Shown here piece by piece: positions 1 through 59,637 of a stretch of DNA of 59,637 nucleotides. The stretch lies in NCBI GenBank assembly GCA_004431415.1, contig QPMI01000112.1, positions 1-59,637 of the forward strand, given 5' to 3'. Below the pieces are notes generated by a model. It did not search any database and was not told the origin of the DNA. It was given only the letters and a program-made list of their open reading frames with translations. Position 1 is the stretch's first letter, and each line of letters begins with the position of its first letter. The stretch comes from Cyanophora paradoxa CCMP329 (lineage: Eukaryota; Plantae; Glaucophyta). A program made the translations under genes and the position numbers.

Positions 1-144
1 TTGCTGTCATGATCACCTCCAAAAGAAAGATCTAAATCCGCTGTACAACAATGCGACTGTAGGCGAGCATGCGAATGGAAGTGACGCAGCAACTCAAACA
101 CTCCTGCAAGACATGAGGCCATTATCAGAGGTCTCGGCAAATAA

Positions 145-993
145 TTAGGGATATTCTCTACGGGGCAGTATCCTGTCCGAAAATGGGGAAGTACCTATTA
201 GTGCCGTAGTACTCCGCATAGGTATTCTGCCTTGCGATAGCATCGGTTCTTCTGCATAGAGAATGCATTTATAAATACCGAATTTTGTAGCTCTCACCAA
301 GAACTGGTAGTCTTCAAGGCCGAAATTTACACCATGATAAGCGATCCCGAAATTATCATATGGAGTAATCACCACAGCAATGTTTGGGGTTCCACCCTCT
401 ACTTGACAAACAGCGTAGACGTCTGGAGGGATATCAACAACCACCTTGTAGTGGTCACCAATTTCCACAAGAGAATCAACTACTGATGTCTGCTCATTAA
501 CAACGATTGGGAAGATCTTTATAATATATGGTGCATTCATACTTGGCAAATAGGTTCGAATTCTCGTGTTAGGATCAATAGGGTTTGGTTGATCATTAAC
601 AAAGAGAGGAGCACCAACAGCAGCTCCACCAACCCGCAAACCATCACCAATATATGCTCCCCCGTCTTGCAGTTAATAGCTCCTGACCTAGACTCGAAGA
701 ATAAGTCGAAAGAGGGGCGCCATAACTGTCTGGATCACCATAAATGGGCACTAAAATTCGCATTAGTTACAAGTAATTTCGTGGTCTTAACTATACCATT
801 ATTTTTATCGCACCTGAGTTCCTGCAATCTCAGTTTATGGGTGGAACCGAAGGTGTTCATCGTAGGTTGAACCTCTGTTGATTGCAGACCTTCTACATCA
901 TCGAAAGTAGCATGCTGCAGAACGTGGTTAGCTGGTGCAGCTAATGAAAGCTGTGCTGTAACAATACGCTCAATTGGAGGTGGTTCAGGCCAT
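145..993 (-). CDS. Fibre/spike-like paralog A (frameshifted; shared N-terminal domain plus unique C-terminus)
   Basis: Reconstructed across indels: (M)PEPPPIERIVTAQLSLAAPANHVLQHATFDDVEGLQSTE...NTFGSTHKLRLQELRCDKNNGIVKTTKLLVTN...GGAYIGDGLRVGG, continuing into ORF 145..639. N-terminus aligns by eye with paralogs B and C. Confidence 0.6.
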
Positions 994-1016
994 TTATATA
1001 AACATATATATATATT

Positions 1017-1854
1017 TTAGGGAGTGGGGTCATCGATCACATCTGGTTCCTGGTAAAACCCTGATACTGAAAGAGTATCAGGAGTAACACCTCTGAGAAC
1101 TGAAACAGCTGCTATATCTGTTCTCAAACCGATAATTGTTATAGTATATTTGCCAATGTCTGTAACAAACAAATCGTAAGTGAAATTATTGTTATAACAC
1201 AGAAGCCTGTGCCGAAATGATCATATCCTGCACACTGAAATAGTACCTGTGACCTGGCTGGTTGTTGTTGCTCTACATAAAGAGAGCATGGCGTTTGGAA
1301 TGGCGAGACCTCTCATTACTCTTTTGGTTCCTTCAATTAGTTCAGAGGTTGCAAGTGTAACTGTATAACCTACGTAAATTGAACAAATGGTTGCTGTGCA
1401 ACAGGTGTATATAATCTAATACGCTGTGGATTCTCTACATTTTGATCGAGAGTATCAGGGACATCATTAAACGAAACAGATGAAGAGAGTTGACCGGATA
1501 CACGGCAACCTCCACCAATAAAAGCACCGCCTGAACGAATTGTAGCAGCAGCAGTGTTTTTATCGAAATCAAGAGCTTTCAGATTTACACTGTAAGCATC
1601 AGGGCCTCCATTGGTAGTTGAAAGAAGTTGCATTAGTCACAAGAAGTCGAGTTGTTTTAACCACACCTGAGTTTTTGTCGGCTCGAAGTTCTTTAACTCG
1701 AATAATCGAATTCTTATCAAAGGAGTTACCATTGGAATTGGTCTCTCTGTGGATTCTAATCCACGAACCTCATCATTTACTTCATGCTGGCGAAAGTGCA
1801 TAGCAGGGGATCCAAGGAATATATTGGAAGTTGAACTCGATTATATTCACCCAT
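1017..1854 (-). CDS. Fibre/spike-like paralog B (frameshifted)
   Basis: Reconstructed: MGEYNRVQLPIYSLDP.AMHFRQHEVNDEVRGLESTE...NSFDKNSIIRVKELRADKNSGVVKTTRLLVTN...GGAFIGGGCRVSG (includes ORF 1370..1633); ends ...DDPTP* at 1017. Confidence 0.6.
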
Positions 1855-1984
1855 TGCTTCTTTTACTAAGAAGGAAAGAAAAATAAACGACTTTCAAGAA
1901 GGACATGCAAGATACATGCCTTTCTTATGCATGATCTATGAAAAATAACAATAACCCATCTCTCATTCTTCGAATTCGAGTTCT

Positions 1985-2248
1985 TTACATAGGAGCACTC
2001 ACAGGAATTTCGCTTGCCTTTCGAACAGTCCCCCTTGCAAACGCTTGCTCTACAATCGCTTCCTTTGTGAGTGGAATCGGAATTCCAGCGGCAATACACG
2101 ATTTAACTTCTTTGTCCACAATCTCATCAATCGCAATTCTCGCCCGATTATGAGCAGCATTATCGATCCAATCCTGAACAGAGTAGGCACAGTATTCCAT
2201 TCCCAGTTTTTCAGTATCAGTTAGAACCACTTGGTAGATGTTCGACAT
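1985..2248 (-). CDS. Small protein resembling phage tail-fibre-associated (chaperone-like) proteins
   Basis: Intact 87-aa ORF (LTDTEKLGMEYCAYSVQDWIDNAAHNRARIAIDEIV) directly downstream of the C1q-bearing fibre. From memory it resembles small genes that follow C1q-headed tail fibres in marine phages; not verified by search. Confidence 0.55.
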   Translation of the reverse strand: MSNIYQVVLTDTEKLGMEYCAYSVQDWIDNAAHNRARIAIDEIVDKEVKSCIAAGIPIPLTKEAIVEQAFARGTVRKASEIPVSAPM

Positions 2249-2268
2249 TTATTATAGCAAACATTTTA

Positions 2269-3222
2269 TTATACTGCATAAATTAATGCAACACAGAAAC
2301 TCTGTTGACTTGCGATAATTGATGCTGTCCCTTGGGACACAGCAACATCAAAGTAATCGCCCGAATTGGCTTTAAATGTTGCACAAGGGCTTCCTCCTTG
2401 TGTTGAAGTTGTTTTTATACTCAAAGACTTAAAAATGTAGATGAACCGTTGTGTCGACACACAACATCACAGGTAGATGAATCAGCATATGCACCAAAAG
2501 ATACAACATACATCCCAGCCACAGGGCATGTGAAAATACCAGTAGCTGAATTATAGCATCCCCAACATTGTAGTAAATGTTTGCCCATTTGATCACCTGA
2601 CCAGCTGTATAAGCAGTAGATGTTGCATGATAAACACGACATGATGGGTAAAAATTAGCCTTCAAATATTTAGTATCCGCCAAACTGAGACCAGAAGTTG
2701 TGATGGTGGCTATCGTTGTATTATTTCGCTTCAAAACTATATCAGAATCTGCTCCTGAATCGACAGAAGTTGTTTTCACTCCACCATTTCCTGTCAAGAG
2801 ACCTGAAAACGTCCCAGTGGTTGCACTCACAGCCCCATAAGAAGTCGCTGTCACTGTCCCATTCACACTCAGTCCAGTCCCAATCCATGCCCCACCACTG
2901 TAAACTTGAAAAGCCGCCGAATTCCTATCAGCCGGATTAAAAGCCGTTTTGGAATCCTGTTGACCTTCATATAGATTTTCTTTGGTGACCAGCCCGAAGA
3001 GATTGCGGGTCGATTAGATACGATCATTTGAGTAGCTTTAACGACTCCATCAGCCTTGTCAGCTCGGAGTTCTTTGACTCTGAGTATGCTTTGGTCATTA
3101 AAAGAATCGGTTTTCGCTGTCTCAGTCGAAGGGTGGCTTGGAGATAAATCATAAACAGTGTGTTGGACATTGTGGACAGCACTTGCACTCAAAGAAAACA
3201 CAGGCGTGAATACAGTTGTCAT
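2269..3222 (-). CDS. Fibre/spike-like paralog C with C-terminal C1q/TNF-like head (frameshifted)
   Basis: N-terminus MTTVFTPVFSLSASAVHNVQH...SFNDQSILRVKELRADKADGVVKAT...GGAWIGTGLSVNG. C-terminus across one frameshift reads IKWANIYYNVG.CYNSATGIFTCPVAGMYVVSF...GDYFDVAV...SFCVALI, the C1q-domain signature. Confidence 0.7.
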
Positions 3223-3249
3223 CTTTAAATTGCTCTTTATAATTACGTG

Positions 3250-6200
3250 AGAATATTATTGTTTTGGAGAGGTCGACAGCAATCCAATGGAGTTTAAGGG
3301 TTCTTTCGTTTTGGGGCACATTCGTATAATTGATGTCCGAGTAACAAGTAAATATAGCAATCCAAGTGAATTTATTTTTGAAACCAACACGGTTCCCACT
3401 CACAAATTCAGCGGAGATATATATGCTGTTTGTAAAATTGACACTTGTTAAGATAATATCATTTTCGAGAGTAGCATTAACTATTGGATCACTATTATAT
3501 GGGGTAGAAATGTAACGGTTCCCGATACTGTGGTAAAATCCCTTTGTAATAGACTCCGGCAGGAATGACTACATTCGCTGTCCCCTGTTGCACATATGCA
3601 TTTGCATTCACATAATTACCGAAATTCGTAAGCAACTCTATGCTGTGATTGTGAGTAGGTGGCGAAGTGGTGTGTTAATTAAATCGTCATAGTTCCCGCT
3701 TGTAGCCACAGCATGCAAGTTTGGTGTATTAACGAGATCATTATAGTTTCCACTTGTAGCCACAGCATGCAAGGTCGGTGCAGTAGGGGTGTTAGTTAAA
3801 TCATTGTAGTCACCACTTGTAGCCACAGCATGCAAATTCGGTTTAGTAAATAGTCTATCCCATGTCCCATTGAAAGGGAGTGTAGATTCTGATATAATTA
3901 CACTTTGATCAATCCAACGAGGTATATAAGTGGTGAAATCGGGAATTCTTGATAAATCATAGTAATCACCTGTGAATGCTACACTACTCCAAGTTGGCTT
4001 CTCCGTAATATCAGTCCATTTACCACTAATCCTGCCGGGACATCTGTGAGTTCTTTGTAGCTCACCTTTTGCTTTGGTATGGAGAGTTCAATGGGCGAAA
4101 ATGCACCTGAAAGGTATTCTCAGAAGAGAAATACATGAGATTATGGCTGTTTGGGAACACATCTACAAGATTAAAGGTGAAATTCGTTGGTAATTCGACT
4201 CTACTAATTGGAGTGTTTGCATCTAATATATATTCAGCACCTGGGTGAACAACAGGAAATGTCTGAGCATTTGGAGTATCAACAAGGAAATTCGGAGCAT
4301 GAACATCACCTGTGACAGTTCCACCAGTGAGAGGAAGGTAAGCACCCTCCACAGCAATTCCTGCGATGATTGTTGCTCCATTGTCTCTCAGATAATCCTC
4401 TGTTACCACTCTTGATATGGTCTCATTGTGAATATTCTTTGCTGCTGCCCTCTGATTAATTTCTAAAACTCCCTCACCAACTCCACCATTATAATTCGTT
4501 TTAATCCATGCAACCTCGCATTGTTTATAGTCATCTCGGTTCCCAAAAGTGCATCTGGTAACAATCTCTCTCTGCTGAATATTAATTTCGGTCTTGATGA
4601 ATCTAAATCACTCACATCAGTAACATTAATTTGGATTGCTGCGTTTTTATCATCATAGTTTGCTGGATCAGATGGTAGAGAGATCAATCCTCCTGTCATT
4701 GGGATGTCATCTGCATAGTAGCTGGTAAGATAGATACCTGGTTTGGTGTCTTTAATTTCAATACCACCACCAAGTCCCAATATTCCATTTCTTGTAGGGG
4801 GTCTAATGTATAATTCGCCTTCCATTGTGGTGCCTGCATCGATTCCTTTGCGATTCACATAGTAATCATTTAATTGTAATCTTTCTGGTGTGTCTATATT
4901 TTGGTAGAGACTTACCCCATTGTTAATATCTCCTAGTAAAACATTACCTGCTGATGCAAAAGTGGGCTGCTCTCGTATTTCGCTCCAAATATGTAAATGG
5001 TCTTCCGGCGGAAACTCAGGTGGTATTCCATCAATATCGCCCCAATCATGCCTGTGATCTTCAGGTGGATATTTTTCAGGTTTACCTAAGATCTCATCCC
5101 AGTCATGGTTGTGATCCTCTGGTGGATATCTCGCGGGTTTATTGTTGATCTGCTCCCAGTCAAGGTACATCTCAAAAATCTCAGGTTGTAAACCATCTGG
5201 CAATAATTCCTCATGGTGTTCATAAGGCTGCGCATACTCAACAGCAGGAGGCTCGAGGCCATCTGCTAAATAATCCTCGTGGGGTTCATAGTTCTGTTCA
5301 TACTCATACTCTTGTGGATCTAAACCATCGGTAAATACTCTTCCTCATTGGGGTCATATTGATCATATTCATACTCTTGCGGGTCGAAACCGTCAGGTAA
5401 ATACTCTTCCTCATCTGGGACAAATTGGTATTCTTCAAGCTCTAATATATCGATTTCAGGAGGTAAATACTGTTCATCTATTTGCTTTTTCGGTTCGAAG
5501 ATAGGTTTATTGCGAACTTGCTCCCAACTGACAATATGTTGACCGAAAGGAACTGTTTCATCAGCAACTCGCTCTCGACCTGGGCCGTCCGGGGTTGGCG
5601 GCTTCGGTAGCCCTGGAAGAGGTGGTATAGGTGGTATAGGGACAATAGGTCCGAAGTAGTAGTTGAAAATGTTGATCACCTCCTCTTCAGTGCTAACCTT
5701 CTTACCATCCTGATAAATATTTGTTCCATGAATATTTCGCCACTGCCTGGTGCGGAGCCCTAGATCGTAGCTGTCATGCAACGCAGGGAGCAGGTGCCTG
5801 TCAGCTTCAATCAGGATAGAGCCCAAGGTGCATCCAGGAATATCTAACCTGGTGGCTGGCTCAGTATCGATTTGATTTACATCAAAACCGTATAAAATAT
5901 TCGCTTCTCGTGCAGCTGTAAAAAGTAGATCCCAGGGAAACGGCTGGATTTGCGATGCTAGCACTGATATTCCAGCAGGCGCAGCGTCGCTGTGCGGAGC
6001 ACAAGTGGCTCCTTGCCTTCGGCTTGTCTGCGACTCTTCGCCAAGGAGAATTCGCCCTGTAATGTGAGCCGCAGTCTTGTTTGTGACAGCATTGGATTCA
6101 TCAATTAGACGTAGAGCTGATGTGTGGACCCCTCTATCATTTTGGAGCCTAAGATTAATCTACCAGAATCATATTTGGAAACTGTGCCTGAGGAGGCAAT

Positions 6201-6473
6201 TCGCAGGTGCCGCGGCAACGCCCTGGATCCGATTATTTCAGCAACATAATTCTCAGCTGGACCCAGACAAAATCTCTGTGCAATATCTGGGGCGCCAACA
6301 TGTGCGTTGCGCAGAATTAATGCAGCTGGGCGATTAAACTCAGTCTGGTGTATATCTTTGTCAGCATTGTAGTCAATTAGAGTACTCCCAAATACGCGAA
6401 TATTTATATGCCGATCATCCACAAAATCTGGAGCTTTACGAAGTGGTACTGGCTTCTTCAAGATGTAGGACAT
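3250..6473 (-). CDS. Large repeat-rich fibre/tail-like structural protein (multiple frameshifts; 3' end approximate)
   Basis: Colinear ORFs 6105..6473, 5320..5964, 4463..5203, 4062..4409, 3638..3835 and 3149..3403. Motifs typical of phage/giant-virus fibres: LLPALHDSYDLGLRTRQW, HxHDWxxIxxKP repeats, LHAVATSGxYxDLxNTP repeats, terminal LHWIAV. Confidence 0.65.
3670..3840 (-). repeat. Three coding repeats LHAVATSG(D/N)Y(N/D)DLxNTP
   Basis: DNA core cttgtagccacagcatgcaa occurs three times (~3699, ~3753, ~3816). Confidence 0.85.
4960..5430 (-). repeat. Coding repeats: acidic EEYLPDG(F/L)xPxxYEY units followed by HxHDWxxIxGxPxxYPPED units
   Basis: Visible in ORFs 5320..5964 and 4463..5203 and the sequence between them. 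Confidence 0.75.
5978..6037 (-). repeat. 60-bp structured element, copy 1 (in frame inside the large fibre gene)
   Basis: Reverse complement AGAGTCGCAGACAAGCCGAAGGCAAGGAGCCACTTGTGCTCCGCACAGCGACGCTGCGCC; reads ESQTSRRQGATCAPHSDAA in the fibre frame. Confidence 0.85.
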
Positions 6474-6497
6474 TTTTATATAAGCCCCCTTTTAAAA

Positions 6498-7982
6498 ATG
6501 AAGGTCATTCTCTCACTATCAGGTGGAGGTGCTCGTGGCATAGTCATTGCCCGAATTCTACAGCGGATCGAGGCGATTACTGGGAAAGCAATTCCACAGC
6601 TGTTTGATTTCTTTGCAGGCACCTCAACAGGGGCAATAATAGCGGCCGGTTTGGCTATCCCATCAACTCCAGGCTCTGTTCTCGCTTATCGATATTCTGC
6701 AGGTGATATCTTCAGTTTATATCAAACGAACCTACCTGTAATATTCGCAAATCCGAGATCACTCACAAGCTTGCTCTCAGGAAGCCGCTATGATGGAAAC
6801 CCTCTGGAGTCGGTGCTCACAGACGTTGCCCTAGACTACACAATTGCAGAATCGACCAAAGACATATTAATTACAGCGTTTGATACAGTTCGGATGCAGC
6901 CCGTAGTTTTCACCAAAGATGGGCCATACTCGAGCACGCTGATTCGTGATGCAGTTAGAGCATCTTCTGCAGCGCCAACATTCTTTCCACCGAAGGTTCT
7001 AGGAGACAAAAACCTTGTTGATGGGGCCATCGCCTGTTTAAATAATCCCTCAGTTGCAGCGCTAAGCCACGCCAGCAAAATTTATGATGCAGAGGATCCA
7101 ATTGTTCTTGTGAGCATCAGCTGTGGTGAGGTCCAAGCCAGTGAGCAACTGACTGCAGGCTTTTCGAATGCGGAGACGTCAGGCTGGGGCGCCCTGGGCT
7201 GGATCTTATCCCTCTCAGGCAGCCCAATTATTTCTATGCTAATGGCTGGGAGCGAGCTGGAATCGCACTTTCAAATGCAGGAGCTGCTTCCAGTTGATGC
7301 AGATAGAAATTTAACTAGATACTGGCGTTTAAGTGTTCCGCTGCCAGCTGCAGTTATGAGCAAGCTTGATGATGCCTCCCCTTCGAATATTTCTTATTTG
7401 ATTTCCACGACTGATTTATGGCTGAAACAAACCGAAATAAATGCTAAAATAAATGCACTCTGCAGCTTTCTACTGGCGAACTACGACCTACTGAACGATG
7501 AGAGACTTATCATATCGTCTACCTTAACAGTTGAGCCGCCATTTGATGTCAACTGGTTTATAATTCCAGATGCAAACATCACAAGCAACGACTTTGAGGA
7601 ATTGCACCCACCTTCTCACGTTCGACCTAACTCAACAGGGTTCCAAGGGGGCACTTTACCTAATCCCTGGATCAAAGTCGAGTTTCCTAAGCCTTTTGAG
7701 CTACATCAAATAATTATGTATGGGCCAGCCTTTGCCGCCGGAGTCCTATTTAATTTCAGCATTCTGACCAATTTAGGATATTTACGAGACGGGTCACTAT
7801 TTGAAAATACGGTCCTAGCCAATGTGCTTGCTGCAAACCCATCTATGACAGGCTTCGATATAATGCATAGTGACTCGCACTTGATCACCCCACAGGTGTA
7901 TAACTATGTGCAAATTATAACAAACGAATTTATAAATGTGAACGCGTTCCGGCTTGATTTCCGGGGACGTTACCTAAACTAG
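6498..7982 (+). CDS. Patatin-like phospholipase with C-terminal beta-sandwich (discoidin-like) extension
   Basis: LSLSGGGARG oxyanion motif, FAGTSTG nucleophile elbow, ASSAAPTFF, LVDGA catalytic Asp, NNP; C-terminal PWIKVEFPKPFELHQI...FRLDFRG. Confidence 0.9.
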   Translation: MKVILSLSGGGARGIVIARILQRIEAITGKAIPQLFDFFAGTSTGAIIAAGLAIPSTPGSVLAYRYSAGDIFSLYQTNLPVIFANPRSLTSLLSGSRYDGNPLESVLTDVALDYTIAESTKDILITAFDTVRMQPVVFTKDGPYSSTLIRDAVRASSAAPTFFPPKVLGDKNLVDGAIACLNNPSVAALSHASKIYDAEDPIVLVSISCGEVQASEQLTAGFSNAETSGWGALGWILSLSGSPIISMLMAGSELESHFQMQELLPVDADRNLTRYWRLSVPLPAAVMSKLDDASPSNISYLISTTDLWLKQTEINAKINALCSFLLANYDLLNDERLIISSTLTVEPPFDVNWFIIPDANITSNDFEELHPPSHVRPNSTGFQGGTLPNPWIKVEFPKPFELHQIIMYGPAFAAGVLFNFSILTNLGYLRDGSLFENTVLANVLAANPSMTGFDIMHSDSHLITPQVYNYVQIITNEFINVNAFRLDFRGRYLN

Positions 7983-8891
7983 AAATTGCAGTTCACCAGA
8001 CCAAGGCAGGCCATTCAGAGAGACGTCATCACCATCTCTGTCGACAATGCGCAGTCGCAGAGAGGTCAGCACCAGGCGCTCTTCGATGTGGATCCACTCG
8101 CCGTCATTTTCCTGATTTATATAAACGAACTTGCCAACATCCTGGCTCATCTGGATTCGAGCGAGCCCGTAATTACACATTGATTTAGCCCCACGGCGAA
8201 GCTTCGAAGCAAACGGCCGTAGCTCTTCGCAGACAAGGAAGAGGTACTGGTCGCTGTTCATGTCGATTATCTTTGGAAATTCGACGGCGTAACCAAGTGC
8301 TATACTCTGCATTCTTCCGGTGAAATCCACGCCGTACTCAGGGTGAGCAGGTGTCACTGGAATGCCAGCAACCTCTAGATACCGCTCAGCTGCAGTTGCT
8401 GGTCTTTGCGGCCCTTCAAGCACAATAGGAGACAGCTGGAGGGGCTCATTTCGGTTCAGCCCGAGCAGATTCGATAAGGCTTTGAACTGGCAGGTCAGTG
8501 TGCAGGAACGGTTGCAATACGCAGACATTTTCAGCGTCTCTGGGTCTCGAAATAGTTTAAAATACGCAATTGAAATCCCTTCTAGCTCAATATTAAATGA
8601 TAGGCCAAAGTTGTAAATATCTGTTTCGCCCAGATTTGCAGTCGTAATTATGCCAGGCTCAAACACCTCCACGTTTTGCGTTCCAAGGTAGGGAAAGGTG
8701 ATGGAAAGATACTCAGCTTTAATGCTGGTGTAAAGGCTGTTTGCGAACTCACACTGGGTTAGTCGAACAGCAACTGGATTGATTATCGGTTCATTGATTT
8801 CGAGCACGAAGTTTGCCTCTGAATCGATTGGCCTTCTGTCTCTGCTGTCAAAGGTAAGCCTGGCGCAGCGTCGATGCTTGTCTTTGACCAT
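7974..8891 (-). CDS. Minor capsid (penton-like) protein 1
   Basis: LTFDSRDR...FVLEINEPIINPVAVRL..CEFANS N-terminus and LTSLRLRIVDRDG...LNGLPWSGELQF C-terminus, typical of single-jelly-roll minor capsid proteins of PLVs/NCLDVs; close to MCP. Confidence 0.7.
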   Translation of the reverse strand: MVKDKHRRCARLTFDSRDRRPIDSEANFVLEINEPIINPVAVRLTQCEFANSLYTSIKAEYLSITFPYLGTQNVEVFEPGIITTANLGETDIYNFGLSFNIELEGISIAYFKLFRDPETLKMSAYCNRSCTLTCQFKALSNLLGLNRNEPLQLSPIVLEGPQRPATAAERYLEVAGIPVTPAHPEYGVDFTGRMQSIALGYAVEFPKIIDMNSDQYLFLVCEELRPFASKLRRGAKSMCNYGLARIQMSQDVGKFVYINQENDGEWIHIEERLVLTSLRLRIVDRDGDDVSLNGLPWSGELQFLV

Positions 8892-8918
8892 TTTTATTCT
8901 CTAACTGATATAAAAAAG

Positions 8919-9875
8919 ATGCCTACGGACTACGTCTGCATTGCAAGTCACCAAGCGGAGGAGCTGACATCCACCTCGAAATTTAAAGTAAGACTGCCTA
9001 AAGTTTATCAGGATGTGAAAGCCGTGCGCTTGGTATCAGCTGAGATCCCCAACACTATGAGCACAATCGATGTACTCGATCCGGCAGAGGATTTAGTCTT
9101 TAACACCTATATATATTGGTGCAAATATGATCCCACTAATGAAGGACCCGACCCACCTCAGGCCGGATTTGGAGCGTGGAATAACATTGCAATTCCACCT
9201 GGAAATTACGACGTCACCTCGCTTGTGACAGAGATAAACGAAAGGTTGACGGGAACAGGTATCACGTGCACGTATAATTCAGCGATCAAATTAATAGGGT
9301 TCACAGCTAACTTCGAGTTCTTTATTGCTCTGATGTTGCCAACGAACCAGGGTGGGCGGGAAGTCAGAAACTACCAGGCCGTTGCAAGGGCTCAGCGAAC
9401 TGCAAAGCTTCTAGGGCTGAGATCAATTCTACCGATTCGGTCAAAGACATTATCTATAAATACTGAATATATAGCAGGCGCTTATGAGCCTGATGTCACT
9501 CCTGATGATCATGTGCTCCTACGAATTCCTGAAATTGGTGACCTTGTCAGTATGCCGAACACGTCAATACCTGGCTTCTTCTCGAAGCTGAGCATTCCAA
9601 GCGTCCTTCGTCCAGGCGAGATAGCATACTATGATTCAACTGAAGCACATCCTTTGTACAAGTATATTTATTCAAAGCTGGACCTCTACTCTGTGACTAT
9701 TGAGATTTACGATTTTATGCAGCGAATTGCTGATTTAAATGGAGGTCCTGTCTCATTTATACTCGAAATTCGTTATGGCCCAGATGAACCCAATGGCGAT
9801 GTTGTCTACGAGCTCGCCAAGCTTCAGCTCCAGAAAAGGTCAAAGACATATCCTTGGATCAATTCGTCAAACTGA
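8919..9875 (+). CDS. Minor capsid (penton-like) protein 2
   Basis: FKVRLPKVYQDVKAVRLVSAEIPNT, IPPGNYD, DLNGGPVSFILEI; immediately upstream of MCP. Confidence 0.75.
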   Translation: MPTDYVCIASHQAEELTSTSKFKVRLPKVYQDVKAVRLVSAEIPNTMSTIDVLDPAEDLVFNTYIYWCKYDPTNEGPDPPQAGFGAWNNIAIPPGNYDVTSLVTEINERLTGTGITCTYNSAIKLIGFTANFEFFIALMLPTNQGGREVRNYQAVARAQRTAKLLGLRSILPIRSKTLSINTEYIAGAYEPDVTPDDHVLLRIPEIGDLVSMPNTSIPGFFSKLSIPSVLRPGEIAYYDSTEAHPLYKYIYSKLDLYSVTIEIYDFMQRIADLNGGPVSFILEIRYGPDEPNGDVVYELAKLQLQKRSKTYPWINSSN

Positions 9876-9881
9876 GTCGCC

Positions 9882-9942
9882 AGAGTCGCAGACAAGCCGA
9901 AGGCAAGGAGCCACTTGTGCTCCGCACAGCGACCGCTGCGCC
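9882..9942 (+). repeat. 60/61-bp structured element, copy 2 (between minor capsid 2 and MCP)
   Basis: Identical to the reverse complement of 5978..6037 except for one extra C. Confidence 0.85.
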
Positions 9943-10005
9943 AAGCTGGCTCGCCGGCGGCTAAGCGCTGAATTATTTTCTTCCGTTTGAATTATAAACA
10001 CTTCA

Positions 10006-11393
10006 ATGGATGTTACCCAGAACTTGCAACGTCTTGGTCTAAAGGAGCTGCTCACAACTCCGCAGGAAGCTAAGGATTTCTTTATGAATAACGAGCTTAT
10101 GTTAGGTCTAACCAGCCAAACAAAGCCTGTGCGTGTCGTTGTCAACCCTAGCAATGACTATGGAGACTGCTTCGGAAAGAGGGTTACTTATTTCCTACCC
10201 CGTTACAATTTCCTTCAGGGGCTTGAACTCCAGTTTACCCTGCCCGAGCTGACCGCTTTTACTGGTGACACTGACCTGGTTCGCACTGGTTATCTGCGGT
10301 CTGTTGGTGCTCTTGTAAAGCGAATTGAAATCAAATATGCTTCCTACAGCTACATCGTCCCTGAGGACTGGCTTGTTCACAGCGCTCTGATTTTCAATGA
10401 TGATGCTCAGCTCAAAAGAAATACCGGTCAGGTGGCTGGCTACATGGAACACCACCTCAGGGGACAAATCGCACTGGAGGTATTTTCAGTGTAAAAATCC
10501 CCTGTCCATGGGAGGGTTCTGTGCTCCCAATTGGTGCTCTTTCTGGCGAGGTGTCTGTCGAGGTTTGGTTCCGTGATCGTGCCCAGGGCTTTGTTGAGAC
10601 CAGCTATGGTGGTAGGTTTGTAACGGAATATGCCATAGGCGGTGATGCGACTAAAGAAGATGGACTCGGGAGCGTGGGAGCCGCTGCTGCATCCCCTGCA
10701 AACATCGGCCAGAATATAACTCCCAATGTCCTCACTGTCACTCCTGAAAAACCCGAGCTTTCGAATCCGAAGATTATAGCTCACTGCATCAATGTTGATG
10801 AGGCCACTTTTGCCCAGGTGATTGAGAAAGTCAAATCTTCGGGGATTGCCATTCCCGCTACCGATGTCGGCTGGGTTGATGCTGATTCAATTACATATGC
10901 TGGTGCGGGAGCGCCCACCCGGATTAATCTGTCTCAAATCAGTGGACTTTGCTACGGTCTGTTCGTTAGCATTCGCAAACAGCCAAACATGAACCAAACT
11001 GACGGAAAACACAGTGTCCTCAAAACCGAGGCGAATACTCGTGATATCACTATTTCCTGCGAATTGAATGGCCAGCGGCTTTATTCAAACGAGCCTGTTC
11101 CTCTATTGCAAGGTGCTGAACTCATCGCTGATGTCTTCAAGTGCTCAAATCTCGACGCGCCTCTTAATCGATATGTTCTGACTGGTTTGCCATTTTGCAT
11201 TAGTGGGGATAAATCGATCCGAAATGCTGCTCAAACTGGTTTCGTAGATCTGACGAACTCGAGCAGCTGCTTCCTGAATATCATGAACCCTGCTGCGTAT
11301 GATGCTAACAACAAGATTTACGTCCAAATTCGCGCTCTCCTGCACACTGTCCTAATTGTTGATGCTGCGGGTCTTCGCAAAGTTAACCTCTAG
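10006..11393 (+). CDS. Major capsid protein, double jelly-roll type (frameshift near 10490-10520)
   Basis: ORFs 10006..10494 plus 10521..11393 give ~460 aa. FGKRVTYFLPRY..LQGLELQFTLPEL resembles the NCLDV/PLV MCP N-terminus. Lies between penton and ATPase; clear homolog in element 2. Confidence 0.75.
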
Positions 11394-11455
11394 AGAATCT
11401 GCTAATCTCGGTAGTTGGGCGCAGCCGAGGCAGCTTGTCTGCCGACTATTTTTTG

Positions 11456-12184
11456 ATGGATCAGTTCCAGCCTAGCGATATGAGGGTTCCATTCAAAGCC
11501 CTATTCATTTCAAAGTCTAATAGTGGGAAGTCTTTCTATTGCACAAAGCATTTGCTTCGACTGCTTTATCCAAAGATCAATCGCGTCGTAGTGTTTACGG
11601 CCACCAAATTCAATGGTGAATACTCTGCAATAACTAAAGAGCTTTACGACGATTTTCAGCCATCTATCGTTGCAGAAATCATTGATTCACAGCGAAATTT
11701 GATTGAAAACAAAAAGAAAGCGCCGCAGATATTGCTTGTATTGGATGATCTCGTTGCTGCCTCTGAAACTGTTGATCTGCGAAATAGCAAGACCGTTAAT
11801 CGACTTTTTACACAAGGTCGTCATTTTAATATCAGTACGATTCTTATGACCCAAAAGCTTACAGCATTGAGTCAATCTATAAGATCGAACTCCGACTATT
11901 GTTTTTTCTTCAGTTACTCTAATCATACCGAGCTCGAGGCAATTTATAGAGAATTTAGTCATCTCCCGAAAGATGAGTTTATTGCTTTGTTCGAGACTTG
12001 GGCGCATGATTATCAGTGCCTAGTCCTTGATGGAACGAAGTATGATACTGCCTGGTATGTTGATAAAGCTGTTGAAGATAAGAGTTTTCGTTTCTCTAAA
12101 TGGCTAAGACAAGAAGAAGAGTCTAAAAAAGAAGAGTCTTCGCCTGTTATCTCTAAAAAGAAGCGTTTTAAAATCTTAGCATAA
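11456..12184 (+). CDS. A32/FtsK-like DNA packaging ATPase
   Basis: Walker A ISKSNSGKS, Walker B LLVLDD, GRHFNISTILMTQ and IRSNSDY motifs. Confidence 0.92.
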   Translation: MDQFQPSDMRVPFKALFISKSNSGKSFYCTKHLLRLLYPKINRVVVFTATKFNGEYSAITKELYDDFQPSIVAEIIDSQRNLIENKKKAPQILLVLDDLVAASETVDLRNSKTVNRLFTQGRHFNISTILMTQKLTALSQSIRSNSDYCFFFSYSNHTELEAIYREFSHLPKDEFIALFETWAHDYQCLVLDGTKYDTAWYVDKAVEDKSFRFSKWLRQEEESKKEESSPVISKKKRFKILA

Positions 12185-12193
12185 GAACAGAAG

Positions 12194-12826
12194 ATGCCAC
12201 GTGGGATTCCAAGAAAGGGTTTTCGTGAACGAAGGGTGCTCCCAGAGCCAAACGCCCCTCTCATCGAAAGTGGTGCGACAGAGGGCGCAGCTGTTGCTGC
12301 TCCTAGCGGTGAACTAGCTAGTGACCCACGTCTTAATGCACCCGTTGCTAAAACGATCGCCTCGGCAGCAGCTAATGCCAGTGCGGTTGACGACCGACAA
12401 AGCCAGGTCAAAACTGTATCTGAAATGCAGTACGATATTGATGATGATGCTGCTAGAATTATCCAAGCCATGGCGTCTGAACCACGTTATTCAGGGCCGA
12501 AAATCAAGACAGCAACAGTGTCAAAAAGTCAGATTGACGAGTTGGCTGCCAAATTGCGTGATCTAGAAGCGAGGTCGGCTAATATCGAATCATATGTAAA
12601 AGATAAGCAAGAAAGAGCTAAGATCCGCGAGATGTTGCGAAGCGAGATGTTTAAGCACAGACCCATGGACGTGCCGGATTTGCGGTATCTGAAAAACGAA
12701 AAAGCTAAAGCCGAGCAATCGCTTGACTCTGCCGAAGTAAAACCTGCAACTCCAAATGTTTTCGAGCCAAATGTTACTGGGTCGCAGATGAAGAATGCGA
12801 TGGGTGGCCAGAGGATTCGGTTGTAA
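12194..12826 (+). CDS. Hypothetical protein (basic N-terminus, coiled coil)
   Basis: Intact 210-aa ORF co-oriented after the ATPase; positional counterpart in element 2. Confidence 0.6.
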   Translation: MPRGIPRKGFRERRVLPEPNAPLIESGATEGAAVAAPSGELASDPRLNAPVAKTIASAAANASAVDDRQSQVKTVSEMQYDIDDDAARIIQAMASEPRYSGPKIKTATVSKSQIDELAAKLRDLEARSANIESYVKDKQERAKIREMLRSEMFKHRPMDVPDLRYLKNEKAKAEQSLDSAEVKPATPNVFEPNVTGSQMKNAMGGQRIRL

Positions 12827-13343
12827 AATTCAGATGCAGAAATGGCTTATCCTCGGCGGACGTATGATGAAGGGCATAGGTGTCTCTGGCTTTAGCAGCA
12901 GCTTCAGCAGTAGTATAGTAGCCGATGTGTTTCCGATGTCCGTTTATCTGATAGTATGCTTTCCATTTACCAAGCTGCTGATTGAATGAAACACCAATGA
13001 AACCGCTGGTGTTTGTGACCCGCCGATTCTGGTTTAGAGTCTGCTGCCGCTTTGTTGCCAGTCGAAAATTTTCGCGTCTATTATCAAGTTTGTTCAGATT
13101 TATATGATCAACAGTTAAACCATTCTCCAACTCGCCACTGATGAAATTATGCATTCTTACCTTCTTACCATTGATGATGGTTTTGGCGTATCCATTATCT
13201 AAACTCCAGCGAAATCCAAGCACACGATCAGCATCTTCCTGTGAAACAAGAGCATAAGCAATGATGACTTTGCGGCGATTGCGAATTCCACCAAGCGGGA
13301 TTGCTACAGCGCCTTCAGGAACCTCTGGAATTGTGACTTCCAT
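12774..13343 (-). CDS. HNH endonuclease with AP2 DNA-binding domain (copy 1)
   Basis: RMHNFI...VDHINLNKLDNRRENFR (HNH) followed by NTSGFIGVS...KWKA...HIGYYTTAEAAAKARD (AP2). Confidence 0.9.
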   Translation of the reverse strand: MEVTIPEVPEGAVAIPLGGIRNRRKVIIAYALVSQEDADRVLGFRWSLDNGYAKTIINGKKVRMHNFISGELENGLTVDHINLNKLDNRRENFRLATKRQQTLNQNRRVTNTSGFIGVSFNQQLGKWKAYYQINGHRKHIGYYTTAEAAAKARDTYALHHTSAEDKPFLHLNFTTESSGHPSHSSSATQ

Positions 13344-13393
13344 GTCTTTCTTTACAATCTGAGATTGCGATCTCTTTAAGCCTAGTTCAGAGT

Positions 13394-13729
13394 TCAAAAG
13401 CCCGGCCCATCCGCCTCTGATATCGATAAGTCCAGATCAAGGTCATCTGCTGGTGATAACTCCACATTTTGTGGCTGCGTAGAATTTTGGGCTGCAGCCT
13501 GAGCAATCCTAGCAGCTCTTTCTTTTTTGTACAATCCCCACATAATGTCTGGTTTTGTCTCTCGGATTAGCTTAGATGCCTTGACAAACTGAGCGCGATC
13601 ATAATCACTTAGCCTGGCCCATCGACACAACCAGTGAGCATATGATGGATCTCTGAAAGCAACTTCAAGGTGTGTATGCCCTTTGTATTTCCCAATTCTC
13701 AGTATTGTCAGGCGCAGCGGCGATTCCAT
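13394..13729 (-). CDS. Small protein with GKYKG motif (ExoX C-terminal/DUF3820-like)
   Basis: IGKYKGHTHLEVAFRDPSYAHWL. Confidence 0.55.
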   Translation of the reverse strand: MESPLRLTILRIGKYKGHTHLEVAFRDPSYAHWLCRWARLSDYDRAQFVKASKLIRETKPDIMWGLYKKERAARIAQAAAQNSTQPQNVELSPADDLDLDLSISEADGPGF

Positions 13730-13816
13730 GATGCTTTAAAAGATAGAAATAAATCTCGTGATTCTAGCGCGATTTATACCGCTTAAATAATTTAGATCCT
13801 TAAATGAAAGAGGGAA

Positions 13817-14095
13817 ATGGAGTCAGCGCAGCGTCGCAAACCAGGGCGCAAACCGATTGCTCTTACGCCAGAGATTATTCAAGCAAGAAGGGAGAAGAAA
13901 GCAGAGTACCACCGCAGAAAATACAGCGAGGACCCTGCATATCGCCAGAGACACATTGAGCAGAGCAGCAGATATCAGGCTTCGCACAAAGATGCTCACA
14001 ACGAGGCAAACAAGCGCTATCGCACTCGGTTGATAAATCGAATCTCTGTACTTGAGAGTGCCCTAGCTTCCGCTGGAATCAGCGTCTCGGTCTAA
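13817..14095 (+). CDS. Small basic, probably DNA-binding protein
   Basis: RRKPGRKP...LTPE...RRKYSEDPAYR; similar to 47201..47596 (LTPEQ...RERYHSDPEFR). Confidence 0.55.
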   Translation: MESAQRRKPGRKPIALTPEIIQARREKKAEYHRRKYSEDPAYRQRHIEQSSRYQASHKDAHNEANKRYRTRLINRISVLESALASAGISVSV

Positions 14096-15296
14096 GTGTC
14101 CTCGTGTTGCTGGGCGCAGAATAAGAGGCCTTCGCATTTTCAAAAGACGTGTACCACCGAGCTGTCGAACCTCCTGGATTTAACGCCTTGGTTCCAGCAG
14201 TAAGCAGCTGCTTTTGAACCCGGAGAAGTCTCTTATTTTTTTCGATGTCTGACTTGTCCAGATTCTCTTGCATCAAATTCAGCTCCTGCTTTCGACGGCG
14301 AAGGGCATTCTGTGCAGCACTTCCAGCCCGCCGCTGCTCTGTCTCTGCTGGCACTTTCAGCAGCTGCTGGTAGCTCACCTCCTTGTCGTATCCAGCAAGC
14401 TTGAACTTGAGCAGAGGGCCAAATCCTCCTATAGCTTCAATCTGATAGACTTCTTTTGAGTACGTCGGCTTCGTTGATTTATCAAACGTGTTCCTCGCCA
14501 GCTTTACGCGCACAGAGTCTCCTACCTTGAACTCGGCCTCTTTCAGATAGTGCTGCTGCTCGTACGCCTCTCTCTGATAATCGTTTCTTGCAATAACAGG
14601 TGCTGGGTTCTTTGCTGCCTCATCAGGCGTAGTTTTAATAGCTCTATGCTCGGAGCTGTTATAGTTGCGCAGAAAGGATGGCAGCTTATCGATATATCGG
14701 TCGGTGTCGTACGCCTCCATGTATCTTGCAATGATCCGCTTCAGAGTACCATTAAAGCGCTCTACCTTTCCATTTGCCTGCGGACGATGCGCCTCGACAG
14801 CATTGTGCTTTATCCCCTCGGCTGCTAGCATAGTTGCAGCTGTAGCCTTGAATTCCTGATCCGTCTGAATGATATCGGGCTTCACCGGAAAGCTTGCTAT
14901 GAGCTGCCGCAGTGTCGAAAGCAGGGTCCCCTCGCTTTTATTTTTCATTGGGATGCTGTACGCTTTCCGGGTTACAACATCCACAGCGTTCATGATGAAG
15001 TGCACTCCGCGGTTGCTTCTAGCATAGGGACTGACATCGATCAAATCCACTTCATAATACTTCTCTGGGTGATTATACGTGATACTGGTGTACGGCTTCT
15101 CTTTCACCGGTTTTGCAAAGCGCTGAGCTGTGGACAGCTTCGCGAGCACTGCCTGCACCCTTGCCAGCGGCATCTTCAGCTTCTTAGCTATCCGTGCAGC
15201 TGACTGGAGCCCTGTCTCAGGATCATAGTAAGCATCAGAGATCGACAAAGTCAAGGTTGCCTTCTTGGCTGCCGCCTGTTGCTCGAACGTATTCAT
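14079..15296 (-). CDS. Retroviral-like (rve, DDE) integrase of Polinton type
   Basis: YYDP..G N-terminus; YEVDLID, IQTDQEF and NGKVERFNGTLK catalytic D-D-E; YNSSEHRAIKTTP; FKVGDSVRV SH3-like tail. Confidence 0.93.
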   Translation of the reverse strand: MNTFEQQAAAKKATLTLSISDAYYDPETGLQSAARIAKKLKMPLARVQAVLAKLSTAQRFAKPVKEKPYTSITYNHPEKYYEVDLIDVSPYARSNRGVHFIMNAVDVVTRKAYSIPMKNKSEGTLLSTLRQLIASFPVKPDIIQTDQEFKATAATMLAAEGIKHNAVEAHRPQANGKVERFNGTLKRIIARYMEAYDTDRYIDKLPSFLRNYNSSEHRAIKTTPDEAAKNPAPVIARNDYQREAYEQQHYLKEAEFKVGDSVRVKLARNTFDKSTKPTYSKEVYQIEAIGGFGPLLKFKLAGYDKEVSYQQLLKVPAETEQRRAGSAAQNALRRRKQELNLMQENLDKSDIEKNKRLLRVQKQLLTAGTKALNPGGSTARWYTSFENAKASYSAPSNTRTLRPRR

Positions 15297-18200
15297 GGGG
15301 AACCGTGCTGTAATATTCGTCAGGAATAATCTTTCGTTTCGTATACTCCGTTTTGTTGAGTATTCGGCTGAATGGAATCTGAATTATAGAGCTGAAGTCG
15401 ATCCCAGCATCGCGTTGCTTTCCATTGGGCTTGAAAACACGCGCTAGTTTAGAATCTAGTGTGCACTGCGGCTGATAACGTTCCTCTAGCATCCTTGTGA
15501 AGGCCTCCAAAGCAATTCGGTTATCAAGGGATTCCTTCTTTGCCACTGGATCACTCGGGAGCCAGTTCTCCTCTATCCAGCTCTTCGGAATTCCCTTTGC
15601 CCGCACATGCAGATCTGGTTCCCCATTCGACCTCACAAAGTAGCAGCAATAAACCTTTGGGCCAATGAAGTAAGCCTCAGTAATTCTCCCTTGGATGTCA
15701 TAATCTAGTTTCCCCAGCTCGCTCTCGCAGATCATTCTATTCCCTTCCTCCTCTGACATTCCCTCAACTGAATATGGCTGCTTCATGCAGTCCTTCAGAA
15801 GCTCAGCAAACCTCCTGTGCACGATCATAGAATCTGTATCTGTGTAGTATGGCATTGCCTCTACGTCCTTATATGAGTTCATCCTCACCAAAAATCGATC
15901 CATGATTTCGCGGCTGTAGGAGAGGATAAATGCACCAACAAAGCAAGGCTTCGAAACGCAGGCATCCCGCCTATACTCAGGGATCTCAAATGTGACGTAC
16001 ATTCTCGTATCATTCTCTATGTCAATGTCTGTAATCGTCGATGATCGCTGTATCTCCTTGAATCGTCTGTAGTTTGAGACCAGCTCGGTTGTCTCAATTA
16101 CTGGACGCTGAGCAAATTTTCCATAGAGCCCATTCAAGAGGATCTTCGCCGTAGCATACTGGGCGGTCCCCTTTCGTGAGCGTGCTTTCATGCAGTACAG
16201 CTTCTCAATGTAATCTTTGAACATTCGTTCCTTGCCCTCAAACAAGTACACCTCGTGCAGCTCTGTGATCTCAACTCCCAGTGCTATTGCCCGGTAGATA
16301 TCGACTGAGGTGTACATTTCTTTCTCAATAGGCTTCAAGTTAGACCATCCCAGATTGGCTTCGTGGCGGGGAAGGGGAGAGAGCACAAGATCCTGAGGAA
16401 TTTTAGCGCTAATCTTTGCAACAAACAGCTGTTCCATTTTCCTGCTCAGCATAAACTTGCGGAATCGCTCTAGCTCCGCTTGATCGGTGATGCATTTGAA
16501 TTTACCAGTGGGAAAGTAATTAAAGTACATAGCCGTCGGATAGAGAGAGACCACATCCAGATCTACCAAGTAATCATCTGGACCCTTCGAGACAAACTTC
16601 CGCTTGAATGGTAGGCATCGCCCTCCGTAAATCGCTTTGCGAAAAATCTGGTCCTCCTTGTATTTCGGTAGCAGCACTTCCGTTTTCATCAGCTGCCTGT
16701 GGATCTGAAAAGCCATCGCCGATGCTGTCAAGGTGCGCTTCGAATTCACATTGATCCCAAATAGATCAAAACATGTCCGAGCGTACTTAATATACAGCTC
16801 AGTCATCGACCGAACGTCAGCTCTCAAATATTCGCTCCAGGCTTCCTTGTGAATCTCAACGTCATCCCACGCTCTTATCTTTCGGTGGTCAAAATCCCCT
16901 TTCAAGGTGGTGCACCCGTAGTCCTTCCCAGCCTGCCGCAGTGAGCCCTGTATGTGCAAACAGGGGTCAAAGCTTTTAAACTCTCCCCCAGCCAGCGTCT
17001 TCCACTCCATGCTCTTGATCTTTCCGGATGAGCGCATCACCTTGACCTGGCAGTCTGGGCGGTTCTGGACAAGCCACTTATAGATAAATATCAAGTCGAA
17101 GCCGCTGCCATTGAAGAATACTAGAGTCGACTTTTCTTTCCAGTCGTCAAGCCAGAGCATAAACTGTTCCAGAGTTTCGGGGCCGCAGAACGATTTCGTT
17201 TCCGTGATCTCTCCTTTGCTAATTATGTCCATATCGACTGCGTACGGAACGTGGGTCGTGCGGTTGGGTGCAAACGTTTCAAAGTCTGCCGCTATGACTG
17301 AGTTTAGGGCTGTAAACTCTTCCTCGGGCTCGCATGGCTTGATTTTGCGTTCAATAACGCTCTTGTTCCTCACTGCTTCATCGCATTTGCTTGCATGGTC
17401 CTCCTTCGGATTGTAGGCGCAGCGGCAGGTATAGCAGAAGCGGCAGGTTTCCTTGTGAGTCGCCAAATCATACTGCATCTTTCCGCAGGCTCTGCACTTC
17501 TGCATCTCGCACGTTCTCTTATCTTTAATTAGAAAGCAGTGCGCATCGACCACGCAAAGGTGGGCTCGGCGTTCAAAGCCAAATTCAGTTGAAAATAGGA
17601 GCTTGAACTTCGACGCGCTGCGGTCCGAGACCCACTCGAAAATGCTTGCATCGATTCTATAGTGCTGGCTCAGCTTGCGTATGGTAGGTTCATCGACTAC
17701 AATTAGGCCCGTGGAAGCCCCAGCTGTGTGCGAATTGAACTGTAATCAACATGCTGAAGCTTCTTATATACTCTCTCAAGGTTCAGGCGACCGGGATTGA
17801 GCTTCTCATGCTCAAAGCATTCAAGCACGCAGTTGTCCTCTGGAGAGATCGGACAGTAGATCTTGTTCATCGTTAGAGCCTTCCCTCCAAAGGGCAGCTT
17901 AGGTACATTTCCCAGAGCCCCTGCTGCGTTTTCTGCGATAAGCACCTCGATCTGCACGACTGGCCAGACATCAGTGTCCTCGTAGGGCTGCTGCGCTAGC
18001 ATCCAACTCTCCATCTTCTCCGCGAGATTTGCTAGAAGTGACTGCATCGTGCCCTCCTCTATGGTCGCAAGCTGCGTGCGGTACATGTGGAAATTCTCAA
18101 AATGAAAGCGAATTAAAACAGCAGCTCCAATCCTCTCTGGGATTCGCAGCTCATTCAGAAACGCTATCGTCAATTCTTTCACTCTCTCTGGATCAGCTGT

Positions 18201-18608
18201 CGGCTCTATCTCTATAATGTCCTTCGTGAAAAGCAGCCCTGGATACTCGTGGTGAGTATAGGTGCGAACTACGTTAACGTTGGCCGATGCCTGCTCGCGG
18301 AATAGCCCTGATATAGCTTCCGCAACTTCATCAATCTCCTGTGTTGCTGCTGCTCGCGCAGCCTGCGCCCTCTCAAAATGAGCGGCAACGTCTCGCCCGT
18401 ACAGCGGACGCTGAGGCCTTTCTGTCCCCTGCAGCCTGAGCAGTGATGCTAGAGAGGATCGGAGTGTGTCAGTGTGGGTCCTGGTGTTTGAAAGAGGCCG
18501 CAGTAGCGAGTTCCTATACGTTGCATTAATGTAGCCTCGCTCATACAGCCTCTGTGCAAGCTCGTTGATTTCGGTTCTAAGGCTAGCTCTTACGGCTCGG
18601 GAGCTCAT
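15235..18608 (-). CDS. Protein-primed family B DNA polymerase with N-terminal terminal-protein/OTU-like region (one frameshift at ~17705)
   Basis: Exo I ADFET, Exo II FFNGSGFD, Exo III YLRADV; Pol A DVVSLYP, B KILLNGLYGKF, C YTDTDS. The frame of ORF 15235..17553 stays open upstream to ~17705, where it abuts ORF 17703..18608 (EDNCVLECF...HLCVVDAHC). Confidence 0.93.
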
Positions 18609-19038
18609 GTTTCGATTAATGATACAATCAGAAAACTTTTTCGAAATTCAGCGCGCACAATCTCTGATTGATAACTATCATCGCGTTTTCTTTAAGGGGT
18701 GTAAATAAAAACGTTCCGATGGCTAGGACAAGCCTGCACTGTGACTCTGGCTTGGAAAGGATAGAGTGAGATAGCTCTCGAGTGCGCTCGATTTCTTGCT
18801 CTCGCCAAGTCAAGAGATCGCTGGACAAAGTTCTCACTTCCAGCCAATCGCAGCTCGAGGATCCTTTGCATCTGCTCGGAACTCGGCCTGTGATTGGCTA
18901 GAGCCAAAGTGTCTTGACGTTTCGCGAAGTCCAGCTATCGACCTTATTTTTTATAGAGCTCGATGGCTCCGGCTGCAGGTTCGAAGTCGAAAAAAAAGCG
19001 GCTCCAAGCCAAAGAAGTCCTTTGATTATCCAACTCTA

Positions 19039-19566
19039 TTAATTTAGAGATTCTGGGAAATTAAGTCGTAGAAACATTCTGTCTGTCTCATTTACATTTT
19101 GAATAGCAAACAGATCACGAGCTTTAGCGGCTTCTTCTGCACTAGAGAAATACCCAATGTGTTTGTTGTGTCCATTTATTTGGAAACAAGCTCGCCATTT
19201 ATTCACAGACTTGTAATAGCTCACTCCTACAAATCCACTTGAATTATTCTTTTGAAGCACATGATTTAGTTGTTGCTGCTGATTTGTAGCCAGGCGGAGA
19301 TTCTCACGCCTGTTATCCAGTTTATTACAATTTATGTGATCAATAGAGAACCCTGGATTGACCGATCCTACGATCAACTGGTGCATTGTTGTTTTTGTTT
19401 TCTTTCCATTTACAAAGATATGACATTGAGCATAACCATTTCTAAGATTCCAACGTTTCCCATTAATTAGTTCAGCATCAGCTGCTGATATGAAAGACTG
19501 TGCTACTATTCCATTTCGCCCATAAATTGGAATTGCAATCGCTCCATTGGGAATTTCGATCTCCAT
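19039..19566 (-). CDS. HNH endonuclease with AP2 domain (copy 2)
   Basis: TMHQLI...IDHINCNKLDNRRENLR and NNSSGFVGVS...KWRA...HIGYFSSAEEAAKARD; paralog of 12774..13343. Confidence 0.9.
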   Translation of the reverse strand: MEIEIPNGAIAIPIYGRNGIVAQSFISAADAELINGKRWNLRNGYAQCHIFVNGKKTKTTMHQLIVGSVNPGFSIDHINCNKLDNRRENLRLATNQQQQLNHVLQKNNSSGFVGVSYYKSVNKWRACFQINGHNKHIGYFSSAEEAAKARDLFAIQNVNETDRMFLRLNFPESLN

Positions 19567-19611
19567 CTGTTTAGCCTTCCTGTGCCTTGTTATTCTATAC
19601 ATTCGTGATAT

Positions 19612-19623
19612 CTTTAAGTCATT
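19612..19623 (-). promoter_or_regulatory. Putative viral promoter motif AATGACTTAA(A/G)G
   Basis: Upstream of HNH copy 2; same motif upstream of element-2 genes at 47087..47102 and 47650..47665. Confidence 0.45.
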
Positions 19624-20013
19624 CTCGGCCGCGGAATCGCGGCGTACCCCAAAGAGAGCGGACTAGTATCCTGGCCGACCGGTTTCACTCCGGGCATTTG
19701 ATCGGGCAATCGTACCGGGTCAGTAGGAATATATCACATACGGGTAACATTTGGCGTTATATGCATTCATGGTGCACTTCGATTTACCCGGTCTCCCGAG
19801 TCCCGACTCGGCGACTCCCGCGACTAGAGTCCCGAGTAGTACTAGAGTCAGTCAGACAGTGATACACTACCGTAGTACCGTAGTACGCCCTACAGTACGT
19901 ATCATAGTATCATAGACTCATAGTCCGACGGTCTGTACTAGACTCCGAGTAGACTCTATAGATCTCTATAGCTTCTTGAGGTACGCAATGACGGTATTGG
20001 TCGCGGCTGCAAA

Positions 20014-20504
20014 GCTGTAGACGAAAAAAGAAGGACGGTTGGGTCCACTTCACAGCCGGGGCGAACACGAACACGGTCTAATGAAAACTAATTAATGACT
20101 TAAATTTTTCATATATATAGATGCAAAAGTTTTAAAAAGTTTTAAAATTTAGATGCAAAAGTTTTAAAATAAACGTTCAAGTTTAATTTGAGATAAACTT
20201 ACACTGCTAAATCTTTTATTTTTTATTTTCACTCGCAAAATTAACGTTTGTTCTAAACAACTATAAAAACTAGCGCTGGCTGCGAAGTGGAGCTGAACCG
20301 ACCGTTTTTTTAGTCGTTGAGTTCACAGCCATGTCCAATCATCTTCTCACAGCTGTCTGTAAGATCCTATTGCTATTAATATAATGCTGTAGCTGCAGCC
20401 TGCAGCGCTAGCTGGCTGCGAAGTGGAGCTGAACCGACCGTTTTCTTAGTCGTTGAGTTCACAGCCATGTCCAATCATCTTCTCACAGCTGTCTGTAAGA
20501 TCCT
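20014..20504. repeat. Subterminal repeat structure: two 94-bp direct repeats (20275..20368, 20411..20504), an imperfect inverted partial copy (~20014..20058) and an AT-rich core
   Basis: gctggctgcgaagtggagctgaaccgaccgtttt...aagatcct occurs twice; reverse complement of ~20014-20058 is cggctgtgaagtggacccaaccgtccttcttttttcgtctacagc; agatgcaaaagttttaaaa is duplicated in the spacer. Confidence 0.8.
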
Positions 20505-21641
20505 GGCACGCGGCACGTGACCGCTGACCTCATGCCAAGTCAATTCTCAGAGCTGTTATTACTGAGCGGAGGAGGAGGACGATGACGATGAGTAGTTCGA
20601 GTGTGCTCTCGTAGCTATACATCTGCGTATACGTATCCGTATTTATATACGTATACATCTTCCTGCACAAACGTACTACGATATCTGGCACAGTGGCGGA
20701 CGGGGTGAGGGAATTTCTAGTGCGGCGTCAGCCAAGATGGCCTCTCAGTGGACACTAGAATGCCTAAGCTCATACCCTAAAGTGAATTCCCAATCAGCCT
20801 CAAAGGCTCTCCCGTTAGCTACCTCCTCGAAGCTAAATCGAATTTTATTTTTCAACCCCTAAGGTACCCACGCACACGCCCTCCGGCACGTAATAGCAGA
20901 GGGAAACGTGTAAAACGATTTTGGTACACGCACGGCAAAATCAGATCGATCTAGTGAGGGGAAGACGCTAAATACCCATGGAACCGCGGCCCGGAGCGAA
21001 GCGAAGTGGCCGTAAGCGGGGTCCATGGGTGTACAACAAACGCAAGCTTCAGCGCGTTATATGTACAAACTTAAGCTTCATTCAGCGCAAATGTAGAGTT
21101 GAGCCACTAACTTAGTACTTCCCGAATCCGTCTCTAATTTATATTTACCGCACCTCGCAGGCCTCGGTCGCGGTGGCGAAGTCCCCCATGAGGGCGAGGA
21201 GGAGCGGGTAGAAGAGGTGCGCGTCCGTCGGCAGGTTCACCTGACCCCTTGGGCGTGAGCGAGAGAACGGGGGACGCCGCGTAATATATAACTAACGTGA
21301 GCGTGAGCGTAATATAACTAACTAGCTGGCGCCGCCGTCATCCCACATCGCATGCCCCCGGTGCGATAGAAGCGAGGGATTTAGATTAGATCCCGTTAGG
21401 ATAGAGGCGAGGGATAGATAGATCGAGGTAAAAAAGGCGGGTTCACCTGACCCCGGTGCGACCGCCACTTGTCCGGCTCGAGCGAGAGCGCCCTGGCGAG
21501 GAAGAGGCGAGGGATTATAAGGAGCTTAAGAAAGAAAGAAGCTTCTATCAAAGAAGCTCAAGAAGCTTCTATCAAAGAAGCTTTAGATCCGGCTCGAGCG
21601 AGAGCGCCCTGGCCCGGCCCGCGGCCCGCGCCGTCGGCCAC

Positions 21642-21717
21642 GAATTTTTCGGGATCGAACGAATTTTTCGGGATCGAACGAATTTTTCGGGATCGAACGA
21701 ATTTTTCGGGATCGAAC
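21642..21717. repeat. Four tandem 19-bp units GAATTTTTCGGGATCGAAC; variants dispersed to ~24.9 kb
   Basis: Exact 19-nt period. The core GTTCGATCCCG(AA) recurs at ~21995, 22267, 22287, 22434, 22472, 22841-22910 and 24890-24925. Confidence 0.85.
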
Positions 21718-21856
21718 GCAGATGCTGGCCGCGGCCCGCGCCGTCGGCAACGAGCACGCAAGCAACGCCTCGGTGCGGGCCGCGTCGGGTCCGGGTCCGT
21801 TCGCGTTATATGAAACTTAAGAAGCTTCAGTGTAAATGTAGAGTTGAGCTAGTAAC

Positions 21857-24800
21857 TTAGTACTTTCCGAATCCGTCTCTAATTCCTTTGACGCACCGCT
21901 GGTAGAGGTGCGACGCCTCGACGAACTGCCCGTGAGACGCCTTCCGGATCGCCGCCTGGTTCAGCACAATCTGGCGGTCGATCGCGAAAAGTTCGTTCGA
22001 TCCCGAAGCGCGCAACGGATCGGGTTCGAACCACGCGGGCGTTGTTGTCGTCGAGTTGCTCGGCCAGGTCGTGCTGCCACGCCGCGCTCGCCTTTGCCAG
22101 ACCCTTGAACCCCAGCACTGCCCGGGCCGTGGCTGGATTACATTGCTGAATTCTAAAGCGTGCAGATTTGTCGAAGAGCCGCGCGCACGGGAGAGGTACG
22201 TGGAGAAGACGCCGCGGATACGCACGTCCGCGACGGACAGCATCTGCGTTCGAACCCGAAAAATTCGTTCGATCCCGAAAACTTTGTTCGATCCCGAAAG
22301 CTTCGAGGGCGGGGCGGACCTGCTTCGGGGTGCGGATCGAGAGCTCGCACCCGCTGACGAGGGCGTGCGCCGCGCGGCCCAGGGCGCCCTTCGCGTGGAC
22401 TCCCGTGAGCACCGTGACCCTGCGCAAGGTTCGTTCGATCCCGAAAAGTTCGTTCACACCCGAAAATTTTCGTTCGATCCCGAACTAGTACTCGCTATGC
22501 GGATCGCACCACAGGATCAGGACGTAGGATTCGACGAGGGCCGAGCGCGCGTCGCGGTTCTCGGGGCGCAGGTAGAGGCTCGAGCTCGAGCTGCCCAGAG
22601 GCGGGCGCGCCCCCCCGACTTTGAGCGCGATGCGGAGCGTAAGGAAGAGCGTCTCTGCGGGCCGGGCGCGTGCATATGCTCGGACGGGGCGAGGCGCCAG
22701 CGAAGAGAACATGAACTGTAAATTAAATGTGCGGACTGAGGATGTAGAGCGGCGAGCTGAACTTCTCGGGCGCGGGCAGGCGCTCGCCGAGCGTCTCGAT
22801 GCACGCAGCCTGCGGCGGGCTCGTGATCAGTCCGCCGTTCGTTCGATCCCGAACGTTTGTTCGGTCGATCTCGAACGTTCGGTCGATCCCGAACGTTCGG
22901 TCGATCCCGACGCACGGCGAGTTCGACGGCGACGAGAGGGCGGCCGAAGCGATACCTGCGCCCGCGGTCGAGCGTGAGCTCGAGCTCCGCCTCGAGCCGC
23001 GGCGGGCGGCCGCGGTGGGATCTTGGTCCGGACGCACTCGATGAGGCCCCAGATCTGCAGGGAGACAGCGCGGGCGACGCGCCAGCGGTGGCGCTCGGTG
23101 CCCGTGAGCAGCGGGGGCTCGGAGTGGACCATCTCGAGCGGGGGCGGGGCCAGGGCGGCGAGGCTGGCGGGCAGGGGCGGCACGGAGGGGCCCGCGAGGC
23201 GAAGGGCGTCCACCGTCGCTACAAGCGTCGAGTACCTGTGGCGCGCGACGAAGTCAGTCGGACTCTGACAACGCAGACAGACTCTGACAACGAGATCTAG
23301 ACAGACTCCGACGACGCGGACAGACTCTGACAACGCGGACAGACTCTGACAACGCAGACAGACCCAATGCAGATCTAGACAGATCTAGAGCGCTGCGTAG
23401 ACTCTAGACAACGCAGACAGACTCCGGCAATGCAGATCTAGACAGATCTAGAGCGCTGCGTAGACTCTGACAACGCAGACAGACAGACTCGCGCACATGC
23501 GGACGCTCTCCGGTAGGGCGTTGTTGCGGAGCGCCTGCTGCGCCGCCCGCTCCAAGTGCCCGAGCGCCCTGCCGCGCGCGCGCGCGCGCGCGCCCCGTCG
23601 GGCCGAGCGGCATAGAGCGCGCTGCGGCTGCTCGCGGGCGCACCGGAGGGCTTCCCCGGCGAGGCGCCAGTGGCGAGAGAGGATCGCGGGATCCGAGTCG
23701 GGGCGCACTTCCTGCGCGGCGGTACCTTAATAAGCTTAGGCTTAATACAATCTTAAGCTTAATATAAGGCGCGCAGCCGCTCAATATGAGCTTAAGCTTC
23801 TTCTCTTGCGTTGTATGTGGAGGGCGGCGGATCCGATCCGATGCGGACGGCCCTCGCGCTTCTTAAGCTTCCTAATGATCTTCTCTCTCGTTAAATTTAG
23901 AGGGCGGCGGATCCGGATCCGATGCGGACGGACCTCGAGCCACCGGGCGACGCGGGCGTGGATCGCGCGGCGGGCCTCGCGGGGCAGCGCGCCGTACACG
24001 GCGTCCCGCGCCAGCGAGTGCACGAACGCGAACGGCGCGCCCGCGCGCGGCTTGGGCGATGCCGACTGCCCGCCGAGGGCCGAGGGCCGAGGCCGAGGCC
24101 ACGGACTGCCTGGGCCCGCTGAGCGCCCCCGGACGGCCTTCGCCGGCCGCCGCCGCCTCGTCGTCGTCGTCGTCGGCCAACGCGTTCGATTCGCACGCTC
24201 GCTCCTGCGAAACGCTCCCGCGTTACCGTCGAGCGCCCGAGGGGCCATGGCCACGGTCGATCCCGAAATTAAAGTAAAGTTGTTGCGTGCAGTGTGAGGA
24301 CCCGGGATGATTCGGGGAATCACTAGCCTCTCGCGAGATGGCCTATTGGTAGAACTGCCGCCTTGACACCCCTTAGTCGTTGGTTCGACTCCGGCTGGGT
24401 CCGGGTCGCAACGCGTCCATAACATGGGGGCTGCTAACGGACCTGGTTCGACTCCCGACGAGGGATAGACCGGGCTTCGAATCCCACGCGGGGCGCTAGG
24501 AAGCGCTGGCTGAGGGCCGCTGCATCGCGGTACCCCGATAAGCCCGGCACCTGCATCGGTGGCCGCCGAAGAGCCTAGAAACTGCGCGCACGGAAAAAAG
24601 CGGCAGTTGCGGCTGTGTGAAGTGGGTGTCACGTGCGGCATGTGACCGAGGTTGAGATCGCGAGTTGTGAGGTGAAATGCAGCAATGGAACCGCACGGAA
24701 GGATCTCGGGGTCGAGATCACCGTGGCGGGGGGGATGTTGCGTGCAGTGTGAGGACCCGGGATGATTCGGGGAATCACTAGCCTCTCGCGAGATGGCCTA

Positions 24801-27800
24801 TTGGTAGAACTGCCGCCTTGACACCCCTTAGTCGTTGGTTCGACTCCGGCTGGGTCCGGGTCGCAACGCGTCCATAACAAAGTTCATTCGTTCGATCCCG
24901 AAAAGAAGCGTTCGATCCCGAAAAGAGCGTACCACGACGAAGCCGGCGCGGCGGAGGGCGCGAAGGGCGCGCCGCGCGGTGTCGACGGGCAGTGCCCGCG
25001 GGTCGGCGACGGCGAGCGACTCGGCCGTGAAGCCCTCCTCGAACACCGACGCCACCTTGAGCGCCGCCTGCGCGGAAATCCCGACGGAATTCGAAGCGAT
25101 TCAGAGGCGGCGCGGACAGAATGAGCACTGCTGATCGCGAAAAAGCTTGCCTGCTCGAAGCTGGAGAGGCGGTCGGCGCGGGAGAGTACGATCTGCCCCA
25201 CGGTCTCCGGCACGGCGAACGAGGCGCCCGCGCCCCCGCCGGCGCCCGCGCCCGCGCCCGCGCCGGCGCCGGCGCCGGCGCCCGCGCCCGCGGCCGCGCC
25301 CGCGGGCGCTTCGAAGTCCGACCGCTGCCGCACGGAGCGGAGCAGCTCGACTAGGAACAGGGGCACGCCCCCCGCCTTCGCCACCACCGCTTCCTCCACG
25401 CCCTGCAATAATTTGAGTCTGTAAGTAAAAGAAAGCAGGGAGTAGCTTGATTAGTTGTGCTCATAAAAAGGGCGCACGGGGGGCAGGGAGACTCCCATCG
25501 ACAGGCAGAGGCTCTGCGGTAGGCTCAGGCTCAGGCCAAGGTCGGCGGAGGAAACTATCAAAGTCTAACGGGATAGCAAACGCGGGAGGCGGGGGCGGGG
25601 GCGGACCGTGAGGAGTGCGGAGGACGCTTCGGGCGAGAGGGGCCCCAGGCGGACGAGGGCGACGTCAACGGTGGAGCCCAGCGGCGGCAGGCGGTTGGCC
25701 CGCGGGCCGGCGCCGGCGTCCTGGGCGGGATACGCGGCGGCGGCCCGATTGGAGGCGGAGGCGGCGGCAGAGGCGGAGGCGGGGGCCGGGGCGGAGGCGT
25801 CGAGCAGGAGCTGGCCCGCCTCGTCCACCAGCTGGCCCGAGAGGAGCAGGAAGTCGCGGTGGGGCGCGGCGGCCGGGCGCGTCGTGAGGACGAGGAGGAG
25901 GCGCGGGCACGAGTCCCGCACGCAGCGCGCCACGAAGAACGAGGCGGAGTCCATCCAGTGGCAGTCCTCAAGCTGTAATTTCAAGTTAAATTTCGAGGGC
26001 GCGGCGCTAAACGTAAGCGGCTACGTAAACGGGCCGGCGACGATTTCGTTTGGTAGAGAGCACGAACCATAACGGCGACGGGGCGGCGGCGCCAGCGTTG
26101 GGAGGATCCGGAGTCTCCGCCCCCGCCTCCGTGAGGCGCGCCCGGCCCCTCGCGCTCCACAGCCAGGAGGATCCTGCGCACGGGCGGAGCGCGCACGTTA
26201 GGGGCGCCAGCTGCAGGGCAGGGCGACTGCGAGAAGGCTCGGGCACCTGGAGAGGGCGTTGGCGACGCCGACGATGGCCATACCGGCGACGAGGTTCCGG
26301 GGGCGGCGCATCGCCCCCTCCGGCCCGGATCCGGACTCGCGGTCGGTCCCGGGCCTGGAGGAGCGCCCGCGGTACGATTGCTGTCCGTACTGCACCGGAC
26401 CCAAACCCGGATCCGCCGCCTCGACCTCGACCTCGGCGTCGGCGTCGGGATCGAAGACGGGCTCGGGATCGACGGCCGGCTGCGGGCTCGAGCCTGCAAA
26501 GAGGTGGGACCAGAGGAGCGCGGCGTCGGCCGCCGTCGCCGCGCCGCGCTGCGCGGCACCGTGGTCGTGAGGCGAATCGAAGCGGAGGAGGCGGAGGCGG
26601 GGGCGGGAATGCTGTAGCAAGTTATGGTTCTTATTAGTGTTGTAGGTGCTTTGTTGTTGTTGTTGTTGTTGTAGTGTGGTTATGGTTTCTTCTATGCATA
26701 TGTTGTTTAGAAAAGGCGAGGCCGGGCCCGGGCGCAGAGGAGAAAAGGAGGAGGAGGGTGCGGAGGCGGCGGCGAGGCCGGGCCCGGGCCCGGGCGCACG
26801 GAGGCGAGGTCGCGGGCGAAGGAGGCCTCGGACGACGTGTCGGCGACGCCGGCGAGCACGCCGCGGAACGGCCACAGCGGCGTGGACTCCTGCAAAGCTG
26901 AGCTTTAGAGGACCGAGTTCGAAGGGCGGGCACATTTAATTTGCACGTATGGGGCGGGCGGGGCGGCGGGGGGGGGCGGGGGGCCGGGGGGGGAGGGGGG
27001 TACCTCGATGGCGGAGGCGGAGCCGCGGAGGACGAGGAAGCGGCGGGCCGCGCACAGCGCCTCCACCTCCTCCAGCATCCGCGTCTGCGGCGCGCCTCTG
27101 ACTCAGACAGAGGCTAATTATCAAGCTTAAGCTCCAAATTATACAACGTTTCATTATATTATGAGCGGCTGATTCAAGTGATCATGAGAGGCTAAGGGGG
27201 GCGCCGGGCGCGCGCGCGCGCGCGTGCCTTGCCGAAGCCAGCGTCCCCTTCGATGACGAGGGTCGCCCCGCGCCCGAGCGACGCCGCCGCCTCCACCGCC
27301 GCCCGCACCCGCCCCAGCTCCTCGTCCCTGCGCGCCCGCCCGCCCGCAGATAATTAGATCCCGCCCGCTCCACCGCGAGGCTACAGTTAGATGTATGTAT
27401 ACGGCGGCGGATTCGGATCGGACCGGCCGAGGCAGGCGGCGGGGTGTACGTGGTCATCGTCCCCACCCGGCCTGGATCGAGACACCCGGCGGTCCCGCCG
27501 CCGCTCCGCCGCCGTGCGCGGCCGGTACGCCGGGACCGGCTCCGCGTAGCCCTTGGCCCGCACGGGGGGTACAGCCTCCAAGTAAAGGTCCTGGCGCGAT
27601 CGCGGTCTCGAATTCACGAAGAACTCTTTTGAATGCGCCGAGAAATTCAAATGGCGTCGCGCGCACGGGGGAGCGGCCGCGCGCCGCAATGGCCTTGAAG
27701 ACGCTCGCGTCGCAGAGGACTTCCTGCACGCGTGGCAGAGCATTTAATTAGAGAATCGGATCGCAAATGAGCCGTATACGTATATGAGAACAGCGAGCGT

Positions 27801-30800
27801 AGCTTGAGCTGACCTGGATTCGACCCATTTCCGACCCGGGATTAAGCATGGCGAACCCGCGCCCGTGGGCAGGGGCCTCGGCTCTCGCCGCTCCGATGGC
27901 GGCCCGCGCCGCGCCCATGAGCCGGGCGGCCAGGATCTGCGTGCCTGGGATCAAATCCAGAGCCCGCCTGGCCCTGGCCGCGGCCGGGGGCCGAGCGGGC
28001 GGGCGGGTCGCGATCGATCGCACCACCGAGTCGCCGATCTGCGCGATAGCGGATTAACGGAGCTGCATGGGCGGGGGTGCGTATCTACAGAATGGTTTGG
28101 CTCACGAGGGCGTATTCCTTGCGGCAGGGCGCGCCCAGCGAGCCGCAGAAGGTCCGCCCCGACGCGATCTGGCGCCGCCGCGCGCATTTCATTCAGCCCG
28201 CGCCGTGCTGCAAAGCTGAAGGGCGGGACGAGGACCGGGACGCACGCCGCAGGCGAAAGGGGCGCCGCCCTCCTCGAACCAGTCGCGGAGGGCGAGGGCG
28301 GCCCGCACGGCCCGAGCCGCGTCGTCCTCGTGGGTCGCCCCGGGCAGCCCGAACGCCACGATCGCCAGCGCGCCCTGCGCGAAGGCGCGCGCGCGCGCGC
28401 GCGCGGGCCGCTCATGATCAGAAATCGAAGCCAGGGAAAGGAAATATATATTCGAATTGATGACGACTGCCGGCGCCGGCGAGACCAACGATCCGAATTA
28501 AGATAACATCGTGAATGATTTTTGTTAACCAAGGATCCGAATTAAGAGAACATCGTAAATGATTTATTCTTGCTAAACAATTGCAAGGACCGGATCCATC
28601 CAAACAAAGCGAACCTTGTCATCGTAGATGATTTTGTTGACGGCGCCATCGAACTCCTGCGCCACGCGGTGCACGGAGCGCACCACCTGCGCGGGCGGCG
28701 GCGGTGAGGAGATCTAGAGCCCGGAGGAGGAGGGGCGGAGGAGGGGCCGCCCTTCCCGAACCGCGCGGCGCGGATGGTACTCTTATAAGCTTCTAGAGCT
28801 TAGCTCTTATAAGCCTGAGCTTAGCTCTGCGCAGGCAGCGGCGGCGAGGAGATCTAGAGCCCGGAGGAGGAGGGGTGGGGCGGGGCGCGGCGCCGGCGGG
28901 CCGCCCGAGCTAGATCGAGAAGAGCGGCGCCCTAGAGGAGAGCCCAGGCGGGCCGCCCGAGCTAGATCTAGCCGCAGCGGCGGTGAGAAGCGCCGAGCTA
29001 GATCGAGAAGAGCGGCGCCCTAGAGGACGGGTGGCGGCGGGGCGCGGCGCCGGCGGGCGGGCCGCCTGCGGCCGGCCCACCTTCCCGAACCGCGCGGCGC
29101 GGATGTTGCTCTTTTGAGCTTCTAGAGCTTAGCTCCTATAAGCTGAATCATTAACAACATTAAGCTTATAAGCTATTATAAGCTCTTATGTTAACAACTA
29201 GCGTAGCTAATTATAATGCACCTTCCCGAACCGGGCGGCGTGGACGTTGACAGCCTCGGCCGAGTCGTCCAGCGGCCCCTCGCCGAAGTCTCGGTCCCGG
29301 TCCAGCTCGGGGAAGCTCGCTGCGCAGAAGCTCAATATCTAAATTTAGAAGCTCGCCGAGGCCTAGGGGGAATCTCGGGAAAGCTCGCTGCGCAGGATCT
29401 AGATTTAAAGCTTGGATACAGCTCGCTGCTGCAGCTTCGCGAATCTAAGCTCCGGAAAGCTAAGCAGCAGCAGCAGCAGCGAGCTGTATCCAAGCTCTAA
29501 ATTTGGATCTTAAGATTCGCTAAAGCAGCTTAGCTACGGAAGCTGAAGGCGCCGCCCCGCGATCGCGGCGGGCCGGGCCGGGGGCGGGAGCTCGCCGAGG
29601 GCGGGCGCGCGAAATCTAAATCTAGAGCTCGTTGAGCCGAAGCGTTCTTTCTTAAAGCACCATAGAAATCGAAATCTAAAGAGACACTCGAAGCTTAAGG
29701 GCCGAATTTCGGGTTTCGAACCGAAGACGTGGAAGACGGTGCGGATGTCGGCCCCCCACAGCGGGTTCGAGGACGCCAGCTCGGCGCCTGCGGCGATCGC
29801 GAGCTCGAGTCGGGCGCGCGCGCAGCTGCAGCGAAGAAAGAGGAAGAAGGGCCGGGCAGGGCCGGGCCGGGGCGGAACAAGCTGCTAGGGCTTATAAGCT
29901 TCTATAAGATTTCCACGTGGTTTGTTATTAGGGCTTATAAGCTTTTATAAGCTTCTATAAGATTTCGACGGGGCGGGCCGGGCCGCACGCGGGGCGAGGG
30001 TGAGCAGGCGGTCAAGGACGGGCGCGAGGGCCGCTTCGGCGTCGGCGGCGCCGGCCGGCCTCGGCGCGCCGCACCCGCAGAGATCCGAGGCGGGGGCGGG
30101 GGCGGGCGCGGGGGCTGGGGCGGGGCGAGGGGTGGGGCGGGGACGGGGGGCGCGAGGGCGTCCGGGACGGCGGAAAAAAATTCGGGAAAAAAGAATTCGA
30201 AGGTGCGAAGCGGACGAGGCGGTGGAGGGGCCGGCCGCCCGGCGCGGCCGGCGGCAGCGGGCGGCTCTCGAAGTCGGCGCCGGCGCCGGCGGGCGCGCCC
30301 CGATCGCGATCCAGCAGCGCCCGCGCCTCGTCCGTCAGAACGATGTCGTCGCCCCGCGACGCCCGCTGCGCCGCCGCCGCTGCGCCGGCGCTCAGCGGCC
30401 CCCGCGCGCCGTACCCCCCCCCCCTTAAAAGCTGTACCCTGGAGGACGAGGTCTCCTGCGTAGAGGGCCTGGAACTGCCCCGCGGCCGCCCGCAGGAGGT
30501 ACACGAGCATCGTACCCGCCCCGACGCCTGCCGGGAGTCAGGTGAGCCCGAACAGGGGGGGGATCTAGAGCTCCAGGCGTACCCGTGTGGGCGGAGAGGC
30601 GCGCGCCGGCGCGCTCGAATCCGATGGCGCGGACTTCGAGGGCCGCCTGGACCGCGGCGGCCGCCGCCTGGCGCAGCCCCTCAGCTCCCGCGCTTGGCGC
30701 CGCGAGGAACGCCAGAACGGAGTCCCCTGCAGCGTCGGCTCGGCGCGGCGCGGCAGCGACAGCGGCGCGGGCTGGCCGCGCTGGCCCGGGCCGGGCCGGG

Positions 30801-31326
30801 CCGGGCAGGGGCGCGCGGACCTGCGAACTGCAGAATCTCGGCCCCGCGAGCGTGGAGGGTCCGAATGAGCTGCAACATGTACTCGTTGAGTGTCTTCCGG
30901 AGCTGCGGGGCGCAGGCGTGAGCGGCGGCGGAGGCAAATGCAGTTCGCGACCGGAGCGATTTGCAAGCACGCCTCTTCTGCCGCCGACGCGGCGCCATTG
31001 AGAGAGAAGCTCTGTGCAAAGGCAGTAAAGCCAGTCACTGTGACGCACGGGCCGGGGGAGAAACGTGAGCACAAGGGAAAGGGCGGGCCGGGAGCGTGAG
31101 CGTTCGGCGTTTCGCGGGAGGGGGGGGGCGCAAACGAACCATCCACCAGCAGCGCGGCCCCCTGCAGCTCGACGATCTCCTCCTCTTTCGCCTCGAGCTC
31201 GCCATATGCATCGGCAACGGCTCCGGCGAGCAGCGGCGCAGCCGCCGCGAGCACCCGCGCGGGAATGTACGGGAACGGAGGCGCCGAGGGCGCCGGCGGC
31301 GCCGGCGGCGCCTGCTGTCGCTGCAT
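21857..31326 (-). CDS. Host multi-exon soluble-adenylyl-cyclase-like gene (tandem class III cyclase domains, P-loop NTPase/STAND region, helical C-terminus)
   Basis: Exon fragments in order on the minus strand: GAALLVD/VTGFTA, LNEYMLQLI...EILQFA/GDSVLA, EFDGAVNKIIYDDK, VAFGLPGATHEDDAARAV, LAARLM, EVLCD, LVIEGDAGFGK (Walker A), LEDCHWMD (Walker B), GGVPLFLVEL, VPETVGQIVLSRADRL, FVHSLARDAVY. Separated by GT/GC-AG introns. Start and exact exon borders are uncertain. Confidence 0.8.
23258..23490. repeat. Intronic minisatellite (CAGACTCTGACAACG / CAGATCTAGA units)
   Basis: Repeated cagactctgacaacg and a duplicated caatgcagatctagacagatctagagcgctgcgtagactct. Confidence 0.75.
24281..24879 (+). mobile_element. 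TRIM (miniature non-autonomous LTR retrotransposon) with tRNA-like LTRs
   Basis: Apparently identical 144-bp repeats at 24281..24424 and 24736..24879, each TGTT...AACA. PBS-like TGGGGGCT immediately after the 5' LTR; G-rich PPT-like tract before the 3' LTR; 4-bp AAGT on both flanks. Lies in a host intron. Confidence 0.85.
24339..24392 (+). promoter_or_regulatory. Pol III internal promoter (A box TGGCCTATTGG, B box GGTTCGACTCC) inside the LTR; repeated at 24794..24847
   Basis: Box spacing of ~43 nt matches tRNA geometry. T-arm GTTGG/TTCGACT/CCGGC folds; the anticodon stem does not. Confidence 0.7.
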
Positions 31327-32544
31327 CGATGAGCCCCCGACGTCTCCGGCAGCTAACACTGCAGCTGTGTCCGGAGCTCCAGCGCTTGGAAGCTAAAGCG
31401 TCTACAATCGCGACCTGGACGGAGCGAGCAGGCGCGGTATTCTCACGGATGCTGATGCCGGCGATTCTCTCGAGCTCGGCCAGCGCTTCCTTGCCGGCGA
31501 TGCTGAGTACTGTGGTACGGTGTGGGCCGTGTGGCGCTGCTACGTATACGCTGGAGGCGCGCGGGCGCCGGGCGTTCACCCCCGCGGGCCGCGCCGCGTG
31601 CTGCGCGTCGGGCCGCGCTGCGCGCGTGTACATGTTGCGCGTCCGACGGTCATGGCCAGCATCACTGCATCAGATTGAAGCTTTTGGGCAATCGCGAGTC
31701 GCGACGGCGCCGGCGCGGCAGCGGTGCAGTGGCCCAGTACGTGGTGCGGCACTGGTGCCACGGTGTGCGGCGTGGGCCGCGCCGGGGCCGCGTGGCGCGC
31801 CGGCGCCGGCGCCCGCGCGGGCCGCGCCGCGCCGGCGCTTTTGCGCAAGCGCGCCGGCGCTTTTGCGCATGAAGGTTTGGGGGTACACCCCAAGAAGAGC
31901 CGGCCTATCGGCGACGACTTGCGCAATTGCAACGAACGCGAGTGGCTTGCTAAAAACACTACTCGCGAATCGCGAATTGGCCGGCGTGATCGCCGACCGA
32001 GTCGCGCCGCGCGCGCACATATGCATATGCATGTGCGGCGATTCTAGAGTCTAGACTAGTAGCAGTGCGACTCCTGCGAGACTGGAACGTTTAACAGTCT
32101 GGAAGGGCACTTGTACTCGAGCCTCAATGCATGGCCATTGAGAAATAAGTCTTAAAGATAAGATTTTTTTTTTTGGTGAATTACCGGCCACAGTCTCTAG
32201 ACACCAGCACTGCGGGGGCTGCCCAGGGGGCATAAAGACAAAAAAGCAAAATAACTAAGACAAGAGCACGAAGAAAGATAAGACAAAGAGCCAAAATCGA
32301 CAATAAAAAAGGAAAGACACAGAGCTCGAGACAGATCGATAGCGAGAAGAGACGATAAATCGAGCAGATCTAGGGACAGAGGATAACTGACACGAAGAAG
32401 AGCCAGAGCTAGAGATACCATCAATATCAGAAGGAATTACATCACTAAGAAGCGGGGGACAAAATTGAGAAAGATAAATAACAGGAAGAAGACAAGTAAG
32501 AGGAACAACAAGACGACATGGAGGCGGAGGCGAAGCAGGACGAT

Positions 32545-34447
32545 GCGAAAGGGCAGAGCTACGGCACGAGGTCGAGGAGGACACAGGAGGCGGAGCAGGC
32601 GGATCAAGAGCAGGCAAAAGGACAGTCAAAGGAATCACTAAAGCCGGCCAGGGTCGAGGCGGGCAATCGAACTGCAAACGACGGCGAACAACAGGTCGAG
32701 CACGAGGACTATAGCTAGTATTGAAACTAACTCTAGCATCAACACTACGATCAGAATCCGAACCAGACCGAACTAAACTAGAAGACGAAGAAGTACGCCG
32801 GCGCCGGCGGGATACGATCGCGACCAGCGAAGCAGAAGACGAAGGCAAAGGCGGCAGTCCGGTATCAAGAACAAAGGCCGGAGGGTCCGGCCCGGCAAAC
32901 CGCCGGGGGAAGTAGAAGGAGCCGCAGGCTCGGCAAGCCGGCGACGGGTACGACCACGAGTCCGGGAGGAGATCGGGGAAGCCGGTCCCGGAGCTGAGGG
33001 CCCAGGAGCAGAGCCAGGAGAAGGTAAGCCCGGCGAGAAATCTGACCCGGAGCCGGAACCCAGCGAACGACGACGACGAAGAGGCCCCGAGGAGCCACGA
33101 CGGGGGAGCTACCGAGCAAAGTACTGACAGCCGGCGCCGAACACGGCGGCGGAGGTACCCCGCAGACAGTGGCAGGCGGAGAGTCCAGGGTCGATCGAGA
33201 GATCCGCCGACGGGAATGCGGCGGGGGCCGACGAGACGGAAGAGGCCTAGGCGAGGAGGGGGCCGAGGAAGGGTCGGAGGCAGGGGAAGGGCCGCGAGCA
33301 GGTGACGGGGATCGCTGCCGGCGCCGAAGAGAGGGCAGCGAAGCTGGAGAAAGGTCGGGTGGCGCCGGATCAGATGACACGGAGGTCATGGCCATGGGCG
33401 GCGCAGAGAGAGACGAGCTCGAGGGCGCAAGGGCCCGACGAGGGCGCCGGCGGCGAATCTCACGAGCGCCAGGAAGCGGGATAGGACCCGCATATGGGAC
33501 CCGAGGCGCCGAAGGGGGAGCAGGGAGCCGGAATGACGGGGAGACCGAAAAGAGGACAGTCTCGCCAACACTCGGAAGCGGGGCAGAGGCCGAGGACCCG
33601 GAGCTCGAGGGGGGAGGGAGGGCGGAGGAGGAGAGAGAAGGCGGCTATTCGAAGGGTATGGAGAATCGAGAGCGGAGGCGAGGGAGGCCGAAGTGATGGC
33701 GAGCTCTGGAGGCGAGGGGGCCTGCAAGCGGATCCGGGAAAGTGGATGCAGATGCAAAGAGACCGGGGACGTAGAGGCGGTAGGGGCATGCAAAAAGATA
33801 GTGCCGCCCAGCGTCACAGTTGCAGAAGCGGGGGCAAGAAGGATGGGCTGAAGAGGGGGCTGAACCAGGAGGACGTCTTAAAGATAAGATGCTCGATGAG
33901 AGTTTCAAGAAGGCACGAATTCATGTAGCGCATATCTAGAGTCTCCATCGATATCGATGAATTCGGAGGGGCCGATCAGGGCACGAACTTGTCATGTGCA
34001 CGCGAATATACGTATACGTATACGTACGTACGTGTGCCCGAAACTTGCAATTGCAATTGTTGGATGAGCTCGAGGCCGGAGCCTAGGAGAATTAATATTT
34101 GGGGGAAGGGGAAAGCTTATAAGATATTCAAAGCTAGCGCATATATCGGCCTTGGCCATGGCTTGGCCCAGTGGGGAATATAGCTCACCAATGCAATGCG
34201 AAAGGGCAGAGCTACGTATACGGCACGAGGAGGACACGAGAGGCGGATCAGGCGGATCAAGAGCAGGCAAAAGGACAGTCAAAGGAATCACTAAATTTAA
34301 AGCCGGCAGGGGTCGATTCAATGATTCGGGCAGTCGAACTGCAAACGACGGCGAACGATAGTCGAGCACGAGGACTAGCACTGAAACTAATTCTAGCATC
34401 AACACTAATTATAAGAGCAGAATCCGAACCAGGCCGAACTAAACTAA
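32545..34447 (+). mobile_element. Degenerate element with ~240-bp imperfect direct repeats (32545..32780, 34198..34447) and a possible tyrosine-recombinase remnant (DIRS/Ngaro-like)
   Basis: Repeat gcgaaagggcagagctacg...caggcggatcaagagcaggcaaaaggacagtcaaaggaatcactaaa...ccgaactaaacta occurs twice. ORF 33494..33928 ends RHSCRSGG...GLNQEDV, resembling the HxxRxGG box of tyrosine recombinases. Confidence 0.4.
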
Positions 34448-34957
34448 GAGCTCGAGCAGAATCCGGCCTTCCAAGGATTGGGACCGGAAATTAAAGGAGC
34501 CTCGGAGAGGCTCTTGAGCTTATATAATTAGCTATCGATATATCATAGTATTAGGTCCGACGGTCCGCCGGCCGGCGCCGCGCCGCGGGGCCGTGCACGT
34601 GCACCGTGTGACGGTGCACGTGTCCGACGGTCCGGCCTCTCCGGGACTCCGGGATCCGTACGCGTCTTGCAAGCTTAAGTTGCGGTACATTGTAAACTTC
34701 GCTCGCGCTCATGATCACGTGCACGCGCAAGGCTAGGGCGGGCCATGGCCATGGGTGATCTAGAATCCGATGATCTAGACTCAGACTCTGAGATCCAGGG
34801 CACCGGGAGCAACCGTCGGATGCAATGAAAAACATGATCGATATCGACTCGGCGATCGCGATATATATCATAGAATCGCCGAGTCGGTAGAAGACGGCGC
34901 CGGCGGCCGGGCGGTGGAGCTCCGAGGTCACTAGTAAAAGAGGGGCCGCCGGAGCTC

Positions 34958-35222
34958 GAGCCTGTTTCGGCCTGATTTAAATCAGGATTTAATTAAATCA
35001 GGCGGAGACTCTGAGACAGGCTTGGCGAAACAGGCTCAGCCTTACTAAGTTATTTCGGAGGACTGAGCCTGATTTGAAACAACTGCAGGCTGAAAAAGGC
35101 TTGATGAATCAGGCTGAGTGAGGCTTAAATCAGGCTCGCGATCGAGTCAGGCTTCGATCAGGCTTGAACATCAGGCTTGCAATTGAATCAGGCTTATATC
35201 AGGCTGAACCATGGCCAGGCTT
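34958..35222. repeat. Array of (T)CAGGC(T)/GCCTG motifs in both orientations
   Basis: More than 15 copies of caggc/gcctg, e.g. aatcaggct, gatcaggct, catcaggct, tatcaggct. Confidence 0.7.
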
Positions 35223-38200
35223 AAGCTTGCTACCCCCGCCCCGCCCCCAGCGCCGCGCCAGCACACATATATATAAGCATCGGAACTTGCATTGCACACA
35301 CGAGAAGCAATGTTCTAGATCTATAGTTACATCTATAAGCGCACCACGCTAAATCTAGAAAGAAGATTACGCGGGGACGTCGACGGGGGGCGGGTACGAG
35401 GCGATCGCGAGGGAAGTGGGGATGGAGCGGGGGGCGCGGGCGATCCGGAGGGAGCTAGCCGGGCAATGTAATTAATTATACTCGATGATACCGAGCTCCC
35501 ATATATGCAGCTTTATATATATGATTTAGCTTTATATATAGCTGCATGCGTTTCTCCCCTTAGCTAGGCTTCGACCCCCGCCGCCGATTCTCTAGATCTC
35601 CCCTCCATGCATGGCCAGCATTAATATTTTTACCAGCGGGGATGCGAATTAAGAAGCGCGGCTTCATCGGGCCGATCGCCCTCCTGTCGACATCGGCGGT
35701 CCTGCTCGCGATCATGAACAGCTTCGAATTCATCTAGATCTAGATCTAGCGATCCGCGGCGCGAATTTCGCGAATTTTCTCGCGGACGGCGCGTGGCGCG
35801 AAAATCGCGGAGAATCGGCAGGTCCGCGTGTATGGCGTGCGCATGCAGGGGAACGGAAAAGCAGGCTTAAGTGCGAGCCGCTTACGACATGTCAGATGGA
35901 ACGACGAATCAGCCAGACTGAGCCGCCGGCGACGCCGACGGCATCAAGCTCCCAATTGCAACCAGGTGCCGCAGCTCCCAGCGGCAAATTCGAAACAGGG
36001 GAAACGCCGACATCGTCAAACTCGACACCAGTTGCAGGTCTCAAATTCGCTGGGCGAAGCCATCGCCAATTACAGTATAATGACCAGAGCTAGCGCAGTC
36101 GATGCCGATGTCGACCCCGGGGCGTATCCATCCACGTCTCCGCCGCGCGTCGAAAAACGGAACAAAAAGAAGCTCGCACAAGCAAAGGTACGCTCGAAAC
36201 CGACGGCGCGCATGCGCAGCGCCGGCTGCGTCTGGACTATGACCTCTCTTAAGTCGCGGGCGCTGGAACTGATGGCGCGGTCGGAGTGGGGTCCCGCGGA
36301 GCGGCAGCTTTTCCGTGCTCTGCGGGTGCGCCACATTATATCAATATTCCGCTTTAATTTCCGCCTTCAAGGCTTGTTTATAATTAACGGTCTTGAATCG
36401 ACGTTTCCTTCTTCATTATATCGCGCCACGTGCACATTATATCAACATTAATATTTCGCTCTCCGCCTTGTTCAACGGCCCTGGATATTTTAAGACGTTT
36501 CCGTTGACGTCGTGCAGCGAGACGACGCGGACGCGGAAGCTCGCATAGCCCTCGCGGAGTGTCACTTTCGGCTGTCGTACTTCGAAGGGGCCCTGTTCCG
36601 GAGCCCGGCCGTCCTCCGCCTCGGCCTGCTCCCTGCTGGCGACGAGCGTCTGGAACGGTTCGATTTCAGATCCCTTGCAATTGGCGTCTCGCGATCGCTC
36701 GGCCTGCATTGAGCGTTTTAATTCCCTGCAGCGTCCAGAGGCTGCTTTTTGAGTCAAGACGAGGCATGGAAGAGGAAGCCAATGCATCAAGCTTAATTAT
36801 CAATGATGAGATCCTTTCAGGCGAGTTGAATTTAGCTGAAACTCGAGGTTGCTACGCTTGACTTCCGCTGATCATCGGATTGCCAGACCACAGATCTAGA
36901 AATTCAAAAGAGGCATTTGCAGCTGGTCTCTGCGAAAGACCAGCTGCAGCTCCTGTCCGTTGTACGGGTGCTTTCGATTTGCAGCCACTATTTCTGGGAA
37001 CTGGTGCGGCAGGGGTGATTCCTAGCCAAATCCGGCGCCGAGCTAGTCTGAGACGTTCCGGCTACGTAGCCTATTGGATAGGATTCTCGCCTTTCGTGAC
37101 ATCGCCCTCTCTGCAGCTGGACGCCTTCTATATATACTATAATAAGTGGTTAGAATTCGAACCAACTCTAAATTCAATTTCGCAGCGCGACCCCGCCGAC
37201 GTGGAGGCCTTCGTGGCCCTCGCGGATCGCCTCTTTTGGCTCTCGAATCGAAGTTCGGCGCGGCTCGGGAGGCGTGCGCATGCGCGGCCGCCCTCCGTCT
37301 GCTCCCCGGAGCCCCCGCCGGGGATACCCTGCTGGAAATGTGCGCGCATATATATCTCAGATGATAGGACCAGCTAAAGGTGCTTCGAAATTCGGTCCCT
37401 GACTAAGCTTAGCTTAAGGCATTATACGCTTAAGCCTAACCCTAAGCTTAAGACCCTGCTGGAACTTGCGCACGCAGGACTAGGTTCCTATCTCAGAGGA
37501 TATCTCATATCGATATCTCAGTGGATAGGACTAGCTGTATCTCAGAGGATAGGACTAGCTGTAGGCGCCTCGGCCCGTGACTAAGCTAAAGGCATCTTCC
37601 ACAGAATCCGGGCGCTGCTCCGCAAAATCGACAAGGCCAGCATGCGCAAGAATTCGGAAGGCTCGTCCTCTTCCCTTGATCCCCTTCCCTTGATCGATAT
37701 CGCTCGCGATCGACATTCGAATTCCGGTCGTCGGTCGGTTTGCAGTGAACCTCGCAGTTAAAACCCCGCATCGCATTAATAGACCTCATCGATAATCAAA
37801 GCAATTTACGATCGATTCCTTACCAATGCCCGATAGGAATCGTAAATTGCTCACTTTTCATCAACCCTCGATCAAAAACCATGACCCCCTACCTATGCCT
37901 CTCATATATATCTATCGACTTTATTGATAAATCACATTTTCTCTCTTTACCCATGACCCCCTCCCTGTGGTTTTACTGTAAAAATAATGTAAAAAGGAGA
38001 GATTGTATTACGGTATCATCGAATCACATATGACTCGAATAAAAGAATACTCTGTTATATAATTACGCAACAGAAAGCGTATTTAGTATAGTAGGCGAAT
38101 AGCTATATGCAGTACAGTAGATCTAAGCGAAAACGATTAGCTAGCAACTAAGCGCCGGCTATGTAATGCAGGCTATATATATGTATATAAATGCGATATC

Positions 38201-39809
38201 TATATCTAAAGCATTCAGTTTCATCTAAACAACATTAAGAATCCTGTACGACGAGGTCGCAGCAGCCTTCTTAGAACGGACTGAGCGACGAGGAGCTGGC
38301 ATTTGTGGAGGGAGATCACCAGCTTCGCTTCCCACCGGAGTGACATCTACGTCAGTGAATGCGATTGGCTCCGAAGGCGAGCCGCTGATCCAGTACCACC
38401 ACTAATAATGGAGCGAGATCATGATGCAGTTGCATGAGAATTAATTATCAATCTGCGAACCTCGATATGTCCGTCGTTGCTGATCCACTTCACAAACTTG
38501 CGTAGAGCGAGGGGTAGGGGCTTTGGTTTTTCGCCGTGGTCGACGAGAGCCTTGTTCTTCTGCGCATGCAGTAGCAAGATTGAGAGAGCGAAGCAACATG
38601 TATATGTATATATATATACGAACAGACCCGATCATGCAGCAGAACCGCATTCTTGATGAATGGGATAAGTGAAGTCGATCGGCCACCCATATCAATGCTG
38701 CCAGCGAGTGCGCAGTTGGCATCATGACACTGCCGTTTGCAGCATTATTAATAAGCAATGCATAAACAGTGCAGGAGAAAAGCGTACGCGCCTGTTTTTC
38801 AATGATAGGTAGAAGCTCGGATGCCCTGAAAGTCTCTAGGTATGCAGCTGCATCCGCCTCGGCTTTCCGCTTGCCTTCATGCGCTCTTCGCGCTGCTGCC
38901 TCAGCCTGCATGACCCGTTGCTTGAGGACTCTGCGCATGCCGGTGCCATGGATCAGTGAGCATAAATATACAGCAATCGGAACCGAGAGGCTAGTATACG
39001 TACTCGACGTCGTTTGGCAAGTTAGCGGCATTCACAACCGCGGGCGCGGCATTGAAAGGTTCATCGTCGTCATCTTTATCGAGATCTTCTGGATCCCAGA
39101 AAGGCGCGGCGCCTCGTTGTACATGAACTGCGTATGCACATGCAAATTAGCACATGCATGCTGCACATGTACAATCACGCTCTCGCACCATTGCCCTGTT
39201 GCGATTGCGAGGAGCTTGAACCGCCTGCCTGCGAGCCACCAACGTTGACAACTGGCGCAGAACTGCTCCCAGCTGCATGCGCGCCGCGGCGGAGTCAGCA
39301 CTGCATTTGGCAAGCGTACCGTACTACGGTAGTAGTACGAGCCGCGTACGTACCGTCGCCAGCTGCAACTTGCTCAAGCTCCGGATCCGCTGCATCGTCG
39401 ATCGCTAGCTGACCAAGGTCAGCATTCAAGCCCCCATCGCCGTCGTGATGATCTAGCGGCAGGAGTCAGAACGGGAGCTGGCAAGCGAGCGCTCGCCTGC
39501 GCATGCGGACGAACCGAAGGCGAATACTGATAGCTCCGCCCCGTTCAGGATACCGTTCCCGCGCCTTGCAGCCTTCTGCATTCTCTTCGCTTGCAGCCTC
39601 TCGTCTTCCGAAGCGTACTTGCGCGGGCGTCCCGGTTTGCGGCTGGTAGCAGATGCACTAGTACTTGCCTCTGAAAGCATGACCGTCGGACCTCAGGAGT
39701 CAGGACTCAGGACTCAGAGTGACTGATGTCGACACTGTAGTAGTGACCGACTGTACGTACTGCGCTGCCTGCGCATGCTAGCCTAGTAGGGGTTGCTTTT
39801 CGCCAACCT

Positions 39810-40560
39810 TGCCAGTTGGTTTTTTTGAAGTTCCAGAATTTTGCTGGGCTTCTAAGAAGCTTCGAATGTCTGAAAACTATATTTTATTAAAAGAAGTTGA
39901 TATCTTGCGGCCGATGTAGGGCAAAATTGCATTAACGTACCCCATCTTTACATAAAAAGGCAACGTGATCGACATAATAATAGAAAGTTTGTATAATTAT
40001 ACTTTATATCCTCTCACTTCATCAGTCGTGGTAATTATAATTAAGATCGAATTCCGAAGTTCGAAAGCCACTGGCCGGCCTGAGCTGGCAGTTGAAGTCC
40101 ACCCCCCCAGTTCATAGGAAGCGCAGCCGGTTTTATAATTCTAATAATTCTGTTGGGCTTCTGAGAAGCTTCCAAAGCTTTTAAATTTATTTGTAATTCT
40201 AAAAAAACCAGTGTTGCAGCCAAAAGCACATTTATGTACCCCATGTTTGCATAAATTAGGGACATAATAATATTAAGTTTGGATAATTATACCTAATATC
40301 CTATCAGTTTATCAGTCGTGTTAATTATAATTAAGATCGAATTCGAAAGCCACTTGGCGGCCTGAGCTGACAGATGACGTCGACCCACCAGTTCACAGGA
40401 AGCGCAGCCGGTTTTTGAAGGTTTTCGTAATTTTGTCGGGCTTCTGAGAAGCTTCCAAAGTTTTTAAATTCAAATGTTATTTAAATTAAGCCATTTTGTA
40501 GGCGAAAATTCATTTATGAACCCCATTATAATCACCTATTTCATAAAAAAGACAAATAAT
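39810..40560. repeat. About 2.5 imperfect tandem copies of a ~290-bp AT-rich unit at the element-2 end
   Basis: gggcttct(a/g)agaagcttc at ~39846, 40155 and 40438; atcagtcgtg.taattataattaagatcgaattc at ~40021 and 40311; ggaagcgcagccggtttt at ~40117 and 40398. Confidence 0.8.
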
Positions 40561-41095
40561 AAGAAATTCTGCCTGCATTCTGAGATCAAAACTCAGTTTT
40601 AAGAATTCTAGCCAACTCACATTTTTAATATCAACGTTGACGGGGGTGTCCACCGGTAACTATGCCGGGTACCAAGTTTTAAAGACGGCGCTTCAGAGCC
40701 GCTTCACGTCCGGCTTGACGATAGTTTTTGGGACAGCAAGTCGAGGCTGAGTTTTTTGGACTGGACCTCCTGACCAAAAAAATGATTTGATTGTCCCCGA
40801 AATTACAATCGGCGCCTCAAGTTGAGCGAGGTATACATTCGTGTTCTGCAAGATGCGCCGATCACATTGATATATTACATGTCGACCTGATTCGAAAGCG
40901 CTAGCGCTGGGCGCTTGCGCTAGCTCACTAGCTAGCCTTGTCACAAGTCCGAAGCACCCCCTCCCTAATCGGGGCGATATCTAATGATAGACAAACGAAC
41001 TAAAGAAGCTGTAAACTGCTCCGTACTCCGCATTGCATCAGGATTACAGCGGTATACTGCACGTAGTTCGATTCGCAGTCTTTGCGTTTTGGCAG

Positions 41096-41464
41096 CTAGT
41101 AACGTGAGCTACTACTAAATTGCGACTTGCTTCGTTCCGACTTGACGAGCCACGCCCCCACTTGTACTTTATCGTAGGTCAGTGTTAATGGGTTATCAAT
41201 ACCCGATACGAACCATAGCTTATGATCAGGATCCCACTTGGCTCCACCCTTCTTAGCCTCCTCGCGATCCTCGAACGGGATTTTCAAATAAATTTTTTTA
41301 TTTTTGCGCATTAATTCCGAAACGGCCACGGTACTATAGGTAGATAGAAGCTTATGTTCCGGCTCAGTTACATACCAGCATTTATGCTTCATATCCCATT
41401 TAGCCCCAAGGGCTTTAGCTTCATCTTTTTGTTCAAAAGGGACCTCAATATAGATTTTCTCCAT
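41096..41464 (-). CDS. Tandem DUF5710-like domain protein
   Basis: IYIEVPFEQKDEAKALGAKWD...WYV and IYLKIPFEDREEAKKGGAKWD...WFV. Confidence 0.75.
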   Translation of the reverse strand: MEKIYIEVPFEQKDEAKALGAKWDMKHKCWYVTEPEHKLLSTYSTVAVSELMRKNKKIYLKIPFEDREEAKKGGAKWDPDHKLWFVSGIDNPLTLTYDKVQVGAWLVKSERSKSQFSSSSRY

Positions 41465-41490
41465 TTCCTACTATACGAATATATAAAATT

Positions 41491-42708
41491 TTACCTGGTT
41501 CGGATCCTAGTACTAGCCCTTATAGCTGGAGCCTTATCATAGGATGCTACAGCCTCTGCCCCACCGGCTAATTTCTCGGTTCCGGCTACTCTTAGATTCG
41601 CTAGCTCCCTTGAAACCCTCTTCGTTCTCTGGACCCTATCCTCGATCAAGCTGCCTTTTGGCACTGATTCCGCCGGATCTATGCCCTCTCTGTGGATCTG
41701 TCTAATTGCTGCGGCCTCCTGCCTCACTGTATCCACTGTACTTGCGGAAGGCTCAACGATTGCTTCAACTTCCGATATGATCTGCAGCTCATGAGGCTTG
41801 AAGATTCGATTCAAAGGAACACCCTGGGCATCTACGACCTGGATTCCATTCCCGGCCCTTCCTGCGATCTTGTAGACCTCTCGACTGTATCTCTGAGTGG
41901 CCCCCTTGTCAAACTTAGATCTAGGCAGCAAGACTCGAACGAACAGGCCGGGCTTGAATTTCTCGAATATATCATCAACAATTGCTTTCTTTTTCGATAA
42001 AATGAAACTGCGAATGCGAGCCATATCCTCTAACCTAACATCTATTGGTCGCATACCTATAGTCCTATTAACACTGGAATTATAATTCAGAACAAAGTCC
42101 TCTAGCTTATCCATAAACTTGACTGTGTTGAAAGCGATGCAGTAGTTATTGATCATCGTTTTGAGGGTCAAATGGAATCGATTCATGATGCCTAAACTCG
42201 TGTGATCCCCAGCCTGTTTAAACCTATGCTCGATTCCAAACTCCTGGATCACTGCCTGGAACTCTTTCGCTTTAAACTCGGAACCCAAATCAGTCTCTAA
42301 CACCCTCATTGGAGCGGGAAGCTCACCCAATACCTCTCTAAATGCAGTCGCAACACTGACTCCCTCTTTATTCTTTAATTTCTTAGCGTAAGCCCTCCTG
42401 CTCGTGATCTCAATAAGAGTGAGTACCGCAATGTACCCCGCATTGTACTTTCCGTAAGATAAATAGAATATCAGATCGGCCTGGTAGGTCCAGGGTGGAG
42501 CTGTGATTGGAATGAATGTGGACTGCGATGCTGGGGGTGGCTTCTTGTTAATCTGCATAAACTCTTGCTTTTCTGCAACCTCTTTGACCTCGTTATAAGT
42601 AACACTCGGATCCTCTTTCTTCAGCTCCTGATAGATCGTATGGGGATGCTTGTAACCTGTTTTAGGATCGTACATTCGCCTAACTATTTTATTCGAAGCC
42701 GGACTCAC
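41491..42708 (-). CDS. rve/DDE-family integrase (third catalytic position appears to be Asn)
   Basis: MYDPKTG, YQADLI, LETDLGSEF, LGIMNRFHLTLK, YNSSVNRTIGMRP, FKPGLFVRV. Confidence 0.88.
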   Translation of the reverse strand: MSPASNKIVRRMYDPKTGYKHPHTIYQELKKEDPSVTYNEVKEVAEKQEFMQINKKPPPASQSTFIPITAPPWTYQADLIFYLSYGKYNAGYIAVLTLIEITSRRAYAKKLKNKEGVSVATAFREVLGELPAPMRVLETDLGSEFKAKEFQAVIQEFGIEHRFKQAGDHTSLGIMNRFHLTLKTMINNYCIAFNTVKFMDKLEDFVLNYNSSVNRTIGMRPIDVRLEDMARIRSFILSKKKAIVDDIFEKFKPGLFVRVLLPRSKFDKGATQRYSREVYKIAGRAGNGIQVVDAQGVPLNRIFKPHELQIISEVEAIVEPSASTVDTVRQEAAAIRQIHREGIDPAESVPKGSLIEDRVQRTKRVSRELANLRVAGTEKLAGGAEAVASYDKAPAIRASTRIRTR

Positions 42709-42875
42709 GGTTTTAAAAGGGACATCCCTACTACATTTACCTTTGCTTCTCTTTTACTAATTCTGCCTTCTACTCTCTCTGTATCTGGGATCGGAATGGG
42801 GAGCAGGGTCGTTTCGGTCTCATCCCCAGCCCCTCGCCTCACTATTTTCGATGCCATCCTATAACTATACAAATT

Positions 42876-45800
42876 CTATTTTTTGCTGCTGTTGCATCCT
42901 TGATGAGCCAGCTTGCAGTTCGACTTGATGTGAGCCTCTTTATTATTAATCCTATCAACAGTAAGCCTGTACCTTAGATCCTTTGCCTGAAGGGAAAGGG
43001 GTTCGGTACACAGAGAGCAGATTCGCTTCTGCTCCTTGAGCTGCTCAATGATCCACTCGGGTGTAATATAATCATCATCATTATAATCTCGACCCGCTTT
43101 CTGATCCTGGCACTTGTAAGCCCGAACCTTGGCCTTCAGATGCTCGAAGATCTCGGATTTAGCCTCGAACTTGTGGAGCTTGGTGTAAATGAGAATCTCG
43201 CTCAAATCTCGGTTGCGAGTCAGAGCAGTCCAGAACCACTCAGGAGTAACATGGCAGAACGAGGCCTCACAAACGACAATGCCCGAATCGTAGGTGAGTC
43301 CTTGAACACTGTGGCATGTTCCAGCATAGGGTAGGTTGAACTTTTCCAACAGAGCAGTGGGGAGAGAGAACTGGGTCCCATCAAACACATCCTCCAAAGT
43401 GACCTGGTTCCGATTGATATCGACTATGGTATAACTGTAATTAGTGAAAGCCGCTACTTTCTCATCTTTTTTACCTCGGGTCACACAGATATATTCACGA
43501 CAAACGATTTCGATTCCTTTGAAAAAATTGATTCCGTTCACAAGGATCCCCTCGGTTTCGGGGTATATACGTTTATGCATGGTTCGGTTGTACAGGTAAG
43601 CCATCTCGTTTCTATAGCATATAGCCCTGTAGGAATCAGGAATTTCGTTTAGATCAGTTGCAGTTCTGAATCCGTATTTATTTACTATTTCTGTAGGAGC
43701 AAGTCCGTTCTCAAAGAGATCGACCTTGATTGCTTTCAGCTTCTCTCGATCCTCAGGCTTGCGATGCCTCTTGTTGATCATCAGCTGCAGTGTGTTGGGG
43801 AAGATGCTTGAGATAGCATCGCTGTAATATTGTTTGGGGTCAGCCACAGCAAGAGCATCATTTATGGGAGCGTTTTGGTGGGGGTCTCCATTGCAGTAGA
43901 ATTTCTTATCCGAATACTTGTTTATGAATTTTTTGATCTTTGCAAGGTCCTTTACTTTATAGGCATAGACCTCATCGAATACTACATGGGAAAAGCCTTC
44001 CATAAACTCATTGACCTGTGAAGCCGATAGGGCCTCTTCACAGGTTTGCTCATTTGAGACTCGCAGACCCAGAACACTGTACAGGGTGGCCACCTCAATG
44101 CGGCTTGCAGCTTCGGGCTTCCCAATCTGATGCCATTTCTTTCAGAGAGCATCGGAACTCGGCCGCTTGTTTGTTGTAGGGGCAAACTATGAGTCCGTTG
44201 ATGTCATTTTTTAGCAGGTAGACCATCAATCCGGTCGACTTTCCGGCTCCTGGAAGCATTCCAAGGGTATTGACATGATTGAACTCATTGTAAACCTTGG
44301 TATAAGCGTCCGAATCAAATTCGTTTCGAAGGCAGAAGGAATTGATATTCGAAAGGGGATCCTCAATTTTAATAGGCTTCGGGAGGGTCCGAATGCGAAT
44401 GGGGTTCATTGGGGCTTCTTGTTCGGAATATAGGAGAAGCGACCAATGTTGGCAAAGCTATTACGATCAAAGGGCTTTGAGCTATACCTTCCTTTGATAT
44501 ACAGGCAATCAGTGTGGATTCCCACGACCTCGTAACCTTTGCTTTTGAGTTCCTTGTACTTGTCATACATTTCGCTGCGAACTCGATCGTACATTGCGAA
44601 CTGGATCGGAAGGAACCCGTTAATGAGATCCTTTTGAGAATCAGTTCTCACATAATAGATGTGGCCATCGAAATCCGAAAGGTTCTTGACCAGAGTATCA
44701 GTTTTCGCACCAAAGGTGAATACTTCCACCATTCCGCCCACCTGCTGGGCATAGATATCAGCCTCGGACTTTTTGCAGAACAACCTGGTCTTGGATCGCT
44801 TATCGAGTCGCTTTCCTAGCAGACCAATCACTTCTACGAGAGTAGCCTTTTTCTCGCGAGGATTCAGGTCGCTTGACATTATTTTCTGGATCAGCCTTTT
44901 TGAGGGGTTGCTTACGAAAAATGATGGGCGGTTGTAGCCTGTAATAGTCACGAGATCCTTGATGTCCTCCCAGTGACGCTTCAGAGTGTACCCTGTGATC
45001 AAGTTCGAGTAGGATGCAGCCTTATAACGATCGAGCAGGATCTGAATTCCTGGATCGCAGATGCGGGATTTGTATCCTACTGGCTCATCATCAATATCCT
45101 CTTCGTATGTATCCACTCCTTGCATGTAGGTTCCAGTATCGAACTGCTGCACATCAATCACATAGAAGGTATCCTCCTCGATTGGGTGACCATCATAGGG
45201 GCGGATACCATCGAAAATATTGAATACTGGAAGCTTCTCGATCTTGCTAATAACAGCTGGGTAGCATTTGCACATATCCACTGCAGTGTATTTAGTTCCT
45301 GGCTTCGGCTTAATGAAATAGCCATTCAGAGCAGAGCGATTGTAATTAATAAGGGCTGTTCGGAAGCCCTCCTCGTACTGTGAAATTGTGTCGGTGTTAA
45401 TCAGGGCTTCCTTGAATTCTTGACGAATGGATTGGACCTTTTTGTAGTAAGCCTCAGTCTCGAACTCACACTGTACCATGTGATCAGAAACCGAGGGATT
45501 AAATACGGAAAAGAATATTCCACTCGCTTTGAAGATCAGGGTTTTGATCTGTCCCCCTTTCATTCCGAGCTTTGGTTCGTATTGAAGGCGATCCAAGAAA
45601 GTGAACAGAAGCTCATCCATGGACCCAGTGTAAACGATTCGGACTGTAGCTTTCTCCTTATCAGCTTTCAATCCCATGGTCGCAATCTTGAGCAGATCAG
45701 CAGGTGTGTGGGCGAACATATCGTATTGTTTGGTCTCTGTGATTTGATAGGATGAGTTCAGCGAAGCTTCGGTTGGGTTTTCGGTTTCCAGGTCCATTTT

Positions 45801-47009
45801 CTTGAAATTCTTCTCGAGGGCTTTGATGTTATCGTTGTAGCAGTAAACGTGGTTATTGTGTACCATGAAATTCATGCATTGCGGATGCAGATCCTTATTA
45901 ACGGGCATCTCTCCCTGTGGGTATCTGTACTTGAGCTTGTTATCCTCCGAATAAACACGGAATCCCAGCCTGCAACGATCCGCGAATTTTCGGAGCTGCC
46001 TCAGAGTGAGGGACATAGAGGCTCCTCAGTATATTCCTTTCCGTGGAAAAATCGATACAGACCCTCGTAGGTCATCTCAATGTCCTTGTACTTCCTGTTT
46101 CTGTGACAAGCTTCCATTGAACGAGAGTACAATGAGATCAGCATATCGTAGACACAGGCATTCGATTTTCCGGAAGCAGGCTTGATGATTAATTCCTCGA
46201 TCGATTTCGCCTCGGGATTGAGATCGTAATTAATGTACTGGCTCACAGCTGCGGTACATCGCATCGATTCTTCGAGTTCCTCATCGAGAAATTCTTCTTG
46301 AACGGCTTCCTGGGCTTCCTCCTCAGCCTGAGCCTCCACCAGAACGATTTCGTGAATTTCCGCAAATAATCGTACCAATGCTGAATTTCGCTTGCAAGTC
46401 GATCAGCCCTAAATACGGTCTCAACAACATACAGGAAATCAGCGACCATATAGTGTCTCTGGTTCAGCACGAACCTTGTAACGAAACCATCACGGGCAAT
46501 TTGTCGCAGCATCCTTACCGGAATTGTGATCGAAGCCCTTTTTAGGGGTCGGTACATGCGACCTTCAAAGCGGAGTGGCTGATCCCTCGCACGACCAGTG
46601 GGTTCAGCATTAATTTCGGCCCAGAGCTTGAAAGTGACCGGACAACAGCATCGTCGGGAAACTGGGCAATCTGCCGGAAAATTGATTCAGCTGCCTGTTC
46701 TCTCGGGTCTCGGAGGTTCAGCCTCAATGGCCCCAATGCGACCGACCTCTCGATCAAATGCAGCCTGGCGAACCCCAGCAGCGATTGCAGGGTATATCCC
46801 TTTGCAGGTCGCTCTGTATCGAAAATTGACTGAATGTTCTTGAGGTACAGCTCGAGCATGGTTTCGGGAACCTTGGAAGTTCCTGAGAATTTGCGCAATA
46901 ATGCATCAGCGGTTCTCTTGGTGAGCAGGCTCCGCTGGATACCGAGGTTAATCAATTCGACCGCTTTCGCTTTCAAGGTTTTTCTTCTCTTGTAACTTGC
47001 GCGAGGCAT
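42876..47009 (-). CDS. PolB-like domain fused to superfamily 1 helicase and C-terminal HNH-like domain (several frameshifts)
   Basis: Colinear ORFs 46542..47009, 46243..46557, 46001..46378, 44406..46016, 44095..44409 and 42876..44093. Pol-like AVDMCKCYP, KKATLVEVIGLLGK, GIHTDCL; helicase GMLPGAGKS, VVFDEV, GDPHQNAP, TCHSVQGLT, WTALTR; tail CSLC...TVDRINNKEAHIKSNC...CN. Confidence 0.8.
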
Positions 47010-47086
47010 TGTTTACTTTATGCCAAGAAAATATTTTTGCCAGATAGGGTAAATTCCCCTTTCGTTAATTAACCTATGTGGCTTTT

Positions 47087-47102
47087 CCTTAAGTCATTTT
47101 TT
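47087..47102 (-). promoter_or_regulatory. Putative promoter motif AAAAAATGACTTAAGG upstream of the Pol-helicase gene
   Basis: Identical 16-mer at 47650..47665; variant at 19612..19623. Confidence 0.5.
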
Positions 47103-47200
47103 GGTCCCCACGGGACAAATCAAATTTTCTCCCCACGATACAAAACCGATTAATCGGTCCTGTACATAAAAAATATACATATCGGTCTGTCTCTCACGAT

Positions 47201-47596
47201 TCATTGCGATTCCTTGTTGTACTTGCGGGGTCTTCCGGTTTTCGAAGGGATTGCTGGCTCTGCTTTCTCAGGAGCTACTCCCGCTGCAATAGCGGCCAAC
47301 TTCTCTGCATGCTTTCTGTGGTAGTATGCCAGCGATTGGGCCTTCTTTTTCTCTCTGAACTCCGCATCGATTTCGTATTTTTGCTGTTTCTGGACCGCCA
47401 TTTTCTCGAGGTATTTATCCTTTGATCTCTCGTATCTTGCTCTGCGATCCGCCAGCTCTTTGGCTCTGAACTCGGGATCACTGTGGTACCGCTCGCGGTA
47501 TTTCTGGTTTCTCGCTTCTTTCTGCTCTGGGGTCAATTGGTAGCGCTTCTTGGGCTTAACTTCAGCGGTCGCTGGGGCTTTCTCTGAATCCGACAT
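47201..47596 (-). CDS. Basic, probably DNA-binding protein with C-terminal AT-hook-like GRPRK
   Basis: Intact 131-aa ORF; counterpart of 13817..14095. Confidence 0.6.
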   Translation of the reverse strand: MSDSEKAPATAEVKPKKRYQLTPEQKEARNQKYRERYHSDPEFRAKELADRRARYERSKDKYLEKMAVQKQQKYEIDAEFREKKKAQSLAYYHRKHAEKLAAIAAGVAPEKAEPAIPSKTGRPRKYNKESQ

Positions 47597-47649
47597 TCTC
47601 TACTTAAGGGCTTAGAAAATTATTTTCTCTAATTTAAGTAGCGGATTAT

Positions 47650-47665
47650 CCTTAAGTCATTTTTT
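47650..47665 (-). promoter_or_regulatory. Putative promoter motif AAAAAATGACTTAAGG upstream of the basic-protein gene
   Basis: Identical to 47087..47102. Confidence 0.5.
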
Positions 47666-48559
47666 GTGATGGATCGACCGGCAATCAAGACTGCTTTAGA
47701 GCGCTACTACAAGGTCCCTATAGAGGATCTAGATTTATTTCAGTACTACCAGCTAAATGCACCGCAAAAAGGCATATTCTTTAAACTCTACTCAATGAAA
47801 AAGGCATTCAGCGAGGAAATAACACTTTCACTACTGGAAACTACCTAAAGAGGGATTGGGGAATTAGGGAGGAGGGGCTTAGGGTGGTTCACGTATTTTG
47901 CTTTGCTGATTGCCTGGTAATCTACAAGTTCTCGCCAGTTGTGAATTTAGTAAAATCAATCATCGTGAAAGACCAGGTTCGGTTTGTTGTTCCAAAGGAA
48001 TTGACCAAGCGGATTCCCTTCAAACTGAGACCGGACCTGCTCCAGATCTCCTTCAATCGACCTCCGCCTCACAGGCTCCAGAGAGTTCCTGCGAGAATTC
48101 GGTTCGCTGTTCACACCAACACTCACTTCAACATCACAGCAGCCTGCTGGCAGTGACCCGCAGATGAAACGTAAACATCTCTATTATTCCAGAGATGCAA
48201 TCCATTTGCTAACGTATGCATATAAATTATTTAGTCATGTAGAGTAAATGAGACTGCTGCTGGCTCGTTTGTTCCCATACGAGCTGGTGGATCTCATCAT
48301 ACTTTTCACAGAGCCAACCTGCCCATTCTGCAAAGGTGTCCACATTAAAACTCGATCGAAATACGGACGGTTAAATTATGCCTTGCTGACATTCACAGGC
48401 ATTAGCGAACAATTCGCTTTCCACCAAGCATCGATGCATAATTGGGTGGGGCTGTCGGAACGATGTGGGTGTACTGCGGGGCAACATTTTGCTGGCGAGT
48501 TGCAGCCTGTGTATCTGTCTTATCCTCCTTTTAATTTCTTCAACATCGACCTTTGATTT

Positions 48560-49079
48560 CAATCCGAGTTTCGAAATTTCCTTTTAACCAAATTTTTCAT
48601 AGATTTTCGCTCCTCGTAGTTTTGAACCCACTTTTCGTAGTTTGCTACTTTCATTTCAAGGTTTCGTACTTTTTCCTCAAAATTCATAACAACCTCCGAA
48701 GGTACTGTGTGTTTTTGATAGGGACCTCGTTTCTTGAGTTCCGATTCAGCAACCTGGGGGACATCTTTGGTTTTCTGCTGGTGGCAGTGACCTGGGCTTT
48801 GATGACCTTGTCTGTGTTTGCATCAGGGGTTCCACCGGCAATCTGGGATTTGGCTTCGGTCATATCTTCCACCTGTCGTTTACCACTGTCTGTGTTTCCT
48901 TTGTTGGAAACTGCGTCAGCAATAATGGCCTCTTCCTTGGCTACAACATCTGGGTTGGTATCGATAAGGTACTCGGCATCTCATTGCCACCACCAGAGGT
49001 GAGACGGATTCTTGCTGGGCTTGATTGGGATTGCCAGAGGCAAAAGCTTGAACGGTTTGGGCTTCTTGCGATAAACCAT
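48560..49079 (-). pseudogene. Frameshifted hypothetical gene, positional counterpart of 12194..12826
   Basis: Starts MVYRKKPKP right after the ATPase; includes fragment 48684..48872; end approximate. Confidence 0.35.
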
Positions 49080-49081
49080 CT

Positions 49082-49933
49082 TTACCTTCGTTTAACTTTT
49101 AGCAACATTTTCTTTTTGTTTGGCGAAATTTGGGAAAGATTCGGAATACCTTCAAGCTCTTGTTCAAATTTCGACAAAGTTTTGCAAATTGTTTTTGAAT
49201 CCTTGCAAGTTGGTTCTTTTTGGGCTTCACCCTCTTTTGCCTTGCGTTTCTTTTCCTCATACAATTGCACCCCTTGTGGAACTCGGAAATTGAAGTCCCT
49301 CACCAGTGTTGCTTTATCTACATACATGGATGTATCATACCCAGCGGAAGAAACCACAAGGTACTGATAAGAATGCACATACTCCTTGAAAAGCTTGAAG
49401 AAATCATCTTTGGGACCTGTGTTATATTCTTCCTCGATTGCGAGCAGCTCCAAGCGATTGCTGGCATTGAGAATGCAAGTGTACTCAGTGTTCACTCGAA
49501 TTGTACTGGAAAGCTTTCGCATTTTTTGGGTAATAACCATGATGCTTATATGGGAATGGCGACCCTCGTGTACAGGGATGCAATCATTTTATCTTTATGG
49601 AGATCCACATGCTCATTGTCGATCAAATCATCCAAACAATTAATAACTCATTCACTTTTCCGCCTGCAGCAATCTTTTGCTGCTTGCATCCAGCAGCTTG
49701 CGTATGAAAACGGGATCCCAGCCATCGAGTACCATTGGGGTGACTGGATTCCAGAAATTATTGAACTTTGTACCAGTCACCACAATTACGGCATCGATCT
49801 TTTTTGCATCGTGAAGCTGTTTAATCCAGTACAGACAAGCTTCTGATTTACCAGTGTTGGAGCGCCCAATGAAGATTGCCCTGAAAGGGGGTTCTATCAT
49901 GGAGAAGGCATCAAACTCTTCTAGTTCGGACAT
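49082..49933 (-). CDS. A32-like packaging ATPase (frameshifted)
   Basis: IFIGRSNTGKS Walker A (49652..49933); VITQK...IRVNTEY...YQYLVV...YDTSMYVDKA (49082..49540) aligns with the element-1 ATPase. Confidence 0.85.
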
Positions 49934-49983
49934 GTTTTCACTATAAAAACGAGAGAAAAATAAGACTGACTCTGGTCATCAGT

Positions 49984-51301
49984 TTAAGCACTGACGCGAC
50001 GAATACCATCGGCTCCAACAATGAGGATATTGTGAGCGAGAGCCATGCATTGGAGGTACATTTTTTGATAGCTTCCGCTGCGTACCATTCGGTGTTACCA
50101 GGATCACCTGCGGCAGTAATTGCATTGAATCCAAACACAATATCAAAGGCTGATGTTCCTGTGGCATCAACATAGCCTGTTTGCTCCTGGTTAAGGAGGG
50201 CAGCTTTGCCATTGCCAGCACCGAAGAAGATACCTGAAAGAGCAGGAAAAGCCAAGTCATCAGCAGAGAGAGCAGCGCATATTATCTTGGAGTTCCGATG
50301 AAGCGACCAAAAGAGGTAGTTCAGTGTTGGAGTAGAGGCGATTGTTGTTCAGCTCAACATAGAAATTGACAGCATTGGTACGAAGCGCAGTTGGACGAAG
50401 GACTGATGCAGATCCATTATTAGTTCGCACTTTAGCGAGTTGTCGAACTGAGAATGCAAGAGTGTGGATTAAACCAGCGCCTGTAAGCTGAGAAAGGTTG
50501 ACACGAGCGCCAGAGGCAGTAGGGGTGAAATCAGTGTGAAGGAAGCCAATCTCATTATAGGGGATGGCAATGCAGTGGATTTGACTCTGGCAATTGTTTC
50601 AGATACAACCGCTTCATCAGCATTGACAACCTTGCAGACAAGTCTGGGCTTGAGGACTTTGAGAGAGCTTCCAGCAATTGCAATGTCTGTTTTGCCATCT
50701 GTGTCTTCAATAATACCATCAGTTACATTCTTGAACTCAATTTCAACAACTATCTCAGAGTTCATAGCGCAAAGTGGGAACATAGCCTTCTCAAAGGGTG
50801 AAGGCAGATCGATCTCATAGGTTCCACCGTTTGATTGCCATGATAGTTAGTTCCTACTACTCCACCAACATAACGAAGGCGTCTGTCTAAATCACCAGTC
50901 TCGGTTGTGAGAAGGAAATATTGGGTGACGAAATCCTCTGGACAACATAGCGGAAAGCACCATGGGAAATCTCCATGCGCTTGATGAGCGAACCGATTAC
51001 ACGGAGGTAACCAGTAGAGGCAGCAGCATTGCCTCCTGAAAGGTTGCTTTCACCGAACACCATTGGGTTCAGATCGAGTTGAAGGGCTATGCCATTGAGG
51101 AAATGGTAGCGAGGGATCTTGAAAACGACTCGGTTGCCAAGGGCATTGGAAGGCTCGGTATCTGGAGCAACCTGGACTCGAAGGGGCTTGGTTCCTGAAG
51201 AGGTACCGATGACAAGGGATTTGTTTAGGAAGAAATCCTTGTAATCATCGTTGTAAGCATAGACTTGAGGGTTGGCGCTGGAATTGCGAATTTGTTTCCA
51301 T
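49984..51301 (-). CDS. Major capsid protein (frameshifted)
   Basis: DFFLNKSLVIGTSSGTKPLRVQVAP...LGNRVVFKIPRYHFLNGIALQL aligns with element-1 DFFMNNELMLGLTSQTKPVRVVV...FGKRVTYFLPRYNFLQGLELQ; QTGYVD vs QTGFVD; ends ADGIRRVSA* vs AAGLRKVNL*. Confidence 0.75.
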
Positions 51302-51367
51302 GGTGGAAGTGAGCGGGTTAGTCTCTACTTTTCGCAGTAGAAAATAATTTAGCGAATCAATAGAAAT

Positions 51368-52258
51368 TCATTTGCGGAGGGCATCGTAGGTTTCGATTTC
51401 GAAGGTGAAATAATGCTGCCAGGCTCCAAAATCGAGAAGCTTCCCATCGTGATCAATAAGTTTGATTGTCAAGCGATCAAACGACTTTAATTCTCTAAAT
51501 TCTCGACAAGGGGACAGTAACTGATGTATCGAAATGGTAAATTGATCCATGCTCAAGCTCTTGAGGATCGGGATTCTCATGAAGTAGCCATCCACATATT
51601 TATTAACTGACCGGATAAATGGAGCAAATTCATCGATGTAGAGCCAGAGCATGGATTCTGGTGTTTCATCTCCACTGGTGAAGCTCGAATGCGTCTATTC
51701 AGTGTGATGCCACCAGAGACTAAGAATGTATCCGAGGCAGGAGAGTAAACAGTTCACCGGAATAGGCAATGATCGATTTAAAACCAAAGAACTGGAGTTT
51801 TCGATTTACAGTGGACCTGAATCGGGATTGCTTGAGAGAATCAGCTGAAGCAAGTGTGAATCGGAACCAGAAATTAGCATTACTGAAAATTCATAGCATT
51901 TTACAGTATGATTGTACCGGCATTTTATATAGATGCCTCCAAAACTTGAGACACGAGCGCCTCGAGTAGTTCTGTTATCTTCTCCGCCACAGAATCTTTG
52001 TGTAGTGGGCTTTGGGAATTGTTATGGTAATAAAGCCTGAATCAGCGGATGTGACCGAAAATAGATGTCCATTCGATTCACATCTGCTCCAGTTTTATCA
52101 ATATCTTTGGACACATTGGAAATGACATTGGGAACTGTTGCTGAACGAGCGAACCGATTTTACATTATCGTAACGCCTGGGTAAGGTAATTACATAGCTG
52201 TTCGGTTCTGTGTAATCGGGTCTCGCTCATCGCTAGAGAAGCTTAGATATTCTTTCAT
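51368..52258 (-). CDS. Minor capsid protein 2 homolog (frameshifted)
   Basis: MKEYLSFSSDERD N-terminus; C-terminal LTIKLIDHDGKLLDFGAWQHYFTFEIET; upstream of MCP as in element 1. Confidence 0.6.
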
Positions 52259-52274
52259 CTTACTATTATAAAGT

Positions 52275-53113
52275 ATGAAAAGAATCACGATAAATTGCGA
52301 CAGCAGGATCTCGAAGATGGGGTTCTGCATCTCAAAAATCGCATCAGCAATATAAGGAAATTCGAATCCTCTCAGCGGAAATCCCCAACAGCTGCTATGT
52401 TGTTCCACCGGACCAGAAACTCACAATCACTGCCCTTGGCAGCGATCAACCCTGAGCATTCCAGCCTTTCATTTTCTGGATCCTGTCCCAAGTATCAACG
52501 ATTATTATACTCTTAATTCTGAAGGGAGAAGGATTCCACTAGATATTTCGTTGGAACAGATTCTATTCTGGATTTAGTGGGGGCAACTTCAACCCGCTTG
52601 GAATTGAGGCATATAAAGTTCTCTTAGATGTAGGGATGAGTCGTCTTGTATTCACATCGCCAGCAATCAATTCACAATTCAAAGCTCAGATCGGGAACTC
52701 TGTGACTGTATTGGCATTGAACCAGATACTATCTACCAAAGCACAACCGAAGCAAGACAATAAATGTACCAGGAATTGAAGACCGATACCAACTGGTTTG
52801 CCCAAAATGATCGACTTTAATGCACTGGCTTACATTTACTTAGATGTAGAGGAGCTTAGACCATTTATGAAATTCAATGCAGCAACTAGCAGGCAAAATC
52901 TGCGGATGATTCCTATTTACTAAGGATCCAAATGAATTCCGATTTTGGTAAATATTCGTTTTACAGTGAGCCTAGCTCGAGTGTTCCTTCGTGAATGTCA
53001 CAACCCCTTTGGACCTAGATAAGCTCACAATCTCGCTCAGAAAATGGAGAGGGGACATTGCGGATCTAAATGGACTCTCTTACTCATTCCAGCTGGAGCT
53101 GCTCATTGATTAA
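52275..53113 (+). CDS. Minor capsid protein 1 homolog (frameshifted)
   Basis: MKRITINCDSR start; ...EDGVLHLKNRISNIRK; YLDVEELRPF (element 1 FLVCEELRPF); ends DLNGLSYSFQLELLID*. Its stop overlaps the patatin stop, as in element 1. Confidence 0.6.
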
Positions 53114-54566
53114 GCGTAATAGCCCTCGAAATCAATTCTGCATGCAGAGGCTCCCTCTGTGGTGAGGGGCCAAACAAGCAGGGTTCGAATGGCCTTGGGA
53201 TTTGCGAGAACATGCTCGTTTCACCAGCAGTATTTGTAAACACTCTCGTTGAGCACCTTCAGTGTAGGGAGATAAAGATGATACACCAGGAGTGGCTTGA
53301 TAATCGATCTCAAACGTTTTAATATAGTTGCCATTGGCAGCAGGTTTCATTTTTATAGAGGAAAGCATGAATAAACGAGGGAAATCGATTCGAAGGAAAT
53401 TCCCTCCTGATCTTGTTCCCTGTGGGGGATTTGGAATCCTACCCAGCCTGTAGCATTGGACCAACGAGCATTCGAAGCAGTTCCAAAATCAGCGGAAAAA
53501 GCACTGTCTCCAAAGGAACCCAATTGGACTCTGGAGGGCTGCAGATCGGTACAGCCACTGAGATTCTGAATGGGAACATCCCCTTCTGTCATGTTCATGG
53601 TCAGAATGGAATACATAGCATTGAAATAAGTTTGCTGGGCCGAAACAAAGCTGAGAGCTTCGTTTTCAAGAATTGAAGGTGGCTCGTGGTAATATTATCG
53701 AGACCATCTTGTTTTGGGGCAGAGGAACACTCAGCTTATAATAGCGATCGTAGTTCTGATCATCGTTTCTGGGTAGTAATTCCAGCAGCTTTTCGTGGGC
53801 ATTCAGATCGCTCGATTCCAGCAGCATGCTCAAAATGGGAGATCCACTTGCACTAGGATCCACTGAACAACCCCCAGGTCTTCATAGTATCATAGGAATA
53901 ACCGGCAGAGGCTTTGTCCAAGTCCTGAATGTGACCAGCAGTCACAGAGACAACTATGAATTCCTCCTCACACGAATTCCCATACAGTTTCCTTGCAAAT
54001 GTGTAGCCACAGACACGGGAGAATTATTTCCGCTCATGCAGCCATCGATTAAACAGTATGTTCTCCAGCGACTGTGACCTGTTTGGTTCGAAATAGGTTG
54101 GGGCAGCCGAAGTAGCCCTTGCAGCATCTCGAACCAGCATTCCATTGATCCCCTCATCGTTGCTGGTAATAAATACCGGAGACATCAGAACTGTATCAAA
54201 TGCAGTCACCACAGTCGGTTTGTATAAATCAGCCATTGTTGCGGATCCGCAAAGTTCCAGGCAACAGCTCCAGATTGGTGGCTTCATATTTGGGTCTCTG
54301 CACATTGACGAGAGAACTCTCGGGTTTGCAAATATCTGCGGAAGCTTCGACTTATAGAGAGCCAGAATATCGGTGGCAGTGTATTTCGGACTGCCATCAG
54401 GGGCTTTGATATTTAATAGAAGCGCAATTAATCCACTGTGGATGTTCCCGCAAAAACATCGAACAGCTGCTGGATTCGTTTTCCTGTTTGAGCTTCAATC
54501 TGGGCAGTATGGCAGCCTCATAATTCCTCGAGAACCCCCACCACTCAATGCCAGGATGCTTTTCAT
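53110..54566 (-). CDS. Patatin-like phospholipase (frameshifted)
   Basis: MKSILALSGGGSRGI, VFAGTST, VTAFDTV...RDAARATSAAPTYF, LIDG..GNNSP, C-terminal LRIDFPRLF...IDFEGY. Confidence 0.85.
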
Positions 54567-54604
54567 TTACCATACATTACAAAATTTTCCCTGTCATTAT
54601 AATA

Positions 54605-55017
54605 ATGGATCTGAATTGCTTAAAATATCAAGGCTACCACGTTTTTCTGGATTATATCACCGACCCAGTCAAGGAGACCCCAGAGGAGTTTGCGGAATGG
54701 GTCACCTTGCATTGGATCTTGCCATTAAGACGAATGGGATTCGTATAGTCCACAAGAAATCCTGTGTGTTCGATGGATCGGTCAGCCCCCGGATTTGCGA
54801 TTGGCTTTTTGCTGGATGAATCGCATGTGACTGCTCACTCATACAGTGATCGGGTCTGCTGGCTCTGGACATATTTACCTGTGGAAAGGACGCCCAGCTG
54901 AAAACAATGGGAATAGCTCACGATATTGATGCCATTCTCAAAGAAAAATTAAACGTTCAAAAGTGGGACATGCAAGTAATGCAAAGGTTCCCCTACAAAG
55001 CTCCTTACAATAAATAA
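54605..55017 (+). CDS. S-adenosylmethionine decarboxylase (pyruvoyl, prokaryotic SpeD-type) homolog, frameshifted
   Basis: Reconstructed MDLNCLKYQGYHVFLDY...IRIVHKKSCVFDGSVSP.GFAIGFLLDESHVTAHSYSDR.LLALDIFTCGK...MQRFP; contains the ESH self-cleavage site and DIFTCG motif. Confidence 0.8.
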
Positions 55018-55034
55018 ACATAATATTATTAGAT

Positions 55035-58000
55035 ATGTCGTTTTTGAATCCACGACGGATATTCCGCAGGCTAAAGTTTCAGTCCTGAGAAAGAGCCGAT
55101 TGATCTGGTAAACCCAGAGATCAGAGGGTCGTTGAGAATTGAATTCAATGGGATCGGGAGGATCCCATTAGTGGAACACCCAGCAGACCGGCGCATTGCA
55201 GCTGGTAAATGTTGAGCCAGGAGATAATAATTGGGAATCGATTTTCTGCTCGATGATAACGAGCGGAATAGGGTTGCAAGCATCCAAGCAACTCGCCAGA
55301 TACCCAAAACAGTTAAATACAAATCGAAGGAACATACCCAAGTCCTTCGATAGGGGTCGATTGAATTTCTTTGTCCAGGATGAAACGGGTCACACAGAAT
55401 GCAGCCCTTCGAATTTCGGATAATAGCACCCTAATTGCTGGTGTATCAAATCGAAAGACAAAGGTTGAAATAGCCCACGATCTTTCAGCGAGCAATGTTT
55501 TTACGAGCAACCTGGAAGTGAACACAATCAAGGCAGGAACATTATCGACAAGCAACCTTTTGACTTCTAATATTTCAGTAAATAGATTCGTAATCAAGGA
55601 TGCAGCTATGTTCCACAATTGCAGAGGGGACCTTCACTGCAGATTCAACAAAGCCCATGCTGGAGATTTACCAGGATGGAGAATTGGTGGAGCGATTGGC
55701 TCAAATGCTCCAGTGGTTCGATCGATCGCCCTGGATAAAACCACCATATCGATGGCAGAGAGATCCAGTATTCAACACAGAAAAGCAAGCGCTTCGAACT
55801 GGGCATTTGCATATCACAAGGGAGAACATAAACAATCTGCTGGGAGAGGATATGTGAAAGAGTTTTTGAACTTCAAGCTAGCAAAAATACGAAAGATACG
55901 AGCCAGGACACCACCTCACTGCCCACAGCACCGAGATTGCACCCTGCAATCCGAGATCAATACTTTATTCGCTGCAGATGGAGTTCTTGCGATCACATTG
56001 GCAAGCATTTTGGCAAAGAGAACATTTACCCAGCAACCGATAATAAGTATAGAATTGGTCTTTCCAATCTCAGGTGGATGGAAGTAAATGCAAACAAAGC
56101 AAATTTTAATAGCCTGACTCTCATCAACAATGCAGATTCAAAGCTACAATTACTTTCGATGGAAGATTGGAACCAAACCTATACGAACACAAAGAGTTTT
56201 ACGAAGACTGAAACTGCCACCACTCAAATCCTCGTATCTACATGTAGCTTACTTCCCCCTCCAACCTATTCCTTTACATGGGCTGAATTTGGTATTACGG
56301 ATCCAGCGAGCTTCCAACTGCCACGATATTCGATTTGACAGATTACTTTGATCAAACAACACTGTTATCAACGCAGGCATACATAACGAATGTTACAATG
56401 ACAGGATTTGATGTGACTTTCAACATGCCCATGCCTGAAATGGTAACCCCAATCACTAAAGTAGCAAATTCTGCCACATTCAAATTTAATGTAACTGCTG
56501 TACATAATGTTCCAATATACGGAGAACCCTACATCAAAATAAATAGCAATATCCGGGCAGCAAGTATCTTCCCCAAGATCAGAGCCGCACTCTAGGATCA
56601 GCATCCAGCAACTGGCAGAGTGTGTACTCCAGCAATGTGAACACAAACAAAATCCTTATGACCAAAACTAACCTATCCACTATCAGCTCTGTAAACAGTT
56701 TTTTGGCGGATACAACTCCAAGCATCTCATACCACAATCTGAAAGGTTCAAGCAATTTATCCCAAACAGGATCGAAGCAATTTGTTATGCTGATCTACAG
56801 AGCTATAATATGAACAATCAATACAGAGTGAATGGCACCCTCCCATGTGTATAATATACTTTTGCACCCATTCCTATCAGCCCCCACAGTGACTTTACAA
56901 GATACAAATACATACTTCAAAGCAACAATTGTGAATGGAATAACCTATCCTGCTACAACAACCACATCCCTTTTAGTGTGACTAATGTGACAAATAACAG
57001 GATTCACATTGGTTGGCACAACCACACTTCACAAGACATAATTTTGTACCCTGCAGGTTTGTATTTCAATCAAGGCACCCCTCCTTACACAATCGGCTGG
57101 ACAGCAGTGGGCAATGTGCTCAATACACTCCAGAGGATCGCCTTCGGATCACTTATCCAGTTGACACAGATGCTCTCTTTGTCAAAAAATCAATGGGGCA
57201 GTCTTGGGCAATCCGGTGGAAGAACAGTGTTCACCCAAATATCACCAAACACCAGCAATTATTTGCCTTTAATCCTGATTAATTCCGACCAGAAACCTTG
57301 TGGTAGGCAGTACTTTTGCCTCGAGAGAACAGACATTACCGTAAAAGTTTCTTACCACTACAAATCAGAGAATCCAGTGAAGTATGGCTACCTTTATGAA
57401 AGAAATGGGCTGCGTTTGTACTTACCAATCAGAGAGTGTTAACATGTCGTACCCAGGGTGGACATTGATGCAATCATTTATGAATGTGAACTGGAAGGAT
57501 TTTCACCCTCCAGTCCTCACAGATGGCCTGATGATTTATTACGATTACAAAACAACCATTTGACAGCTTCTTTATTCTTTTCACGTTCAATGGATCACAG
57601 ACATTAGCAACCAAAAATCAAAAATAGGTATATCCAAACAGACTTTGAATGGAACTGACATTTACATTGCGAGATAGGTACACACCCAATACAACTCTGC
57701 CCTGGAATGTGAGCAGCTGCAATATTATGTACAGAACACATTATCCGCCAATAAATTTACGAGGGTGGATTCGCAAAATGAAGGAACAAGACTGCTGTCT
57801 CGAAATGGCTCTGAGAGCTTTTCAGCAACCCCACTGCCCAGCTTGGTGAAAACAGCACATATGACACACTTGCAATGTTTGGTATGCCATGGGATTGCCC
57901 ATCCACCTGTGTCTACAGCCCTTTTCAATTACCTGCAGTCCAAGTATGGCACAATATCAGGAAGCGCAACAGAGGGGCAGCAGATGCACCTATTGTCTTT

Positions 58001-59637
58001 AAAAGCGGTTACACCCAGCCATTCACTGCTGAAGGTGGCACAGGTGACCACTGACCAACCAACCCAAAGATGAACCCGATCCAACAGACACCCCAACCAA
58101 TCCAGATAATCCACCCTCAAAGAAACACCTAAAACGACTGACCAACCAACGGGGTCCAGATATAGGTGCATAGTTGGTATCGTTATAGGCTCGCTAGCTG
58201 GTGGGGCTGAGCTTTGTATGCGGTCTATATATTTTTGAGATTCGTGATTGCTGCCAGGGTCAGCATTTGCAACAACCTCGGCAACTGTCACTGAAACAGC
58301 AGCTGGGGCTGTTGCTGTCCAAGCTACTGGGGCTGAGGGTACCACAGGCTCAATTATAACGAAATGGCAGAGGACCAAAACAAGGCACCATCAGGGATGC
58401 ACAGTTCATGAAAGAGATTGCAAGAAGGGAAGGTAGAGCAAGTAAGGATGAAACAATTCCATAATTTATAGAAGCTTAATTATAATGACCTCCTTACAAC
58501 TCCGATTGCCATTGACACATATTTAGTAGAGGATCTGCTATTCCATCCACAATACCAGCTGCTGCTCAAGTATTCCCCATATAGAGGTCACTCAAATCTC
58601 TGGAATGATGCTTATCATGAGTTTGGGCATTTATATGACATTGATCAAGGGACAGGCTACATAGATGCTCTGATGGTACAGTCTTTCGAACTTGAACTCT
58701 AACGCAGAGGGTGGCTTTGCATTCCAATTCTGCTCGAATGTGTTTATTCACCCAACAGATTTATGCAGAATGTGTATGCCGGAAAACAGCTGCCTATATA
58801 TCCTCTGAAGCAGCAGAGTTCGATGTTCCTTGGTTGCCAATACAATTGGAGCCTCAAGTATTTATTTGAGAAGGAAGCCGTAGCCACGGAGCCTTGGACA
58901 TCAATGTTATTAAGGGCTGACCAATGCATCTGCTGACTCGAATGTTGTAAAAGGCTGGCTGGCAGATTTTACCACTTCAATGTACAAAGGTGGCTGGCAG
59001 CTACCTGCCATTGACAGGAGGAACTATAAGCGGAAACCTTAATATTACAGAGAAACTAATGATGGGTTCCACATATCTTATGACAGAACCCTTGACTTCA
59101 ATGTGTTTGACCCACTGAGCATTAGCGAATGCCTTCTTTACTTTAATGCCAGTAAGGAACAAGGAAAAAACCAATAATGCACATTTGGCTTATGGACAAC
59201 TTTGCGAAGGAACTAGTGGGTGGTTATAACAATTTCATTAATTACCTTATTGGAATTTCATCGTCTTTCAAATATTTAGCAACTGTGAACGAAATCAACA
59301 GCAACCTGCATATGGATTTGAGCCAAATGGTGGTTGGCCGATCAGTATATGGTACGTCCGTTACTGGTTCATATGCGCCATAGATTTCACACAAGGAGTT
59401 ACCATGTTATTTGTGGCACAGGCTTGGCGCATTCCAAGTGAACACATGAAGGCATCCTTCGATTCACTTCTCTTGACAATAATGAAACATGGACAGTCAG
59501 CAGACTGTATAGTATCTCCCCTACACCGAGCTATTACCTATATGTCACTAAGAATGATGGTACCTATGCCAGCATCAGCTCAGACTCATCAGTAAAGGTA
59601 CGAATAACATTAGAGGAATGGACCAAATATACTCTAT
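55035..59637 (+). CDS. Large fibre/structural gene region (heavily frameshifted; may be more than one gene)
   Basis: Colinear plus-strand fragments. ALRISD (element 1 ALRLID); NIYPATDNKYRIGLSNLRW (element 1 LLPALHDSYDLGLRTRQW); Thr/Asn-rich beta-type sequence; YTIGWTAVG. Syntenic with the element-1 fibre. Confidence 0.5.

What the first reader, a model, noticed from the sequence alone, without database searches (positions are those of the whole stretch)
14079..47009. Sister viruses with the same capsid module but alternative replication engines
Seen: element 1 has a complete pPolB with exonuclease motifs. Element 2 has a PolB-like domain with no recognisable exonuclease motifs and altered motifs (DMCKCYP, KxxxxxxxGLLGK, HTDC), fused to an SF1 helicase and an HNH-like tail. 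Both are followed by the integrase, but the block is inverted relative to MCP. Their extreme N-termini look homologous (EL...R...LLR...TERP). Established: SF1 helicase fused to a derived pPolB is known from some Polintons, PLVs, Tlr1 elements and transpovirons. Having both states in related neighbours is a snapshot of that transition. Element 2 may depend on a host, helper or element-1 polymerase.
Basis: partly seen in the sequence, partly recalled or inferred. Interest (0 to 1): 0.75.

Follow-up and report, generated by a model that had tools for sequence, protein, structure and literature searches.

The report
Algal proviruses with swapped replication cassettes
Two virus-like DNA elements sitting 16 kb apart in what is likely an algal genome share a distantly related capsid gene block but carry different DNA-copying enzymes, likely because such viruses exchange their polymerase-plus-integrase cassette, a pattern already reported for this virus group.

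Summary
The observation mostly holds. E1 (to 21038) and E2 (from about 37007) are Polinton-like proviruses with seven shared genes in the same order. Their capsid proteins are only about 34% identical, so they are cousins, not near-twins. E1 has a full pPolB. E2 has a vOTU-palm-SF1 helicase-HNH fusion. Four short-read assemblies show that the breaks between its palm and helicase are assembly errors. The pol-integrase block is inverted, and the N-terminal similarity is weak but real.

E2's enzyme belongs to a widespread known family (472 hits) with no significant similarity to E1's enzyme beyond the leader, so this looks like module exchange, not a snapshot of the transition. Its motif A Asp, motif B Lys and motif C Asp are kept, so it is likely active. 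Contig depth steps at the cassette edges (E1 about 10x against 20x or more at most capsid sites; E2 6x against 4x) hint at reassortment within this genome.

Related capsids paired with different replicases are in print, and this scan noted the pattern twice on other DNA of this genome. New member of a known kind.

The parts
6408..7982 (+). E1 patatin-like phospholipase (virion-associated, inferred)
   Evidence: PF01734 E=2e-25; homolog in E2
7974..9875 (.). E1 pair of divergently transcribed candidate minor capsid genes (7974-8891 -, 8874-9875 +)
   Evidence: weak matches to the E2 pair and, for the + gene, to ORFs of capsid-bearing loci; function inferred
10006..11393 (+). E1 major capsid protein, double jelly-roll type; one assembly break at 10413
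   Evidence: 462 aa with X; 60% to P0151; Atlas Capsid_N/Capsid_NCLDV clusters at 0.98; low-confidence model of P0151 matches MCPs
11456..12184 (+). E1 A32-like packaging ATPase
   Evidence: PF04665 E=9e-10
12774..13343 (-). E1 HNH-AP2 endonuclease 1 (capsid side of the cassette)
   Evidence: HNH_3 E=1.5e-9, AP2
13817..14095 (+). E1 small basic protein, homolog of E2 47201-47596
   Evidence: 35% over 54 aa, E=4e-7 pairwise
14079..15296 (-). E1 RVE integrase
   Evidence: rve_3/rve
15235..18608 (-). E1 complete pPolB (leader, likely TP and vOTU, exonuclease, palm); one assembly break at 17707
   Evidence: PF03175 E=1e-56; phi29 E=5e-6
19039..19602 (-). E1 HNH-AP2 endonuclease 2 (end side of the cassette)
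   Evidence: HNH_3 E=1.7e-10
20739..21038 (.). E1 right tip, candidate terminal repeat, ending in CA
   Evidence: contig depth 11.5-16.6x flank, dropping to about 1x beyond it; other end lies outside the window
21039..37006 (.). Host spacer, GC 63% against 45% in both elements
   Evidence: no Pfam hit in the 4 spacer ORFs tested
37007..37981 (.). E2 left tip, candidate terminal repeat
   Evidence: depth about 8x flank in the 37335-38001 bin; boundary approximate
41096..41464 (-). E2 DUF5710 tandem-domain protein; the cassette depth step lies inside it
   Evidence: PF18974 E=9e-31; contig starts at 41154
41491..42675 (-). E2 RVE integrase
   Evidence: rve E=3e-10
42876..47009 (-). E2 pPolB-S1H fusion: leader (aa 8-70), variable N-region, vOTU (His389; Cys287 inferred), exonuclease-like remnant, palm (D580, K723, D836), SF1 helicase (Walker A at 922), HNH-like tail
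47201..47596 (-). E2 small basic protein
49082..49975 (-). E2 packaging ATPase (in pieces in this assembly)
   Evidence: 35% to E1; Pox_A32 weak
49941..51324 (-). E2 major capsid protein (in pieces in this assembly)
   Evidence: 34% to E1; contigs show single-base gaps across the region
51368..54566 (.). E2 candidate minor capsid pair and patatin, syntenic with E1

Best explanation
E1 and E2 are integrated, multi-copy Polinton-like viruses with homologous capsid blocks and different polymerase-plus-integrase cassettes, and the difference likely arose by cassette exchange between virus lineages rather than by E2's enzyme evolving from E1's.

Shown: gene content and order, one-ORF fusion, family membership, depth steps. 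Inferred mechanism: each element would replicate from protein-primed ends. In E1 a proofreading pPolB would do this. In E2 a vOTU-processed palm without proofreading would do it, with the fused SF1 helicase unwinding ahead. The RVE integrase would insert the linear genome. Polymerase and integrase would both act on the genome ends, so they would travel together. Recombination between co-resident copies, possibly started by the HNH nucleases that flank or are fused to the cassette, would re-pair cassettes with capsid blocks in either orientation. A homologous promoter word and a roughly 65-residue leader precede both enzymes.
For: Synteny of seven genes at 28-38% identity where measurable, with no polymerase match. 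E2's enzyme belongs to a family of 472 representatives; 120 of 120 full-length listed ones have the helicase and 107 of 120 the tail. In 27 of 36 related loci with at least 900 nt downstream (not dereplicated), an RVE gene follows on the same strand. None of 77 loci holds an E1/E2-type MCP; they hold other capsids, such as PF21738 in L005. The two integrases are no closer to each other than to environmental ones, and are not sisters in the best tree. Depth relative to the flank in three runs: E1 cassette 7.9-10.2x, right arm 3.1-3.3x, six sampled capsid-block sites mostly 17-48x; E2 cassette 6.0-6.6x, capsid block 3.6-4.3x, left arm 3.1-3.4x. Catalytic residues conserved; model matches phi29 polymerase at Z 15.9, rmsd 4.8, 354 aligned. 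Literature: replicases associate unstably with capsids and stably with integrases; tandem homologous capsid modules with different replicases.
Against: The AU test does not reject E1+E2 integrases as one clade (p=0.177), so the integrase may not have moved. Depth is summed over contigs, is not a copy number, assumes a single-copy flank, and is noisy in the E1 capsid block (one sampled site gave 9.7x, another 103x). The runs may be one strain. No second copy was read directly, as no genome is held. No significant repeat brackets either cassette. No outgroup capsids were found, so capsid sisterhood could not be treed. Polymerase activity is not measured.
Confidence: 0.7

Rival explanations
1. 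Only the catalytic part of the polymerase gene was replaced, in frame behind a shared promoter and leader, while the integrase descended vertically; the inversion is a separate event.
For: Leader homology. A family profile built without E2 scores E1's leader 11-12 bits, reached by 0 of 500 shuffles. The word CTTAA[AG] lies 88 and 84 nt upstream of the two polymerase starts (post hoc). Depth is about 7x in E2's leader against 5.6-5.9x at 46363. AU p=0.177. Unreviewed note e1-10643325 reports such a swap elsewhere in this genome (a lead only).
Against: The leader also occurs in at least 24 of 120 environmental relatives, so it need not mark a local junction. Integrase identity (28%) is below that of the capsid genes. 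Pol-S1H and RVE are linked in 27 of 36 outside loci.
Confidence: 0.2
2. One reading: E2's fusion arose from an E1-like pPolB in this lineage by exonuclease loss and helicase gain, so the pair is a snapshot of the transition.
For: Shared capsid ancestry, shared leader and shared Pol-integrase order. An exonuclease-like remnant persists in E2.
Against: No significant similarity between the enzymes beyond the leader, while E2 matches hundreds of environmental fusions at 24-34% that sit beside unrelated capsids.
Confidence: 0.05
3. E2's palm is catalytically dead and E2 borrows a host, giant-virus or E1 polymerase, using its helicase as an initiator. This rival is independent of how the cassette arrived.
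For: First Asp of motif C is replaced (His834). The motif B Asn, kept in 90 of 99 relatives, is Val in E2. The 2016 paper read such domains as inactive.
Against: Motif A Asp in 98 of 99, motif B Lys in 99 of 99, motif C Asp in 99 of 99 across proteins about 25% identical. Nine of 99 relatives also lack the Asn. The gene is open and invariant in contigs at about 6x depth. The 2024 paper notes that active PolBs lack the same Asp.
Confidence: 0.2
4. Assembly artefact: the fusion or the pairing of cassette and capsid is a chimera of an error-prone assembly.
For: 106 indel rows in the E2 stretch; no listed contig spans cassette and capsid block.
Against: One contig bridges integrase, helicase and palm (41154-46066) with 0 substitutions and 5 single-base gaps in two runs. 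Cover is continuous in 30 of 30 bins in all four runs.
Confidence: 0.03

Closest known systems
pPolB-S1H fusions (Tlr1-like helicases) of PLVs, Tlr1 and transpovirons; PMC5499653 (abstract, section 8 read), bioRxiv 10.1101/2024.03.18.585575 (parts 1-4 of 5 read)
   Same: vOTU, protein-primed palm lacking the first motif C Asp, C-terminal SF1 helicase, HNH tail, 1000-1400 aa; RVE partner as in Tlr1
   Different: E2's model keeps an exonuclease-like domain without acidic motifs, where the 2024 paper says the domain is lacking (the 2016 paper guessed at such a remnant); motif B Asn is Val
Mosaic polisuviruses with replicase turnover; bioRxiv 10.64898/2026.10.13.758929 (parts 1-4 of 5 read)
   Same: Neighbouring elements with homologous, syntenic capsid modules and different replicases; PolB linked to DDE integrase; endonucleases near replicases
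   Different: Their named tandem example pairs PolA with AEP at 70-78% nucleotide identity; here pPolB against pPolB-S1H, 34% protein identity, 16 kb of host DNA between, opposite strands
Glaucophyte PLVs tabulated in PMC12220804 (passages; Table S6 rows)
   Same: Among 156 elements: 49 with PF03175, 34 with SF1 helicase Pfams, 85 with rve, 139 with A32, 89 with lipases, 0 with a protease (columns counted by me)
   Different: Counts only; I saw no analysis of cassette exchange. Whether these two copies are in that set was not checked
Polintons (Polintoviricetes) and NCLDV-like PLV groups Zora/VC218/Zephyr; bioRxiv 10.64898/2026.06.19.733378 (passages, section 6 read)
   Same: E1 has pPolB, RVE, A32 ATPase and a DJR capsid; replication switches within one MCP group are called common there
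   Different: No protease found in the part seen; the MCP has one database relative and its group is unresolved

Membership tests
pPolB-S1H fusion (E2) | Protein-primed type PolB palm | tested here: met
   Model pLDDT 87; phi29 top in Foldseek E=9e-9 and VIA Z 15.9, rmsd 4.8, 354 aligned, against at most 8.5 for RNA-primed PolBs. TPR1/TPR2 not inspected separately
pPolB-S1H fusion (E2) | Motifs A and B kept, motif C lacking first Asp | tested here: met
   motif B Asn is Val in E2
pPolB-S1H fusion (E2) | vOTU Cys/His dyad upstream of the palm | tested here: met
   His in 99 of 99; an upstream Cys column at least 90% conserved; E2's Cys287 assigned by position; no OTU fold match obtained
pPolB-S1H fusion (E2) | C-terminal SF1 helicase in the same ORF | tested here: met
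pPolB-S1H fusion (E2) | No exonuclease activity motifs | tested here: met
   No E2 acidic residue at the three columns with D/E in at least half of rows; fold remnant present
pPolB-S1H fusion (E2) | C-terminal homing-endonuclease domain | tested here: inconclusive
   Tail aligns in 107 of 120 relatives; Pfam HNH only below cut-off in 2 of 7 relatives scanned, none in E2
pPolB-S1H fusion (E2) | Polymerase activity | not testable with these tools
   needs an assay
Polinton (E1) | Complete pPolB plus RVE integrase plus A32 ATPase | tested here: met
Polinton (E1) | Double jelly-roll MCP | tested here: met
   Atlas 0.98 to capsid clusters; Foldseek MCP hits to 9e-11 with a pLDDT 41 model of paralog P0151; weak evidence each
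Polinton (E1) | MCP of the Maverick/Polinton clade | tested here: inconclusive
   No Pfam hit for E1 MCP pieces or P0151; fold hits mix NCLDV, adintovirus and virophage capsids
Polinton (E1) | Ulp1/adenain maturation protease | tested here: inconclusive
   None among 48 window ORFs scanned; both elements run off the window
Polinton (E1) | Terminal inverted repeats and target-site duplication | not testable with these tools
   Only one end of each element is in the window; no genome held
Transpoviron (E2) | pPolB-S1H without a capsid module | tested here: not met
   E2 carries MCP, ATPase and candidate minor capsids
NCLDV-like PLVs (Zora, VC218, Zephyr) | NCLDV-related MCP/ATPase; Mriya48 or HUH genes | tested here: inconclusive
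   Atlas clusters are mostly Nucleocytoviricota but recognition is low (1773); group profiles not available; Mriya48 not tested

The most novel reading that the evidence does not exclude
The polymerase-integrase cassette is a semi-autonomous, transpoviron-like unit that moves among co-resident proviruses inside one host nucleus. A conserved promoter word and N-terminal helical leader act as a plug that lets a proofreading pPolB or a helicase-fused palm with a dead exonuclease fold run the same capsid lineage, one that has no sampled free-living relative.
Probability: 0.25. Interest if true: 0.6.

Novelty: new member of a known kind. Interest (0 to 1): 0.3.

Why it matters
Replicase turnover in small eukaryotic DNA viruses is mostly inferred from trees. 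A cultured alga with invariant multi-copy cassettes on varied capsid backgrounds would let the exchange be mapped copy by copy. E2's intact gene is also a ready substrate for an open question: are pPolB-S1H palms active (read as inactive in 2016, predicted active in 2024)? The pattern itself is already in print, so the gain is a test system, not a new kind.

Tried and rejected
Alternative genetic codes: dropping stop codons did not give one long ORF; reads explain the breaks instead.

Word-indexed protein search for the E2 palm at longer lengths: 0 of 7420 candidates, a false blank overturned. Scans of viral contigs with the E2 palm, E1 MCP, E1 pPolB and the MCP alignment, and of metagenome contigs with the MCP alignment, confirmed no locus. 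The MCP search gave 1 hit and the ATPase search 1 hit, so no MCP or ATPase tree was built. PDB sequence search with the MCP profile: 0. Exact look-up of 10 window proteins: 0 of 10.

First X read-through with the eight listed places alone failed (51 stops); a ninth, unlisted place is needed. Sequence tests for an exonuclease remnant were negative: 55 of 300 shuffles reach E1's score; only the structural superposition supports it. TP- and vOTU-region similarity between E1 and E2 was at chance (297 and 763 of 1000 shuffles). No stand-alone exonuclease or OTU chain appeared in the wide fold search; the domain was not folded alone. The FastTree of 100 palms leaves E2 without a supported sister. 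Repeats bracketing the cassettes were at chance level, including the 21-nt pair 40949/47863. No RNA holder was listed. Look-ups of earlier findings by sequence and nearby gave nothing.

Literature searches. I saw no paper describing this pair, but bioRxiv supplements were not seen and may list these elements.

Full report
Setting. The window holds two elements of 45% GC separated by 16 kb of 63% GC DNA. No genome is held. Twenty listed runs of one coded organism hold 88-90% of the sampled words of E2. The only database relative of E1's MCP, P0151 at 60%, is labelled Cyanophora paradoxa by its source. Unreviewed notes on the same genome name that alga too. A glaucophyte host is therefore likely, but inferred.

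Assembly quality. Four short-read contig sets laid on 36001-56000 give 106 indel rows, of which 12 are shown; 9001-22000 gives 10. The 11 single-base places I used all touch runs of 2-4 equal bases. The broken genes thus mostly reflect an unpolished assembly, not decay. One contig spans 41154-46066 with 0 substitutions and 5 gaps in runs X1 and X5. With X at the four gaps inside the gene, 46063-42876 gives 1064 codons and no internal stop. The full 1380-aa reading needs four more listed places and one unlisted place somewhere in 46542-46719, so the N-terminal frame is partly inferred. E1's pPolB opens with one X to 1124 aa and its MCP to 462 aa.

Capsid block. Patatin, two candidate minor capsids, MCP, ATPase, an unknown gene and a small basic gene occur in the same order and relative orientation in both elements. 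Identities are 38% (patatin), 34% (MCP), 35% (ATPase), and weak for the rest. There is no nucleotide match. The MCP call rests on Atlas capsid clusters at 0.98 with low recognition and on Foldseek hits from a pLDDT 41 model of P0151. E1 and E2 are closer to each other than to any capsid in 77 fetched loci, but P0151 is much closer to E1. 'Cousins' fits better than 'sisters', and no capsid tree could be built.

E2 enzyme. HMMER over 1.84 billion representatives gave 472 hits at E<=0.001, 150 listed. All 120 of those with at least 1150 aa match E2's helicase region, and 107 match its tail. In a 100-row alignment the motif A Asp (98 of 99), motif B Lys (99), motif C Asp (99) and vOTU His (99) are conserved; E2 has Val where 90 have the motif B Asn. 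The model of the 536-aa window piece (pLDDT 87) matches phi29 polymerase best: Z 15.9, rmsd 4.8, 354 aligned, model 96-536 on chain 5-500. That range includes phi29's exonuclease region (domain limits recalled). Some archaeal PolB alignments that start at model 98-99 gain about 60-110 residues over palm-only ones. An exonuclease-like fold without catalytic motifs is therefore likely kept, though a sequence test did not detect it. This is the pPolB-S1H family. The 2016 paper read it as inactive and guessed the unannotated region might derive from the exonuclease (PMC5499653 section 8). The 2024 paper predicts activity.

Transition or exchange. Beyond the leader the two enzymes show no significant similarity. 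Outside this genome the E2-type gene is followed by an RVE gene in 27 of 36 loci with enough downstream DNA (64 of 77 loci held the gene at E<=1e-10; not dereplicated). It sits beside at least two other capsid types: PF21738 in L005 and an unclassified candidate MCP family in L041, L062 and L063, weakly linked to L001 (not tested by fold). In a 23-row integrase tree E1 and E2 are not sisters (unstarred branches), but holding them together is not rejected (p-AU 0.177). The fusion is old and mobile; whether the integrase moved with it here is likely but unproven.

Depth steps. Relative to the 36001-37036 flank in runs X1, X5 and X7, E1's cassette (13440-18697) stands at 7.9-10.2x on invariant contigs. 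Its right arm stands at 3.1-3.3x and its capsid block mostly at 17-48x at six sampled sites (range 9.7-103x), with many 90-99% variants. E2's cassette (41154-46066) stands at 6.0-6.6x, its capsid block at 3.6-4.3x and its left arm at 3.1-3.4x. The tool warns that such depth is no copy number, and short overlapping contigs inflate the E1 capsid figure. Still, the steps fall at module edges in all three runs, as expected if cassettes, arms and capsid blocks reassort.

Leader. A profile from 17-21 relatives without E2 scores E1's leader 11-12 bits, with 0 of 500 shuffles as high, and finds 24 of 120 relatives. The leader is real but widespread. The word CTTAA[AG] lies within 120 nt upstream of 6 of 10 replication-side genes, including both polymerases at 88 and 84 nt, and 1 of 7 capsid-side genes, against a 2.6% background. 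The word was picked from these same regions, so this is not an independent test.

What is known. Barth et al. report replicases unstable with capsids and stable with integrases, tandem homologous capsid modules with different replicases, and possible replicase mobility. Bellas and Sommaruga call replication switches common in all PLV groups. Table S6 of PMC12220804 already counts pPolB, SF1 and SF3 replicases among 156 glaucophyte PLVs. PMC13215967, PMC10120064 and PMC12721341 were seen as passages only. Two unreviewed notes of this scan describe the same pattern on other DNA of this genome, with near-identical capsids; I could not check them.

Verdict. A real, cleanly supported example of a known kind of mosaicism. 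The capsid lineage is poorly sampled and the exonuclease remnant is a small addition. Interest 0.3.

Noticed in passing
window 5978-6037 and 9882-9942: A 52-nt perfect inverted repeat (60 of 61 when extended) brackets the patatin and minor-capsid block. Contigs join 9927 to 11452 on opposite strands at depth 898 in X1, so some copies seem to have a rearranged capsid block.
   Followed up: partly
window 46436-46603: Variant contigs at about 2x depth go back 168 nt here, a length that keeps the frame, in 3 of 4 runs; about 90%-identical variants cover 46.4-47.0 kb while the core is invariant.
   Followed up: partly
window 12774-13343 and 19039-19602: Two HNH-AP2 genes in direct orientation flank E1's cassette, 70-77% identical over two short DNA stretches; possible exchange points or homing nucleases.
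   Followed up: partly
window 13817-14095, 47201-47596, 39570-39653: Small basic proteins with a KPGRxP-like string (AT-hook-like; label recalled) on the capsid side of both cassettes, and a weak third match in E2's arm.
   Followed up: partly
upstream of 13343, 13817, 18608, 19602, 47009, 47596: Shared promoter-like word CTTAA[AG] before replication-side genes of both elements (post hoc).
   Followed up: partly
window 20275-20504 and 39836-40526: A 136-nt-spaced duplication in E1's arm (skipped in one X3 contig) and three AT-rich repeats about 290-310 nt apart in E2's arm; candidate origin or end-binding sites.
   Followed up: no
window 21640-22910: Clusters of an 18-19-nt repeat in opposing orientations in the spacer just beyond E1's end; origin unknown.
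   Followed up: no
window 24884-26020 (-): Spacer ORF pieces resemble the AAA domain of eukaryotic adenylate-cyclase-like proteins (recalled resemblance; no Pfam hit); probably a spliced host gene.
   Followed up: partly
L001 693-12322: An 18-kb viral contig with ATPase, candidate capsids, pPolB-S1H and RVE all on one strand, the same layout as E2 with an unrelated capsid.
   Followed up: partly
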